Positions 1 through 64,000 of a stretch of 64,000 nt of DNA are shown here, piece after piece; positions within the stretch are counted from its first letter, which is position 1; the number at the start of each line of letters is the position of its first letter. Under the pieces are notes generated by a model that was given only the letters and a program-made list of their open reading frames with translations, was not told the origin of the DNA and searched no databases. The DNA is taken from positions 248,001 to 312,000 of the forward strand of contig NZ_JAJQXW010000003.1 of assembly GCF_021246445.1 (NCBI RefSeq). Reading direction: 5' to 3'. Both the position numbers and the translations under genes were made by a program. The DNA is from Rhabdothermincola salaria. Lineage in GTDB: Bacteria; Actinomycetota; Acidimicrobiia; Acidimicrobiales; Acidimicrobilacustridaceae.

Positions 1-1860
<1,860 letters not shown>

Positions 1861-1863
1861 GGA

Positions 1864-3501
1864 TCAGGCCTCTTCCTCGCGCCGGACCTCGGTCTCGGGC
1901 AGCGTGGCTTCGGCGAGTCCGCCGGCTCGGGCCAGCTCGGCCTCGCCCTGGTCCTCGGCGTCGGGGATGGTGCCGCCGCCGGGGGTGCTGGCGGCGAACT
2001 CGGCCTTGAAGGCGGCGACGGCGTCGTCGAGGCCGGCGGGCATGTCGCCCGTGGTGCGGATGTCGTCGAGCAGGGCGCCGTAGCGTCCCCGCATGAAGTC
2101 GAGGAGGTCGGCTTCGAACCGCTTGACGTCGGCGACGGGGATGTCGTCGAGGTAGCCGGTGGTGCCGGCGTGGATGACGACCACCTGCTCCTCGACCGGC
2201 ATCGGCGAGTTGAGGCCCTGCTTGAGCAGCTCGGTGAGGCGGTAGCCCCGCTCGAGCTGGGCGGCCGAGATCTTGTCGAGCTCGGAACCGAAGGTGGCGA
2301 ACGCCTCCAGCTCGCGGAACTGGGCCAGGTCGAGCTTGAGGGTGCCGGACACCTTCTTCATGGCCTTGATCTGGGCGGCGCTGCCCACGCGGGACACCGA
2401 GATGCCCACGTCGACGGCGGGCCGCACACCGGCCTTGAACAGGTCGTCCTGGAGGTACACCTGGCCGTCGGTGATGGAGATCACGTTGGTGGGGATGTAG
2501 GCCGAGACGTCGCCGGCCTTGGTCTCGATGACCGGCAGGGCGGTCATCGAACCGGCCCCGAGGTCGTCGGAGAGCTTGGCGGCACGCTCGAGCAGGCGGC
2601 TGTGCAGGTAGAACACGTCGCCGGGATAGGCCTCACGGCCCGGCGGGCGACGCAGCAGCAGTGAGAGCTGACGGTAGGCCTCGGCCTGCTTGGACAGGTC
2701 GTCGTAGACGATGAGGCTGTGCTCGCCGTTGTCCATCCAGTGCTGGCCGATGGCGCAGCCGCCGTAGGGGGCGAGGTACTTGAAGGGGGCGGGGTCGGAG
2801 GCCGGGGCCACCACCACGACGGTGTAGTCCATGGCGCCGTGCTCGGTGAGGGTGTTCACCGTCTGGGCGACGGTGGACGCCTTCTGGCCGATGGCGACGT
2901 AGATGCACTTCACCCCCAGACCCTTCTGGTTGAGGATCGTGTCGACGCACACCGTGGTCTTGCCGGTCTTGCGGTCGCCGATGACGAGCTCGCGCTGGCC
3001 TCGACCGATGGGGGTCATGGCGTCGATGGACTTGATGCCGGTCTGCAGCGGCTCGTGCACCGGCTTGCGCCCGGTGATGCCGGGGGCCTGCACCTCCATG
3101 CGGCGCATCTGGGCGCCGACGATGGGGCCCTTGCCGTCGATCGGCACACCGAGGGCGTTGACGACCCGGCCCAGCAGGGCGTCACCGACGGGCACCGAGA
3201 GGATGCGGCCGGTGGCCTTGACGGCGGCGCCTTCCTCCACGCCGGCCGCGGACTCGGCGTCGCCGAGCACCACCGCACCGATGGAGTCCTCGTCGAGGTT
3301 CAAGGCGAGGCCCACGGTGCCGCCCTCGAACTCGAGCAGCTCGTTGACGCCCACGTCGGGCAGGCCCGAGACGCGGGCGATGCCGTCACCGACCTCGAGG
3401 ACCCGCCCGACCTGGGTGGCCTCGAGCGAGGGAGTGAAGCCAGCCAGGTTCTTCTGGAGGGCGGCGGCGATGTCGCCGGTGTTGATGGTCAGTTCAGCCA
3501 T
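1864..3501 (-). CDS. atpA: ATP synthase subunit alpha
   Basis: [48 protein letters not shown]. Confidence 0.98.
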
Positions 3502-3521
3502 TGCGTCTTCCTTCGAAGCGT

Positions 3522-4046
3522 TCAGAACGACTCACGGAGCTGGGACAAGCGCTGGCGCACGGAGCCGTCGATGACCGTGTCGCCGATCTGGGTGACGAGG
3601 CCACCGAGGACCTCGGGGTCGATGATCACCACGATGTCGACCTCCTTGCCGATGCTCTTGGCGAGCGCCTCGGCCAGGCGGGCCTTCTGGTCCTCGGTGA
3701 GGGGGACCGCCGAGCGGACCTGGGCGATGACCCGGCTGTCGGTGGCCGCGGTGCGGTCGAGCAGCCGACCGACGATGTCGGTGAGGCTGTGGACCCGACC
3801 GGTGGCCACCGTGAGGGCGACCAGGGCGGTGGTGGTGGGGGTGGCCTTGCCGCCGAGGAGGTCCTCGACGATCTGCTGGCGCCGCTCCACCGGGAGGTGG
3901 ACGTCCGAGAGGGTGGTGCGCAGCTCGTCGTTGCCTTCGAGGATGCGAGCGAAGCGGAACAGCTCGTCGGTGACCTCGTTGCTGCTGCCCTCGGCCAGGA
4001 GGATGTTGTGGAACGCCTGGGCGTAGTAGTCGATGCGGTCGCTCAT
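3522..4046 (-). CDS. atpH: ATP synthase subunit delta (stand-alone)
   Basis: ATG 4046 ([12 protein letters not shown]...) overlaps the atpF stop; C-terminal [26 protein letters not shown] motif. Confidence 0.93.
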
Positions 4047-4579
4047 GACTGGGCCCCCACCCGGGTGATGTAGCCGTCGATGAGCTCGCTGCGGGTGGCG
4101 TCGTCGAGGGTGTTGACCACGACGGCCTCGGCGGCACCGAGGGCCAGTACGCCGATCTCGGACTGCAGGTCGCTGGTGGCCTGGGCCTTGGACGACTCGA
4201 TGTCGGCGCCGCCCCGGGCGCGGACCTCGGCGGCGTCGGTCGACGCCCGCTCGATGAGCTGGGCCTTGACGGCCTGGGCCGTCTCGGTGGCCTCGGCGAG
4301 GATGCGGGCCCGCTCGTTGTCGGCATCCGCGATGCTGGCCTCGACCTGGGTGAGCTTGGCCTCGGCGCTGGTCCGGGCGGTCTCGGCGGTCTCGAGGTCG
4401 GTGCGGATCCGGTCGATGCGATCGTTCCACATCGTCTTGATGGCCGGACCGCCCTTCCAGACGATGAGGCCCACCACGATGAAGAAGGCGAGGGAACCCC
4501 AGAAGACCTCTTCGATCTTGTGGGGGAGGATGAAGCCGTTCTCCGCATCTGCGGCAGCGATGACCATTCGGGTCAACAT
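4043..4579 (-). CDS. atpF: ATP synthase subunit b
   Basis: Single N-terminal TM helix, then long Ala/Glu coiled coil; between atpE and atpH. Confidence 0.9.
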   Translation of the reverse strand: MLTRMVIAAADAENGFILPHKIEEVFWGSLAFFIVVGLIVWKGGPAIKTMWNDRIDRIRTDLETAETARTSAEAKLTQVEASIADADNERARILAEATETAQAVKAQLIERASTDAAEVRARGGADIESSKAQATSDLQSEIGVLALGAAEAVVVNTLDDATRSELIDGYITRVGAQS

Positions 4580-4603
4580 GTGCGTCTCCTGTCGGGTCCG
4601 GCG

Positions 4604-5164
4604 CTAGTTCTGCGCGCCGGCGCGGTTGACGTAGTCCTCGACCACCTGCGTCTGCGCAGCGCGGTCGATGGGCTTTTGCACGACGGCCTCGGCGGCGCCG
4701 ACAGCCATGTCGGCCAGGCTGCCGGAGAGCTCGGCCCGAGCCCGGGCCTTGGCCGCGGCGATCTCCTCGGCGGCGGCGGCTCGTTGGGCGGCCACGTCGG
4801 CCTCGGCGGCGGCCACGGCTTCGCGCCGCTGCGCCTCGCCCTCGGCCCGGCCGTCCTCGATGAGGCGGACGGCTTCGGCTCGGGCACCGGCCAGGCCGGC
4901 CTCGTACTGCTCGAGCTTGGTGACCCGTTCGACCTCGGCGCGCTCGGCGGCCTGGTGGTCGTCGCGGACCTTGGCGTCGCGATCGTTCATGGTGCGCAGG
5001 ATCGGCGGGAGCAGGACGAACTTCATGAGCGCCCACAGCGCGAGGAAGAAGAGCGCCGCCCAGAACATCTCGCTGATCTCGGGCAGGATCGGGTTCTTGG
5101 TCTCCTCGGCGACCGCGTCACCAGCTTCGGCGGCGGCGGCGAGGACCGTGCTCAGCAGGACCAC
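4604..5164 (-). CDS. atpF: ATP synthase subunit b' (second b-type subunit)
   Basis: NPILP...FWAALFFLALWALMKFVLLPPI TM helix followed by coiled coil. Confidence 0.88.
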   Translation of the reverse strand: MVLLSTVLAAAAEAGDAVAEETKNPILPEISEMFWAALFFLALWALMKFVLLPPILRTMNDRDAKVRDDHQAAERAEVERVTKLEQYEAGLAGARAEAVRLIEDGRAEGEAQRREAVAAAEADVAAQRAAAAEEIAAAKARARAELSGSLADMAVGAAEAVVQKPIDRAAQTQVVEDYVNRAGAQN

Positions 5165-5229
5165 TCAGGGTCTCCTTGCGTGTGCGGGTTGGAAGGGATC
5201 GGACGAGGACGTCGTCGCGTCGGGTGGGT

Positions 5230-5257
5230 CACCGGCCGCCCCGTGAGGCGGCCGGTG
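5230..5257. terminator. Stem-loop between atpE and atpF' (mRNA stability or partial termination)
   Basis: CACCGGCCGCC-ccgtga-GGCGGCCGGTG, 11-bp perfect stem. Confidence 0.6.
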
Positions 5258-5272
5258 CGCAACCCCGACGGA

Positions 5273-6394
<1,122 letters not shown>

Positions 6395-6398
<4 letters not shown>

Positions 6399-6856
6399 GG
6401 GGCGGACGACTCCTTCGAGGCGGGGCTGGGCCCGGGCTTGAGGCCGGGGAAGGCCAGCGACGCCGAGACGTAGCGGGTCTCCCAGAGCAAGAGGCCGAGG
6501 TGGGTGATGATGATGGTGATGCCGAGCGGCACCAGGTCGACCCACGACGCGTCGACCACGAACCAGACGGCGGCGAACACGAGCGTGAGGCGGATCAGGA
6601 AACCGAACAGCGCGGCGAACATGAGCAGCGCCGGGGAGATGCGGGCCGCGTAGGAGAGCATGGCGGCGGCCAGGGTGAAGTTCACCAGCACGATCGCCAG
6701 CCCGTAGAGGGTGGACACGGCACCGTCGAGACCCCAGATGAGGCCGAACACGAGCACCAGCGCTGGGCCCACCATGGCCGCCCGCTTCAGCATGTCGCGG
6801 GCGATGACCCCTTCGGGGGCCGGCCCGTCGACCGCGGAGGCGGGCTGCTCGAGCAT
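6395..6856 (-). CDS. atpI: ATP synthase protein I (4-TM)
   Basis: Hydrophobic 4-TM ORF directly upstream of atpB; ATG coupled (TGATG) to the upstream stop. Confidence 0.8.
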
Positions 6857-7101
6857 CACTTGGCCCACGGTCCGGCCGCCTCGTGGGCTTCCATCTCGGT
6901 GCGGTAGCCGAAGTAGAGCTTGGTCACGGCGCCGGCCAGGCCCACCACGGCGAAAACGACGGTGAGCAGCGGGACGATGCCGAAGAGGCGATCGAGCCCG
7001 TAGCCCACGAGCGCGAGGAGCACCGGCGAGAGAGCGAGCTCCCAGCCACCGGCCTGCTTGTACATGTGTTGTGAGACTTCGCGCCGTTGCGAAACGTCCA
7101 C
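6856..7101 (-). CDS. AtpZ/AtpI-family 2-TM protein (start approximate)
   Basis: LVGYGLDRLFGIVPLLTVVFAVVGLAG matches the G..LD..fgt.P pattern; first gene of the atp operon. Confidence 0.75.
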   Translation of the reverse strand: MDVSQRREVSQHMYKQAGGWELALSPVLLALVGYGLDRLFGIVPLLTVVFAVVGLAGAVTKLYFGYRTEMEAHEAAGPWAK

Positions 7102-7179
7102 CGACGTGACCTGTCGTTCGTCGCCGCCGGTGCGATCCACCGGCGGGCTGGCTGGGTCCCCCGAAGCGTTCCCGGGGGC

Positions 7180-7225
7180 TTGTGAAGCGTTTCGCAAACT
7201 AGTTGGGGGCCCGCCGAGCCCGCAA
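7180..7225 (-). promoter_or_regulatory. atp operon promoter with overlapping Rex-type operator
   Basis: TTGTGAA-GCGT-TTCGCAA at 7180-7197 (1 mismatch to TTGTGAA-N4-TTCACAA); minus-strand -35 TTGCGG (7225-7220), 18 nt, -10 TAGTTT (7201-7196). Confidence 0.65.
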
Positions 7226-7227
7226 CT

Positions 7228-8493
7228 TCAGTGGGCGCCACCGTCGCGGGGAGCGGGGTCGGCCGGCGTCGACCTCGGCCGGTGGGCGAAGGGACCCACC
7301 ACCGGCTGGTCGTCGTCGGGGTGCTGCCGGTCGCCGTCGGTCGTCGGTTCGGGCCCCTCGTCGGTCGCCGGAGCATCGGTGCCGGCACCTGCTCGACGGC
7401 GACCCCGGGCCACGGGGTGCAAGATGGTGAAGAGGGACAGCAAGATGGCGGCGATGCCGATGGGGACGATGGCATCGCCGGTGCCGGTGTAGGTGGGATA
7501 GAGCACGAAGCCCGAGAGCAGCGCCGTCCACGCCCACAGGATGAACACGCTGCGGCGGTGCCCGTGGCCCAGGCGCATGAGGCGATGGTGGAGGTGGCCC
7601 TTGTCGGCCTCGGCGATGCCCGAGCGCTTCGTGGCTCGGCGAACGATGGCGTAGAGCGTGTCGAGCACGGGCACCCCGAGGATGACCAGCGGGATGAGCA
7701 GCGGAGCGAAGAAGAAGAACGACTGGCCGCTGAACTGCTGGTCGATGCGCCCGCCGACCACCATCGTCGACGCCGCCAGCAACAGCCCGAGGAGGAGCGC
7801 GCCGCCGTCGCCCATGAAGATCCGCGCCGGGTGGACGTTGTGGGGGAGGAAGCCGACGCACATGCCCAGGACGAGCACGGCGATCAGCGGGCCGATGTTG
7901 CCGTCGGGCAACAGGCCCTGATCGCTGAGCTGCAGGGAGTACAGGAAGAAGCTGCCGGCGGCGATGGCCACGATGCCGCCGGCGAGCCCGTCGAGGCCGT
8001 CGATCAGGTTGATGGCGTTGGCCATGCCCACGACCCAGAGCACCGACAGCAGGTAGGACCAGTCGGTGGACAGCACGAAGACCCCGAGGAACGGGATGCG
8101 CAGCACCAAGATGGCGATGCCGGAGATGACCAGCACGCTGGCCGGCAGCACCATGCCCGCCAGCTTGGCCGGCGCCGACACCTCACGGAGGTCGTCGACC
8201 ACCCCGACGACGAGCATGATCACTGCGGCGAGCACCAACCCGACCGGCTCGGTGCTGGCCCGGAACACGGTCGCGAAGTCGCCCATCGCCCAGGCCGTGC
8301 CCATCCCCACCAGCAGGCCCACCAGCATGGCCACACCACCGAGGGTGGGCGTCGGGCGGTCGTGCACCCTCCGCTCGTCGGGGCGCACGACGGCGCCGAT
8401 GCGCACGGCCACGCGCCGGACCACGAAGAGGGACGCGAAGGTGGTGACGGCCACGACGGCCAGCACCACCAGGTACGCGTCGAGCTCGGGCAC
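7228..8493 (-). CDS. wecA: MraY/WecA-family undecaprenyl-phosphate GlcNAc-1-phosphate transferase
   Basis: PTLGG, GVVDD, NAINLIDGLDGLA, IFMGDGG, ADKGHLHHRL. Confidence 0.88.
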   Translation of the reverse strand: MPELDAYLVVLAVVAVTTFASLFVVRRVAVRIGAVVRPDERRVHDRPTPTLGGVAMLVGLLVGMGTAWAMGDFATVFRASTEPVGLVLAAVIMLVVGVVDDLREVSAPAKLAGMVLPASVLVISGIAILVLRIPFLGVFVLSTDWSYLLSVLWVVGMANAINLIDGLDGLAGGIVAIAAGSFFLYSLQLSDQGLLPDGNIGPLIAVLVLGMCVGFLPHNVHPARIFMGDGGALLLGLLLAASTMVVGGRIDQQFSGQSFFFFAPLLIPLVILGVPVLDTLYAIVRRATKRSGIAEADKGHLHHRLMRLGHGHRRSVFILWAWTALLSGFVLYPTYTGTGDAIVPIGIAAILLSLFTILHPVARGRRRAGAGTDAPATDEGPEPTTDGDRQHPDDDQPVVGPFAHRPRSTPADPAPRDGGAH

Positions 8494-8513
8494 GAGTCAG
8501 ACGACCGGCCGGC

Positions 8514-9752
8514 TCAGCTGTAGGGCGTGAACTTGGAGCACAGCGTGGCCACGTCGTCCCGCACGGCGGCCAGCTCGGCATCGTCGCCCCTGTGGCGCAG
8601 GGCCCGGGCGATGAGCCCGGCGATCTGGGCCATCTCGGGCTCGGTCATGCCCTGGGTCGTGACCGCCGGCGTGCCGATGCGCACCCCGCTGGTGACGAAC
8701 GGGGAGCGGGGGTCGTTCGGTACGGTGTTCTTGTTGAGGGTGATGCCGGCCTGGTCGAGCGACGCCTGGGCCTCCTTGCCCGTGAGGTCGGCGTCGAAGG
8801 TGCGCAGGTCGACGAGCAGGAGGTGGTTGTCGGTGCCGCCCGAGACCAGGCGGAAGCCCTCGGCCGCCAGCGCCGCGGAGAGCGCCTGGGCGTTGCGCAC
8901 GATCTGCGCCGCATAGGTCCCGAACTCTGGTTGCGAGGCCTCGCGGAAGGCCACGGCCTTGGCGGCGATGGCGTGCTCGAGGGGGCCGCCCTGCAGACCC
9001 GGGAACATCGCCTTGTCGATGGCGGCGGCGTGTTCGGCCGTGCTCAGGATGCAGCCCCCACGGGGGCCTCGGAGGGTCTTGTGGGTGGTGAAGGTGACCA
9101 CGTCGCAGTAGGGCACCGGATTGGGGTGCGCCCCGCCGGCGATGAGCCCGGCGATGTGGGCGGCGTCGAACATCAACAGCGCGCCGACCTCGTCGGCGAT
9201 GGTGCGCAGCGGCTCGGGATCGATGATGCGCGGGTAGGCGGTGGCCCCGGCGATGATCATCTTGGGGCGGGCCTCGACGGCGAGGTCGCGCATCTGGTCG
9301 TAGTCGAGGCGCTCGTCCGAGGGGGTGACGCCGTAGGCCACGAAGTCGTAGAAGCGGCCCGAGATGTTGACCGGCGAGCCGTGGGTGAGGTGGCCGCCGT
9401 GGTCGAGGCTCAGGCCCATGACGGTGTCGCCGGCCTCGAGCAGGGCCAGGTAGACGCCGAGGTTGGCGTTGGCCCCCGAGTGGGGCTGGACGTTGGCGTG
9501 GTCGGCGCCGAAGAGGGCCTTGACCCGATCGCGGGCCAGGTCCTCGACCTCGTCGACCACCAGGTTGCCGCCGTAGTACCGCTTGCCCGGGTACCCCTCG
9601 CTGTACTTGTTGGTGAGCACCGAACCGGTGGCCCGCATCACCGCAGGAGAGGTGAAGTTCTCCGAGGCGATGAGCTGCAGCGTGGTGTTCTGGCGTTCGA
9701 CCTCGGCGTCGATGAGGTCGAACAGTTCACGGTCGTCGTCGGCAGGCCACAT
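8514..9752 (-). CDS. glyA: Serine hydroxymethyltransferase
   Basis: [41 protein letters not shown]. Confidence 0.97.
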
Positions 9753-9794
9753 GGGCACGAGCTCCTGGTTGGGGGTGCGCTCGCAGGCGCAGGG

Positions 9795-10385
9795 TCACGA
9801 GGGGTGGGCGGAACCGAAGTCGAGCGACAACGACTCGAGCGCCGGCGGATCGAGCAGCGAGGCCAGCGCCAGCGCCAGCGACTCGAGCTCGACGGCGGTA
9901 CGGGCGTACTGGGATCGGGGTCCGCCGATGGGGTCGGCGACGTCGTCGTCGGGGTCGGCGCGCAGGTAGGTGGCCGCGGTGCGACCGCGCCCGACCGCCG
10001 CCAGCCAGTCCGCCAGCGACTCGCCCTCGGCGCGGGGACCGACCTCTCGACCCCGGCGCACGAGCTCTTTGATGGTGAAGGTGCGTCCGAATGCGGCGGG
10101 CACCAGCCCGGCGACCTCCCGCACGTGCTCGCGAGCGAGAGCCAGCACGAGGTCGGCCCGCTCCACCAGATCGGTGTCGATGACCCGGGACCGGTGCCCG
10201 CTGAGGTCGAGGCCTCGGTCGGCGACCTCGCTCGCCGAGTGGGCCGAGGCGGCGTGCCCGGGCTCCCACACACCGGCAGAGTGGACGCGTGCGTCGACGC
10301 CACGGGCGCGCAGCGCGGCGTCGAGCATGACCTCGAGCATGGGGGAACGGCACACGTTGCCGGTGCAGACACAGAGGACGTCGAT
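9795..10385 (-). CDS. Low-molecular-weight protein Tyr/Arg phosphatase (start either ATC 10385 or ATG 10436)
   Basis: VCTGNVCRS P-loop, ADLVLAL, DVADPIGG. Confidence 0.85.
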   Translation of the reverse strand: MDVLCVCTGNVCRSPMLEVMLDAALRARGVDARVHSAGVWEPGHAASAHSASEVADRGLDLSGHRSRVIDTDLVERADLVLALAREHVREVAGLVPAAFGRTFTIKELVRRGREVGPRAEGESLADWLAAVGRGRTAATYLRADPDDDVADPIGGPRSQYARTAVELESLALALASLLDPPALESLSLDFGSAHPS

Positions 10386-10477
10386 GAGGGCGATTGTAGG
10401 CCCGGCCCCCCTGGTCGTTCCCTCTCGGACACCCATCCGACGGCACCGGCGCGCCTTTCGAGGTGGGACCCGGGGCG

Positions 10478-10906
10478 TCAGCGGGCGCGGTTGGCCCGGA
10501 TCCGGGCGGCCAGCAGCGCGTTGACCCGCTCCCCCGCCTTGGGCATCTCGTCGAGCAGGGTGCGGAACCGCTTCGTGTCGAAGGCCAACATCCGCATCGG
10601 GGTGTCGGCCACCACCGTCGCCGCTCTCGGGCGGTGCTCGAGCAGCGCCATCTCGCCCACCATGGTGCCCGGACCCACCGTGGCGACGAAGTCGTCGCCC
10701 ACGTACACGCTGGCCTGGCCGTCGACGATGACGAAGCACTCCTGGCCCACCCGGCCCTGCTCGGTCAGCAGAGCGCCGCTCTCGGCCTGCAGGTCGTCGG
10801 CCAGCCGGGACACCCGGTCGAGCTCGTCCTCGGAGAAGCCGGCGAAGAACTCGACCCCTCGCAACCGTGCCGCCCCGTCCACGGCTCGTTCCCGTCGTCG
10901 CACCAC
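10478..10906 (-). CDS. Stand-alone cyclic nucleotide-binding domain protein
   Basis: FAGFSEDEL...EQGRVGQECFVIVDG...GEMALLEHRPRAATVVA cNMP signature; no HTH. Confidence 0.85.
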   Translation of the reverse strand: MVRRRERAVDGAARLRGVEFFAGFSEDELDRVSRLADDLQAESGALLTEQGRVGQECFVIVDGQASVYVGDDFVATVGPGTMVGEMALLEHRPRAATVVADTPMRMLAFDTKRFRTLLDEMPKAGERVNALLAARIRANRAR

Positions 10907-11054
10907 CCGCGCCCCCCGGCTCGTGCCCGCTGACCCTGCCGTCAGCGACCGGGGCCGATCGTAGGCGCGCCCGGGGTCGCACGGGCTGGGATCCCGGGCC
11001 GCGGCGGTGCCGAGCCCACGAGCGCTCCCGGACGCAGCACTAGCCTCGCCCCCC

Positions 11055-11957
11055 ATGGTCTCCGAGCTCTTCGACCCCCAGGCCTGGCGGCCCGTCAACG
11101 GCTTCGAGGGCCTCACCGACATCACCTACCACCGTGCCGTCGGGCACGGCACGGTGCGAGTGGCCTTCGACCGACCCGAGATCCGCAACGCCTTCCGCCC
11201 CCACACCGTCGACGAGCTCTACCGGGTGCTCGACCACGCCCGTCAGAGCACCGACGTGGGCTGTGTGCTGCTGACCGGCAACGGCCCCTCCCCCCGCGAC
11301 GGCGGCTGGGCGTTCTGCTCGGGTGGCGACCAGCGCATCCGGGGTCGCGACGGCTACAGGTACGCCGAGGGCGAGACCGCCGAGTCCATCGACCCCGGGC
11401 GGGCCGGACGCCTCCACATCCTCGAGGTGCAGCGCCTCATCCGCACCATGCCCAAGGTCGTGGTCTGCGTCGTGCCCGGCTGGGCCGCCGGCGGCGGCCA
11501 CTCGCTGCACGTGGTCTGCGACCTCACCCTGGCCAGCGCCGAGCACGCCCGCTTCAAACAGACCGACGCCGACGTGGCCAGCTTCGACGGGGGCTACGGG
11601 TCCGCCTACCTGGCCCGCCAGGTGGGCCAGAAGTTCGCCCGGGAGATCTTCTTCCTCGGCCGCGAGTACACGGCCGACCAGATGCACCGGATGGGTGCCG
11701 TCAACGAGGTGGTCCCCCACACCGAGCTCGAAGCCACCGCGCTGGAGTGGGGGCGCATGATCAACGCCAAGAGCCCCACCGCGCAGCGCATGTTGAAGTT
11801 CGCCTTCAACCTCGTCGACGACGGCCTCATGGGCCAGCAGGTCTTCGCCGGTGAGGCCACCCGGCTGGCGTACGGGACCGACGAGGCCGCCGAGGGCCGC
11901 GACAGCTTCCTCGAGAAGCGCGACCCCGACTGGTCCTCGTTCCCCTGGATGTACTGA
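11055..11957 (+). CDS. menB: 1,4-dihydroxy-2-naphthoyl-CoA synthase
   Basis: RNAFRPHTVDEL, FCSGGDQRIRG, GWAAGGGHSLHVVCDLT, SFDGGYGS. Confidence 0.95.
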   Translation: MVSELFDPQAWRPVNGFEGLTDITYHRAVGHGTVRVAFDRPEIRNAFRPHTVDELYRVLDHARQSTDVGCVLLTGNGPSPRDGGWAFCSGGDQRIRGRDGYRYAEGETAESIDPGRAGRLHILEVQRLIRTMPKVVVCVVPGWAAGGGHSLHVVCDLTLASAEHARFKQTDADVASFDGGYGSAYLARQVGQKFAREIFFLGREYTADQMHRMGAVNEVVPHTELEATALEWGRMINAKSPTAQRMLKFAFNLVDDGLMGQQVFAGEATRLAYGTDEAAEGRDSFLEKRDPDWSSFPWMY

Positions 11958-12025
11958 TGGCGCTCGCCGGGCGGGAATCTCTGATCTTGCTCACGTCGGG
12001 GCCTCGACCGGCCGACCATTGAGCC

Positions 12026-12781
12026 ATGGCGACGACGAAGGTGCGCTGCCCCGCCTGCGGGGCCAAGAACGACGGCGAGGCCCGCAAGTGCCGCATCTGC
12101 GGCCAGGACCTGCGCGAGACCTCGGAGCGGCCTCTCACCATGCCCCAGCCGGGCAGCGAGGTCATGCGCAGCGCCCGGCTGTCGGGCCTGGTCCTCATCG
12201 CCGTGTTCGCCGTCGTCGGACTCGGGGTGCTGGCCCTCGCCTTCGGTGTGGTCGAAGGGCCTCAGTGGCTGTCCGACGCCCGCAACAAGCTCCCGCTCGT
12301 CGGGCAGTCGCCGAGCGACGGCTGGACGTCGTTCGAGGAGCCCTCGGGTTCGTGGGAGGGCGAGCTGCCCGTCGACCGCACGGAGGAGTCCCTCGCCTTC
12401 CCCACCGCCGACACGGGCTCCGCCCGCCAGTGGATCTCCCGCCTGGGCGGCACGTCCACGACCCCCGACACCGAGCTCTCGATCCTGTGGACCACCGTGC
12501 CCGCACCCGAGGACGAGCAGATCGAGCAGTCACTGGCCTCGGCCGGTGAGGCCTGGGCCCAGCAGGTGGGCGGCCCGACGTCGAGCAACGAGGAGGCCAG
12601 CTTCCAGGGGCTCCCGGCTCGTCGGGTCACCATCACCGACCTGCGCCAGGGTGACGAACGGGCCACGGCCGAGGCCCTGTTGATCCGCCGGGGGGAGCAG
12701 CTCGTGATCCTGCAGAGCCGATCGATCTACCCGGACCATCCCCAGTTCTCCCGCCTGGTCAACGGGTTCACCTTCGTGTAG
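12026..12781 (+). CDS. Zinc-ribbon, single-TM membrane protein of unknown function
   Basis: CPACG...CRICG, one hydrophobic helix, then an extracytoplasmic domain. Confidence 0.7.
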   Translation: MATTKVRCPACGAKNDGEARKCRICGQDLRETSERPLTMPQPGSEVMRSARLSGLVLIAVFAVVGLGVLALAFGVVEGPQWLSDARNKLPLVGQSPSDGWTSFEEPSGSWEGELPVDRTEESLAFPTADTGSARQWISRLGGTSTTPDTELSILWTTVPAPEDEQIEQSLASAGEAWAQQVGGPTSSNEEASFQGLPARRVTITDLRQGDERATAEALLIRRGEQLVILQSRSIYPDHPQFSRLVNGFTFV

Positions 12782-12824
12782 GCGCGCCGGTCGGGCTGGC
12801 CGGCCGGCGTCGCCGGTTCGACGA

Positions 12825-13703
12825 TCAGGCCCGGTCGAGCCCGGAGGCGGCGGCGGAGGTGCGCCGCGGCTGGTGTGGCTCCCACCGGGGCGCGCCGAAG
12901 GCCGCCTCGGGGACGTCGCCCAGGATCGTGACCCGACTGATCATGCGCGGCTCCTCGAAGTCGTTCACGGCGAGGTGCTGGGTGCAGCGGTTGTCCCACA
13001 GCCCGATCGTGCCCGGCGCCCACGAGTACCGGCAGGTGAAGTGCGGTTGGCTGCTCCAGTCGAAGAGGAAGGCCAGCAGGGCCTCGCTCTCGTCGCGGCC
13101 CAGCTGCGGGATGCGTCGGGTGAACTGTCGGTTCACGAACAGGCACGGTCGGCCGGTCTCGGGGTGCCGGCGAACGACCGGGTGCTCGGCCTGTCGTTCG
13201 GGGTGGCCGTAGTTGGCGGCGCTGTGGATCGCGGTGAGCCCGTCGAGCATCGCCCGCATCGGTTCCGCCAGGCGCTCGTACGCCAGGTACTGGTTCGACC
13301 ACATCGTGTCGCCACCGGAGCGGGGCATGGTGTGGGCCTGCAGCACCGAGCAGAGCGGCGGCGAGGCATCGAAGGTGACGTCGGTGTGCCACACGTCGGC
13401 CACGTAGCCGTCGTCGGCCCGCAGCACCACGATCTCGGGGTGGTCGTCGTCGAGCTTCGGGATGAACGGGTGGATCTCGGCCTCACCGAAGCGGGTGGCG
13501 AAGGCCACGTGCTCGTCGGGGGTGAGATCCTGGCCGGGGAAGAACAGCACCAGGTGGTCGAGCAACAACGATCGCACCGTCTCGAACCCGCGGTCGTCGA
13601 TCGAGCGCAGGTCGAGCCCGTGGACCTCGGCGCCGAGGGCGCCACCCGTGGAGTGCACCTGCACGTGGACCGCCGGTGCCGTACGGCCCTCGGTCTGCGT
13701 CAT
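12825..13703 (-). CDS. TauD/TfdA-family 2-oxoglutarate-dependent dioxygenase
   Basis: WHTDVTF, GGDTMW, HPVVRRHPETGR, WDNRCTQH. Confidence 0.92.
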   Translation of the reverse strand: MTQTEGRTAPAVHVQVHSTGGALGAEVHGLDLRSIDDRGFETVRSLLLDHLVLFFPGQDLTPDEHVAFATRFGEAEIHPFIPKLDDDHPEIVVLRADDGYVADVWHTDVTFDASPPLCSVLQAHTMPRSGGDTMWSNQYLAYERLAEPMRAMLDGLTAIHSAANYGHPERQAEHPVVRRHPETGRPCLFVNRQFTRRIPQLGRDESEALLAFLFDWSSQPHFTCRYSWAPGTIGLWDNRCTQHLAVNDFEEPRMISRVTILGDVPEAAFGAPRWEPHQPRRTSAAASGLDRA

Positions 13704-13873
13704 CGACCTTCCCCCTCACCTCTCCGAACGCCGGTGCCTCCCGCCGAGACGGGTGGCACCCTCACCGCGAAGGTGTCGCGGTCGACCGCCTTCACGGTGG
13801 CGCTCGAGTGCGACAGATCCGCAGGGCATCGTCCCACAGCCGTCGGGGTCGGTGTCCCGCGAGGCGGATCCGA

Positions 13874-14779
13874 TCAGGAACGGCGAGCGACCAGAGCTCG
13901 GGCCCGCCCCGCCAGGTCGACTGCGATCCGTGCCTCGACCAGTCCGGCCGCCGACGCCAGGGCCAGCGCCACGTCGGCCTGGTCGGGGGCCAGCTCCACC
14001 ACCAGCGACCCCTCGGCGGCCAGCCACCGGGGTGCGTCGGCCACGATGTGGCGGATGTCGTCGAGACCGTCGGATCCGGCGAACAACGCACCCGCCGGCT
14101 CCCAGTCGCGCACGACCGCCGGCAACTCGTCGCCGTCGGCGACGTAGGGCGGGTTCGACACGAGGAGGTCGACGGTGCCGGCCAGGTCAGTGGGCAGCGC
14201 CTCGAACCACGATCCTTCGGTCAGCCGGATCCGGGCCGCGGCCGCGCCCAGGCCGGCGAGGTTGGCGCGGGCCACCTCGAGGGCCTCGGACGAGGCATCG
14301 GTGGCCCAGACCTCCACCGTGCGGCGCTCGACGGCCACCGACAAGGCGATGGCCCCCGAGCCGGTGCCCAGGTCGACGACGCACGGCGTCCGGCCCTCGT
14401 GCCGGGCCGCCGGGATGGACCGATCGAGCTCGGCCAGCGCCACGTCCACGACCGTCTCGGTCTCCGGCCGGGGGATGAGCACCCGAGCGTCGACGAACAG
14501 ATCGAGGGTGCGGAAGCCCCAGCGACCGAGCACGTACTGCAACGGCTCCCCGCGGAGGCGACGCTCGAGCATGAGGTCGAAGAAGTGCACACCTCGTTCG
14601 GTGGCGGGCTCGTCGAGCCCGAGCACCAGCTCGGCGCCTTCGAACCCGGAGGCCCGCTCCACGATGCACCGGGCGTCGAGGACCGGGTCGCTGTCGGCCG
14701 GCCCGGCGTCGGCGAGACGGCGCCGGGCCTCGGCCCTCAGCTGTCGCCACGAGACGGTTCCCTCGGGGGCCCCGGCCAT
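13874..14779 (-). CDS. prmC: Release factor glutamine methyltransferase
   Basis: GEPLQYVLG, VLIPRPETE, DLGTGSGAIA, SNPPY. Confidence 0.95.
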   Translation of the reverse strand: MAGAPEGTVSWRQLRAEARRRLADAGPADSDPVLDARCIVERASGFEGAELVLGLDEPATERGVHFFDLMLERRLRGEPLQYVLGRWGFRTLDLFVDARVLIPRPETETVVDVALAELDRSIPAARHEGRTPCVVDLGTGSGAIALSVAVERRTVEVWATDASSEALEVARANLAGLGAAAARIRLTEGSWFEALPTDLAGTVDLLVSNPPYVADGDELPAVVRDWEPAGALFAGSDGLDDIRHIVADAPRWLAAEGSLVVELAPDQADVALALASAAGLVEARIAVDLAGRARALVARRS

Positions 14780-14787
14780 CGATGCCC

Positions 14788-15858
14788 TCAGTCGTGCTCG
14801 GCCAGCTGCGCGGCGCGCTCGTCGCCCACGAGCGCGTCGACCACCTCGTCGAGCTCCCCCGCCAGCACCTTGTCGAGCTTGTAGAGGGTGAGCCCGATGC
14901 GGTGGTCCGTGACCCGGTTCTCCTTGAAGTTGTAGGTGCGCACCTTCTCGGAGCGGCCGCCGCCGCCGACCTGGGCGCGACGGGCGCCCGACGCCTCCGA
15001 CGCCTGGCGTTCCTGCTCGGCCTGCAGCAACCGGCTGCGCAGCACGCGCAGCGCCTTCTCGCGGTTCTGGATCTGGCTCTTCTCGTCCTGCATGGCCACC
15101 ACCACGCCCGTGGGCAGGTGGGTGATGCGCACCGCCGAATCGGTGGTGTTGACCGACTGCCCTCCCGGCCCCGAGGAGCGGTAGACGTCGATGCGCAGGT
15201 CGTTGGGGTCGATGGCGACGTCGACCTCGTCGGCCTCGGGGAGCACGGTGACGGTGGCCGACGAGGTGTGGATGCGGCCCTGGCTCTCGGTCACCGGGAC
15301 CCGCTGCACCCGATGGGGGCCGCCCTCGTGCTTCATGCGGGTCCAGACGCCGTCGCCGGCCAGACGGAAGGTGATGTCGCTGTAGCCACCGAGGTCCGAC
15401 TCCTGGGCGTCCATGATCTCGAACCTCCAGCCCATGCGGGCGGCGAAGGCGCGGTACATCTCGAACAGGTCCCGGGCGAAGAGGTTCGCCTCCTCACCGC
15501 CCTCGGCCCCGCGCACCTCGACGATGACGTTGCGCCCGGCGTTGGGATCGCTCGGCAGCAACAGGAGCTTCACCTCTTCGTCGAGGCGGGCGATGGCCGC
15601 CTCGGCGGCGTCGATCTCGTCGCGGAGCATGACTCGGTCGTCGCCGTCGGCGTCGCCGTACATCTCCCGGGCCGTGGCCAGGTCGGCCGAGGCCTGACGC
15701 AGCTCACGCAGACGGTCGACGAGACCGCCGAGCTCCCGATAGCGGCGGCTCAGCTCCGCGTAGCGGCGCTGGTCGGCGATGATCGCCGGGTCGGCGAGAG
15801 ATCGCTCGACCTCGGCCAGCTCGCGCTCGAGGCCGTCGAGGCGGTCGACGAGGCTCAT
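14788..15858 (-). CDS. prfA: Peptide chain release factor 1
   Basis: RVPVTES (PxT), GPGGQSVNTTDSAVR. Confidence 0.97.
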   Translation of the reverse strand: MSLVDRLDGLERELAEVERSLADPAIIADQRRYAELSRRYRELGGLVDRLRELRQASADLATAREMYGDADGDDRVMLRDEIDAAEAAIARLDEEVKLLLLPSDPNAGRNVIVEVRGAEGGEEANLFARDLFEMYRAFAARMGWRFEIMDAQESDLGGYSDITFRLAGDGVWTRMKHEGGPHRVQRVPVTESQGRIHTSSATVTVLPEADEVDVAIDPNDLRIDVYRSSGPGGQSVNTTDSAVRITHLPTGVVVAMQDEKSQIQNREKALRVLRSRLLQAEQERQASEASGARRAQVGGGGRSEKVRTYNFKENRVTDHRIGLTLYKLDKVLAGELDEVVDALVGDERAAQLAEHD

Positions 15859-16904
15859 CGGGGCCGGGGCCGGCCGCGCAGGCCGTGGCGCCAGTCGCCG
15901 GGCACGGGGTGGAGCTCGGCCGGACGGGCGAGGTCGTCGACCAACCGGCGGGTCACCGGGTGGGCGTCTCGCTCGGGGACCACGACGACGAGGCGGGCCT
16001 CCGGCTGGAGCGCCTGGCGGGCATCGGCAGCCGCGGGCACCAGGTCGAGGTCGATCCCCACCGAGCAGGCCACCACGACGGGCGTGCCGTCGGGGTCGTC
16101 GCCGAACGCGACGGCGGGCGCCACGTCCTTGACCCCGTCGCGGGCGATGGTGGGCTCAGCCGGCGCCAGTTGGCGGGCCCCGACGGCGGCGGGGTCGGCC
16201 ATGACGATCGAACGCAGCCACCGCTCGGCGGCCAGGCGTCCGAGCGGGTGCGCCTCGGCGTCGCTGGCGCGGTGGCGTCGCACCTGGTCGACCACCCCGG
16301 CCAGGGCCTCGGCGGTCGGGACCTCGCCGTGGAGCATGGCGAAGGCCTCGCGGTCGTGTCGCCCGACGCCCACCTCGATGCGAGCCGTCGTTTCCCCGGT
16401 GGCGTCGCGGTCGTCGACGACGACCCGAGCCACCTCGAGTCCGAGGACCTCGCCGCGGATCTCGCCCCGCTCGACGACGACCTCGACCCCCGCACCGTGC
16501 AGCAACGCCACCTGCTCGCGGGCGATGGCCGGCGGCTCGAGGGCCGGTGGCGGGTCGACCGGTTCGGCCGGACGGATGGAGCGTCCCTCCACCTGCCACA
16601 CCCGAGGTGGACGACCGAACAGCTCGGCGCGGCGAGCGAGCACCCCGGCCGCCTCGACGTCGTCGACGATGAGGTGCAGCTCGCCGAGTCGCTCCCGTCG
16701 GGCCCAGACCAGCGCTCGGCCGAGCCCGGCACCGGGCCGTTCGTCGAGCATGACCCAGCCCCGTTCGCCGGCGCGCAGGGTCGCCCCCCCGGGGAAGGTC
16801 CCGGGGACGACGTCGTCCGTCGGGGCCGGGTCGATGGCGTCGGAGATGAGCGCCCGCAACTTGGCTGCGAGCAGGCGAGAACGCTGTTCCGGGTCGAGGG
16901 AGAC
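15855..16904 (-). CDS. Hypothetical protein between rpmE and prfA (start uncertain)
   Basis: ~350-codon frame with GC3-rich codons; its stop overlaps the prfA ATG (ATGA). Confidence 0.7.
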   Translation of the reverse strand, partial: VSLDPEQRSRLLAAKLRALISDAIDPAPTDDVVPGTFPGGATLRAGERGWVMLDERPGAGLGRALVWARRERLGELHLIVDDVEAAGVLARRAELFGRPPRVWQVEGRSIRPAEPVDPPPALEPPAIAREQVALLHGAGVEVVVERGEIRGEVLGLEVARVVVDDRDATGETTARIEVGVGRHDREAFAMLHGEVPTAEALAGVVDQVRRHRASDAEAHPLGRLAAERWLRSIVMADPAAVGARQLAPAEPTIARDGVKDVAPAVAFGDDPDGTPVVVACSVGIDLDLVPAAADARQALQPEARLVVVVPERDAHPVTRRLVDDLARPAELHPVPGDWRHGLRGRPRPR

Positions 16905-16944
16905 GGCTGGCCCCTTGGGACGAGTGGCCGCGAGCGGACCGGTG

Positions 16945-17154
16945 CTACTTGCCGCGGCGCTTGCCGTAGCGCTTCTCGAACTTCTCGATGCGCCCGCCGG
17001 TGTCCACCAGCTTCTGCTTGCCCGTGTAGAAGGGGTGGCACTCACTGCAGAGCTCCGAGGTGAGCTCGGACCTGGTGGATCGCGTCGTGAACGTGTTGCC
17101 ACACGAGCACTTCACCGTGGCTTCGGCGTAGTCGGGATGGATGTCGGCCTTCAT
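16945..17154 (-). CDS. rpmE: 50S ribosomal protein L31 (Zn-binding C+ form)
   Basis: MKADIHPDY...CSCGN...[24 protein letters not shown]. Confidence 0.97.
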
Positions 17155-17239
17155 GGCGCACTCCGGAGGGAAAGAACGGACTGTCAAGTGTGCCGGTCGC
17201 GAGCTGGAATCGCAATCCGACGGGTGTGGGGACCGGGTC

Positions 17240-19150
17240 TCAGGCCTTGCCGAGCTCGTCGAGGAAGGCCTCGTTGGTCTTGAACTGGCCCAGGCGGTCG
17301 ACGAGCATCTCGAGGCCGGCGCCACCGCGGCCGGACTCCGCGGCGAGGCCGCTCAGCACCCGACGCAGCTTCCAGACCTTGTCGAGCTGCTTGCGCTCGA
17401 AGAGGAGCTCCTCGTGACGGGTCGAGGATCCGTCGACGTCGATCGCCGGGTAGATCCGCCGCTCGGCCAGGCGTCGATCGAGGCGGAGCTCCATGTTCCC
17501 CGTGCCCTTGAACTCCTCGAAGATGACCTCGTCCATCTTGGAGCCGGTCTCGACCAGCGCCGTGGCGAGGATGGTGAGGGACCCACCCTCTTCGAGGTTG
17601 CGGGCGGCACCGAAGAACTTCTTGGGCGGGTAGAGCGCGGCGGTGTCGATGCCTCCGCTCATCACCCGACCGGTACCGGGGGCGGCCAGGTTGTAGGCGC
17701 GGGCCAGGCGAGTGATGCCGTCGAGGATCACCACCACGTCCTTGCCCTCCTCGACCAGGCGCTTGGCCCGCTCGATGGCGAGCTCGGCGACGGCCGTGTG
17801 CTCCTCGACGGGCCGGTCGAAGGTCGACGCCACCACCTCGCCGTTCACCGAACGACGCATGTCGGTGACCTCTTCGGGGCGCTCGTCCACGAGGAGCACC
17901 ATCAGGTGCACCTCCGGGTCATTGGCCTCGATCGCCTTGGCGATCTGCTTCATGACCGTCGTCTTGCCCGCCTTGGGCGGCGACACGATGAGCCCCCGCT
18001 GGCCCTTGCCGATGGGGCAGATGAGGTCGATGATGCGGGCCGTCATGTCGTAGGGGCTCGACGTCCGTTCGAGGCGGAGCCGCTCGTCCGGGAACAACGG
18101 CGTGAGGTCCTCGAAGCGGCGACGCTGGCGGGCCGCGTCGAGGTCCACGCCGTTGACCGACTCGATGCGCAGCAGCGCCGGGTTCTTCTCGCTGCGGGTC
18201 GCCGGACGGCTGGTGCCCTTGATCAGGTCACCGGGCCGCAGCGAGAACTGACGGGCCTGCTTGACCGACACGTAGACGTCGTCGCGGCTGGGGAGATACC
18301 CCCGGACGCGGATGAAGCCGTAGCCCTCGTCCCGCAGATCGAGGAAGCCCTCCGCCTCGAGCGGCTCACCGGAGAAGGGCTCGTCGCCCCGATCCCCACG
18401 ATCGTTGCGCTCGCCTCGCTCACCACGGTCTCCGCCACGGTCACGGCCCCGGCGGCGGCGCCGGCGGCTGCCGGACTCACCCTCGTTGCCGGCCTGATCG
18501 TGGCCGGCCTGAACGTTGCCCGCCTGGTCGGGGCCGGCTCGGTCTCTGCCCGCTCGGTCGTCGCCCGCCTGGTCGTCGGTGCTCCGGGCCGTGTCGCCAC
18601 GACCGGCGGAGGTGGTCTCGTCGGCGCGATCACGCGAGCCACCGGCGGTGTCGGCCGAGTCCTCGCTGCTCGACGCGGCCCGGCCGGCACCGGCCTGCTG
18701 GCCACGGCCCCGCGACGATGAGGCCGCTCGGCTCTCGGAGGTCCCCGACGTGTCCGACGACGCGGCGGCCTCCTCGGTGGCCGCCTTGGAACGGCGCGAA
18801 CGACGCGACCGCGGCGCCGCGTCCTCGCTCTGCGCCTCCTGCGAGCTCGTCGCCTCGTCGGGGGCGGCCGCCTCGCCGTCCGTCGCGGGCACCGCCTTCT
18901 CGGAGCCTGCCCGCGACGTCCCCTTCGCGGACGAGTCCTTCGCCGACACCGACGCCGGCGTCTCGCTCGCCTCGTCGGGGACGGACTGGTCCTCGGTGAC
19001 ACCTGTCAGCTCGAGGATGAGGTCGACGATGTCGGCCTTCTTGGCTCGCGAGCCGGGCTTGCCGCCCAACGCCGTGGCGATGGTCATGAGCTCGTCTCGG
19101 TCCTTGCGGGCGAGCGCCGATCGTTCGAGCTGCTGGGACTCCGCGCTCAT
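17240..19150 (-). CDS. rho: Transcription termination factor Rho with long N-terminal insertion
   Basis: [50 protein letters not shown] 19150. Confidence 0.97.
18482..18577 (-). repeat. Degenerate 15-bp tandem repeat in the Rho insertion
   Basis: Encodes [30 protein letters not shown]. Confidence 0.7.
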
Positions 19151-19504
19151 GTCTGTGTGGACCTCGTGTGGGGAGAAGGGCTTGGGCCGCTCGCGCTCGT
19201 CGAGACGACGAGTCGGTCGGGAGCGCCGCGCCGGCGGCTGCCGGGGCCGGGTACCGCACGGTCGTGCGCTCGGGTGGAGCGGTCCGGGACGTGCGGTGTG
19301 CCGTCGCCGAGGCGACCGGTCGGGCGCTCGGGGAGCACCGTCGGCGGTCGACGGGCGGGCCAACCGTACCGGTGGGGGGTGGCGCCGGGCAACCCCTGCC
19401 GTCCTCCCCGGTGCGTTCCGGGACGGCTCGAGGGTCGGCGACGCCGGATCCCGCCCCTTCGGGCCGTCGACGAGGAGGACCGACGGCGATCTCGGACCTC
19501 TTCG

Positions 19505-19532
19505 TCATCCACCCTCGGACCCGGCGCCGTAG
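19505..19532 (+). promoter_or_regulatory. Candidate SigK-like ECF promoter for the DUF4397 gene
   Basis: TCATCC-N16-CCGTAG about 100 bp upstream of the ATG; resembles the CCATCC...CCGAA SigK pattern. Confidence 0.4.
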
Positions 19533-19629
19533 AACCGCCGACCACTCGATCAGTGGTAATTGCCCGGGAGGGCGCCAGAGGCCGCCGTGGCCTCGACTCC
19601 CGGACGGGACCCAAGGAGAACCACCACCG

Positions 19630-20424
19630 ATGACCACGATCCGCCGGAGGCCGCTCGTCGTCGCCTTCGCCCTCCTCGCCGCCATCGCCGTGGCCATCCC
19701 CACCTTCGGGGTGGGCCGGGCCTCGGCCGTCGACTCCCAGGTGTACATCGTGCACGGCATCCCCGGCGTCCCCGTCGACGTCTATGCCGGCGGCACGGCC
19801 GAGGCCAACCGGATCCTCACCGACTTCCAGCCGGGCGCCACCGCCGGTCCGCTCCCCATCCCCGAAGGCCCCCTCCCTGTCGTGGTCGTGGCCACCGGTG
19901 ACGACCCGACCGTGCCCGCCAACCAGGTGATCGACCAGACCCTCGACGTCCCGGGCGGCGCCGACCTGTCGGTCGTGGCCAACGTCCAGGGAGGCACCCC
20001 GAACCTCCAGGCCTTCGCCAACGACCTGAGCGAGGTGGCCGAGGGCTCGTCCCGCGTGACCGTGCGCCACACCGCCGACGCCCCGGCCGTGCAGGTCCTG
20101 GTGAACGGCGAGGTGGCCATCCCCGACCTGGCCCCCGGCGCCCAGGCCTCGGCCGTGCTGCCCGCCGGCACCTACGACATCGCCGTCCAGCTCACCGACG
20201 GCACGCCGCTGCCCGCCCTCTCCCCTGGCAGCGTCGAGATCCCGGCCGCCAAGAACGTCATCGTCTACGCGGTGGGATCGGCGAGCAACGTCGACTTCCC
20301 GCTCGGGCTGGTCCAGCAGGTGCTCGACGTCCCCGTCACCCCGGCTCCGGCTCCGGCCCCGGCGCCCGCCCCGGCTCCGAGCCATGCCGCTCCCGTGGCC
20401 GCTGTCCCCTCGGTGACCGGCTGA
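19630..20424 (+). CDS. Secreted DUF4397-domain protein
   Basis: AAGGAG RBS; signal peptide ending ASA; VYIVHGIPGVPVDVY and RVTVRHTADAPAVQV repeats; PA tether; ends PSVTG*. Confidence 0.85.
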   Translation: MTTIRRRPLVVAFALLAAIAVAIPTFGVGRASAVDSQVYIVHGIPGVPVDVYAGGTAEANRILTDFQPGATAGPLPIPEGPLPVVVVATGDDPTVPANQVIDQTLDVPGGADLSVVANVQGGTPNLQAFANDLSEVAEGSSRVTVRHTADAPAVQVLVNGEVAIPDLAPGAQASAVLPAGTYDIAVQLTDGTPLPALSPGSVEIPAAKNVIVYAVGSASNVDFPLGLVQQVLDVPVTPAPAPAPAPAPAPSHAAPVAAVPSVTG

Positions 20425-20468
20425 CCCCTTCGGCACCCGCCGTCGACGCCGGTCTCCGACCGGCACGC

Positions 20469-20499
20469 GCAGAGGCCCGGCCATCGGCCGGGCCTCTGC
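20469..20499. terminator. Bidirectional hairpin between convergent genes
   Basis: GCAGAGGCCCGGCC-atc-GGCCGGGCCTCTGC, 14-bp stem. Confidence 0.75.
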
Positions 20500-20518
20500 C
20501 GCGCGTCGACCGCCTCGG

Positions 20519-21664
20519 TCAGGACCGGATCAGGCGGGCCATGAGCTCGTGGCCCGGAACCGGCTCGAGCCCCTCGACCCCCGACTCGCTGTACGTGCCG
20601 CCTGCTCCGTCGACGGCGGAGTCGACGAGCAGGTACGGCACCGGCTCGGAGGTGTGGGTGCGGGTGGCCAACGGGGTGGCGTGGTCGGGCAGGAGCAGGA
20701 GCCGCCACGGTCCCATGGCGTCGAGCCCCGGGACGAGGTCGGCCAGGATGCGACGATCCCAGTTCTCCAGAGCCTTCACCTTCTCCTCGACGTCCCCGGC
20801 ATGGCCGGCCTCGTCGCTCGCCTCGACGTGGAGGATGAACAGGTCCGCCCCGCCGGCCAGAGCCTCGAGAGCGCAGTCGCGCTTGCCCTCGTAGTCGGTG
20901 TCGTACCAGCCCGTCGCCGTGGGCAGGTCGACCGCCCGCACGTCGGTGAGCACGCCGAGCCCTCGCACCAGGTCGACGGCGGTCACGAGGGCGGCGTCGA
21001 GACCGTAGGTCTCGGCGAAGGAGGGCATCTGGGGCTGGAACCCCTGGCCCCAGAGCCAGATCTGGTTGGCCCCGATGGGCGAGGGGCCCACGATGGCGCG
21101 AGAGGCGTCCATGAGCCGCTGCAGCGAGGGCGCGGCCGGCCCGGTGGGCCACACGGCGGCCTGGCCGGTGAGGTCGTGGGGAGGCGTGCACTCCGCCTCC
21201 ACCCAGTCCTTGGGGGCCACCACGATGTGGCGGTACTGCACGCCGGGGTGGAACGACACGCCGTCGCCCCCCAGCTCGGCCTGCAACGACTCGACGACCG
21301 CCGCGGCCTCCTCGGTGGAGGGATGGCCGCCGGCGAAGTCGACCATGGTCCCGTCGTCGCCGATGGTCACGAGGTTGCAGCGGTAGGCGACCTGGTCGGA
21401 CTCGAGCTTCAAGCCGAGGGCGGCCGCCTCGATGGGGGCGCGACCGGTGTGGTAGCGGGCCGGGTCGTATCCGAAGATCGACATGTTGCCGACGTCGGAG
21501 CCAGGAGGGAACCCGTCCGGGATCACCGCCGCCCGCCCCACCTCGCCGCGGGCGGCCAGCGCCCGCAGGTTGGGCAGGTCGGCCGCTTCGAGGGGCGTGC
21601 GCCCTCCGAGCTCGGCCACCGGCTCGTCGGCACAACCGTCGGGGACGCAGACCACGTACTTCAT
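20519..21664 (-). CDS. apgM: ApgM-family cofactor-independent phosphoglycerate mutase / proposed alternative homoserine kinase
   Basis: PDGCADEP, TPLEAA, PGSDVGNMSIFGYDP, HVEASDEAGH, PDHATP; follows hom-thrC. Confidence 0.85.
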   Translation of the reverse strand: MKYVVCVPDGCADEPVAELGGRTPLEAADLPNLRALAARGEVGRAAVIPDGFPPGSDVGNMSIFGYDPARYHTGRAPIEAAALGLKLESDQVAYRCNLVTIGDDGTMVDFAGGHPSTEEAAAVVESLQAELGGDGVSFHPGVQYRHIVVAPKDWVEAECTPPHDLTGQAAVWPTGPAAPSLQRLMDASRAIVGPSPIGANQIWLWGQGFQPQMPSFAETYGLDAALVTAVDLVRGLGVLTDVRAVDLPTATGWYDTDYEGKRDCALEALAGGADLFILHVEASDEAGHAGDVEEKVKALENWDRRILADLVPGLDAMGPWRLLLLPDHATPLATRTHTSEPVPYLLVDSAVDGAGGTYSESGVEGLEPVPGHELMARLIRS

Positions 21665-21733
21665 GACCTCGATGATGGCCCAACGCCGCTCCGGCCGGGG
21701 CATCGAACCCGGTGAGCCCCTACGGGGGCCGAC

Positions 21734-23137
21734 TCAGCCGAGCGTGTCGTCGATGACGTCGCGGACCACGGCGACGTCGTCATCGACCACGTCGTAGCGC
21801 TCGGGGCGATCGAAGAGGTCGGCCAGGTGCGTCGGCAACGGCGGGCGCACGCCCGTGGCCGCCTCGACGGCGTCGGGGAACTTGGCCGGGTGGGCGGTGG
21901 CCAGCACCACCATGGGCACGTCGGCGTCGCGGCGGGACTGTTCGGCCGCCGCCAGGCCGACCGCGGTGTGGGGATCGACGAACAGCCCGGTGCGCTCGTG
22001 GAGCGCGCGGATGGTCCTGGTGGTGCCCTCGTCGTCGACCCGGGTACCGGTCCAGTGCTCGCTCAGCAGGTCGAGTCGGTCTGGTTCGAGGGCGACGGTG
22101 CCCTCGGCCCGGAAGCGCGACATGAGCTCGGCCACCGCCGTGCCGTCGCGGCCGAACAGCTCGAACAGGAGCCGCTCGAGGTTGGACGAGACCTGGATGT
22201 CCATGCTCGGGCTGAGGGTGGGGTGGACCTCGCCGATGGTCATCGCCCCGGTGGTCAGGAACTGGGTGAGGATGTCGTTGCGGTTGGAGGCCACCACGAA
22301 CTGGCTGATGGGCACGCCCATGCGCTGGGCGGCGTACCCGGCGAACACGTTGCCGAAGTTCCCGGTGGGCACCGAGAACGCCACCGGCCGGCTGCCGCCC
22401 GCCCCGAGGCGAGCGGCAGTGGTGACGTAGTAGACGATCTGGGCCATCACCCGGGCCCAGTTGATGGAGTTCACCGCGGAGAGGTGGCGGCGATCACGGA
22501 ATTCGGTGTCGGCGAACAACGCCTTCACCAGGTCCTGGCAGTCGTCGAACGTGCCCCGCACCGCCAAGTTGTGCACGTTGTCGGCCAGCACCGTGGTCAT
22601 CTGGCGGCGCTGCACCTCCGAGACCCGCTCGTGGGGGTGCAGGACGAAGATGTCGATGGCGGCCCGGTCGCGACAGGCGTCGATGGCCGCCGAACCGGTG
22701 TCGCCCGATGTCGCCCCGACGATGGTGACGCGCTCGCCCCGCTGGCCCAGCACGTGGTCGAACAACCGGCCCACCAGCTGCAGGGCGACGTCCTTGAAGG
22801 CCAGCGTGGGGCCGTGGAAGAGCTCGGCCAGCCAGAGGCCGTCGCCCAGGTCGGTGAGGGGCACGACCTCGGCCGCGTCGAAGGTGGCGTAGGCCGCGGC
22901 GACGATGTCGGCGAACACGTCGGCGTCGATCGAGCCCTCGACGAAGGGCCACATCACCTCGACGGCAACGTCGGCGTACGACATGGAGGCGAACCGCTCG
23001 AGCGAGCCGTCGGGCAGCGTCGGCCAGGACGCGGGCACGTAGAGCCCGCCGTCGCGGGCCAGCCCGGCGAGGAGGACATCGGCGAAGTCGAGCTCGGGTG
23101 CCGCCCCTCTGGTGGAGACGTAGTGCAGAGGGCTCAC
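21734..23137 (-). CDS. thrC: Threonine synthase (long type)
   Basis: YVSTRG, ELFHGPTLAFKD, ATSGDTG, NSINWAR, VPTGNFGN, TAHPAKF. Confidence 0.96.
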   Translation of the reverse strand: MSPLHYVSTRGAAPELDFADVLLAGLARDGGLYVPASWPTLPDGSLERFASMSYADVAVEVMWPFVEGSIDADVFADIVAAAYATFDAAEVVPLTDLGDGLWLAELFHGPTLAFKDVALQLVGRLFDHVLGQRGERVTIVGATSGDTGSAAIDACRDRAAIDIFVLHPHERVSEVQRRQMTTVLADNVHNLAVRGTFDDCQDLVKALFADTEFRDRRHLSAVNSINWARVMAQIVYYVTTAARLGAGGSRPVAFSVPTGNFGNVFAGYAAQRMGVPISQFVVASNRNDILTQFLTTGAMTIGEVHPTLSPSMDIQVSSNLERLLFELFGRDGTAVAELMSRFRAEGTVALEPDRLDLLSEHWTGTRVDDEGTTRTIRALHERTGLFVDPHTAVGLAAAEQSRRDADVPMVVLATAHPAKFPDAVEAATGVRPPLPTHLADLFDRPERYDVVDDDVAVVRDVIDDTLG

Positions 23138-24471
23138 CGGAAGCCGCTCTCGTCACTGAGGACGCGGATCACGCTGCCCACCTTGAGCACGATGTCGAGG
23201 TCGGACAGCTCCTGCAGGGTCTGGGTGAGGTCGCGCTCGCGGGCCAGATGGGTGACGAACTCGAGTCGGGCCTGCCCTCGTACCGGCGGGGCGGTCGGGT
23301 CGGTCGTCGGGGCTTCCTGCTCCATGGAGGCGATGGAGACCCCGTGGTCGCTGAAGGCCCCGGCGACGGCGGCCAGCACGCCCGGCCGGTCGGCGGTCTC
23401 GATGCTCACGTAGAACGCCGAGGTGAGCTCGTCGACCGGCCGCAGGGGCATGTCGCTGAAGCTGCCGAGGCTGGCGTGGTTGTTGCGCTGGCGATTGGAC
23501 GCGGCGTCGATGAGGTCGCCGAGCAGGGCGCTGGCGGTGGGGCCGCCACCCGCCCCGCGCCCGTAGAACATGAGGTCGCCGACGGACTTGCCCTGCACGA
23601 AGATGGCGTTGAAGCTCTCGCGCACCGAGGCCAACGGGTGGGTGTCGGGCACGAAGGCCGGGTGCACCCGGGCGACGATGCGGTTGCCTTCGGGGCCGCT
23701 GAAGCGCTCGGCCACCGAGAGGAGCTTCACGACGAAGCCGTGCCGGCCGGCGAAGGCGATGTCATCGGCGGTGATGCCGCGGATGCCCTCGCAATCGACA
23801 TCGGAGGCCCGCACCCGGGCCCCGAAGGCCAGCGAGGCCACGATGGCGATCTTGGCCCCGGCGTCGAAGCCGTCGACGTCGGCGGTGGGATCGGCCTCGG
23901 CGAACCCCAGCTCCTGGGCCTCGGCGAGCGCCTCGGTGTAGTCGGCTCCCGCCTCGGTCATCCGAGTGAGGATGTAGTTGGTGGTGCCGTTCATGATGCC
24001 GAGCACCCGGAACACCGGCTCGCCCAGCAGCGACTCGCGCAACGGCCGTACGAAGGGGATGCCCCCGGCGACGGCGGCCTCGAACAACAGGTCGACCTTG
24101 GCGTGTTCGGCGGCGGCGAACACCTCCGGCCCGACCGCGGCCAACAGCTCCTTGTTGGCGGTGACGACCGGCTTGCCGGCGGCGATGGCCGACAGGACCA
24201 GGTCTTGGGCCGGCACCACACCGCCCATCACCTCGACGATCACGTCGATGTCGGGATCGGCCACGATGGCGGCGGGCTCACCGGTGAAGACCTCCGGGGG
24301 GAGGTCGACTTCGCGAGCCTTGCCCATGTCGCGCACCGCCACCCGGGCGATCTCCAGGCGCAGGCCGGTGCGGGACTCGATGAAGTCGCCCTGACGGGCC
24401 ACGAGGTTGATGAGCGATGAGCCGACGGTGCCGCATCCGAGCACCCCGACCTTCACGACGGGTCCGTTCAC
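23134..24471 (-). CDS. hom: Homoserine dehydrogenase with C-terminal ACT domain
   Basis: GVLGCGTVG, VVTANK, FEAAVAGGIP, NGTTNYIL, EADPTADVDG, DRPGVLA. Confidence 0.96.
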   Translation of the reverse strand: MNGPVVKVGVLGCGTVGSSLINLVARQGDFIESRTGLRLEIARVAVRDMGKAREVDLPPEVFTGEPAAIVADPDIDVIVEVMGGVVPAQDLVLSAIAAGKPVVTANKELLAAVGPEVFAAAEHAKVDLLFEAAVAGGIPFVRPLRESLLGEPVFRVLGIMNGTTNYILTRMTEAGADYTEALAEAQELGFAEADPTADVDGFDAGAKIAIVASLAFGARVRASDVDCEGIRGITADDIAFAGRHGFVVKLLSVAERFSGPEGNRIVARVHPAFVPDTHPLASVRESFNAIFVQGKSVGDLMFYGRGAGGGPTASALLGDLIDAASNRQRNNHASLGSFSDMPLRPVDELTSAFYVSIETADRPGVLAAVAGAFSDHGVSIASMEQEAPTTDPTAPPVRGQARLEFVTHLARERDLTQTLQELSDLDIVLKVGSVIRVLSDESGFR

Positions 24472-24559
24472 CGGCGAGAGGCTACCGGCGCCGCCGGCCG
24501 GTGCCCGACGTGGCGTCCGCCGACGAGCAGGGCCGCTTGCCGTCCTATCCTCGGGCGCC

Positions 24560-24883
24560 ATGCCCACCGCCGACACCCCGACGTTCCCGCCCGAGGTCGT
24601 GGAGGCCATCGCTCGCCACATGAACGACGACCACGCCGACGACAACGTGCGCATCTGCCAGGGTCTCGGCGGACGTCCGGACGCCGAGACCGCGACGATG
24701 ACCGGGGTCGACGGCGACGGCATCGACTTCGTGGTCACCGGCCCCGACGGCGACGCGGCGGTGCGCATCGAGTGGCCCGAACGGATCACCGAGCGCCCCC
24801 AGGTGCGAGTGGCCGTCGTCGAGCTGCACGAGCGGGCCTGCGCGGCCCTGGGCATCGAGCGACCCGCCGCCGAAGAGCACTGA
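24560..24883 (+). CDS. DUF2470 (HugZ-associated) domain protein
   Basis: AIARHMNDDHADD...MTGVDGDGIDF...RIEWP pattern. Confidence 0.82.
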   Translation: MPTADTPTFPPEVVEAIARHMNDDHADDNVRICQGLGGRPDAETATMTGVDGDGIDFVVTGPDGDAAVRIEWPERITERPQVRVAVVELHERACAALGIERPAAEEH

Positions 24884-24884
24884 G

Positions 24885-25523
24885 GTGCCACGCGGGGCAG
24901 GCGCGCCGGACTCCGCCCGCCAGGCGGGTCGTGAGGCGCTGTTCGGCGCCTTCGCCGAGCTCCTCTACGAGCAGGGCTACGACGCCATCAGCCTCGCCGA
25001 CGTGGCGGCCCGGGCCGGGGTGTCGCGGACATCGGTCTACAACTACTTCTCGGACAAGGACGCCTTGGTGGTGGCCTATGCCGACCACGAGTCGACCGCC
25101 TACGCGGGGGCCCTGCGAGCCGAGCTCGAAGAGATCGACAACCCCGTCGACCGGCTGCGCGCGCTCATCGCGTCGCAACTGCGCTACTTCGCCAGCCACC
25201 ACCTCCCGCCGGGCCGTGACCTGCGCGTGGCCATCTCTCCGGCGGCCTACCAGCGGGTCGCGCAGCACGCGGTCGTGCTCGAGGGCATCCTGCGCCAGGT
25301 CCTGCGCGAGGCCGTCGCCGAGGGGTACCTGCCCGACGACGACGTCGAGGGCGCCATGCCGCTGGTGACCGCGTGCATCGACCGCGGCGCAGCCGAGGAC
25401 CGTGACCCCGATGCCCTCACCGAGAGCATCGAGGTCACGACCACGTTCGTACTGCGGGCCCTGGGGGTCCGGCTGGGCCCTAGCGGTCGTCCCCGCCGGG
25501 TCGCACCTCGGCCCGGCGCCTGA
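24885..25523 (+). CDS. TetR/AcrR-family regulator
   Basis: GYDAISLADVAARAGVSRTSVYNYFSDKDAL HTH. Confidence 0.92.
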   Translation: MPRGAGAPDSARQAGREALFGAFAELLYEQGYDAISLADVAARAGVSRTSVYNYFSDKDALVVAYADHESTAYAGALRAELEEIDNPVDRLRALIASQLRYFASHHLPPGRDLRVAISPAAYQRVAQHAVVLEGILRQVLREAVAEGYLPDDDVEGAMPLVTACIDRGAAEDRDPDALTESIEVTTTFVLRALGVRLGPSGRPRRVAPRPGA

Positions 25524-27039
25524 TCGCAGCCGTACCGGCCACGCCGGCACCCCCGAGCAGCAGGGCGGCGGCGGTCCACCACAGGGCGGACGAGTCCGAG
25601 CCGGTGTAGGGCAGGGTGCCGGTGGCGACACCGACGGGAGTCGCTCCCCCGCCGACGCCGGTGACCCCGCCGGTGGTGCCATCCGTCGTGGGCCGGCCTT
25701 CGGCGACGTCGGGCACCGAGCTCAGCTCGAGCACGACGGTGAGCGGATCCAGGGCGTCACCGGCGGCGTAGAAGTCCGAGAACGCCGGTACCCCGGCCTC
25801 GGTGAGGCTGGCGGCGATGGCGGGCCAGGTCACGGTGGCGGCCACCCGACCGGGCGTGCCCGCGACGCTGAGGGTGGCCAGCACGACGTCGTCGTGGACC
25901 TCGGCGGCCTGGAGCGAGGTGAACGACGAGGGCACCGTGGCACCGAGCGCGCCGGGGGCCAGCGGGGTGCTCTCGACGTCGGCCACGAGCACACCGGTGA
26001 CACCGTCGACGTCGACCCGGATGTCGGAGAGCTGCAGGTCGAGCTGTCCGCCGTGACCGGTGAAGCGCACGGCTCCGCCGAAGCCGGCGTCGACGCGCTG
26101 GCCGTCGGGGGCGACCTCACCCACGCCCGGCTGGGCCGGGAAGCGGAAGGTGCCGTCGGGGTTGGTGCTGGCGCCGCCGGTCGTCGCGATCGAGCCCTGG
26201 GCGATGCCCCCGGTGACGTAGCTGTGGAACGAGGCCTTGACGCCCCAGTCGAGGTGGCCACCCACGATCTGCAGCGGCCCCGTGGGTGCGGCGGTGGTGG
26301 GAGGCATGGTCGGGGGAGGCGTGGTCGGGGTCGGTGCGACGGTGGTGGACGTGGTCGGCGGGACGGTGGTCGGCGGGACGGTGGTGGACGTGGTCGGCGG
26401 GACGGTGGTCGACGTGGTCGACGTGGTCGGCGGGACGGTGGTCGACGTGGGCGGTGGGACGGTGGTCGACGTGGTCGGCGTCGGCTCCGACGCGAACGAC
26501 ATGGGGACGTACAGCTCCTGGGCGGGGTTGGTCGCGCCGCTGGCCGGGTACGTGTACACGCCGTAGTTGCCGGCCACGGCGTCGGCCATCTCGACCGGGA
26601 GCTGGGCGGTGAACGTGCCGTCGGGAGCCAGCTCCACGTAGCTCCCGGTCGGCGACAGGACCGGTGCCAGCGCGGCCGGGGCGGCCCACCTCTGCGCGAT
26701 CACCTCACGGCTCGACGAGGCGGCCCCTTCCGATGGCCGCCAGTCATCGGCGAACTTGCCGAACGCCACGTACACGCCGGCCGGCTGACCGTTCGCCGGC
26801 GGCCGAGAACCGATGTTGGCCGCCGGGTCGAACCCGGCGCCCGTCACCGTCACCGTCTCCCCGTCACGGTCCAGATCCGTCGTCTTCGACACCGACAGCG
26901 CGGGCTCCCACACCGGCGTGTCGTCGGCGCTCACCGGGCTGGCCACGATCGCCGCGGCGGCGAGCACGACGAACGCCAACAGTGCTCGCCGCGTCGTTCT
27001 GGTGGGGGACCTCCGCTGGGAGGTGTCGTCGGTGTCCAT
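25480..27039 (-). CDS. HtaA-domain heme-binding surface protein with LPxTG sortase anchor
   Basis: Signal peptide; DWGVKASFHSYV, VRFTGHGGQLD and FSDFYAAGDALDP (HtaA Tyr/His/Tyr motifs); LPYTG + TM + RRR. Confidence 0.85.
   Translation of the reverse strand: MDTDDTSQRRSPTRTTRRALLAFVVLAAAAIVASPVSADDTPVWEPALSVSKTTDLDRDGETVTVTGAGFDPAANIGSRPPANGQPAGVYVAFGKFADDWRPSEGAASSSREVIAQRWAAPAALAPVLSPTGSYVELAPDGTFTAQLPVEMADAVAGNYGVYTYPASGATNPAQELYVPMSFASEPTPTTSTTVPPPTSTTVPPTTSTTSTTVPPTTSTTVPPTTVPPTTSTTVAPTPTTPPPTMPPTTAAPTGPLQIVGGHLDWGVKASFHSYVTGGIAQGSIATTGGASTNPDGTFRFPAQPGVGEVAPDGQRVDAGFGGAVRFTGHGGQLDLQLSDIRVDVDGVTGVLVADVESTPLAPGALGATVPSSFTSLQAAEVHDDVVLATLSVAGTPGRVAATVTWPAIAASLTEAGVPAFSDFYAAGDALDPLTVVLELSSVPDVAEGRPTTDGTTGGVTGVGGGATPVGVATGTLPYTGSDSSALWWTAAALLLGGAGVAGTAAIRRRAEVRPGGDDR
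26335..26485 (-). repeat. Tandem repeat encoding a (TTSTTVPP)n Thr/Pro linker
   Basis: Repeated ggtggt(g/c)gacgtggtcggcgggac units (24-bp, plus truncated 15- and 9-bp variants). Confidence 0.85.
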
Positions 27040-27076
27040 GTCGCTCCTCGAGGGTCGGACAACCTTCACAAGGTTA

Positions 27077-27090
27077 TTAGGTATGCCTAC
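27077..27090. promoter_or_regulatory. DtxR/IdeR-family iron box upstream of the htaA-like gene
   Basis: TTAGG-TATG-CCTAC in a locally AT-rich promoter region. Confidence 0.65.
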
Positions 27091-27164
27091 TACGCTGCGT
27101 CAGGGTACGCAGTCACGGGCGACGAGCGCAAGACGGGTCCACCGTCGTGGCGGGCCCGATCGCC

Positions 27165-28025
27165 TCAGCGGAGAGCGCGGCGAGGAAGCACGAGCAGAGC
27201 GCCGGTCTCGGGGTGGCGGAGGACCTCGATGTCGTGGTCGTACACCGCCCCCAGGCGCGTGGGCGTGAGCACCTCGGCGGGCGGGCCATCGGCCACCACG
27301 TGTCCACCGGCGACCACCACCACCCGGTCGGCGTGGGCCGCCGCCAGCCCCAGGTCGTGCAACACCACCACCACCCCGTCGCCGGCGTCGGCGCGCTGCC
27401 GTGCCGTCTCCAGCACCAGCTCCTGGTGGTGCAGGTCCAGCGCGGCGGTGGGTTCGTCGAGCAGGACCAACTGGGCCTGCTGGGCCAGCACCCGGGCCAG
27501 GGCCACCCGGGCCCGCTCGCCACCCGAGAGGGTGGGGAAGGTGCGCGCCGCCAGATGGGACGTGTCGGTCGTGGCCAAGGCCGCCCGGACCACGGCGTCG
27601 TCGCGGTCGTCGTCCCCCAGGCCGGCCCACGGGGCCCGACCCATCCGGACCACGTCCACGACCCGGAACGGGAAGGCGACCGCCACCTGCTGGAGCAACA
27701 CCGCCCGACGCCGGGCCAGCTCACCCGGCGGCATCGCCGAGATGGCGCGCCCGTCGAGCTCGACGACCCCACCGACCACGGCCACGTCGCCGGCCAGCGC
27801 CCCGAGGAGCGTGGACTTGCCGGCGCCGTTGGGGCCCACCAGCGCCACCAGCTCTCCGGCCCGGACGTCGAGCGATGCGTCGTGCAGGATCGTGGTGCCC
27901 CCGAGGTCGACGCGCAGGGATCGGGCCACCACCAGGGACCCGCCCCGGCCCACCCGCTCGGGCACCAGGTCCCTGTCTCGGCGACCGCGCCCTCCGCCGG
28001 CCAGCCGGGCCAGGAGGGCCGTCAC
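27165..28025 (-). CDS. hmuV: Heme ABC transporter ATPase
   Basis: GPNGAGKST, LARRRAVLLQ, LSGGERARVALARVLAQ, LLDEPTAALD. Confidence 0.88.
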   Translation of the reverse strand: MTALLARLAGGGRGRRDRDLVPERVGRGGSLVVARSLRVDLGGTTILHDASLDVRAGELVALVGPNGAGKSTLLGALAGDVAVVGGVVELDGRAISAMPPGELARRRAVLLQQVAVAFPFRVVDVVRMGRAPWAGLGDDDRDDAVVRAALATTDTSHLAARTFPTLSGGERARVALARVLAQQAQLVLLDEPTAALDLHHQELVLETARQRADAGDGVVVVLHDLGLAAAHADRVVVVAGGHVVADGPPAEVLTPTRLGAVYDHDIEVLRHPETGALLVLPRRALR

Positions 28026-29149
28026 GCCCAGCCGCCCTGGCGGGCCCGGGTGCGACGCAGCAGCCAGAAGAAGAAGGGGCTGCCCACCAGCGCGGTCAGC
28101 ACGCCGAGCGGCACCTCAGCCGGGGCGGCCACCGTGCGCGCCGCCAGGTCGGCGCCGACGACGATGACGGCGCCACCCAGGGCCGACGCCACCAGCAACA
28201 ACCGGTGGGAGGGCCCCGCGACCATGCGCACGAGGTGGGGGACGACCAGGCCGACGAAGAGGACGATCCCCGACACCGCCACCGCGGCGGCGGTGAGCAC
28301 GGCCACGATCACCAGCATCTGCACACGGAGGCGTTCGACGTCGACGCCGAGGTGACGGGCCGAGCGCTCTCCCAGAGAGAGCAGGTCGAGCTGGTGGGCC
28401 TTGGTGACGGCCAGCACCACCCCCAACAGCGCCAACGGGGCCACCGCCGCCACCTTGGGCCAGGTGGCCTGGGCCACGCTGCCGAGCTGCCAGAAGGTGA
28501 TGCTGCGCAGCTGGGCGTCGGTGGAGAAGTAGGTGAGCAGCCCCATGACCGCACCGGTGAGCGCGTTCACCGCGATGCCGGTGAGGATCAGGGTGACCAC
28601 CTCGGTGCGCCCGTTGGCCCGAGAGGCCAGGTAGACCACCACGACGGTGAGCAGACCGCCGACGAAGGCGGCCAGGCTGAGGCTCCAGTTCCCCAACACC
28701 GTGAAGCCCACCACGATGGAGGCCACCGCGCCCATGGCCGCTCCGGAGGAGACCCCGACGATGCCGGGCTCGGCGAGGGGGTTGGCGAAGGTGCCCTGCA
28801 TGGCCGCGCCGGCACAGCCCAGGGCGGCGCCCACGAGCACGGCGAGGGCGACACGCGGGAAGCGGACCTCCCAGAGCACCGACTCGGCGACGCCCGTGGG
28901 GGCGGTGCCCACCTGGAGTCCCACGCGGTCGAGCACCGAGGAGAGCACCTCGAGCGGCGACACCGGGAACGACCCGATGGCCGCAGCGGCCACCGACATG
29001 GCGAGGAGAGCCAGCGACAGGAGGCCGAGGAGGACGGGGCCGTGCAGGAGTGGCCGAGTCGCGGCGACGACGTCCTCGAGGTCGTCGCCGTCGGAGCCGC
29101 CCGGCAGCTCGGCGGAGGTCCCGGGCGGCGCCTCGGCCAGGTCGGTCAC
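28022..29149 (-). CDS. hmuU: FecCD-family heme ABC permease
   Basis: RFPRV, NPLAEPGIVGVSSGA, FVGLVVPH, EVPLGVLTALVGSPFF. Confidence 0.9.
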   Translation of the reverse strand: MTDLAEAPPGTSAELPGGSDGDDLEDVVAATRPLLHGPVLLGLLSLALLAMSVAAAAIGSFPVSPLEVLSSVLDRVGLQVGTAPTGVAESVLWEVRFPRVALAVLVGAALGCAGAAMQGTFANPLAEPGIVGVSSGAAMGAVASIVVGFTVLGNWSLSLAAFVGGLLTVVVVYLASRANGRTEVVTLILTGIAVNALTGAVMGLLTYFSTDAQLRSITFWQLGSVAQATWPKVAAVAPLALLGVVLAVTKAHQLDLLSLGERSARHLGVDVERLRVQMLVIVAVLTAAAVAVSGIVLFVGLVVPHLVRMVAGPSHRLLLVASALGGAVIVVGADLAARTVAAPAEVPLGVLTALVGSPFFFWLLRRTRARQGGWA

Positions 29150-30144
29150 GATGCCGATCCGTCGGTGTGGATCGCCTCGATGAGCTCGGCGAGGGCGAGC
29201 GGGGTGCGCGAGCCGAAGCTGTAGAGGATGCCGTCCTCGACGGTCACCACCCGCCGGCTCGCGGCGGCGGGTGTCTGGGCGATCCCGGGCATGGCCAGGA
29301 GCTCGTCGATGCCGCCGACCGACTCGAGGCCGCTGCCGGTGAGCAGGATCACGTCCGGCGCGGCCTCGACCATGGCCTCGCTGGTGATCGGGGTGAACGG
29401 TCGGTCGAGGCCGATGGCGCGGCCGGCGTCCTCTCCGCCGGCTGCGGCGATCATCGAATCGGCACCCGACCCCTCTCCGCCGAGCAGGTACACGCCTGCC
29501 TGGCCGCGCAGGTACAAGAAGGCGACCAGGGGCTCGGAGCCTTCCGGGATGGTGTCGCGGGCGTCGGCGATCTCCCGCTCGGTCCGGTCGACGAGGTCTT
29601 CCCCGGCGGCGGGCACGCCCAGCGCCTCGGCGATGGTGCGGATGCGCGGCGTGATGTCGTCGATGCTCATCGGCATCTCGAGCACCACCACTGCGATGCC
29701 GGCGGCGCGGATCTGGTCGAGGGCTTCGGGTGGACCGGTGTCGGTCTGGGCCAGCACCACCGTCGGCTCGAGCGACAGCACCGATTCGGTGCTCACGTCG
29801 TGGGCCCGGGTGACGATCGGGAGGTCCTCCGTGCCGGGGAAGGTGGCCGACACGTCTCGCCCCACGACGCGGTCGCCGAGGCCGAGGGCGAACACGATCT
29901 CGGAGAGGTTGCCCCACAACGGCAGGATGCGAGAGGCGTCGGTGACGGTGACGATGGTGCCATCGGCGGAACGGACCTCGGCGGGAAGGACGGGCGTGGG
30001 CGCGGTGGCGACCGGCGAGAGCTCCACCCCGTCGCCTTCCGGGGTCCCGATCGAGGTGGCCGCACCGCACGCCGAGGCTCCGAGCGTGACCGCGAGGAGC
30101 AGCGCGGCCACGGCGAAGAGGCGACGGCACCGGTGGCGGCGCAT
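29146..30144 (-). CDS. hmuT: Heme ABC substrate-binding lipoprotein
   Basis: Lipobox ASAC; VVGRD; RAHDVSTE and FLYLRG (His/Tyr ligand positions as in corynebacterial HmuT). Confidence 0.85.
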   Translation of the reverse strand: MRRHRCRRLFAVAALLLAVTLGASACGAATSIGTPEGDGVELSPVATAPTPVLPAEVRSADGTIVTVTDASRILPLWGNLSEIVFALGLGDRVVGRDVSATFPGTEDLPIVTRAHDVSTESVLSLEPTVVLAQTDTGPPEALDQIRAAGIAVVVLEMPMSIDDITPRIRTIAEALGVPAAGEDLVDRTEREIADARDTIPEGSEPLVAFLYLRGQAGVYLLGGEGSGADSMIAAAGGEDAGRAIGLDRPFTPITSEAMVEAAPDVILLTGSGLESVGGIDELLAMPGIAQTPAAASRRVVTVEDGILYSFGSRTPLALAELIEAIHTDGSAS

Positions 30145-30145
30145 C

Positions 30146-31015
30146 TCAGGACGCCTCTGCCGACGAGTCCCGGCGGCGCAGGACCAACGCGGCGCCGCCC
30201 CCCGCGAGGAGCACCAGGACCACGACGATGCCGACCCACGCACCGGCCCCTGGTCCGCCGCTGCCCTCACCGTCGGCGGAAGCCAGCTCGGCCTCCTCGT
30301 CGAAGCGCTCCTCGACCCCGGTGGTGGTGGTGGTGGCCTCGGTGGTCGTGGTGGTCTCCGGCGGCACCGTGGTGGTCGTCGTCTCGGGGACCGTCTCCGG
30401 CACGGTCTCGGGCGGAACGGCAGCCGGGGGTTCCGTCGCCGGAGGGGCGACCGGGGCGGCGAAGCTCACCGGCACGATGCCGTCCTGGCCGCGGTCGCTG
30501 GCCCGGGTGTGGTCGTTGCGGGTGGAGATGGCGCACTGCACCACCCGGCAGTCGACGTCGGGGTTGAGCATGGCGGACGGGCGCAGCGTGACCGAGAACG
30601 ATCCGCCCGGTCCGTAGGGGACGGTCAGCCCCTGCGCATAGGGCGGCGGGTTCGACGAGATCCAGTGCGAGAGACCGCCGGAGCCCTCCACGGCCACGCC
30701 GCCGCCACACGGCGACGGCGGCGACCCGGGCGGGGGGACGACGCAGAAGGCGACGTAGATCCCCTTGTTCACGTCGAAGCACGAGCCCGTGACGGTGACC
30801 GTCTCGCCGTTCGGGTCGAGGCCCTGGGACTTCGACACCGTCAGCACGGGGCCGCAGCCCTGGGCCGACGCGGGCTCGGCGGAGGGTCCGACGGCGAAGG
30901 CCCCGATCGCCACCAGGACCACGGCGACGCCCAGCAGCCCCCGCCTGGCGAGAGCGGATCGGCGGGCTGCGACGCCTTCGCGTCTCGTGGTCGACTTCTG
31001 CGGTGCGGTGCGCAT
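30146..31015 (-). CDS. Membrane-anchored Ig-like (neocarzinostatin-like) surface protein
   Basis: Signal peptide; LTVSKSQGLDPNGETVTVTG...GIYVAFC...DCRVVQC...RNDHTR; Thr/Glu linker; C-terminal TM + RRR. Confidence 0.7.
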   Translation of the reverse strand: MRTAPQKSTTRREGVAARRSALARRGLLGVAVVLVAIGAFAVGPSAEPASAQGCGPVLTVSKSQGLDPNGETVTVTGSCFDVNKGIYVAFCVVPPPGSPPSPCGGGVAVEGSGGLSHWISSNPPPYAQGLTVPYGPGGSFSVTLRPSAMLNPDVDCRVVQCAISTRNDHTRASDRGQDGIVPVSFAAPVAPPATEPPAAVPPETVPETVPETTTTTVPPETTTTTEATTTTTGVEERFDEEAELASADGEGSGGPGAGAWVGIVVVLVLLAGGGAALVLRRRDSSAEAS

Positions 31016-31061
31016 CGCCGGTCCTCCTCCTGCCCGTGCGACACGGACGTGACAGCTCGTA

Positions 31062-31075
31062 ATAGGTCTGCCTAA
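31062..31075. promoter_or_regulatory. DtxR/IdeR-family iron box in the divergent heme promoter
   Basis: ATAGG-TCTG-CCTAA, the same TTAGG-N4-CCTAA core as at 27077. Confidence 0.65.
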
Positions 31076-31192
31076 CATCCGATGCCAACACAGCTAACCA
31101 GCGATGGGTGAGCGGTGGCAAGCAGGCCCCCGGGTCGGATGTCACCGCCACGGCCTGGACGACCACCGCCGGGCGGCGGGGAGGAGCACACC

Positions 31193-31849
31193 GTGTCCAC
31201 GACCGAGCAGGATCGAACCGACGGCGCGACGGCAGCGTTCTCCGAGGCGGTGAAGGCCGCTTCCTGGGAGGTCCACGAGCACGCCGAGCACTCCCGGTAC
31301 ATGCAGGACCTCATGGCCGGGCGGCTCGACCGGGCGGCCTACGCCCGGCTCGTCGCCCAGCAGTACTTCGCCTACCGGGACCTGGAGGCGGCCTCGCAGC
31401 GCATGGCCGACGATCCCATCGGGTCCCGCTTCGTCTTCCCGGAGCTGTACCGCCTCCCGGCTCTGCACGCCGACCTCGACGCCCTCTTGGGCCGCGGATG
31501 GCGATCCAGCATCGAGCCCACGCCTGCCACGGCCGCCTACTGCGGCCGCCTCCGCGACGTGGCCGCCACCGACCCCGGCGCCTATGTGGCCCACCACTAC
31601 GTGCGCTACATGGGCGACCTCTCCGGTGGTCAGGTCATCCGGCGGGTCGTCGAGCGCACCTACGACATCGCCGACCACGCCGGCACCAGCTTCTACGTCT
31701 TCGACCGCGTCGACCCCAAGGCGTTCAAGCAGCAGTACCGCCTCCGGCTCGACGCCACGCCCTGGACCGAGCCGGAGAAGGCCCGCATCATCGACGAGGT
31801 GCTGCTCGCCTACCGCCTCAACACCGACGTCCTGGCCGAGCTCGCCTGA
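31193..31849 (+). CDS. hmuO: Biliverdin-producing heme oxygenase (HmuO-like)
   Basis: GGAGGAG RBS; HEHAEHS proximal His; AHHYVRYMGDLSGGQ. Confidence 0.92.
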   Translation: MSTTEQDRTDGATAAFSEAVKAASWEVHEHAEHSRYMQDLMAGRLDRAAYARLVAQQYFAYRDLEAASQRMADDPIGSRFVFPELYRLPALHADLDALLGRGWRSSIEPTPATAAYCGRLRDVAATDPGAYVAHHYVRYMGDLSGGQVIRRVVERTYDIADHAGTSFYVFDRVDPKAFKQQYRLRLDATPWTEPEKARIIDEVLLAYRLNTDVLAELA

Positions 31850-31984
31850 GTCCGAGGGGTACCCGCCCCCATGACCAGCTCGCGTCGACGGCTGTGAGGG
31901 TCCGTCGACGAGGGTCGGCCCGCCCGCCGGGGGGCTGGACACCCCGGCGGGTGGGACCGCCCGTCCCGCGTGGGCGCCGTCGGG

Positions 31985-32716
31985 TCAGGCGCGGACGACG
32001 CCCACCAGGGCGACGGTGGCCGTCACCGCCAACAGCACGGTGACCACCTGGCGGAACCGTTCGGGGCCCACACGACCGCGGTGGCGCAACCCCAGACCGA
32101 ACCCGAGCCCCAGGCCCGGGAGGGCGGCCGCCAGCGCCCACCAGATGTCAGCGTCGTAGCGCCCCCCGAGGGCGAACAGCGCGACGGTGAGCACGCCGGA
32201 GCCGGCCAGCACCGCGGTGAGCGTGCCGCGAAAGCGCGGCGGGGGGAGGTGCCGGGCGTGCAGGGCCATGACCAGCGGGGGGCCGTTGGTGGCCAGGGCC
32301 GTGTTGAGCGCCCCACTGACCGCACCGGCCGCGGCGTCGACCCCACGGCTGGCCCGTGACGGTCGGCGGCCCAGCAGGTCGACTGCCAGGAACGTGACGA
32401 TCACCCCGACGAGGACGAGCCGTAGTTGGCGCTCGGTCGTGACGACCAGGACGAGGAACCCGAAGGGAGCGCCCACCGCCGCCCCACCCAGCATCCACGC
32501 CACGGTGCGCCGATCGGCGTGGGCGCGTTCGGCCCACGCCTGACCGGAGCTGGTGAGCACCCCGAGCGTCGCCGCGATCACCACGGCCGTCTCCGGCGGG
32601 ACGACCAGGGACATGAACGGCACGGCCAGCAGGGCGAAGCCGAAACCGGTGACGGTCTGCACCCCGGCCGCCATGGCCACCACCACGGCGACGAGGACGA
32701 CCTCGGTGCCGGTCAC
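31985..32716 (-). CDS. TauE/SafE-family membrane protein
   Basis: TVTGFGFALLAVP, GALNTALATNGPPLV; 8 bp downstream of lysA. Confidence 0.8.
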   Translation of the reverse strand: MTGTEVVLVAVVVAMAAGVQTVTGFGFALLAVPFMSLVVPPETAVVIAATLGVLTSSGQAWAERAHADRRTVAWMLGGAAVGAPFGFLVLVVTTERQLRLVLVGVIVTFLAVDLLGRRPSRASRGVDAAAGAVSGALNTALATNGPPLVMALHARHLPPPRFRGTLTAVLAGSGVLTVALFALGGRYDADIWWALAAALPGLGLGFGLGLRHRGRVGPERFRQVVTVLLAVTATVALVGVVRA

Positions 32717-32724
32717 CGTGGGCG

Positions 32725-33996
32725 TCAGACGACGTCGAGGGAGAGGAGGTCGTCGGCGGTCTCCCGACGCACCACCAGCCGGGCGTCGCCGTCGGCCACG
32801 AACACGACCGCCGGCCGGGGGACCTTGTTGTACGTGGACCCCATCGAGTGGCCGTAGGCCCCGGTGACGGGCGTGGCCAGGACGTCGCCGACGACGAGGT
32901 CGGCCGGCACCCGGGCGTCGCGGACGAGCACGTCGCCGCTCTCGCAGTGCTTGCCCACCACGGTGACGACCCGGGGCCGCTCGGCCTGCACGGCGCGGGG
33001 CAGGAACGCCTCGTAGCCGCTGCCGTAGAGCACCGGGCGGGGGTTGTCGCTCATGCCCCCGTCGACCGAGACGTAGGTGCGGATGCCGGGGATGTCCTTG
33101 ATGGTGCCCACCCGGTAGAGCGTCATCCCGGCCTGGGCCACCAGCGCCCGGCCCGGCTCGGCCGTCACCGTGGCGGTGATGCCGGCCTCGGCCACGGCGC
33201 GCCGCACCGCGGCCCCCCATTCGGTGATGGAAGGGGCCTCCTCGCCCTCCACGTAGGCCACACCCAGCCCCCCGCCGAGGGACAGCTCCGGCAGGTCGTG
33301 GCGCTGCACGAACGGGGCCAGCGCCTCGACCGCCAGCTCGAAGAAGCGGGCCTCGAACACCTGGGACCCGATGTGGGCGTGCACCCCGACCAGGTCGAAG
33401 GCGGGTGAGGCCCGCACCGCCTCCACCGCCCGGTCGGCGTCGCCGACCTTCAACCCGAAACCGAACTTGGAGTCGTCCTGGCCGGTGCGCACGAACTCGT
33501 GGGTGTGAGCCTCGACGCCGGGCGTGATGCGCAGCAGCGCCCGTGCCGGAGGGAGACCCTCGGCGACCAGGCGCTCGATGCGGGCGATCTCGTCGAAGGA
33601 GTCGACCACCACCCGGCCCACGCCTTCCTCGAGCGCCCGTCGCAGCTCCGGCTCGCTCTTGTTGTTGCCGTGCAGGACGAGGCGCTCCGGCGCGACCCCC
33701 GCGGCGCGGGCGACGTGGTACTCGCCACCGGTGGAGACGTCGAGGTTGCAGCCCTCCTCGCTGGCCAGGCGGGCCATGGCCATGCACAGGAAGGCCTTGG
33801 TGGCGTAGTTGACCCCGGGACCGAAGGCGGCGACCGCCTCACGGCACCGGGCTCGCAGGTGGGCCTCGTCGTAGACGAAGAGGGGCGTGCCGAACTCGCG
33901 GGCCAGCTCGAGGGTGTCGCAGCCACCGACGAGCAGTTGGCCCTGCTCCCCCACCGAGGCGGTCTGGGGCAGCAACGAGAACGGCAGGACGCTCAC
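32725..33996 (-). CDS. lysA: Diaminopimelate decarboxylase
   Basis: GTPLFVYDE, YATKAF, HGNNKS, DSKFG, HAHIGSQ, GKHCESGD. Confidence 0.96.
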   Translation of the reverse strand: MSVLPFSLLPQTASVGEQGQLLVGGCDTLELAREFGTPLFVYDEAHLRARCREAVAAFGPGVNYATKAFLCMAMARLASEEGCNLDVSTGGEYHVARAAGVAPERLVLHGNNKSEPELRRALEEGVGRVVVDSFDEIARIERLVAEGLPPARALLRITPGVEAHTHEFVRTGQDDSKFGFGLKVGDADRAVEAVRASPAFDLVGVHAHIGSQVFEARFFELAVEALAPFVQRHDLPELSLGGGLGVAYVEGEEAPSITEWGAAVRRAVAEAGITATVTAEPGRALVAQAGMTLYRVGTIKDIPGIRTYVSVDGGMSDNPRPVLYGSGYEAFLPRAVQAERPRVVTVVGKHCESGDVLVRDARVPADLVVGDVLATPVTGAYGHSMGSTYNKVPRPAVVFVADGDARLVVRRETADDLLSLDVV

Positions 33997-35600
33997 AGCT
34001 GGTCCGGTGCGCTCACGCCGAGCAGGTCCAGCCCGATCGCCAACCCCACCGCCGCCGCCTCGACCAGGGCCAGGCGGGCCTGGGTGAGCTCCGGGGAGAC
34101 GCCCTCTCCCAGCACGTAGCAGTCGTGGTAGAAGCCGTGCACGGTGCCGGCCAGCTCGCGCACCCACGTGCTGATGCGGTGCGGGGCCCGGTCGTTGGCG
34201 GCGGCCACGACGGTGTCGGGCAGCTCGGAGAGGGCCCGCAGGACATCGAGCTCGCGCTCGTGCACCAGCAGCGAGCGGTCGACGCCGGCCAGCGCCGAGG
34301 TGGCCACGCCCCGCTCGGCCGCCACCCGCTGGATGGAGCGGATGCGGGCGTAGGCCATCTGGACGTAGAAGACCGGGTTGTCCATGGCCCGGCTCTTCAC
34401 CACGTCGTAGTCGAAGGTCTGCGTGGAGTCGATGGACTGCAGCAGATAGGTGAGCCGGGCCGAGTCGGCCCCGACCTCGTCGAGGACCTCGGCCAGCTCC
34501 ACGATGTCGCCGGCTCGCTTGGAGAAGCGCACCGGTTGCCCGCCCTTGAGCAGGTTGACCAGCTGGATGATGGCGCACTCGAGCTCACCGGGGTCGTGGC
34601 CCAGGGCCTGCATGGCCGCCTTCATGCGGGGCACGTAGCCGTGGTGGTCGGCTCCCCACACGTCGATGAGCAGGTCGTGGCCCCGGGCGAACTTGTCGCG
34701 GTGGTAGGCGATGTCGGGCAGCAGGTAGGTGTACTCGCCGTCGCTCTTGACCAGGACGCGGTCCTTGTCGTCGCCGAAGTCGGTGGAGCGCAGCCACACC
34801 GCCCCGTCGTGGTCGTACACCACCCCCCGCTCACGCAGGTCGGCCAGGGTGGTGGTGATGGCGCCGGACTCGACCATCGACCGTTCGCTGAACCACACGT
34901 CGAAGTGCACGTTCATGCGCCGCAGCGTCTCGCGGTGGTCCTCGACCGCCCGGGCCTCGCCCCACTCCAGCAGGTCGGCCCCTTCGGGGATCTCGGCCGC
35001 CCAGTCGACGATGTACTGGCCCTGGTAGCCGCCCTCGGGCACGTCCTCGCCCCGCTGGCGAGCGGCCAGGGAGGCGACGAAGAGCTGCATCTGGGTGCCG
35101 CGGTCGTTGAGGTAGTTCTCGCGGCTCACCACGTGCCCGGTGCGCTCGAGGACCCGGGCCAGCGAGTCGCCGTAGGCCGCGCCTCGACCGTGGCCGGCGT
35201 GCAACGGTCCTGTGGGGTTGGCGCTCACGAACTCCACCAGCACCCGGGCGCCACCACCCATGTCGCTGCGGGCGTAGCCCTCGACCCCGGCCTCGAGAAC
35301 CTCGCCGAGCACGTCGTGGAGCCACGAGTCAGCCAGGCGGAAGTTCACGAACCCGGGTCCGGCCACCTCGACGGCGGTGACGTGCGCCGGCGGGTCGGCC
35401 TCGAGCACCTGGGCCAGGCGGGTGGCCAGGTCGCGAGGGTTCCAGCCGGCCTTCTTGGCCGCCACCAGCGCCACGTTGGACGACCAGTCGCCGTGCTCTC
35501 GCCGCGCCGGACGTTCGAGGTTGATCGTCTCGGGAAGGGGATTGACCTCGAGGGTCGAGAGCGCCGTTCGCAGGGCGCCGGCGAGGTGGTCGCGGATCAC
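33993..35600 (-). CDS. argS: Arginine--tRNA ligase
   Basis: AGPGFVNF, VEFVSANPTGPLHAGHGR, WGADHHGY, SKRAG, YVQMAYAR. Confidence 0.97.
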   Translation of the reverse strand: MIRDHLAGALRTALSTLEVNPLPETINLERPARREHGDWSSNVALVAAKKAGWNPRDLATRLAQVLEADPPAHVTAVEVAGPGFVNFRLADSWLHDVLGEVLEAGVEGYARSDMGGGARVLVEFVSANPTGPLHAGHGRGAAYGDSLARVLERTGHVVSRENYLNDRGTQMQLFVASLAARQRGEDVPEGGYQGQYIVDWAAEIPEGADLLEWGEARAVEDHRETLRRMNVHFDVWFSERSMVESGAITTTLADLRERGVVYDHDGAVWLRSTDFGDDKDRVLVKSDGEYTYLLPDIAYHRDKFARGHDLLIDVWGADHHGYVPRMKAAMQALGHDPGELECAIIQLVNLLKGGQPVRFSKRAGDIVELAEVLDEVGADSARLTYLLQSIDSTQTFDYDVVKSRAMDNPVFYVQMAYARIRSIQRVAAERGVATSALAGVDRSLLVHERELDVLRALSELPDTVVAAANDRAPHRISTWVRELAGTVHGFYHDCYVLGEGVSPELTQARLALVEAAAVGLAIGLDLLGVSAPDQL

Positions 35601-35752
35601 GGGTGTCCTTCGACGATCGGGGGGTGTGGCGGAGGGGGATCCTACCGTCGCCTCCCGGCCGGGCCCGAGGCCGTTCGGCACCCGCCCGGCGGCGAGCCCG
35701 CCCGATGGCATCGATCCTTCCGTAGCGGCCGCGACGACGCGATGCTGAGTGG

Positions 35753-36130
35753 GTGAAGACCATCGGCAACGTCTTGTGGTTCGTGTTCGCCGGGCTCTGG
35801 CTGGCGCTCGGGTACGCCCTCGGTGGGCTGCTCATGTGCCTGACCATCATCGGCATCCCGTTCGGCATCCAGTCCTTCAAGCTCGCCCAGTTCTCGCTGT
35901 GGCCGTTCGGCCGCCGCGTGGTGCCCCGGGAACGCCGGGGAGGCTGCCTGGAGACGGTGGCCAACGTGGTGTGGCTGGTGCTGTTCGGCTGGGAGATCTT
36001 CCTCGTCCACATCCTCGGCGGCCTGCTCCTGTGCCTGACCGTCATCGGCATCCCGTTCGGCATCCAGGCGTTCAAGCTCTCGGTGCTGGCCCTGTGGCCC
36101 TTCGGCAACGAGATCGTCGAGGACCACTGA
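35753..36130 (+). CDS. YccF-domain inner membrane protein
   Basis: Two internal repeats NVxW...CLT(I/V)IGIPFGIQxFKL...LWPFG. Confidence 0.9.
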   Translation: MKTIGNVLWFVFAGLWLALGYALGGLLMCLTIIGIPFGIQSFKLAQFSLWPFGRRVVPRERRGGCLETVANVVWLVLFGWEIFLVHILGGLLLCLTVIGIPFGIQAFKLSVLALWPFGNEIVEDH

Positions 36131-36217
36131 CGAAGGACCACTGACGGAGCCGACCGAACGAGGCGCTATCGTTGCCCGACGGCCTGCGGGCCGCCGGCCG
36201 GGCCTCCTGGCCCACCA

Positions 36218-36289
36218 GCCCTCGTAGCTCAGGGGATAGAGCATCGGCCTCCGGAGCCGTGTGCGCAGGTTCGAATCCTGCCGAGGGCG
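36218..36289 (+). tRNA. tRNA-Arg(CCG), CCA not encoded
   Basis: Acceptor GCCCTCG/CGAGGGC, D-arm TAGCTCAGGGGATAGAGC, anticodon loop CT-CCG-GA, T-loop GGTTCGAATCC; divergent from argS as is usual in Actinobacteria. Confidence 0.96.
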
Positions 36290-36305
36290 CTCGTGTGATG
36301 TGGGG

Positions 36306-36333
36306 CTCGACCTGCGGGCGGGCGCAGGTCGAG
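36306..36333 (+). terminator. Hairpin downstream of the tRNA
   Basis: CTCGACCTGCG-ggcggg-CGCAGGTCGAG. Confidence 0.7.
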
Positions 36334-36499
36334 GGTCGCCCGCCCCCTGTCGCCGCACCGCGTTCTCCCCTGGCCCCGGGCTCCTGCTCCGGCGAGCCAC
36401 CCAGTCGCCCTCGGAGGCGCACCACTAGGGTCGGAGAGGACCGGGACCACCCTTCCGCACGAGCCTGAGGCAGGCCGAGCCCATGACGACACCGCCACG

Positions 36500-38221
36500 A
36501 TGCCGGCGCTCCCGTTCCGGCGACCCAGCCCAGCGCGACAGCCACGGGCGACGGCGGTCGCACCCGTGAGCGGGCTGCGCCAACGCATCCACCCGGTGGT
36601 GTTCCCGCTCTCGGCGGGGCTCATCGTCGTGTTCTCGGTGCTCAGCATGGCCTTCAGCGACACCTCCGAACGAGTGTTGACCGACGTGCTGGGCTTCGTC
36701 ACCGACACCTTCGGCTGGTTCCTCATCGCCACCGTGGCCGGCCTCGCGGTGCTGTGCCTGGTGCTCATCGTCGGACCGTACGGATCGGTACGGCTGGGGC
36801 CGGACGACGCCACCCCCGACTACGGCCACGCCACCTGGTTCGCCATGCTCTTCAGCGCCGGCATGGGCATCGGCCTCGTCTACTGGGCGGTCGCCGAGCC
36901 GCTCACCCACCTCGCCCAGCCACCCCGGGCCGATCCCGGCAGCGCCGAGGCGGCCCAGGACGCCATGGTGCTGACCTTCCACCACTGGGGAATCGGCCCG
37001 TGGGCCGTCTACGCCGTGCTCGGTGCCTCCCTGGCCTACTTCGGCTACCGCCACGGCCTCCCGCTCGGCGTCCGCAGCGCGCTGTACCCCCTCATCGGCG
37101 AGCGGATGAACGGCTGGATGGGCCACCTCGTCGACACCGCCGCCGTGCTCGGCACGATGTTCGGCGTCGCCACCTCCCTCGGCCTCGGGGTCATGCAGCT
37201 CAACGCCGGACTCGAGGACGTCTTCGACATCGGCATCAGCACAGGGGTGCAGGTCGCCCTGGTGGCCGTCATCACCCTCATCGCGACCATCTCGGTGATG
37301 AGCGGGCTGGATCGTGGCATCCGGCTGCTGTCGCAGGGCAACCTGATCGCCGCCACCGCGCTGTTGGTGTTCGTGGCTCTCGCCGGCCCCACGGTGGTGC
37401 TGCTGGGGGCGTACCTGGAGAACACCGCCGGCTACATCAGCCGGTTCCTCGAGACCATCACCTGGACGGGCACCTACGAGGGCGACGGGTGGCTGTCGGA
37501 CTGGACGTTGTTCTACTGGGCCTGGTGGATCTCCTGGTCGCCCTTCGTCGGCATGTTCATTGCCCGGATCTCCCGGGGGCGCACCATCCGGGAGTTCACC
37601 CTCGGCGTGCTCATCGTGCCGACGCTGGTGAGCTTCCTCTGGTTCACGGTGATGGGCAACACCGCCATCGACATCCAGCTCAGCGGCGCGGCGGACCTCG
37701 TGGATCGGTCCTTGGAGGACCCCTCCTTCGGCCTGTTCGCCATGCTCGCCGAGCTGCCGTTCGGCACCGTCACCACGGTGCTGGCCATGGGGCTGATCGT
37801 CATCTTCTTCGTCACCAGTTCCGACTCGGGCTCGTTCGTGATCAGCCTGTTGTCCACCAGGGGCTCCGAGGACGCCCCCGGGCCGATCCGGCTCTTCTGG
37901 GCCCTCGCCGAGGGCCTGTTGGCGGCCGCCCTGCTCCTCGCCGGAGGCCTCGTGGCCCTGCAGGCCGGGGCGGTGGCCATGGGCCTGCCGTTCGCCATGG
38001 TGCTGGTGATCGTGGCCTTCGGGCTCATGCGGGGCCTGCGAGCCGAACGCGCCGGGCGCCCTCCCGGACCGTCACTCGAGACCGGTGACGACGACAGCGC
38101 CGCACCCGAGGCGGATCGCACCCGAGCGGGACGAGATCCGACGACGGGCGCGAACGGCGACCGAGCGGGACACCCGGTAGACCAGGAGGCACCGATGCCG
38201 CAACGGGAGGACGGACGATGA
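36500..38221 (+). CDS. BCCT-family (BetP-like) glycine betaine transporter
   Basis: WFAMLFSAGMGIGLVY, FHHWG, WTLFYWAWWISWSPFVGMFIARISRGRTIREF. Confidence 0.93.
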   Translation: MPALPFRRPSPARQPRATAVAPVSGLRQRIHPVVFPLSAGLIVVFSVLSMAFSDTSERVLTDVLGFVTDTFGWFLIATVAGLAVLCLVLIVGPYGSVRLGPDDATPDYGHATWFAMLFSAGMGIGLVYWAVAEPLTHLAQPPRADPGSAEAAQDAMVLTFHHWGIGPWAVYAVLGASLAYFGYRHGLPLGVRSALYPLIGERMNGWMGHLVDTAAVLGTMFGVATSLGLGVMQLNAGLEDVFDIGISTGVQVALVAVITLIATISVMSGLDRGIRLLSQGNLIAATALLVFVALAGPTVVLLGAYLENTAGYISRFLETITWTGTYEGDGWLSDWTLFYWAWWISWSPFVGMFIARISRGRTIREFTLGVLIVPTLVSFLWFTVMGNTAIDIQLSGAADLVDRSLEDPSFGLFAMLAELPFGTVTTVLAMGLIVIFFVTSSDSGSFVISLLSTRGSEDAPGPIRLFWALAEGLLAAALLLAGGLVALQAGAVAMGLPFAMVLVIVAFGLMRGLRAERAGRPPGPSLETGDDDSAAPEADRTRAGRDPTTGANGDRAGHPVDQEAPMPQREDGR

Positions 38222-38661
38222 CGGGACGCGTGGTGGTCGGTGTCGATCTCGACGACGCCTCGGCAGTCGCGCTGCGCGAGGCCGTCCGGGAAGCCCGCTG
38301 GCGGGGGGCAGCCCTCGAGATCGTCCACGTGCACCACCCGGCGACCGCCGCCACGGCGTTCCCGGTGCCCGCCGGGAGGGGCAAGGACCGGCCCGACCCC
38401 GAAGGCGTCCGACGCCGCGCCGCCGAGGCGCTCGACACCTGGCTCGACACCGTCGACGTCGACCTCACCGATCTCGAGGTCACCCGGGTGCTCCGCGGCG
38501 CCCGACACCCCGGCCGTGAGCTCGAGGCACTCGGACGCGGCGCCGCCCTGGTGGTGGTGGGCACCCGTCGCCGTCCGGCCATCGCCACCTCCTTGCTGGG
38601 CAGCGTCGGCGAGCACCTGGCCCGGCGCTGCCCGGCACCCGTGTTGCACACACGCAGCTGA
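38218..38661 (+). CDS. Universal stress protein
   Basis: RVVVGVD...ALVVVGTR...LLGSVGEHLARRCPAPVL; ATGA-coupled to the BCCT gene. Confidence 0.88.
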   Translation: MTGRVVVGVDLDDASAVALREAVREARWRGAALEIVHVHHPATAATAFPVPAGRGKDRPDPEGVRRRAAEALDTWLDTVDVDLTDLEVTRVLRGARHPGRELEALGRGAALVVVGTRRRPAIATSLLGSVGEHLARRCPAPVLHTRS

Positions 38662-38696
38662 GGCACGGCGAGCACCGCCCGCACCTCGCCGGCGGG

Positions 38697-40268
38697 TCAG
38701 CCCTCGCTGGCCTCGGGCAGGTCGCCGGGGTAGACGAGGCGCACGACCACGGCGGCGACCAAGGGCACCGCGGCACCGACGAGCAGGGCGAGGGTCATCC
38801 CGTTGGTGAACGCCACCCCGGCGGTGTTGCGGATGGCCTCGCCGTAGGTGCCTCCGACGCGCGCCGCGGCGCCGACCGCCCCGGAGAGCGACTCGCGCAC
38901 GGCATCGAGCACCCCGCCGGGGAGCCGATCGGCGACGTCACCCGCGCGTGTCACCGCCTCGTCGATGCTCGAACGGTACGACGCCGCCAGGATCGCACCG
39001 AGCACCGCGACGCCGAGCGATCCCCCGATCTCGCCGATGGCGTCGTTCACCGCCGCCGCCGAGCCCGACTTCTCGCGAGGCACCGACCCGAGGATCCCGT
39101 TGGTGGCCTGGGGAAGGGCCAGGCCCAGCCCGCCGCCCATGAGCGCGAGCACGACACCGAGCACGACATAGGGGGTCGCCGTGGTGATGACCGAGGCCAC
39201 CCCCATGCCGACGGCGACCGCCGCCAACCCGACCACGACCACGGTGCGGGCGCCGACCCTCGCCGACCAGCGGGGGCTCAGCAGCGACGCCAGGAGCAGC
39301 CCGCCGGCGAGGGGCAGCACCCCGAGGCCCGACTCCAACGGGCTGTAGGACCACACCAGCTGGAGGAACTGGGGCACGAAGAACATCGTCCCGAACAGGG
39401 CGAAGTAGATGACCGCCACCGATCCCACCGACACGCTGAACACCCGCTGGGCGAACCAGCGGACCTGCAGCATCGGGGCCGAGGTGCGCAGCTCCCAGAC
39501 GACGAAGAGGGCGAGCAGGACCGACCCTCCCACCGCGGCGCCGACCGTGGCCGGGGCCACCCCCTGGTCGGGTACCTCCACCACGGAGTAGACGATGGCG
39601 ACCAACCCGGTCGTCGACAGCACCGCCCCCAACGGGTCGAGGCGGGGCCGGGACGGGTCGCGGGTCTCGGGCACGACCACCAGCACCGCGACCAGCAGCG
39701 GGACCACCAGGAGCGGGTTGACGAGGAAGATGGCGTGCCAGTCGAAGTGCTCCACCAGCAGACCTCCGAGGATCGGACCGAGGGCGACGGCCGCGCCCGC
39801 CACCGCCGCCCAGACGCCGATGGCCCGTCCCCGCTCGGCCGGGTCGGGGAACACCTGGGTGAGCACCGACAAGGTCGAGGGCATGATGAACGCGCCGCCG
39901 ACGCCCATGGCCGCCCGGCACAGGGTGAGCACCAGGGCGTCACCGGCCAGGGTGGCCGCCAGGGAGAACACGCCGAACACGACGAGACCCACGAGGAGCG
40001 CGAGCCGGCGCCCGTAGCGGTCGCCGAGGCTGCCGGCCAGCAACAACGAGCCGGCGAAGAGCAACGAGTAGCCGTCGACGATCCACTGCAGCTCCTCCTG
40101 GGTGGCGCCCAGGTCCTCCTGGAGCCGCGGCAGGGCCACGTTGACGATGGTGTTGTCGAGCGAGATCAGCGCCAGGCACCCCGACAGCACCGCCAGCACC
40201 AGCCAGCGCCGGCGGCGGGCTCTGTCCAGGTCGGGGGCGTCGGGCTGCTCCGCGGTGTCGCCAGGCAC
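38697..40268 (-). CDS. DHA2-family MFS efflux transporter
   Basis: LDNTIVNVALP, LQWIVDGY, GSLGDRYGRR, GPILGG; 14-TM pattern. Confidence 0.92.
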   Translation of the reverse strand: MPGDTAEQPDAPDLDRARRRRWLVLAVLSGCLALISLDNTIVNVALPRLQEDLGATQEELQWIVDGYSLLFAGSLLLAGSLGDRYGRRLALLVGLVVFGVFSLAATLAGDALVLTLCRAAMGVGGAFIMPSTLSVLTQVFPDPAERGRAIGVWAAVAGAAVALGPILGGLLVEHFDWHAIFLVNPLLVVPLLVAVLVVVPETRDPSRPRLDPLGAVLSTTGLVAIVYSVVEVPDQGVAPATVGAAVGGSVLLALFVVWELRTSAPMLQVRWFAQRVFSVSVGSVAVIYFALFGTMFFVPQFLQLVWSYSPLESGLGVLPLAGGLLLASLLSPRWSARVGARTVVVVGLAAVAVGMGVASVITTATPYVVLGVVLALMGGGLGLALPQATNGILGSVPREKSGSAAAVNDAIGEIGGSLGVAVLGAILAASYRSSIDEAVTRAGDVADRLPGGVLDAVRESLSGAVGAAARVGGTYGEAIRNTAGVAFTNGMTLALLVGAAVPLVAAVVVRLVYPGDLPEASEG

Positions 40269-40389
40269 GAGCCAGGACGTTAGACCCCGGTCGAGACGAT
40301 GGGTTCGACCGCCGCGTGGGCCATCGGGGTCGAGGCGACACGACCGGCTGCGCCGGCGGTGGAGCCGGCGATCCCGATCCGGCTCCGGA

Positions 40390-41886
40390 TCAGCGGCAGT
40401 CCAGACCGGCGGGGGCGGCGTCGGGCACCACGCCGATGATCTCGTCGGTGGCCTCGGCGGCCACGGTCGTGGTGGTCTCGTCCCCGCTCGCCTCGAGCGT
40501 CGTGGTCGTGGTCGCCGGGCGGGCCTCGTCGAGCACGGTGGTGAAGTCCGTGCCGGTGACCAGCACGATCGGAGAGTCCTCGCCCTCGAGTGAGGCGTCC
40601 TCCTCGAGGTCGGCCCCCGACGCCAGCTGGCGGGCCACCTGGTCGGCGTGGCGCTCCATGCCGGGGGCGTAGCGCACGACCGTGCGGGTGTTGGTCTCGT
40701 CGGTGTCGGCTCCGATGGCGGCCTGGTAGCCGAGGCCCTCGAGCTCGCCGGAGACCTCGGTGGCCTGCATCTCGGCCCCGCTGCCGTTGCGCACGATGAG
40801 GCTCACCGAACCAGGCGACACCGCGTCGGGAGGCAGACCACGGAAGACGTTGAGCACCGGCTCGGCCTCGACCTCGACGAGCTCGGCGATCCACGCCCCA
40901 CCGCTGGTGATGCGGTCGGTCACCGGGAGGTTGTGGGTGACGATCTGGTCGCCGGAGAACCCCTGGAAGGCTCGGGCCAGATCGACGATCTCGCCCAGGC
41001 CGAGGCCGTCGTCGATGGTCAGGTTGTCGGCGGTCGAGGCCACCACGTCGTTGACGGCCTTCACGTCGAGGGAACCGAACGAGGCGTTGGCCCGGTCGAT
41101 CACCCGGCGGATGAAGAACTGCTGGCGGCTGATGCGCCCGAAGTCGCCGGTGGGGTCCTCGACCCAGCGACCCTGGGAGTCCTGGTGCTCGAGGTGGCGG
41201 GAGCGGGCGAAGGCCAGGCCCTGGTCGCCGTCGAGCGACTGGCACCCCAGCTCGTACTGGTAGAAGCCCGTGTGCTCGTCTCGCATGGGGCCTTCGAAGT
41301 ACATCGGCACCCCGCCGACGGCGTCGACGACGCCCTTGAAGCTGGAGAAGTCGATCTCCACGTAGTGGTTGATGTCGATGCCGAACTCGGTCTGGATGGT
41401 GTCGACCAGGGCCTGGGCCCCGTTGTTGTAGGCCGTGTTGATCCGTTGCTCCTCGCCGCCGGGCTGGATCGGGATCCACAGGTCTCGCGGGAACGAGATG
41501 AGGTCGACGCTGCTGTTGGCAGCATCGACCCGGGCGATCATGATCGTGTCCGAGCGCTGACCGCTGTGGCCGGCGCCGGGCTCGTTCAGGAAGGCCGAGG
41601 CGTTGGGGTCGTCGCCGGTCACCACCTCGCGGTTGTCGGACCCGACGATCAGGAAGTTCTGGGGTCCGGCGCCGATGGTCTCGGCCAACGCCAGGTCCTT
41701 GCGCTCGACCTGGTTCCACCGGAACCAGCCGTAGCCGAACACGCTGGCCCCGGCCAGCGCCACGAGGGCGACGACCGTGCCCAGCACCACCAGGACCTTG
41801 CGCCGGGCACTCCACCGGGCCCGGCGAGGCAGCGGCTCGCGGGCGTGTCGGAAGGCGGGTTTGCCGGACGGGGGGACTGCAGGCAT
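40390..41886 (-). CDS. LCP-family (LytR-CpsA-Psr) ligase with LytR C-terminal domain
   Basis: NFLIVGSD, RSDTIM, SFPRDL, RINTAY, DFGRISRQQ, VRNGSG. Confidence 0.92.
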   Translation of the reverse strand: MPAVPPSGKPAFRHAREPLPRRARWSARRKVLVVLGTVVALVALAGASVFGYGWFRWNQVERKDLALAETIGAGPQNFLIVGSDNREVVTGDDPNASAFLNEPGAGHSGQRSDTIMIARVDAANSSVDLISFPRDLWIPIQPGGEEQRINTAYNNGAQALVDTIQTEFGIDINHYVEIDFSSFKGVVDAVGGVPMYFEGPMRDEHTGFYQYELGCQSLDGDQGLAFARSRHLEHQDSQGRWVEDPTGDFGRISRQQFFIRRVIDRANASFGSLDVKAVNDVVASTADNLTIDDGLGLGEIVDLARAFQGFSGDQIVTHNLPVTDRITSGGAWIAELVEVEAEPVLNVFRGLPPDAVSPGSVSLIVRNGSGAEMQATEVSGELEGLGYQAAIGADTDETNTRTVVRYAPGMERHADQVARQLASGADLEEDASLEGEDSPIVLVTGTDFTTVLDEARPATTTTTLEASGDETTTTVAAEATDEIIGVVPDAAPAGLDCR

Positions 41887-41982
41887 GACCCGAGGAGCGT
41901 ACCGGCCGGGCTGCGGTGCCCGGCGTCACCTGTGTGTGCGATCGAGCACACCGCAGGTGACGCCGGGAGCCGGTCCGGACGC

Positions 41983-42018
41983 GGCGAGGCCCCCTGCCGA
42001 TCGGCAGGGGGCCTCGCC
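41983..42018. terminator. Perfect 36-bp palindrome downstream of the second DUF4397 gene
   Basis: GGCGAGGCCCCCTGCCGA|TCGGCAGGGGGCCTCGCC. Confidence 0.75.
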
Positions 42019-42063
42019 TCGTCGCTGCTGGTCGACGGGGCGTCCGTCAGACCCTCAGCGGCC

Positions 42064-43266
42064 TCACCCGGTGAAGCGGGGCGTGACGCTGGTGGGCTGG
42101 GCCGGAGCCGGCGTGGGTGCCGGCGTCGGCGTCGGCGTCGGCGTGGGCGCCGGCGTGTCGAAGCAGTTGGCGACGACCCATTCGGTGAGCACCTCGGTGG
42201 CGGCGTCGATCTCGGGGTCCGGCGTGTCGTCGTTCAGGCCGTCGATGATGTCCTGCAGCGCGGCCTCGGGAAGCATCTCGAGGTCGCCGCCGACCAACGC
42301 CAGGCCGGCCGCCAGGTCACGAAGGCCCGCGGTGAGGATCTCCCACTGGGGTTGCACCTCGAGCGGCACGTCGATGTCGCCGAGGAGGATCACGGCGTTC
42401 AACGCGTCCACGACGTCCATGACCTCGTCGGGCGTCGGGTAGGTGCCGGGCTCGCCGACCACGACGCCGGCGAAGAGGGCGTCGAGCAGGATGGTGGCCT
42501 CGCTCAGCCCGAGCACGTCGTTGCAGAAGGCCGGGTCCGGCATGTTGTCGGGACGTTCCTGGCCGACGACGAGCACCTGGACGCAGTTGGCGCCGCACGT
42601 CTCGACCGCCGTGGCGGTCAGGGCGAAGCTGGTACCGGCGACGAGGTTGACGTCGTTGGTCTCGGGATCGCACCCGAGGCCCAGATCGAGGCTCAGGCCG
42701 TACACGCCCTCGGGCACCTCGGCGATGCCGGCGTTGGGGAAGGTGATCTCCTCCAGGCCTGCGACGGCCTCGCCGTCGAGGCAGACCGAGACGGGGCCCA
42801 CGCCGGCCGGGATGGCGTGGTTGAACTGGAACCGGGCCATGCCCAGACCCGTGGGCGTCGTGTCGACGACGAACTGGGCGAGCGTCCCGACGGGCGGGGG
42901 CGGGCCGGCGACGTTCGGCTCGACGACCAGGGTGTAGGTCGTCCCACCGGCCACCGAGATGACCCCGCTCAGGACGGTCTGGGCGGCACCGCCCGGGGCG
43001 CAGGTGTCGTCGGTCGAGCCGGCGAAGCAGACGACCACGTCGTGGTCGCCGGCGGACAGGCCGACATCGAAGCTCTCGCCCGAGGCGAGGTCCGACGCGG
43101 CCTCCAGGCCATTGACCCAGACGTCGACATCGACCTCGGGGCCGCCAGGGATGCCATGGATGACTCGCAGGTCACCCGTCGTCGACGTTGCCGCCTGCAC
43201 TGCGCCGGTGGCCGGCACGAGCGCCATCAGCAACCCGAGACACGCCGCTATGGCGATCTTTCTCAC
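42064..43266 (-). CDS. Secreted DUF4397-domain protein with extra Cys-containing helical domain
   Basis: GAGGAG RBS before GTG 43266; signal peptide; LRVIHGIPGGPEVDVDVWVNG and RFQFNHAIP repeats; PT tether; ends PRFTG*. Confidence 0.78.
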   Translation of the reverse strand: MRKIAIAACLGLLMALVPATGAVQAATSTTGDLRVIHGIPGGPEVDVDVWVNGLEAASDLASGESFDVGLSAGDHDVVVCFAGSTDDTCAPGGAAQTVLSGVISVAGGTTYTLVVEPNVAGPPPPVGTLAQFVVDTTPTGLGMARFQFNHAIPAGVGPVSVCLDGEAVAGLEEITFPNAGIAEVPEGVYGLSLDLGLGCDPETNDVNLVAGTSFALTATAVETCGANCVQVLVVGQERPDNMPDPAFCNDVLGLSEATILLDALFAGVVVGEPGTYPTPDEVMDVVDALNAVILLGDIDVPLEVQPQWEILTAGLRDLAAGLALVGGDLEMLPEAALQDIIDGLNDDTPDPEIDAATEVLTEWVVANCFDTPAPTPTPTPTPAPTPAPAQPTSVTPRFTG

Positions 43267-43344
43267 GTTGTCCCTCCTCAGGGTCATGGCGACCTGGTAC
43301 GTGATGCACCGCCTCCGCCGCCGAGGCGAGATGTTAGCCGTGAA

Positions 43345-43358
43345 GTGACGTTCGTCAC
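43345..43358. promoter_or_regulatory. CRP/GlxR-type site upstream of the DUF4397 gene
   Basis: GTGA-CGTTCG-TCAC, just upstream of a minus-strand -10 TAACAT. Confidence 0.5.
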
Positions 43359-43425
43359 GTGATTTGTGCCAGACCCCCCGCCGAGGTGGTGTCCGAGCGA
43401 GCTCCCGGTGCGGTCGGGCGGGGGC

Positions 43426-44667
43426 TCAGCTCGCGACCTTGGGCTCCTTGGGCAGGCCCAGGACCCGCTCACCGACGATGTTGCGCTGGATCTCGGCGGT
43501 CCCGCCCCAGATCGTCTCCGAGCGGCTGAAGAAGAAGGCCGACTGCAAGGCGTTGGCCGGGTACTCGGCGTTGGTGGCCCGGCGGCCGTAGCCCGGCACC
43601 GACTCCTCCTTGCCCGGCTCCCCCAGCAGCAGCTGTGCCTTCACCCCCAGGATGTCGATGGCCAGCTCCATGACCTCCTGGTGGTACTCGCTCCAGAACA
43701 TCTTGTTGGTCGCCCCGAGCGCGGCGACGCCCTTGTCCTTCTTGCCCGACACGACGGTGGCGAGCGAACGCAACCCGTTGATCCGCATGATCTGGACCTT
43801 GGAGTGGCAGGCGGCGATGCGCTGACGGATGACGGGATGGTCGATGGCCCCGTTGCCCCGGGCGATCTCGATGATGCTGTTCAGCTCGTTCTCGAAGCGG
43901 CGGTAGCCGGTGGTGGCCGACGTGCCCCGCTCGAAGCCGAGCGTGGTCATGGCCACGGCCCAGCCGTTGTTGAGGCCGCCCACCACGTTGTCCTTCGGGC
44001 AACGGGCGTTGGTGAAGAAGACCTCGGCGAACTCCGCGGCGCCGTCGATCTGCTTGATCGGCCTCACCTCGACACCGGGCTGGTCCATGGGGCACAGCAG
44101 GTAGGAGATGCCCTTGTGCTTGGGGGCGTCCTTGTCGGTGCGGCACAGCACGAAGACGTAGTCGGCCACGAAGCCCTGGGTGGTCCAGATCTTCTGCCCG
44201 TTGATGACCCACTCGTCGCCGTCGAGCTCGGCGGTGGTCTTGAGCGAGGCCATGTCGGACCCGGCATCGGGTTCGGAGAACCCCTGGCACCAGGCGATGG
44301 TGCCCGAGAGGATGCCGGGGATGAACTCCTTCTTCTGCTCCTCGGTGCCCCACTGCAAGATGGTGGGACCGACGAGGGTGTCACCGAAGAAGTCGCCGCG
44401 CATGGGGGCGCCGGCCCGGGCGAACTCCTCGGAGAGCACCACGCCCTGCATGGTCGTGAGGCCCTTGCCGCCGTACTCCGTCGGCCAGGTGGCGCAGATC
44501 CAACCGCCCTCGAAGAGCTTGCCGGTCCACTCCTCGAGCCAGGCCCCGCGCTCCTGGTCGGTCATGGTGAAGCCCTCGTCGAACCAGCCCTCGGGGAGGT
44601 TGTCCTCGAGCCACTGGCGGATCTCGGTGCGGAACGCCTCGGCTTCAGGTGGATAGGTCAGGTCCAT
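43426..44667 (-). CDS. Acyl-CoA dehydrogenase
   Basis: WPTEYGG, WCQGFSEPDAGSD, INGQKIWTT, TIWGGTAEIQRNIVGERVLGLP. Confidence 0.94.
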   Translation of the reverse strand: MDLTYPPEAEAFRTEIRQWLEDNLPEGWFDEGFTMTDQERGAWLEEWTGKLFEGGWICATWPTEYGGKGLTTMQGVVLSEEFARAGAPMRGDFFGDTLVGPTILQWGTEEQKKEFIPGILSGTIAWCQGFSEPDAGSDMASLKTTAELDGDEWVINGQKIWTTQGFVADYVFVLCRTDKDAPKHKGISYLLCPMDQPGVEVRPIKQIDGAAEFAEVFFTNARCPKDNVVGGLNNGWAVAMTTLGFERGTSATTGYRRFENELNSIIEIARGNGAIDHPVIRQRIAACHSKVQIMRINGLRSLATVVSGKKDKGVAALGATNKMFWSEYHQEVMELAIDILGVKAQLLLGEPGKEESVPGYGRRATNAEYPANALQSAFFFSRSETIWGGTAEIQRNIVGERVLGLPKEPKVAS

Positions 44668-44674
44668 GCCCCAT

Positions 44675-44694
44675 TCTTGACCGAGCGGTCAAGA
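44675..44694. promoter_or_regulatory. Perfect inverted-repeat operator in the divergent ACAD/FrhB promoter
   Basis: TCTTGACCG-AG-CGGTCAAGA. Confidence 0.7.
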
Positions 44695-44742
44695 GCGGTC
44701 CAACTCCTGGGCGACCGGCGCCGGTTGGCTACCGTGCAGCCC

Positions 44743-45948
44743 ATGAGCACCACCTCCGACGCCACGCCCGCGGCCCCTTCCGTGCCCGCCAAGCCCAAGG
44801 CCGAGCGCTGGAGCTTCCAGTGGAAGGAGCTCTTCAGCGAGGTCATCACCTCCGGGCTGTGCACCGGCTGCGCGGGATGTGTGATCTCCTGCCCCCACGA
44901 CGTCATCGGCTACGACCACACCGCCGGCGGCTACACGCCCTTCCACCTCGAGGAAGAGCTGGGCCTCGACAACTGCGTGCACGGCGAGAAGGGCTGCACC
45001 TCGTGCACGAGGGCGTGCCCCCGGTTCCGGTTGTGGGAGCCGCAGGCCGACGAGCACCTCTTCGGCCGCGAACGAGAGGACGACGAGATCGCCGGCATCC
45101 ACGGCGACATCCTCCTCACCCGGGCCTCCGACGACATGGTGCACCGCATGGGCCAGGACGGCGGGCTGGTGTCGGCCATCCTCATCTGGGCCATGCAGGA
45201 GGGCTACATCGACGGTGCCCTGACCTCCTACCTCGAGGGCGGAGCCGACTCCGGCAGCTGGAAGGCCGTGCCCGGCGTGGCGTCCGACCGCGACGAGGTC
45301 CTCGCCGCGGCCGGTAGTCGCTACACCTACTCGGCCAACACCCTGGCCATCGACGAGGCCCTCGAGAAGGGGCTGTCCAAGCTGGCCCTGGTGGGCATGA
45401 GCTGCCAGTCGTCGGTGCCGCCGGTGATGTGGAGCCGCAAGGTCGGCAAGATCTCCAAGCCCATCGTGTTCAACATCGGGCTGCTCTGCTCCAAGACCTT
45501 CGACGACGCCATCTTCGAAGAGCTCTTCGAGGCCAAGTACCGCCTCCGCAAGTCCGAGATCGTGAAGATGAACATCAAGGGCGTCTTCCAGATCTGGATG
45601 CGCGACGGCAGCTACCACGAGGTCAACCTGAAGGAGTGCCACGCCTGGACGCGTGAGGGCTGCACCCACTGCCCCGACTTCGCCGCCGAGCACGCCGACA
45701 TCTCCACCGGGGGCATCGGCAAGGACAACGACTGGACCCTCACCATCGTGCGCACCGATCTCGGTCGCGAGATCATCGATCGCATGATCGCCGACGGCTC
45801 GATCGTGGCCCGGCCCGGCGACGAGGACCCGGGGGCCATCGCCCTCATGCGCAAGCTGGCCGAGAAGAGCCGGTCGCGTTGGCCCCAGTGGGCCGAGCCG
45901 GTGGTGCGCCTGGGCCTGCCCGAGAAGAAGGCCAAGGCCAAGACCTGA
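44743..45948 (+). CDS. Ferredoxin-FrhB/FdhB (coenzyme F420 hydrogenase/dehydrogenase beta-family) protein
   Basis: CTGCAGCVISCP and GCTSCTRACP; QDGGLVSAIL, AAGSRY, VGMSCQ, IGLLCS, CTHCPDFAAEHADISTG. Confidence 0.88.
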   Translation: MSTTSDATPAAPSVPAKPKAERWSFQWKELFSEVITSGLCTGCAGCVISCPHDVIGYDHTAGGYTPFHLEEELGLDNCVHGEKGCTSCTRACPRFRLWEPQADEHLFGREREDDEIAGIHGDILLTRASDDMVHRMGQDGGLVSAILIWAMQEGYIDGALTSYLEGGADSGSWKAVPGVASDRDEVLAAAGSRYTYSANTLAIDEALEKGLSKLALVGMSCQSSVPPVMWSRKVGKISKPIVFNIGLLCSKTFDDAIFEELFEAKYRLRKSEIVKMNIKGVFQIWMRDGSYHEVNLKECHAWTREGCTHCPDFAAEHADISTGGIGKDNDWTLTIVRTDLGREIIDRMIADGSIVARPGDEDPGAIALMRKLAEKSRSRWPQWAEPVVRLGLPEKKAKAKT

Positions 45949-45998
45949 ACCCGGTCCGGGCCGCCGACCGGGGCCGAGGCCCGGCAGGAGAGCCCGGG

Positions 45999-46478
45999 TC
46001 AGCCCTCGGTCGTGGTGGTGGACTCGTCGTCCGCCGAGGTGTCGCCGGTGGGCCGATCCGGCAGCGCACAGCTGCCCAGGGCGTCCTGCACGTCGTCGGG
46101 GAGCTGATCGAACTCCGCCGCCGGATCGTCGTTGCTGCCCAAGGCGTTGTCGAGCTCGGAGAAGGTCGGACCTTCGTAGCCGCTCTGGGAGGCGTCGTCG
46201 GAGTTGTACGGCACCATGTCGACGAAGACCTGGTACTGGCAGCGGCACTGCTCGTCGCTGCCGCCGGTGACATCCGGTGACAGCGTGGCGTCGGTGCCGG
46301 CCAGCGTGTCGTCGGTGAGGGTGTACGAGCGGTTGGTGCAGGCCTCGAGGAAGTTCTTCTCGACGATCGCCTCGTAGGAGTCCGGCGTGTTGCTCTCGCC
46401 GCAGGCGGCCAGCGTGAGGCCGAGCACGAGGGCCACTCCGGCCATCGCGGCAGTCCGTCGTCGCTGCATCGTGTCCAA
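45999..46478 (-). CDS. Hypothetical lipoprotein
   Basis: RRR + hydrophobic stretch + LAAC lipobox; four further Cys. Confidence 0.7.
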   Translation of the reverse strand: MDTMQRRRTAAMAGVALVLGLTLAACGESNTPDSYEAIVEKNFLEACTNRSYTLTDDTLAGTDATLSPDVTGGSDEQCRCQYQVFVDMVPYNSDDASQSGYEGPTFSELDNALGSNDDPAAEFDQLPDDVQDALGSCALPDRPTGDTSADDESTTTTEG

Positions 46479-46578
46479 ACCGTCCTCGTGGGTCGTTCGC
46501 CGACCCCTTCGGGGTCGGGCCGCGGGACACCGTAGCCGCGACGCCCTCGGGCCCCGAATCGGGGGGGGCCGCCGGGCC

Positions 46579-47256
46579 TCAGGCCGGCGCCAGGCCGGCC
46601 AGGGCCCGAGCCCGGGCGAAGACCGCGTCGAGCATGGGCTCGGTGAGGCGGCCGGTGAAGGTGTTCTGCTGGCTCACGTGGTAGCAGCCCAGGAGGGTGC
46701 GGCCGTGGCCGAGGTCCACCTCGACGCCGTGGCCGAAGCGGGGTCGGGGCCGCAGGCCGAGGTGCGCCGCCACTGCGGCGAAGCCGAACCCGCCCAACGC
46801 CACGATCACCCGGAGCTCACCCAGCACGTCGAGCTCACGGGCGAGGAAGGGAGCGCACGCATCGCGTTCGGTGGGGAGGGGCTTGTTGGCCGGCGGCGCG
46901 CACTTCACCGGGGCGGTGACGTAGGCGTCGGCGAGGGCCAACCCGTCGTCGAGGCCCACGCTCTCGGCCTGGTTGGCGAGCCCGGCCCGCCACAGCGCCC
47001 GGTAGAGCCACTCCCCCGAGCGGTCACCGGTGAACATCCGCCCGGTGCGGTTGGCCCCGTGCGCCGCCGGGGCCAGGCCCACCACCACGATGCAAGCCGA
47101 CGGGTCGCCGAACCCGGGCACGGGACGACCCCAGTACTCCTCGTCGGCGTAGGCGGCGCGCTTGGTGGCGGCCACCTCCTCGCGCCACGCCACCAAGCGT
47201 GGGCAACGGCGACAGCCGACCACGTCGGCAGCCACGGCGACGAGCGAGTCGGACAC
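46579..47256 (-). CDS. udgB: Family-5 uracil-DNA glycosylase
   Basis: CRRCPRL, GLAPAAHGANRTGRMFTGD, KCAPPANKP, YHVSQQN. Confidence 0.92.
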   Translation of the reverse strand: MSDSLVAVAADVVGCRRCPRLVAWREEVAATKRAAYADEEYWGRPVPGFGDPSACIVVVGLAPAAHGANRTGRMFTGDRSGEWLYRALWRAGLANQAESVGLDDGLALADAYVTAPVKCAPPANKPLPTERDACAPFLARELDVLGELRVIVALGGFGFAAVAAHLGLRPRPRFGHGVEVDLGHGRTLLGCYHVSQQNTFTGRLTEPMLDAVFARARALAGLAPA

Positions 47257-47346
47257 CGTCGCGACGGTAGCGGTCCGTCGTCGACCGGCCCTCCTGGGGC
47301 CGGACCCCCGCGACCCGCCCGCCCCTCGGTATCGTGACCGACGCCC

Positions 47347-47994
47347 ATGGCTGCCCGATCCAAAACCCCCCGACCCACCCTCGTGCTGCTGGTGCGCCAC
47401 GGCCAGACCCCCACCACCGGCGCCACCCTGCCGGGGCGGGCCCCCGGCCTGCACCTCGCGGAGGCCGGCCGGGCCCAGGCCGACCGGGCGGCCGACCGCA
47501 TCGCCGCGCTCGAGCAGGTGGCGGCCGTCTACGCCTCGCCGCTCGAGCGCACCCGCGAGACCGCCGCCCCCATCGCCCGCGCCCGGCGCCTGCGGGTGCG
47601 CACCGACAAGGGCCTGCTCGAGTGCGACTTCGGCGAATGGACGGGCAAGAAGCTCGCCGACCTCCGCAAGAAGCCGGCCTGGGAGACCGTCCAGCGCTAC
47701 CCGAGCGGTTTCCGCTTCCCCGGGGGCGAGTCGTTCGTGGAGATGCAGACCCGCATGGGCTCCGCGCTCGACCGCCTCGTCGCCCGCCACCCCGGCGAGA
47801 CCATCGTGGCCGTGTCGCACGCCGATCCCATCAAGGCCGCGCTGGCGCAGGCCCTCGGCACCCACCTCGACCTCTTCCAGCGCATCGTCGTGTCGCCCTG
47901 CTCCATCTCCGCGGTGCTCTACGGCCCCGGCGGACCGGCGGTACTGGCGGCCAACTCCACCGGCGACGACCTCAGCGCCCTCGGCCTCTCCTGA
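47347..47994 (+). CDS. MSMEG_4193-family histidine phosphatase/phosphomutase
   Basis: LVRHGQT, SPLERTRETA, ECDFGEWTG, SHADPIKA, HLDLFQRI. Confidence 0.88.
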   Translation: MAARSKTPRPTLVLLVRHGQTPTTGATLPGRAPGLHLAEAGRAQADRAADRIAALEQVAAVYASPLERTRETAAPIARARRLRVRTDKGLLECDFGEWTGKKLADLRKKPAWETVQRYPSGFRFPGGESFVEMQTRMGSALDRLVARHPGETIVAVSHADPIKAALAQALGTHLDLFQRIVVSPCSISAVLYGPGGPAVLAANSTGDDLSALGLS

Positions 47995-48002
47995 TCGCAC
48001 CC

Positions 48003-48509
48003 ATGCTGGATTCCTTCGACTTCCCCGATCCCACCCAGGTCATGCCCGTCGCCCTCGGCGAGCCCGGCGACCGCCTCTTCCTGCTCCAGGTGGTGCACGA
48101 CGACGTGCCCGTGCTGTTCAAGGTGGAGAAGTCCCAGGTGGCTGCGCTGTGCGACTACCTCGGCGGCATCCTGGCCGACCTCCCCCCCATCGACGAGGCC
48201 GACATCCCCGGCGACCCCGAACCGCCCGATCCCCGCACGGCCATCACCTCGTGGCCGATCGCCTCGTTGGCCGTGGCCTACGAGGAGGACACCGACCGCA
48301 TCCTGGTCGTGGCCGAGCCCTTCGACGACGTCGTCGACGAGGCCGACCCCGACAGCGAGCCCCCGACCGCCCGCATCCGCATGACGCGCGCCCAGGTGGC
48401 CGGCTTCATCCGCACGGGTCGGGCCCTCGTCGCCGCCGGACGACCTCCGTGCCCGCTGTGCGGCCTGCCCACGGGACCGGGGAGGCACGCGTGCCCCCGG
48501 ATGAACTGA
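48003..48509 (+). CDS. DUF3090-family protein
   Basis: GEPGDRLFLLQ, EKSQV, AAGRPPCPLCG...HACPRMN. Confidence 0.85.
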   Translation: MLDSFDFPDPTQVMPVALGEPGDRLFLLQVVHDDVPVLFKVEKSQVAALCDYLGGILADLPPIDEADIPGDPEPPDPRTAITSWPIASLAVAYEEDTDRILVVAEPFDDVVDEADPDSEPPTARIRMTRAQVAGFIRTGRALVAAGRPPCPLCGLPTGPGRHACPRMN

Positions 48510-49201
48510 GCCTGCGCCCCGTCCTCGAGCACGGCGCCCTGGAGATCATCGGCCGCATGCCGTGGAGCTCCAACGGCACGTTCCTCGCCGAGGCCTGCCT
48601 CGACGGACGCACCGAGCGGGCCATCTACAAGCCCCACCGGGGTGAGCGGCCGCTCTGGGACTTCCCCGACGGCCTCTACCGCCGGGAGGTGGCCGCCTAC
48701 GAGCTCAGCCACGCCCTCGGATGGGACCTCGTGCCCCTCACCGTGCTGCGCGAGGAAGGTCCCCTCGGCGTGGGATCGCTGCAGGCCTTCGTCGAGGCCG
48801 ACTTCGAGCAGCACTACTTCACCCTCCTCGAGGACGAGGAGCACCACCCCACGTTCCGGCGCCTGGCTGCCTTCGACTTCGTGGCCAACAACACCGACCG
48901 CAAGGGCGGGCACTGCCTGCTGGGTCCGGGGGGCCGCATCTGGGGCATCGACAACGGGTTGTCGTTCCACGCCGAGTTCAAGCTGCGCACGGTCATCTGG
49001 GACTTCGCCGGCGAGCCGCTCGATCCCGACGCCATCGCCGACCTGCGACGCCTCGTCGACGACGGCCTCCCCGAACCCCTGGCGGCCCTGCTCGGGACCT
49101 TCGAGCGCGATGCGCTGGTCACCCGGGCCCGGGCGCTGGTGCGCGAAGGCACCCTGCCGGTCGACCCCACCGGCCACCGCTACCCCTGGCCGCTGGTCTG
49201 A
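48491..49201 (+). CDS. SCO1664-family kinase-like protein
   Basis: IYKPHRGERPLWDFP, REVAAY, NNTDRKGGH, IDNGLSFH, KLRTVIW. Confidence 0.88.
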   Translation: MPPDELSLRPVLEHGALEIIGRMPWSSNGTFLAEACLDGRTERAIYKPHRGERPLWDFPDGLYRREVAAYELSHALGWDLVPLTVLREEGPLGVGSLQAFVEADFEQHYFTLLEDEEHHPTFRRLAAFDFVANNTDRKGGHCLLGPGGRIWGIDNGLSFHAEFKLRTVIWDFAGEPLDPDAIADLRRLVDDGLPEPLAALLGTFERDALVTRARALVREGTLPVDPTGHRYPWPLV

Positions 49202-49330
49202 GCGAGCGCCGCCCCACGCGGCGGTGCCGGCCCCGACGGTGGCATCGAGGGGTGGTGAGGAAGGCTCGCCCGGGACCTCGCCGGGCGCCAGCAGACGGGC
49301 CAGCCCGGCCACGGGCCCGCAGGCGCTACG

Positions 49331-49365
49331 CGAACCGACCCCGGCACGAGGCCGGGGTCGGTTCG
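49331..49365. terminator. Bidirectional hairpin between SCO1664-family gene and etfA
   Basis: CGAACCGACCCCGGC-acgag-GCCGGGGTCGGTTCG, 15-bp stem. Confidence 0.75.
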
Positions 49366-49402
49366 ACGAAGGGTCGGTGCGGCCCGGTGGGGCCGCCTGC
49401 GC

Positions 49403-50368
49403 CTAGCGCTTCTCGAGGGCCTCGAGGAGCGCCGGCAGCACCTTGTGCACGTCGCCCACGATGCCGAGGTCGCTGATCCCGAAGATGGGGGCCTCGGCAT
49501 CCTTGTTGATGGCGATGATGTTCTTGGAGCCCTTCATGCCGACCATGTGCTGGGTGGCACCGGAGATGCCGGCGGCGATGTAGACGTCGGGCTTGACGAC
49601 CTTGCCGGTCTGGCCGACCTGGTAGCTGTAGGGCACCCAACCGGCGTCGACGATGGCGCGGGAGGCACCGGGGGCACCCTTGAGGTCCTTGGCCAGCCGC
49701 TCGATCATCTCGTACTTCTCGGCCTCACCGAGGCCACGACCGCCGGCCACGACCACGGCCGCTTCGTCGAGCGACGGGCCGGAGCGCTCCTCGACGTGGC
49801 GGTTCACGATCTTGGCCCCTCCGCTCTTGCCTGCGTCGGGCACGGCGATGGTCTCGACCGCCGCCGCACCGCCGCCCGACGCCTCGGGGGCGAAGGACTT
49901 GGGGCGAACCAGCACGAGGAACGGGCCCTCGCCGCTGAAGGTGGTCTTGACGTTGGTCGAGCCACCGAAGACGGGCTCGGTGGTGACCAGGCTGGAGCCT
50001 TCGACGGCCACGTCGACGTTGTTGGTGATGACCGTGCGGTCGAGCTTGACCGACAGGCGCCCGGCGACATCGCGACCGACGTAGGTGGTGGGGAACAAGA
50101 TGGCGTTCGGCGCCTGGGCGCCGGCGGCGTCGGCGAGGGCGCCGGCCACCGGCACGCCCGGCAGGGCGTCGCCGAGGTCGCCGGTGGCGAGGACCTTGGC
50201 CGCGCCGTACTCGCCGAGGGTGCCGGCGATGGCGTCGGCGTCACCACCGGCGTACACGGCCTCGACGGTGTCGCCGAGCTCGCGGGCCTTGGTGAGCAGT
50301 TCGAGGGTGGTGGGGGTGACCTTGCCGTCAACGGCCTCGGCGAACACCCAGATCTTGGAAAGCGTCAT
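49403..50368 (-). CDS. etfA: Electron transfer flavoprotein alpha subunit
   Basis: [37 protein letters not shown]. Confidence 0.95.
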
Positions 50369-50413
50369 GGCGAAAAGTTCTCCTAATCGTCCGTTGCCGG
50401 ACTGCGTGGGTGC

Positions 50414-51196
50414 TCAGATGACCTTGAGGTTCTCGAGGTAGGCGACGATCTTCTCGAAGCCGGTGCCGTCGTCCTCGATGATCTCGCCGGCCTCGCGGGC
50501 GGGCGCCTCTTCGATGGCGACGATCTCCTGGCCGGCGCCGGCCCAGCCGATCGACGCGGCGTCGAGACCGAGGTCGGCGACGGTGAGCGTGTCGACCGGC
50601 TTGGACTTGGCGGCCATGATCCCCTTGAAGGAGGGGTAGCGGGGCTCGACCACGCCGGCGGTCACCGACACCACGGCGGGCAGCGGGCACTCGACGTCGT
50701 CGTAGCCGTTGTCGGTCTGGCGCTGCACCTTGACGGTGCCGGCGTCGATCTCGATCTGCTTGGCGAAGGTCACCGACGGCAGGTCGAGCAGGGCGGCGAT
50801 CTGCTCGGGCACCGTGCCCGTGTAGCCGTCGCTCGACTCGGTGGCGGTGAGCACCAGGTCGGCGGCCTCGACCCGTTCGATGGCCTTGGCCAGCACCTTG
50901 GCGGTGCCGAGGGCGTCGGAGCCGGCGAGGGCCTCGTCGCTCACCAGGATGGCCTGGGCGGCTCCCATGGCCAGCGCCGTGCGCAGACCGCCGACCTCGC
51001 CGTTGGGGGCCATGGAGACGAGGGTGACCTCGCCGCCGCCGGCCGCGGTGACGAGCTGCAGGGCCATCTCGACACCGTACGAGTCGGACTCGTCGAGGAT
51101 GAGCTTGCCGTCCCGCTTGAGGGTCTTGGTGGTGGGATCCAGCGCACCCGGGTCGGCCGGGTCCGGGATCTGCTTGACGCACACGACGACGTTCAT
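50414..51196 (-). CDS. etfB: Electron transfer flavoprotein beta subunit
   Basis: MNVVVCVKQIPD, ALAMGA, EPRYPSFKGIMAAKSK. Confidence 0.95.
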   Translation of the reverse strand: MNVVVCVKQIPDPADPGALDPTTKTLKRDGKLILDESDSYGVEMALQLVTAAGGGEVTLVSMAPNGEVGGLRTALAMGAAQAILVSDEALAGSDALGTAKVLAKAIERVEAADLVLTATESSDGYTGTVPEQIAALLDLPSVTFAKQIEIDAGTVKVQRQTDNGYDDVECPLPAVVSVTAGVVEPRYPSFKGIMAAKSKPVDTLTVADLGLDAASIGWAGAGQEIVAIEEAPAREAGEIIEDDGTGFEKIVAYLENLKVI

Positions 51197-51355
51197 CCCG
51201 AGATTCTGCGCCGATCGGGGGCCGAGGGCCAAATTCCGCGACCGATCCGCCCCTGGTCGGCCCGCTCGGCCGACCAGGGAAGTGACCGACGGGTAACCGC
51301 TCTCGCCCGGCACCTCCCCCACCTGGAGCGGCAGGCGAGTACCGTCGCCGGCGCC

Positions 51356-52288
51356 GTGAGAGTCCTCCTCGTCGTGAACTCCAGCGCATCGTCGGTCACC
51401 GCTCGCGGGCGCGTGGTGATCGCCAAGGCGCTCTCCGCCGACCACCAGGTGACGGTGGCCGAGACGGCTCGCCGGGGCCATGCCACCCGGTTGGCGCGGG
51501 GTGCGGCCACCGACGGGGTCGACGTGGTCGTCGTCCTCGGCGGGGACGGCACCCTCAACGAGGCGGCCAACGGCCTGGCCGGCACCGACACCGCGCTGGC
51601 GGCGCTGCCCGGCGGCTCCACCAACGTGTTCGCCCGCACCCTCGGCCTGCCCGACGACCCCATCGAGGCCACGGGCTGGCTCCTCGACGCCCTCGCCCAC
51701 CGCTCCATACGGCGGGTGGGCCTGGGCTCGGTCAACGGCCGTTACTTCCTCTTCCACGTCGGCGTCGGCTTCGACGCCGCCGTCGTGGCCGAGGTCGAAC
51801 GCCGGGGCTCGCTCAAGCGCTGGGCCAGCCACGTCCTGTTCGGCTGGGCCGCCGTGCAGACCTGGCGACGCCACTACGACCGCAGTCGACCGCGGTTCGC
51901 GGTGCGGGTCACCGACGGCCCGGTGGTCGACGACGGGCTGTTCACCATCTGCCTGAACACGAACCCCTACACCTACGTCGGAACCAGACCCTTCGACGTG
52001 GCGCCCGAGGCGAACCTCGACCGGGCCCTGTCGCTGGTGACGCTCCGCTCGCTCGACCCCGTGCCGTTGCTGCGCATCGCCGCGTCGGCCATCGGCTCGG
52101 GACGCCACCTGCGGCGGTCCCGCCACGTGGCCCACGCCGCCGACGTCCACGACGCCGAGGTGGTCGGCTACGGACCGTTCCCCTACCAGGTCGACGGCGA
52201 CTACCTCGGCGAGATCGACCACCTGGTGCTGCGCCACGAGCCCGAGGTGATGGACCTTGTCGTCCCCCGGGCCACCCGGCGACCCTGA
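51356..52288 (+). CDS. Diacylglycerol/lipid kinase-family protein (Rv3218-like)
   Basis: LVVNS, GGDGTLNE, PGGSTNVFAR, YQVDGD. Confidence 0.9.
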   Translation: MRVLLVVNSSASSVTARGRVVIAKALSADHQVTVAETARRGHATRLARGAATDGVDVVVVLGGDGTLNEAANGLAGTDTALAALPGGSTNVFARTLGLPDDPIEATGWLLDALAHRSIRRVGLGSVNGRYFLFHVGVGFDAAVVAEVERRGSLKRWASHVLFGWAAVQTWRRHYDRSRPRFAVRVTDGPVVDDGLFTICLNTNPYTYVGTRPFDVAPEANLDRALSLVTLRSLDPVPLLRIAASAIGSGRHLRRSRHVAHAADVHDAEVVGYGPFPYQVDGDYLGEIDHLVLRHEPEVMDLVVPRATRRP

Positions 52289-52306
52289 CCCGGCCGCACG
52301 GTCGGC

Positions 52307-52999
52307 TCAGCGGACGGCGTCGACCACGCCGCGGGCCACGTCGGGCACGTTGGTGATGATCCCGTCCACCCCCATGGCGACGAGGTCCCGCATCCGCTCG
52401 GGGTCGTCGACGGTCCATGGGTGCACGACGATGCCGGCGGCGTGGGCCCGCGTGACCAGCTCCGGGGTGACGAACGGGTCCCAGGGGTTGATCGAGCGGT
52501 GGCCGCCGGCCACGGCCTGCGCCACGGGATCCGGCCCGGTGCCGAAGTCGAACACCAACAGCCCGGTGGGCAGGGAAGGCGACAGCTCGGCCACCTGCGC
52601 CGCAGCGGTCCAGTCGAAGCTGGTGACGAGGAATCGCTCGGGCTCGTCGAGCTCGTCGAGCGCCGCCACCGTGGCCCGGACCAGGTGCTCCTGGCGCGCC
52701 GTGGCGGCGACGGGCGCGTCGACCTTGATCTCCACGTTGACCCCCATCCCCGCACAGGCGTCGAGGGCGTCGGCCAGGGTGGGCACCCACTCGGGGAGGT
52801 CGGCCGATTCGGTCTCGGCGACCAGCCCGCCGCCGGGTACCCGGTCGTCGTGGTGCACCACGAGGCTCCCGTCGGCCGCCGGGCGCACATCGAGCTCGAC
52901 CCAGTCCGCACCGAGGGCGCGGGCGGCGCGGAAGGCAGCCACCGTGTTGCCGGGCGGGTGGGCGCTCGAGGCACCACGGTGAGCGATGACGAGGGTCAT
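52307..52999 (-). CDS. Glycerophosphodiester phosphodiesterase
   Basis: IAHRGAS, VELDV, VVHHD, NVEIK, WTVDD, VDGIITN. Confidence 0.9.
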   Translation of the reverse strand: MTLVIAHRGASSAHPPGNTVAAFRAARALGADWVELDVRPAADGSLVVHHDDRVPGGGLVAETESADLPEWVPTLADALDACAGMGVNVEIKVDAPVAATARQEHLVRATVAALDELDEPERFLVTSFDWTAAAQVAELSPSLPTGLLVFDFGTGPDPVAQAVAGGHRSINPWDPFVTPELVTRAHAAGIVVHPWTVDDPERMRDLVAMGVDGIITNVPDVARGVVDAVR

Positions 53000-53106
53000 G
53001 GCCGTGACCCTACGTGGCCGCGCGTCGTGGGGTCCCCGCCCGCGCCGCGTCGACGGCGACGCGGCGTCCGACGCCCGTGCGCAGCGTCGCCGCGGGGCGG
53101 TCGGGT

Positions 53107-53277
53107 GAGACGTTCGTCACGTTGCGGCCGAGCGATCGCAGTGTGCACGGGGAATGGCGGGGAGGTGACCGTGATGTGACCGAACAGACCCTTGCCACGG
53201 CCCCGGCCCGCCGGTACCGTGCGTCCGTCCCAGCCACACGCATGCGTCTTGCGCGGTGGCATGTGAACAGCTTCACG
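53107..53277 (+). promoter_or_regulatory. whiB1 promoter region with CRP-like, GlnR/MtrA-like and Rex-like sites
   Basis: GAGA-N6-TCAC 53107-53120; GTGAC-N6-GTGAC 53165-53180; -35 TTGCCA 53192, 17 nt, -10 TACCGT 53215; TGTGAA-CAGC-TTCACG 53262-53277. Confidence 0.55.
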
Positions 53278-53328
53278 ATCCTCTCGTCTCACCCCCCGAC
53301 GATCGTGAGCCCGATCAGTGGAGGCACC

Positions 53329-53625
53329 GTGGCCCTCACCACGTCCCGCTCTTTGTCCCTGTCCGCCGCGTCCGACGAATGGCGTGCCCAGTCCGCCTGC
53401 CGTGACACCGACCCCGATCTGTTCTTCCCGGTCGGCACCACCGGCCCCGCCATCGAGCAGATCGAGAACGCCAAGGCGGTCTGCGACGAGTGCGAGGCCA
53501 AGCAGCCGTGCCTCGAGTTCGCCCTCACCACCAACCAGGACTCGGGCATCTGGGGCGGCACCTCCGAGGAGGAGCGCCGCAAGCTGCGCCGCCAGTGGTT
53601 GGCCGCCCGCCGCCGGGCCTCCTGA
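53329..53625 (+). CDS. whiB1: WhiB1/WblE-like Fe-S transcription factor
   Basis: GGAGG RBS; ACRDTDPDLFFPVGTTGPA...AKAVCDEC...CLEFAL...GIWGGTSEEERR; convergent with pdtaS as in mycobacteria. Confidence 0.9.
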   Translation: MALTTSRSLSLSAASDEWRAQSACRDTDPDLFFPVGTTGPAIEQIENAKAVCDECEAKQPCLEFALTTNQDSGIWGGTSEEERRKLRRQWLAARRRAS

Positions 53626-53670
53626 GCGAACGACCCACCGCTCCGGCCCCACCGGGGCTCGACCGCACCC

Positions 53671-53699
53671 ACGATGGCCTCCTCCGCGGAGGCCATCGT
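53671..53699. terminator. Hairpin between whiB1 and pdtaS
   Basis: ACGATGGCCTCC-tccgc-GGAGGCCATCGT. Confidence 0.7.
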
Positions 53700-53761
53700 C
53701 GCGTCCGGGGCCGGGGCCGGGGCACCGACCACCGGCGGCGGCACCACCCGAAGCCGGCCCT

Positions 53762-55261
53762 TCAGCCGTTGACGGGCACGACGAGGGTCACGACCGTGCC
53801 CGGACGAGGCGGCGGCCCCTCGCCCGCGTGGAACTCGATGGAACCGGCGAGCTCGGTGGTCACGAGGGTGCGCACGATCGAGAGCCCCAGACCGGTGCTG
53901 GCATCGAGGCTGAACCCCGGAGGCGTGCCCACCCCGTCGTCGATCACCGAGACCGAGAGCCGGTGGCCGTCGTTGGCCAGCTCGACCACCACGTCGGCCG
54001 CCCCTTCGATGCCGTCGGGGTAGGCGTGGTCCACCACGTTCTGGAGCAACTCGGTCACCACCACGGCCATCGGCGTGGCGATGGTGGCCGGCAGGTTGCC
54101 CGCCTCCCCCCGGATCGAGAACCGGATGGGGCGCTCCGGCGAGATGAGCCCCTCCTCGACCATGCGCACCAGCGGGCGCACGATCTCGAGGAAGGCCACG
54201 TCGTCGCCGGACTCGTGCGAGAGGGTCTCGTGCACCAAGGCGATGGAACGGATGCGCCGCACCGACTCCTCGACGGCGGCCTTGGCCTCGGTGGAAGCCA
54301 GGCGGCGCCCCTGCAGGCGCAACAACGACGAGATCGTCTGCAGGTTGTTCTTCACCCGGTGGTGGATCTCGCGGATCGTGGCGTCCTTGCTCAACAGCAG
54401 GCGATCGCGGCGGCGCAGCTCGGAGATGTCGCGCAACAACACGAGGGCACCGCTCACGATCCCCTTCTCGACCAGAGGGATGAAGCGCATCAACACGGTG
54501 ATCTCCTGGCCGTGCTCGATCTCCTCGGTGGCTGGTCGGGCCTGGGTGTACGCGGTGCGCACGGCTGTCTCGGGCAGACCCAGCTCGCCCAACCGCATGC
54601 CCTCGGAGTTGGCGTGCACGCCCACGCGGTGCAACGCCGACACCCCGTTGGGTGACGCGTAGGCCACCCGCATGGCGTCGTCGAGCAGGATCACACCGTC
54701 GCCGACGCGCGGCGCCTCCTCGGTCGGGCCGATCTCCCCGGCGAACGGGAACTCCCCCGACGAGATCATGCGGGCGAACCGGTGGAAGACCTCGACATAG
54801 GTGCGCTCGAGCTCACCGGGCTGGCGTCCCACGGTGGGGGTGGACTCCTTGGTGAGCACCCCGATGGTGCGGCCCCGGAAGGTCACCGGGATGCACAGCT
54901 CTCGCACCGGCTCGCGCCGCACGTCGCCGAGCGTCTCGCCCTCCATGATGGTGCCCGCCGCCAGGCACCGGGCCACGAACGGTCGCTCGTCGGCGTCGAC
55001 GATGCGACCCACCCAGTCCTGCAGGAAGAGGGTCTGGCTGGTCGTGGGTCGGATCTGGCCGACCACCACCAGCGGCCGCTCCTCCACGGGCCCGGTGGCG
55101 CGAGCGCCGGTGTCGTCGACGTCGCTGCCCACGAAGAGCATCAGGTCGGCGAAGCAGAGGTCGGCGAGGAGGCCCCAGCTCGCCACGAGGCGCTGGAGGT
55201 GATCGATCTCGGGCAGGCCGAGGCGGGTGGTGGCTCGTGCGAGCTCGGCGAGGCTGGCCAT
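53762..55261 (-). CDS. pdtaS: PdtaS-like cytoplasmic sensor histidine kinase (GAF-PAS-HisKA_2)
   Basis: WGLLADLCFADL, APRVGDG, KDATIREIHHRVKNNLQ, DDGVG, GLGLSIV. Confidence 0.88.
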   Translation of the reverse strand: MASLAELARATTRLGLPEIDHLQRLVASWGLLADLCFADLMLFVGSDVDDTGARATGPVEERPLVVVGQIRPTTSQTLFLQDWVGRIVDADERPFVARCLAAGTIMEGETLGDVRREPVRELCIPVTFRGRTIGVLTKESTPTVGRQPGELERTYVEVFHRFARMISSGEFPFAGEIGPTEEAPRVGDGVILLDDAMRVAYASPNGVSALHRVGVHANSEGMRLGELGLPETAVRTAYTQARPATEEIEHGQEITVLMRFIPLVEKGIVSGALVLLRDISELRRRDRLLLSKDATIREIHHRVKNNLQTISSLLRLQGRRLASTEAKAAVEESVRRIRSIALVHETLSHESGDDVAFLEIVRPLVRMVEEGLISPERPIRFSIRGEAGNLPATIATPMAVVVTELLQNVVDHAYPDGIEGAADVVVELANDGHRLSVSVIDDGVGTPPGFSLDASTGLGLSIVRTLVTTELAGSIEFHAGEGPPPRPGTVVTLVVPVNG

Positions 55262-55280
55262 GGTGCGTCGACCCCGGTGG

Positions 55281-56456
55281 CTACCAGATGCGCCGGCCGA
55301 GGGCCAACAGGCCTTCGAGGTCGGCGACGTCGTGGTCGAGGTAGGGCGCCGACACGACGACGCCGGCGTGGCGACCGAGCTCGGCGGCCTGCTCCCGCTC
55401 GCGGGTGGCCACGATGCGGTAGTCGAGGAAGCTCTGACCGATCTCGCGGAGGACCCGGGCGACCTGCTCGGGCTCACCCACGTCCGGTGCCGTGGCGGTC
55501 AGGGCGGCGGCCGCCGTGTCGGGCTCGTTCGTCAGCCGGGTGGCCACCTCGCACGCAGCATCGTCGCCGAACCAGTCCGGGAGGACCTTGTTGAGGACGA
55601 GCGCGCCGAGGGCCAGCTCGCGGCGACGCAGCTCGGTCATGAAGAACTGCGCCTCACGCACCGGCCCCTCCTCGAGGGTGGACACCACCACGAAGCTGGT
55701 GCGCCGGTCCGAGAGGGTGCGGGTGACGGCATCGGCCCGCTCGACGAAGCCGTCGTACATCGTCTGGAACAGCACGAAGAACTCGGCGATGTCGGCGAGG
55801 AACTGCGAACCGAGGATGCGGTCGGCGATGGTGTAGAAGGGCTTGGAGGCCGCGCTCACCAGGCGGGATCGGGCCGGGGTGATGAGCCACCGCAACAGGC
55901 GCGACGAGAAGAACTCGGCCATGCGCTCGGGTGCCTCGAGGAAGTCGATGGCGTTGCGGGTGGGCGGCGTGTCGACGACGATCAGGTCGTAACGGCCGGA
56001 GCGGTGGATCTCGTAGAGGCGCTCCATGGCGATGTAGTCGTGGCTCTGCACGAACTTGCCGGTGATGTTGCGGTAGAGGGGGTTGGCGAGGATGGCCTCG
56101 CGGGTCTCGGCGTCCGGAGCGTGGGCCCGCACCAGCTCGTCCCACGACTCCTTGGTGTCGAGCATGGCCGCCCACAGCTCCCCCTGGGGCTGCACGCCGG
56201 CGGCGGTGAACAGCTCGGGCGGCACCCGGGTCTCGACGTTGCCGAAGCGCTCGAGGCCGAGTGCGGTGGCCAGGCGACGGGCCGGGTCGACGGTGAGCAC
56301 CAGGACCTTGCCGCCGAGCTGCGCCGCGGCCATGGCCGCCACCGCGGCGGCCGTGGTGGTCTTGCCCACCCCGCCCGACCCGCAGGTGATGATGATCTCG
56401 CGGGTGGCCAGGAGCTGGTGGAGCCCCGAAGGGGCCGGGGGTGCGGGTGCGGCCAT
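55281..56456 (-). CDS. ArsA/Get3-family ATPase (Rv3680/BagB-like)
   Basis: GSGGVGKTT, LTVDPARRLA, YIAMERL, DTPPTRNA. Confidence 0.87.
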   Translation of the reverse strand: MAAPAPPAPSGLHQLLATREIIITCGSGGVGKTTTAAAVAAMAAAQLGGKVLVLTVDPARRLATALGLERFGNVETRVPPELFTAAGVQPQGELWAAMLDTKESWDELVRAHAPDAETREAILANPLYRNITGKFVQSHDYIAMERLYEIHRSGRYDLIVVDTPPTRNAIDFLEAPERMAEFFSSRLLRWLITPARSRLVSAASKPFYTIADRILGSQFLADIAEFFVLFQTMYDGFVERADAVTRTLSDRRTSFVVVSTLEEGPVREAQFFMTELRRRELALGALVLNKVLPDWFGDDAACEVATRLTNEPDTAAAALTATAPDVGEPEQVARVLREIGQSFLDYRIVATREREQAAELGRHAGVVVSAPYLDHDVADLEGLLALGRRIW

Positions 56457-56462
56457 GACCGG

Positions 56463-57425
56463 TCAGTACCCGAGCTCGGCGCCGAGGGCGTCGGCGATGT
56501 TGTGGGTGGCCCGCACCCCGTGGGAACGGGTGAACAGGTACGGCACGTACAGCAACGGCATGTCGGTGGGGAGCTGGGTGCGCAGCCGGGTGATGTGCTC
56601 GGCGCGGGTGCGACGCAGCGTCACGGCCAGCCGGGCGCCGTCGAGCACCGGTGCCACCCGGCCTCCCGCGGCGGCGGCCAGCGGGTCGGCGAGCGCGGGG
56701 CCGCACAGCCGGTCGAAGACCTCCTGCTCACCCCGCCCGAACAGCTCGGGCAACACCTTGTTGACCACCACGGCGGCCAGCGGCACCTGGGTCTCGGCCT
56801 CGAGGCGGTCGACCAGCTCGAGGGTCTCGGTGACCGGCATCTCCTCGGGGGTGGCCACCACCACCGCGCCGGTGATGGCCGGGTCCGAGAGCAGGTCGAG
56901 CATCCACCGGGTCTGGTCGCGGACCCTGCCGACCTTCACCAGGTCGTTGATCGCCTCGGGGGCGGCCAGTTGGCCCACGACGTGGCCGGTGGCGGACGCG
57001 TCCACCACCACCAGGTCGTAGTGGCGCTCCTTGACCTCCCACGCGATCTTGCCGACGGTGAGGATCTCCTTCACGCCCGGAGCCGCGGTCGCCACGAAGT
57101 CCAGCGACTTGGCCAGGGGCCCGATGCGGGCCAGCAGCGGGATGCGCAGCTGGAGCTTCAGGTACTCCTTCAGCGACTCCTCGGTGTCCATCGCCATGGC
57201 GAACAGGTTCGGGGCGATCTCGCGGGGCTCGAAGGCCAGCGGCCCCGTCTCGAAGACGTCGTTGAGCGCCCCCTTGGCGTCGATCTCCACCAGCAGGGTG
57301 CGCTGTCCCCGGCTCGAGGCCAACAGCCCGAGGGCCGCCGCCACGCTGGTCTTGCCCACCCCACCTTTGCCGGTGACGAAGACGAGCCGGCGCTCGAGCA
57401 GTTCGAGCCGGGGAGGGCGCTCCAT
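56463..57425 (-). CDS. ArsA/Get3-family ATPase (Rv3679/BagA-like)
   Basis: TGKGGVGKTS, APGVKEIL, DASATGH, PEEMPVTET. Confidence 0.87.
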   Translation of the reverse strand: MERPPRLELLERRLVFVTGKGGVGKTSVAAALGLLASSRGQRTLLVEIDAKGALNDVFETGPLAFEPREIAPNLFAMAMDTEESLKEYLKLQLRIPLLARIGPLAKSLDFVATAAPGVKEILTVGKIAWEVKERHYDLVVVDASATGHVVGQLAAPEAINDLVKVGRVRDQTRWMLDLLSDPAITGAVVVATPEEMPVTETLELVDRLEAETQVPLAAVVVNKVLPELFGRGEQEVFDRLCGPALADPLAAAAGGRVAPVLDGARLAVTLRRTRAEHITRLRTQLPTDMPLLYVPYLFTRSHGVRATHNIADALGAELGY

Positions 57426-57441
57426 GACGGCGGTGGTGCCG

Positions 57442-57678
57442 TCAGCCGGCGCCGAAGCCGATGCGCCGCTCGCTGTCGGGGCTGCCGAGCTCCACGTAGG
57501 CGATCTTGGCGCTGGGCACGCAGACCTCGCGACCGTGGCGGTCGGTGAGCCACAGCACCCGGTCGTCGTCGGCCAGGGCGTGCTCGATCGAGCTTCGGAT
57601 CTGATGGCGATCGGCGTCGGCCGCGAGCTCGACGTCGATCTCCTTGGCGGTGTCGATCACACCGATGCGAACGTCCAC
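57442..57678 (-). CDS. DUF3107-family protein
   Basis: VDVRIGV...KEI...LWLTDRHGREVCVPSAKIAYVELG...RRIGFG. Confidence 0.85.
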   Translation of the reverse strand: MDVRIGVIDTAKEIDVELAADADRHQIRSSIEHALADDDRVLWLTDRHGREVCVPSAKIAYVELGSPDSERRIGFGAG

Positions 57679-57751
57679 GAAGGTCTCCTGCGCGTGAGTG
57701 AGGTGAGCGGCCAGCCTACGGCGGCCGCGAGCCACCGCCCGCCTCGGAGCT

Positions 57752-58894
57752 TCAGCCGAGCAGCTTGAGCCCCGGGTTGTAGCGCCGGGTGGGGGCCAGC
57801 TCGACGTCGATGTGCTCGGCGATGGCGGCGATGGCCTGCGACGCCTCGCACCCGGGATCGACGGCCATGATCGGCCGACCGGAGTCGGAGCCTTCGCGCA
57901 GCGCCTGGACCAGCGGCACCTGGCCGATGAGCGGAGCCTCGATGTGCTCGGCCAGGGCGGCGCCGCCGCCGGATCCGAACAGGTCGTAGCGCTTGCCGTC
58001 GTCACCGGTGAACCACGACATGTTCTCGATCACGCCCCGCACCTGCAGGTTGACCTTCTCGGCCATGAACGCCACCCGCTGGGCCACGCGCTGGGCGGCG
58101 GCCTGGGGGGTGGTGACCACGTACACCTCGGCGCGGGGGAGGAACTGCGACAACGACAGGGCGATGTCGCCGGTGCCCGGCGGCAGATCGATCAGCAGGT
58201 AGTCGGGGTCGTCCCAGAACACGTCGGTGAGGAACTGCTCGAGGGCCTTGTGCAACATGGGCCCGCGCCAGATGACCGGCTGGTCCTCCTCGACGAAGAA
58301 GCCCATGGAGATGCACCGCACGCCGTGGACCTCGGGTGGCACCAGCATCTCGTCGATGACCACCGGAGGGTGGTCGACCCCCAACATGCGAGGGATGGAG
58401 AACCCCCACACGTCGGCGTCGACCACCGCGACCTTGTGGCCCCGCTGGGCCAGGGCGATGCCCATGTTGGCGGTGAGCGACGACTTGCCCACCCCACCCT
58501 TGCCCGAGGCGATGAGCAGCACCCGGGTGGTGCTGGCCGGGTCGGCGAAGGGGATGGCGCGCCCCTCGGCGTGGCCGTGCGCGGCCTGGCTGCCGGCCGT
58601 GGACGCCGGATCACCGTGGAGCATCTGGCGGATGGCGGCGCGCTCGTCGTCGGTCATGACGGTGAAGTCGAGGTCGGTGCGGGCCACCCCGGGCAGGGCT
58701 TCCACGGCGGAGGAGACCCGGTTCTGGATCTCGTTGCGCAGCGGGCAGCCGGCCACCGTGAGCGCGATCTGCACCGCCACCACCTCGCCGTCGATCGCCA
58801 CGCCTCGCACCATGCCGAGGTCGACGATGCTGCGGTGCAGCTCGGGGTCCTCGACGGGGCGCAGGGCCTCGATGACGTCAGCTTCGGTGGGCAT
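57752..58894 (-). CDS. mrp: Mrp/ApbC/NBP35 Fe-S carrier ATPase with N-terminal FeS-assembly (DUF59) domain
   Basis: VEDPELHRSIVDLGMV, LTVAGCPL, ASGKGGVGKS, WRGPMLH, DLPPGTGD, IENMS. Confidence 0.92.
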   Translation of the reverse strand: MPTEADVIEALRPVEDPELHRSIVDLGMVRGVAIDGEVVAVQIALTVAGCPLRNEIQNRVSSAVEALPGVARTDLDFTVMTDDERAAIRQMLHGDPASTAGSQAAHGHAEGRAIPFADPASTTRVLLIASGKGGVGKSSLTANMGIALAQRGHKVAVVDADVWGFSIPRMLGVDHPPVVIDEMLVPPEVHGVRCISMGFFVEEDQPVIWRGPMLHKALEQFLTDVFWDDPDYLLIDLPPGTGDIALSLSQFLPRAEVYVVTTPQAAAQRVAQRVAFMAEKVNLQVRGVIENMSWFTGDDGKRYDLFGSGGGAALAEHIEAPLIGQVPLVQALREGSDSGRPIMAVDPGCEASQAIAAIAEHIDVELAPTRRYNPGLKLLG

Positions 58895-58994
58895 GGGGAC
58901 TCCTGGCGGTGGTGGCACTGGTGGTTCTGGCGCTCGACCCGCGGATCGCGACGCAGCGACGGATTTCTCCTATCACCGTAGGTAGAATACCGAT

Positions 58995-59714
58995 GTGGAC
59001 CGAGCCACCCTCAGTCCGACCGAGTTCTCTTCGGTCGTCACCGCCATCACGTCGGCCTTCGGCGACCCCACGCGGCGCGAGATCTACCTGGCGGCGCGCT
59101 CCACCGAGGACGGCGTCACCGCCACCGAGGTGGCCAAGCGCTTCGACCTGCACCCCAACGTGGCCCGCCACCACCTCGACAAGCTCGCCGGAGGCGGCTA
59201 TCTCGAGGTCACGGTGGCCAAACCGGCGGGAGGCGCGGGGCGCCCCTCCAAGCGCTACCGGGCCACCGCCAAGGCCGACCACCTCGATCTGCCCGTGCGC
59301 CACGACGACGTCCTCGTCACCCTGCTGGGACGAGCCATACAGATGCTGCCCCGCGAGCAGGCCGAACTGATGGCCGAGGAGGTGGGCGAGGAGTACGGCC
59401 GCCGCATGGCCGCCAGCCTCGGCGACACGTCCGACACCCAGCGCTCCGTCCGGTCCGCGTTGCACACCGTGGCCGACGCCCTCACCGCCCACGGGTTCGC
59501 GGCCCACGCCGAGAAGCGCAACAACGAGCTGCGCATCGTCAGCGAGCACTGCCCCTTCGGCGACGCCGTGATGACCAACCCCGTCATCTGCGCGGTCGAC
59601 CGGGGGATGGTGCGGGGCATGGTCGCCGCCCTGTACGGGGGCGACGCCCACCTCGCCCTCGAGTCGTCCAAGCCCATGGGCGACGCCGTCTGCATCACCT
59701 CGGTCGAGTCCTGA
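58995..59714 (+). CDS. SufR-like / ArsR-type winged-HTH regulator with Cys-containing C-terminal domain
   Basis: TATEVAKRFDLHPNVARHHLDKL, GRPSKRY, EHCPF...PVIC...C; leaderless (TAGAAT-6nt-GTG). Confidence 0.75.
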   Translation: MDRATLSPTEFSSVVTAITSAFGDPTRREIYLAARSTEDGVTATEVAKRFDLHPNVARHHLDKLAGGGYLEVTVAKPAGGAGRPSKRYRATAKADHLDLPVRHDDVLVTLLGRAIQMLPREQAELMAEEVGEEYGRRMAASLGDTSDTQRSVRSALHTVADALTAHGFAAHAEKRNNELRIVSEHCPFGDAVMTNPVICAVDRGMVRGMVAALYGGDAHLALESSKPMGDAVCITSVES

Positions 59715-59722
59715 CCCCGACC

Positions 59723-60910
59723 GTGGCCCGCCACTACCTCGACCACGCGTCGACGTCGACGCTGCGTCCCCCGGCTCGCGACGCCATGGTGGCCTGGCTC
59801 ACCGGCGGCGACGGCCACGACCTCGTCGCCGGGGACCCGAGCCGGATCCACGTCGAGGGGATGCGGGCCCGGGCCGCCCTCGAGGAGGCCCGCGACCAGC
59901 TCGCCGCCCTGGTCGGGGCGCGCTCGCGCGAAGTGGTGTTCACCAGCGGCGCCACCGAGGCCATCGCCACCGCGGTGTGGGGCGCGGTCCGCCGGGCGGT
60001 CGAGCTCGGCCACGAGCCCCACGTGGTGCTCGCCGCGGTCGAGCACTCTGCAGTGCGCCAGTCCTCGACCGCGTTCGCCGAGGCCTTCGGAGGGTCGGTC
60101 TCGATCGTCGGCGTCGACCGGCTCGGTCGCATCGACGTCGACGAGGTGGCCGAAGCCGTGCGACCCGACACCGCGTTGGTGCACGTGCAGTGGGGCAACC
60201 ACGAGGTCCCCACCCTGCAGCCCGTCGACGCCGTCGTGGGCCTGGCCAACGAACGGGGGGTCCTGGTGCACGTCGATGCTGCGCAGGCCGCCGGCCGGGT
60301 GCCGCTCGACTTCGGTGCGGTCGGCGCCGACCTGCTCTCGCTCAGCGGGCCCAAGTTCGGCGCGCCTCCCGGCACCGGGGCGCTGCTCGTGCGCCGCGGG
60401 CTGCGCCTCACGCCGCTGTTGACGGGCGGCGACCAGGAGCGGGCCCGGCGGGCGGGCCTCGAGAACCTCCCGGCGCTGGTCGGGCTGGGAGCGGCCGCCG
60501 AGGCGCTGCTCATCACCGACGCCGAGGGCGAGACGGCCCTCACCGTCGAGGAACGGTCGTCACGGGCGCACACCGACCGCCTGCTGGCCGCGCTGGCCCG
60601 CACCGACGGCATCGAGGTCCTCGGCGAGCCCGGCGCGACCGGCCGGCTGCCCCACCTGGTGTGCGTGAGCGTCGACGGGGTCGAACCCCAAGGGGTGCTG
60701 CTCGGCCTCGATCAGGCCGGCATCGCCGCCCACTCCGGCAGCGCCTGCGCCTCGGAGTCGCTCGAGCCCTCACCCGTGCTCGAGGCCATGGGCGCCGATG
60801 CCCACCGCTCGCTGCGCATCTCGGTCGGGTGGGACACCACCGACGCGGACGTCGACGCCCTCCTCGACACCCTGCCGGTGGTCGTCGAGCGCCTACGAGC
60901 GCTGGCCTGA
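59723..60910 (+). CDS. iscS: Cysteine desulfurase (NifS/IscS class I)
   Basis: YLDHAS, FTSGATE, VEHSAV, HVDAAQA, SGPKFG, HSGSACAS. Confidence 0.85.
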   Translation: MARHYLDHASTSTLRPPARDAMVAWLTGGDGHDLVAGDPSRIHVEGMRARAALEEARDQLAALVGARSREVVFTSGATEAIATAVWGAVRRAVELGHEPHVVLAAVEHSAVRQSSTAFAEAFGGSVSIVGVDRLGRIDVDEVAEAVRPDTALVHVQWGNHEVPTLQPVDAVVGLANERGVLVHVDAAQAAGRVPLDFGAVGADLLSLSGPKFGAPPGTGALLVRRGLRLTPLLTGGDQERARRAGLENLPALVGLGAAAEALLITDAEGETALTVEERSSRAHTDRLLAALARTDGIEVLGEPGATGRLPHLVCVSVDGVEPQGVLLGLDQAGIAAHSGSACASESLEPSPVLEAMGADAHRSLRISVGWDTTDADVDALLDTLPVVVERLRALA

Positions 60911-60929
60911 GCCGAAGCCGGGACGCGAC

Positions 60930-60979
60930 GAGACGGGGGTCGACCGGCTCCCCCAAGCGCGCCGAGCGATCCCCGTCTC
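60930..60979. terminator. Hairpin between iscS and the convergent ABC operon
   Basis: GAGACGGGGGTCG...CGATCCCCGTCTC. Confidence 0.5.
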
Positions 60980-61010
60980 CCTCCGGGGCCCGAGGGCCCC
61001 AGGACTCGTG

Positions 61011-61397
61011 TCAGCGCTGGCCGACGACGCGATCGGTCTGGTCGCGCTGCTCGAAGATGAGCCGGACCAGCCAGTAGCGGAAGTAGCGACGCAGCGACAT
61101 CACCGCGAACACCGCCGCCGAGGCGACGGTGAGGGTCAACCCGAGGGTGCCCATGGCGCTGTAGTCGGCGATGCCGAGGGTGCTCTCGGTCCCCCGCGTG
61201 CCGAGCCAGCCCACGAGGGCCAGCACGATGCCGAGGACCATGCCGATGCCCGAGAGGATGACCCAGACGCGCTCGGGGTTGGCCTTGCCGCCGGAGACCT
61301 TGAGGTCGTCGACCTCGCGCTGGAACTCGGCGAGTCGGGGTGACGGGGTCACACCACCGTTGTCGGTGGCTGAGGTGGTGGGTTGGGTGGCGGTCAC
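61011..61397 (-). CDS. Small 2-TM hypothetical protein at the end of the ABC operon
   Basis: AAGGAG RBS before GTG 61397; two hydrophobic helices; ends RYWLVRLIFEQRDQTDR. Confidence 0.72.
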   Translation of the reverse strand: MTATQPTTSATDNGGVTPSPRLAEFQREVDDLKVSGGKANPERVWVILSGIGMVLGIVLALVGWLGTRGTESTLGIADYSAMGTLGLTLTVASAAVFAVMSLRRYFRYWLVRLIFEQRDQTDRVVGQR

Positions 61398-61410
61398 GAT
61401 GTGCTCCTTG

Positions 61411-62126
61411 TCAGACATGGGCTGGGTCGGCGGTGACGCCGAGATAGGCCTCGGTGAGCTCTTCGGCGATCTCGGCGGGTGGTCCGGTACGGGTGATGCG
61501 GCCGTGCAACATGATCGATGCGACGGTGGCGACGCCCAGCACGACCTGGGCGAACTGCTCGACGACGAGGATGGAGATCCCTTGGGCGGCGAGCTCGCCC
61601 ACCCGCTCGTAGAGCTCCTCGACGATGATGGGCGCCAGGCCCATCGACAGCTCGTCGAGCAACAACACGGCGGGGTCGGTGACCAGCGCCCGCGACATGG
61701 CCAGCATCTGCTGCTCGCCACCCGACATGGTGCCGGCGACCTGCTTGCGACGCTCCTTGAGGCGGGGGAACTGGCTGAAGGCCTTGTCCTGGACGTCGGA
61801 CATCGACACCCCGGCATGGGTGAACATGCGCAGGTTCTCGGTGACGGTGAGGTTGGGGAAGATGCCCCGCCCCTCGGGCACGAGGCACACACCGGATCGG
61901 GCGAGCGCATCGCTGGTGGCGCCGTTGATCTCGCGGCCGCTGAGCAGCAGCTGCCCAGCGGAAGGCGCGATCTGGCCGCTGCACACGCCCAAGGTGGTGG
62001 TCTTGCCGGCACCGTTGGGGCCCAACAGGGCGTGGACCTGGCCGACCTCCAGGGAGAGGTTCACTCCGTGGAGCACGTCGATGGTCCCGTAGCCGCCGCG
62101 CAGGTTGCGCAGCTCGAGGATCCCGG

Positions 62127-62130
<4 letters not shown>
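61411..62130 (-). CDS. LivF-like ABC ATPase
   Basis: GPNGAGKTT, VPEGRGIFPNLTV, MSGGEQQMLA, LDELSMGLAP. Confidence 0.92.
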
Positions 62131-62866
<736 letters not shown>

Positions 62867-62870
<4 letters not shown>

Positions 62871-64000
62871 ACCGGCACCTCCTCTCCGGGCACGCCCGGT
62901 CTGGTCGAGCCGTTGCCTCCGTGCCCCGCACCGGCGGCGGCGGGGACGAGGGGCTGCTCGTCGAGCTCGTCGGCGACGTGCAGGACCCGATCGAGCTGGG
63001 CCACCTTCTCGCTGGTGAACTCCCGGGTCAGGCCCAGGTCGCCGATCTCGGCGAGACGGATGTTCTGCTCGCGGGCGATCGACCGGGCGAGCTCCTTTTC
63101 CTCACGGGCGTCTCGCCGCCAGGGCAGGAGGCCGGCGAGGTCGCGTCCGGCGTAGAACACCGCCCCCTCGGGCCGGAAGGCCATGGAGATGGCGGCCAGG
63201 CCCGGACCGATGAGCTCGACCGCAGTCAGCCAGCTCGGCTCGCCCAGCACCTCGTAGAGGGCGGGGAACGAGGCGAGACCGATGACGGCCATGAAGGCGG
63301 CGATCGGGTAGCGCACGCCTTGCACCGCGAGCAACAGCACCAGCGGCAGACCGGCGAACAGCGGGAACGAGTCGACCCGCAGCGCGCCCGAGGACAGGCC
63401 CAGCATGGTGCCGGCGAAGCCCGCGATCGCCCCCGACAGCGCCCAGACCAGCATCTTCTGGGTGGTGATGTTCACCCCGATGGTGGCCGATGCCGCCGGC
63501 GAGTCGGACATGGCGATCCACCGACGAGCGAAGCGGGTGCGGCGCATGAGCATGAGCCCCAACATGAACAACGCGAAGACCGCAGCCAGGAAGATCACGA
63601 AGGCCTTGCGGTCGCCGGCGTCGGTGCTGATGGTGAAACCGAACAGCTGCAAGGGTTCGAACAACGTGCCGGTGGCCGACGGGTCGAGCATGTTGGGGTG
63701 GCGCACGATCACCTTGTCGGTGAACTCGGCGAAGGCCAAGGTGGCCAAGGCCAGGTACAACCCTTTCAACCGCAGTGCCGGCAGGGCGATGAGCAGGCCC
63801 AGCGGGGCGCAGACCAACATGACCAGCAAGATGCCGATCGGGTCGCCGTTCTGACCCCCCAGGTGGCTGTAGAGCACGGCACCGATGCCGGCGATGGCGA
63901 AGTTGGCGAAGCTCACCTGGCCGGCCCAACCGATGAGCGGCACAAGTGACAGCGTGATCACGCCGAGCACCATGAAGAAGGCGCCACGCCCCAGCCACAC
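62867..64000 (-). CDS. LivM-like ABC permease (5' end outside window)
   Basis: GWAGQVSF, PALRLKGLYLALATLAF, AASATIGVN. Confidence 0.88.

Follow-up and report, generated by a model that had tools for sequence, protein, structure and literature searches.

The described systems closest to the one considered here are the sortase/LPXTG systems (classes A-F), the attachment of proteins by L,D-transpeptidases (LDTs), and the tripartite CTERM systems. LDT attachment, as outlined in PMC12274547, involves Lpp and OutB (both through a C-terminal Lys; LdtA-C), as well as beta-barrel proteins (N-terminal Ala or Gly) and LimB (internal Lys); in the cases treated by that source, the acyl group comes from the stem peptide and the amine from the protein. 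The tripartite CTERM systems include PEP-CTERM/exosortase, PGF-CTERM/archaeosortase, GlyGly-CTERM/rhombosortase and MYXO-CTERM/myxosortase, and a helix plus an Arg cluster is common to all those covered by the source (10.1101/2023.06.07.544157). In addition, the YkuD enzyme LdtF/DpaA is reported to act on a terminal Gly whose carboxyl group is free (10.1101/2021.02.24.432682).

In the window, i.e., the whole 64,000-nucleotide stretch of Rhabdothermincola salaria DNA that was analyzed, two exported proteins end in a T-G tag that can be compared with each of these systems. Like LPXTG signals, the tag is a short C-terminal T-G motif that follows a low-complexity tether on unrelated exported proteins, and the two signals are interchangeable in homologues. 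As proposed below, a Cys transpeptidase would likewise cut T|G and transfer the protein to a peptidoglycan amine. However, the tag has neither helix nor basic tail, Gly is its last residue, its Pro is at position -5 instead of -4, and the enzyme linked to it has a YkuD fold rather than a sortase fold. LDT attachment (PMC12274547) resembles the proposed system in its YkuD-family enzyme, its secreted protein destined for peptidoglycan and its short C-terminal box. It differs in the direction of transfer, since the tail of the tagged protein is the proposed donor, and in its clients, which for the tag are dozens of unrelated proteins of monoderm actinobacteria. With the CTERM signals described in 10.1101/2023.06.07.544157 the tag shares its C-terminal, multicopy nature, near-invariant residues, signal peptides on unrelated proteins and a co-occurring enzyme, but not the helix and Arg cluster, and its enzyme, an LDT that is soluble or lipid-anchored, is no intramembrane protease. 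LdtF/DpaA differs in being a hydrolase of muropeptides and Lpp links, and is a distant fold match to the tag-linked enzyme. Literature searches returned nothing on a PxFTG-type tag, nor on sortases and C-terminal motifs in Acidimicrobiia; PMC13643282 and PMC3482391 had no bearing on the system.

A helix-free C-terminal tag in R. salaria

An initial annotation had described two signal-peptide DUF4397 proteins, only distantly similar to each other, that share a C-terminal tail without an anchor, and had compared them with an HtaA protein carrying a canonical sortase signal. These observations were confirmed. The proteins end in AAPVAAVPSVTG-stop and AQPTSVTPRFTG-stop, resemble signal-peptide proteins at the N-terminus and lack a C-terminal helix, both match the DUF4397 profile above its cut-off, and show 27% identity in an alignment of 248 columns; in HtaA (25480-26979, - strand), a hydrophobic stretch and RRR come after LPYTG. 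The reading frame of protein 2 starts at 43287; the previously assigned position 43266 is an in-frame GTG. The relevant features of the window are:

19630-20424, + strand: tagged exported protein 1 (264 aa), with signal peptide, DUF4397 region, Pro/Ala tether and tag PSVTG-stop
19630..19728, + strand: predicted Sec signal peptide of protein 1 (from sequence and a signal-peptide heuristic; cleavage after ...RASA set by eye)
19735..20097, + strand: best DUF4397 (PF14344) stretch of protein 1 (aa 36-156)
20386..20424, + strand: C-terminal tag of protein 1, AAPVAAVPSVTG-stop, a conserved Val variant
25600..25614, - strand: canonical LPYTG sortase motif of HtaA, with hydrophobic stretch and RRR after it; a comparator only, outside the tag system
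42064..43287, - strand: tagged exported protein 2 (407 aa), with signal peptide, DUF4397, a further region that matches no Pfam family, a tether of PT repeats and tag PRFTG-stop
42808..43173, - strand: best DUF4397 stretch of protein 2 (aa 39-160)
42064..42102, - strand: C-terminal tag of protein 2, AQPTSVTPRFTG-stop, the commonest tag form of the R. salaria genome

Across the R. salaria genome, 25 genes (24 called and one missed by the caller) end in P-x-[F/V/L]-T-G-stop. P.FTG was the end of 22 of the 3396 genes called by a codon-model caller, where its internal frequency predicts 0.033, and FTG was the commonest C-terminal tripeptide among the called genes. A single match was found among 28,540 shadow-frame segments, and proved to be a real gene overlooked by the caller. 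Two P.LTG segments resembling non-coding frames (C1:1404670 and C3:432702) were dropped before counting, and locus L066, which overlaps L065, was left out of the counts. Pro at -5, Thr at -2 and Gly at -1 were invariant in the 25 genes and Phe at -3 was nearly so (23/25), with Ala at -12 in 19 and Pro at -10 in 12. The longer pattern A-x-P-x4-P, taken from the window pair in the initial annotation, fitted 11 of the 25 and did not describe the remainder. With R, A, T or S at -4 and Pro at -5 in every case, the tails do not match the sortase motif L-[P/A]-x-T-G. The stop codon immediately followed Gly in 36 of 36 aligned tails. Because synonymous codons varied among the 25 genes and the DNA downstream of them was unrelated, the signal lies at the protein level. 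These varied codons and differing flanks, together with the absence, by eye, of hydrophobic read-through past the stops of tagged genes, ruled out both a repeat at the DNA level and a helix encoded beyond the stop.

The tag was associated with export: all 24 called tagged genes passed a simple signal-peptide rule, compared with 685 of the 3372 others. None of the 24 encoded proteins has a C-terminal TM helix, and in each the highest 19-residue hydropathy within the last 45 aa was at most 1.48. Since 23 of the 24 have no Lys in their last 30 aa, they do not show the C-terminal Lys of Lpp-type substrates. The domains of tagged proteins are mostly unrelated, with DUF4397 present in three of 25. 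None of three conditions named in the initial annotation as refuting its idea held: the tag extends beyond DUF4397 paralogues (22/25), it is enriched among exported proteins, and, when the 25 proteins were scanned, no NCBIfam match fell on the tail and no curated CTERM model was among the matches. The general features of a C-terminal sorting signal, namely many copies per genome, a C-terminal position and signal-peptide proteins that are otherwise unrelated, were all present.

Homologues of protein 1 ended in a tag in 51 of 68 cases, the majority of homologues in PxVTG or PxMTG; seven carried a helix and basic tail instead, and one a PF00395 (SLH) domain. For a second tagged protein, 87 matches including the query itself comprised 68 with a tag, eight with a helix-type signal and one with PF04122 (cell-wall-binding-2). 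In homologues, the tag thus occupies the slot held by sortase signals or wall-binding domains.

Association of the tag with an SH3b+YkuD L,D-transpeptidase

The initial annotation had guessed at a dedicated transpeptidase. Gene neighbourhood and co-occurrence supported this guess, with an SH3b+YkuD L,D-transpeptidase, not a sortase, as the enzyme. This enzyme was the top recurring neighbour of tag loci; it lay near 14 of the 78 distinct loci with flanking DNA, in 13 of them as the next same-strand gene, and these spanned three actinobacterial classes. In the reverse test, an upstream same-strand ORF ending in [FYL][TA]G occurred at 22 of 90 enzyme loci (12 strict), with a background of 10 in 3260 other segments. 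The strict tag was found at 10 of 30 loci of this enzyme versus 0 of 30 loci of a control YkuD subfamily, that of the third local YkuD protein (PG-binding type), which was rejected as partner. The LCP gene adjoining protein 2 was not within the 22 most recurrent neighbour clusters of tag loci.

The two enzyme genes of R. salaria (C1:1596995-1597840 and C1:1684363-1685169) lie outside the window and neither has a tagged gene beside it. No processing enzyme was seen beside tagged genes in this genome, either among the 124 listed flanking genes or in a Pfam scan of 15 further genes, mostly these neighbours plus the sortase and the gene after it. Tagged neighbours were also absent from family f43 (0 of 15 loci) and from a nine-row f35 clade of the enzyme. 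A single tag-specific enzyme clade found no support: tag-adjacent rows required 10 changes on the tree, whose bootstrap had not settled, six of them forced by starred branches, with a shuffled mean of 28.5.

The enzyme consists of a lipoprotein or signal peptide, an SH3b domain and a YkuD domain in which about 12 inserted residues precede the catalytic His. PF03734 (YkuD) was matched in 14 of 14 members and SH3_3 in eight of 14, and the catalytic residues His169 and Cys185 were invariant. The N-terminal domain is SH3b-like (4krt; Z 8.2, rmsd 2.4, 67 aligned), and the catalytic fold agrees with YkuD/Ldt structures, 8ikr, for LdtF/DpaA, being a distant match (Z 9.1, rmsd 2.1, 98 aligned). Several Thermoleophilia enzymes have, by eye, no obvious lipobox.

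The lineage specificity suggested earlier held in weaker form, as the tag extends beyond Acidimicrobiia to Thermoleophilia and scattered Actinomycetia. Among 221 genomes of the class, all 24 tag-rich ones (at least 3 tag matches; five families) encode the enzyme, and none of the 130 enzyme-negative genomes reached three tag matches; the DNA patterns used are blind to AT-rich codons and to V/M/L variants. Against the link stands the enzyme-negative 7.9-Mb genome G225, with three pattern matches. Co-occurrence was one-directional: every tag-rich genome of the class has the enzyme (24/24), but of its 91 enzyme-positive genomes 24 are tag-rich and 67 have fewer than three matches. The Fisher p of 7e-11 overstates this association because related genomes are not independent. 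In family f23, 27 of 32 genomes were enzyme-positive and tags were not above control; a relaxed form of the tag, counted in five genomes of this family, was rejected, with 75 matches versus 112 for the reversed-pattern control overall.

Proposed mechanism and alternative readings

The helix-free tag and the neighbouring LDT suggest a hitherto undescribed mode of protein attachment to the cell wall. Probably, P-x-[F/Y/V/M/L]-[T/A]-G-COOH on a Thr/Pro/Ala-rich tether is a helix-free wall-anchoring signal, and the LDT treats Thr-Gly-COOH like mDAP-D-Ala, releasing Gly and linking the protein to peptidoglycan. We infer the cleavage site, transfer direction, acceptor, covalent linkage and the action of one of the two local enzymes as follows. 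Once exported by Sec and freed of its signal peptide, the tagged protein would be recognized by a dedicated exported LDT, whose catalytic Cys would attack the bond between Thr and Gly. The terminal Gly, achiral and with a free carboxyl, would serve as leaving group in place of D-Ala4 and be released, and the protein-Thr thioester would pass to a free amine of a peptidoglycan stem (mDAP or Lys). According to the sources, LDT donors lose a terminal D-Ala (PMC13235563) and LdtF cleaves a terminal Gly (10.1101/2021.02.24.432682). Counting against the mechanism, no feature was visible that would keep a helix-less substrate near the enzyme. The opposite direction of transfer in the LDT attachments of PMC12274547, the many enzyme-positive lineages without tags and the lack of tagged neighbours at both local enzyme genes also speak against it.

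The same partner might instead act non-covalently, the SH3b domain or active-site groove of a lipoprotein LDT holding the Pro-containing tail at the surface while the catalytic domain makes ordinary 3-3 cross-links only. The SH3b-like N-terminal domain fits such a role, adjacency and profile data are equally compatible with it, and tag-less enzyme clades suggest housekeeping; yet this reading is unlikely, as it leaves the terminal Gly and immediate stop unexplained, would require stoichiometric binding of 25 clients by one or two receptor genes, and is at odds with the Thermoleophilia enzymes apparently devoid of a lipobox. A little less likely again is cleavage or ligation of the tail by the LDT with a non-peptidoglycan acceptor (the N-terminus of another protein, or a lipid or glycopolymer amine), or trimming of Gly only for maturation or release. 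YkuD proteins do include hydrolases such as LdtF (10.1101/2021.02.24.432682) and enzymes with altered donor use (PMC10864386), but the tag replaces wall anchors in homologues. Moreover, predicted mature N-termini, placed by eye, are mixed (Gln, Gly, Ala, Val) and, with Gln first in about 10 of 25, appear to share no Gly/Ala acceptor end.

A non-anchoring signal (for an export chaperone, a C-terminal protease or ribosome pausing), with the LDT link reflecting shared envelope function, would account for the many enzyme-positive genomes that lack tags and for the separation of tagged and enzyme genes in R. salaria. It is nevertheless improbable in view of the tight same-strand pairing in distant lineages, the unpaired control subfamily and the interchange with anchors. 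Service of a truncated or divergent sortase signal by the class-E-like sortase (NF033747, 140 bits against a cut-off of 160) is very improbable, even though R. salaria encodes one sortase and its local substrates, L[PA][YF]TG (10 plus HtaA), share aromatic-T-G with the tag. Helix, basic tail and hydrophobic read-through are all absent, Pro is out of register by one position, and Gly with a free carboxyl is described as a non-substrate of sortases (PMC9126251). Sortase is near-universal (204/221 genomes) and therefore does not follow the distribution of the tag; in three tag-rich draft genomes (G557, G580 and G582; 92-94% complete) no sortase was found, and one sortase query gave no match in tag loci L022-L145. 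DUF4397 ancestry, a repeated DNA element or chance can be regarded as refuted: the window proteins are indeed distant paralogues, but the non-DUF4397 majority of tagged proteins, the varied codons and unlike flanks, and the excess over expectation all speak against it.

Returning to anchoring by the LDT, it seems on balance likely that an LDT subfamily has become a sortase analogue, which uses a free C-terminal Thr-Gly as acyl donor, with Gly in place of D-Ala, and, with no helix involved, attaches up to about 30 unrelated proteins of one genome to peptidoglycan. Enzyme and signal would also move together as two-gene cassettes, and motif variants (PxFTG, xGLTG, GGFTG) would differ by enzyme subclade. 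If so, this would be a further covalent display route on peptidoglycan in which the substrate role of LDTs is reversed, and its sorting signal would be the first to lack a helix among the described systems found. Unlike sortases, the enzyme would be a peptide ligase that takes a free C-terminal Gly; a common unnamed LDT subfamily would gain a function, and in Acidimicrobiia and Thermoleophilia a location could be assigned to many exported proteins that lack annotation. Tag gene and SH3b+YkuD enzyme gene lie side by side in the cultured Patulibacter defluvii, Actinoallomurus spadix, A. iriomotensis and Haloechinothrix aidingensis.

Tagged proteins in the window and its genome

Re-reading of the sequence agreed with the initial annotation on both open reading frames and on the anchor-less tail that they share:

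19630-20424, + strand: tagged window protein 1, 264 amino acids, C-terminus AAPVAAVPSVTG followed by stop
43287-42064, - strand: tagged window protein 2, 407 amino acids, C-terminus AQPTSVTPRFTG followed by stop

Both were identified as DUF4397 proteins by Pfam, with 27% identity across 248 columns; the second half of protein 2 (approximately residues 250-380; window 42150-42540, - strand) had no Pfam match. The HtaA protein of the window carried, as previously annotated, an ordinary signal of LPYTG, helix and RRR.

In the 3.9-Mb genome carrying the window (approximately 72% GC), P.FTG ended 23 of 31,936 stop-to-stop segments of at least 60 amino acids. Our own codon-model gene caller predicted 3396 genes, 22 of which ended in P.FTG. 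From the internal frequency of the pattern (11 occurrences in 1.12 million residues), 0.033 would be expected; the remaining one of the 23 segments was a real gene missed by the caller. Addition of one PRLTG protein and the PSVTG protein of the window yielded 25 tagged genes, while two further P.LTG segments, non-coding in appearance, were left out. P(-5), T(-2), and G(-1) were invariant and F(-3) occurred in 23 of the 25. The longer pattern of the initial annotation, A-x-P-x4-P, fitted only 11 of the 25 genes.

Silent sites of the tag codons differed among these genes, DNA 3' of the tags was unrelated between genes, and inspection by eye showed no in-frame hydrophobic stretch 3' of the tag stops (TGA in 22, TAG in 3), which together indicated a signal at the protein level. 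The presumed enrichment in exported proteins was borne out, with 24 of 24 called tagged genes passing a simple signal-peptide rule, versus 685 of 3372 others; none of the 24 encoded a helix after the signal peptide. Outside the window there were 23 tagged proteins: Pfam matches exceeded the cut-off in 11 (NHL, peptidase M28, three glycine-rich domains, DUF4397, fn3, trypsin, two Ig/cadherin-like, and alpha/beta hydrolase), one had a weak match and 11 had none. No NCBIfam model described the tail of any of the 25 proteins. The tag is almost certainly a real signal.

An LCP-family gene (LytR_cpsA_psr and LytR_C; window 40390-41886, - strand) lay on the same strand, 177 nt after tagged protein 2; LCP genes were not among the families found repeatedly beside other tag loci. 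Window region 25480-31849 looks like a haem uptake cluster: besides HtaA, it encodes ABC transporter proteins and a periplasmic binding protein, as well as another exported protein that is helix-anchored but has no sortase motif.

The tag in homologues and other genomes

Window protein 1 was compared with 68 homologues, of which 10 ended in Px[FY]TG and 41 in a variant. Since these variants were mostly PxVTG or PxMTG, the Val form in the window represents a conserved family variant rather than decay. Instead of a tag, seven homologues, all lower in the list, had a helix and basic tail, and one had a PF00395 domain; the remaining nine appeared truncated, frameshifted or unclassified. The 87 matches of another tagged protein (query included) comprised 68 with tag or variant, eight with a helix-type signal, and one with PF04122. 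We take PF00395 and PF04122 to be SLH and cell-wall-binding repeat 2, respectively. Among these homologues, the tag takes the place of anchors. The names of homologues also placed the window in Acidimicrobiales.

A DNA pattern for the tag, which let TGG through at the stop position, matched 10-25 times in each of four congeneric genomes. Counts per genome were 0-34 across the family and 0-22 across the order, and a reversed-pattern control gave 0-3. A one-genome-per-species scan returned at least 125 stretches. Among the matches listed, those in frame and bearing a tether were mostly from Acidimicrobiia and Thermoleophilia, with scattered Actinomycetia (taxa as titled), while most of those outside Actinomycetota were off-frame or ordinary in appearance. 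In one genome, two tag-like matches separated by 38 nt (G005:C5:3305-3360, - strand) possibly represent a duplicated or replaced tail. In seven loci (L024, L030, L032, L043, L047, L065, L073), mostly from Thermoleophilia as titled, a basic domain shared by the tagged proteins, mostly ending in R-C, directly preceded the tag, where the Thr/Pro tether would otherwise stand.

An SH3b-YkuD subfamily as probable partner of the tag

The genome carrying the window encoded one sortase and three YkuD proteins as transpeptidase candidates. One YkuD protein was, by eye, of the PG-binding type; the others lay outside the window:

C1:1596995-1597840: YkuD lipoprotein with extra N-terminal domain
C1:1684363-1685169: YkuD lipoprotein with extra N-terminal domain

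With the lipoprotein type as query, matches were found in 14 of 78 distinct tag loci with flanking DNA, plus one short locus, and in 13 of those 14 the enzyme gene came next on the same strand, no more than approximately 250 nt away. This family was the most recurrent neighbour of tag loci. Against the same loci, the sortase gave no match, and the third YkuD protein matched a single locus, only with a short N-terminal part. No tagged gene lay beside either lipoprotein gene in this genome; a same-family genome (G010) has tagged gene and enzyme adjacent.

For the reverse test, 90 enzyme loci (the best 30 and 60 picked to cover genomes, one identical to a seed) were taken from at least 150 matches listed in a 401-genome phylum search. 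An upstream same-strand ORF ended in [FYL][TA]G in 22 of the 90 (12 strict PxFTG; 353 segments). Among 3260 other segments, this ending occurred in 10, including at least three further tagged genes. A tagged gene adjoined the enzyme in nine of 20 more loci from the class, four of them picked for an already known nearby match (unselected figure, 5 of 16). Within the same flank, the strict tag occurred in 10 of the 30 best enzyme loci and in none of 30 loci of the PG-binding-type control subfamily, with minimum ORF lengths of 30 and 60 amino acids, respectively; one of the 10 needs the shorter limit.

Across 221 class genomes, each at least 90% complete, the enzyme was present in 91. All 24 genomes with at least three tag matches, from five families, encoded it, and none of the 130 enzyme-negative genomes reached three (seven had one or two, the control level). 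Profiling against sortase, as initially suggested, showed sortase to be near-universal (204 of 221) and not found in three tag-rich drafts. The association of tag-rich genomes with the enzyme (p 7e-11) is only indicative because related genomes are not independent. In the phylum sample, the enzyme occurred in eight of nine genomes with at least three tag matches (exception, G225); phylum and control tallies include G126, G354, G435, G087, and G041, marked unpublished, while locus-level claims do not. Fewer than three tag matches were found in 67 enzyme-positive class genomes. In family f23 the relaxed tag did not exceed the control, and enzyme loci of f43 and the main f35 clades had no tagged neighbours. 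The relation is one-directional: tag-rich implies enzyme, not the reverse. The conserved SH3b-YkuD genes of these three families, in lineages without detectable tag, either are ordinary cross-linkers or work with another C-terminal motif, as yet unrecognised. In the enzyme tree, in which 12 of 34 tag rows were seeds chosen for adjacency and bootstrap was not settled, tag-adjacent rows were clustered without forming one clade (10 changes versus a shuffled mean of 28.5). Very probably, the subfamily is in some way the partner of the tag.

An AlphaFold2 model of the enzyme (108-row alignment) had a pLDDT of 95.3, and its predicted C-terminal domain, with invariant His169 and Cys185, matched YkuD and Ldt structures. 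Compared with B. subtilis YkuD, this domain carried approximately 12 additional residues before the His. The N-terminal domain was SH3b-like (SH3_3 in eight of 14 members, with weak E-values; phage endolysin domain, Z 8.2, rmsd 2.4, 67 aligned). No NCBIfam family claimed any of five enzymes searched above cut-off.

A further gene family was shared by tag and enzyme loci L036, L062, L063, and L095. At L062:5459-6017, and likewise at L043, the enzyme gene adjoining the tagged one matched in two frames and is thus frameshifted or mis-assembled. Upstream genes of some enzyme subclades ended in FGLTG, LGLTG, AGLTG, SQLTG, GGFTG, PTLAG, or PDFAG (L197, L200, L201, L211, L212, L214, L217, L149, L152), grouped by tree clade; co-variation of motif and enzyme is possible.

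Proposed chemistry and relation to known systems

The tag is a genuine and widely distributed signal whose candidate enzyme is well supported, and a chemistry can be proposed for it. Glycine is the sole ribosomal residue able to pass for a D-residue, and it was terminal and invariant in 36 of 36 aligned tails; Lys was absent from the tails of 23 of 24 called tagged genes. L,D-transpeptidases form an acyl-enzyme with the residue preceding a terminal D-Ala, which leaves (PMC13235563). They also swap this D-Ala for Gly, and terminal Gly is cleaved off by the YkuD protein LdtF (10.1101/2021.02.24.432682). Gly with a free carboxyl is not accepted by sortases (PMC9126251). From this donor chemistry, use of Gly, sortase exclusion, and the invariant terminal Gly, we infer that the enzyme would cleave the tail at Thr|Gly and transfer the protein onto a peptidoglycan amine, a complete mechanism that we regard as somewhat favoured.

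This direction would be the reverse of known L,D-transpeptidase anchoring, in which the protein supplies the amine (PMC12274547). Described CTERM signals (10.1101/2023.06.07.544157) share a helix and Arg cluster, whereas the tag has neither. A literature search that took in few subscription journals, and preprints by their main text, showed no description of the tag system among the entries listed. The tag would work like a sortase signal, yet it does not have the defining features of the sortase system. The canonical sortase signal in the genome carrying the window was L[PA][YF]TG (10 genes and the HtaA of the window), with aromatic-T-G common to the tag, which may have originated as a sortase signal minus its helix or by convergence on such a signal.
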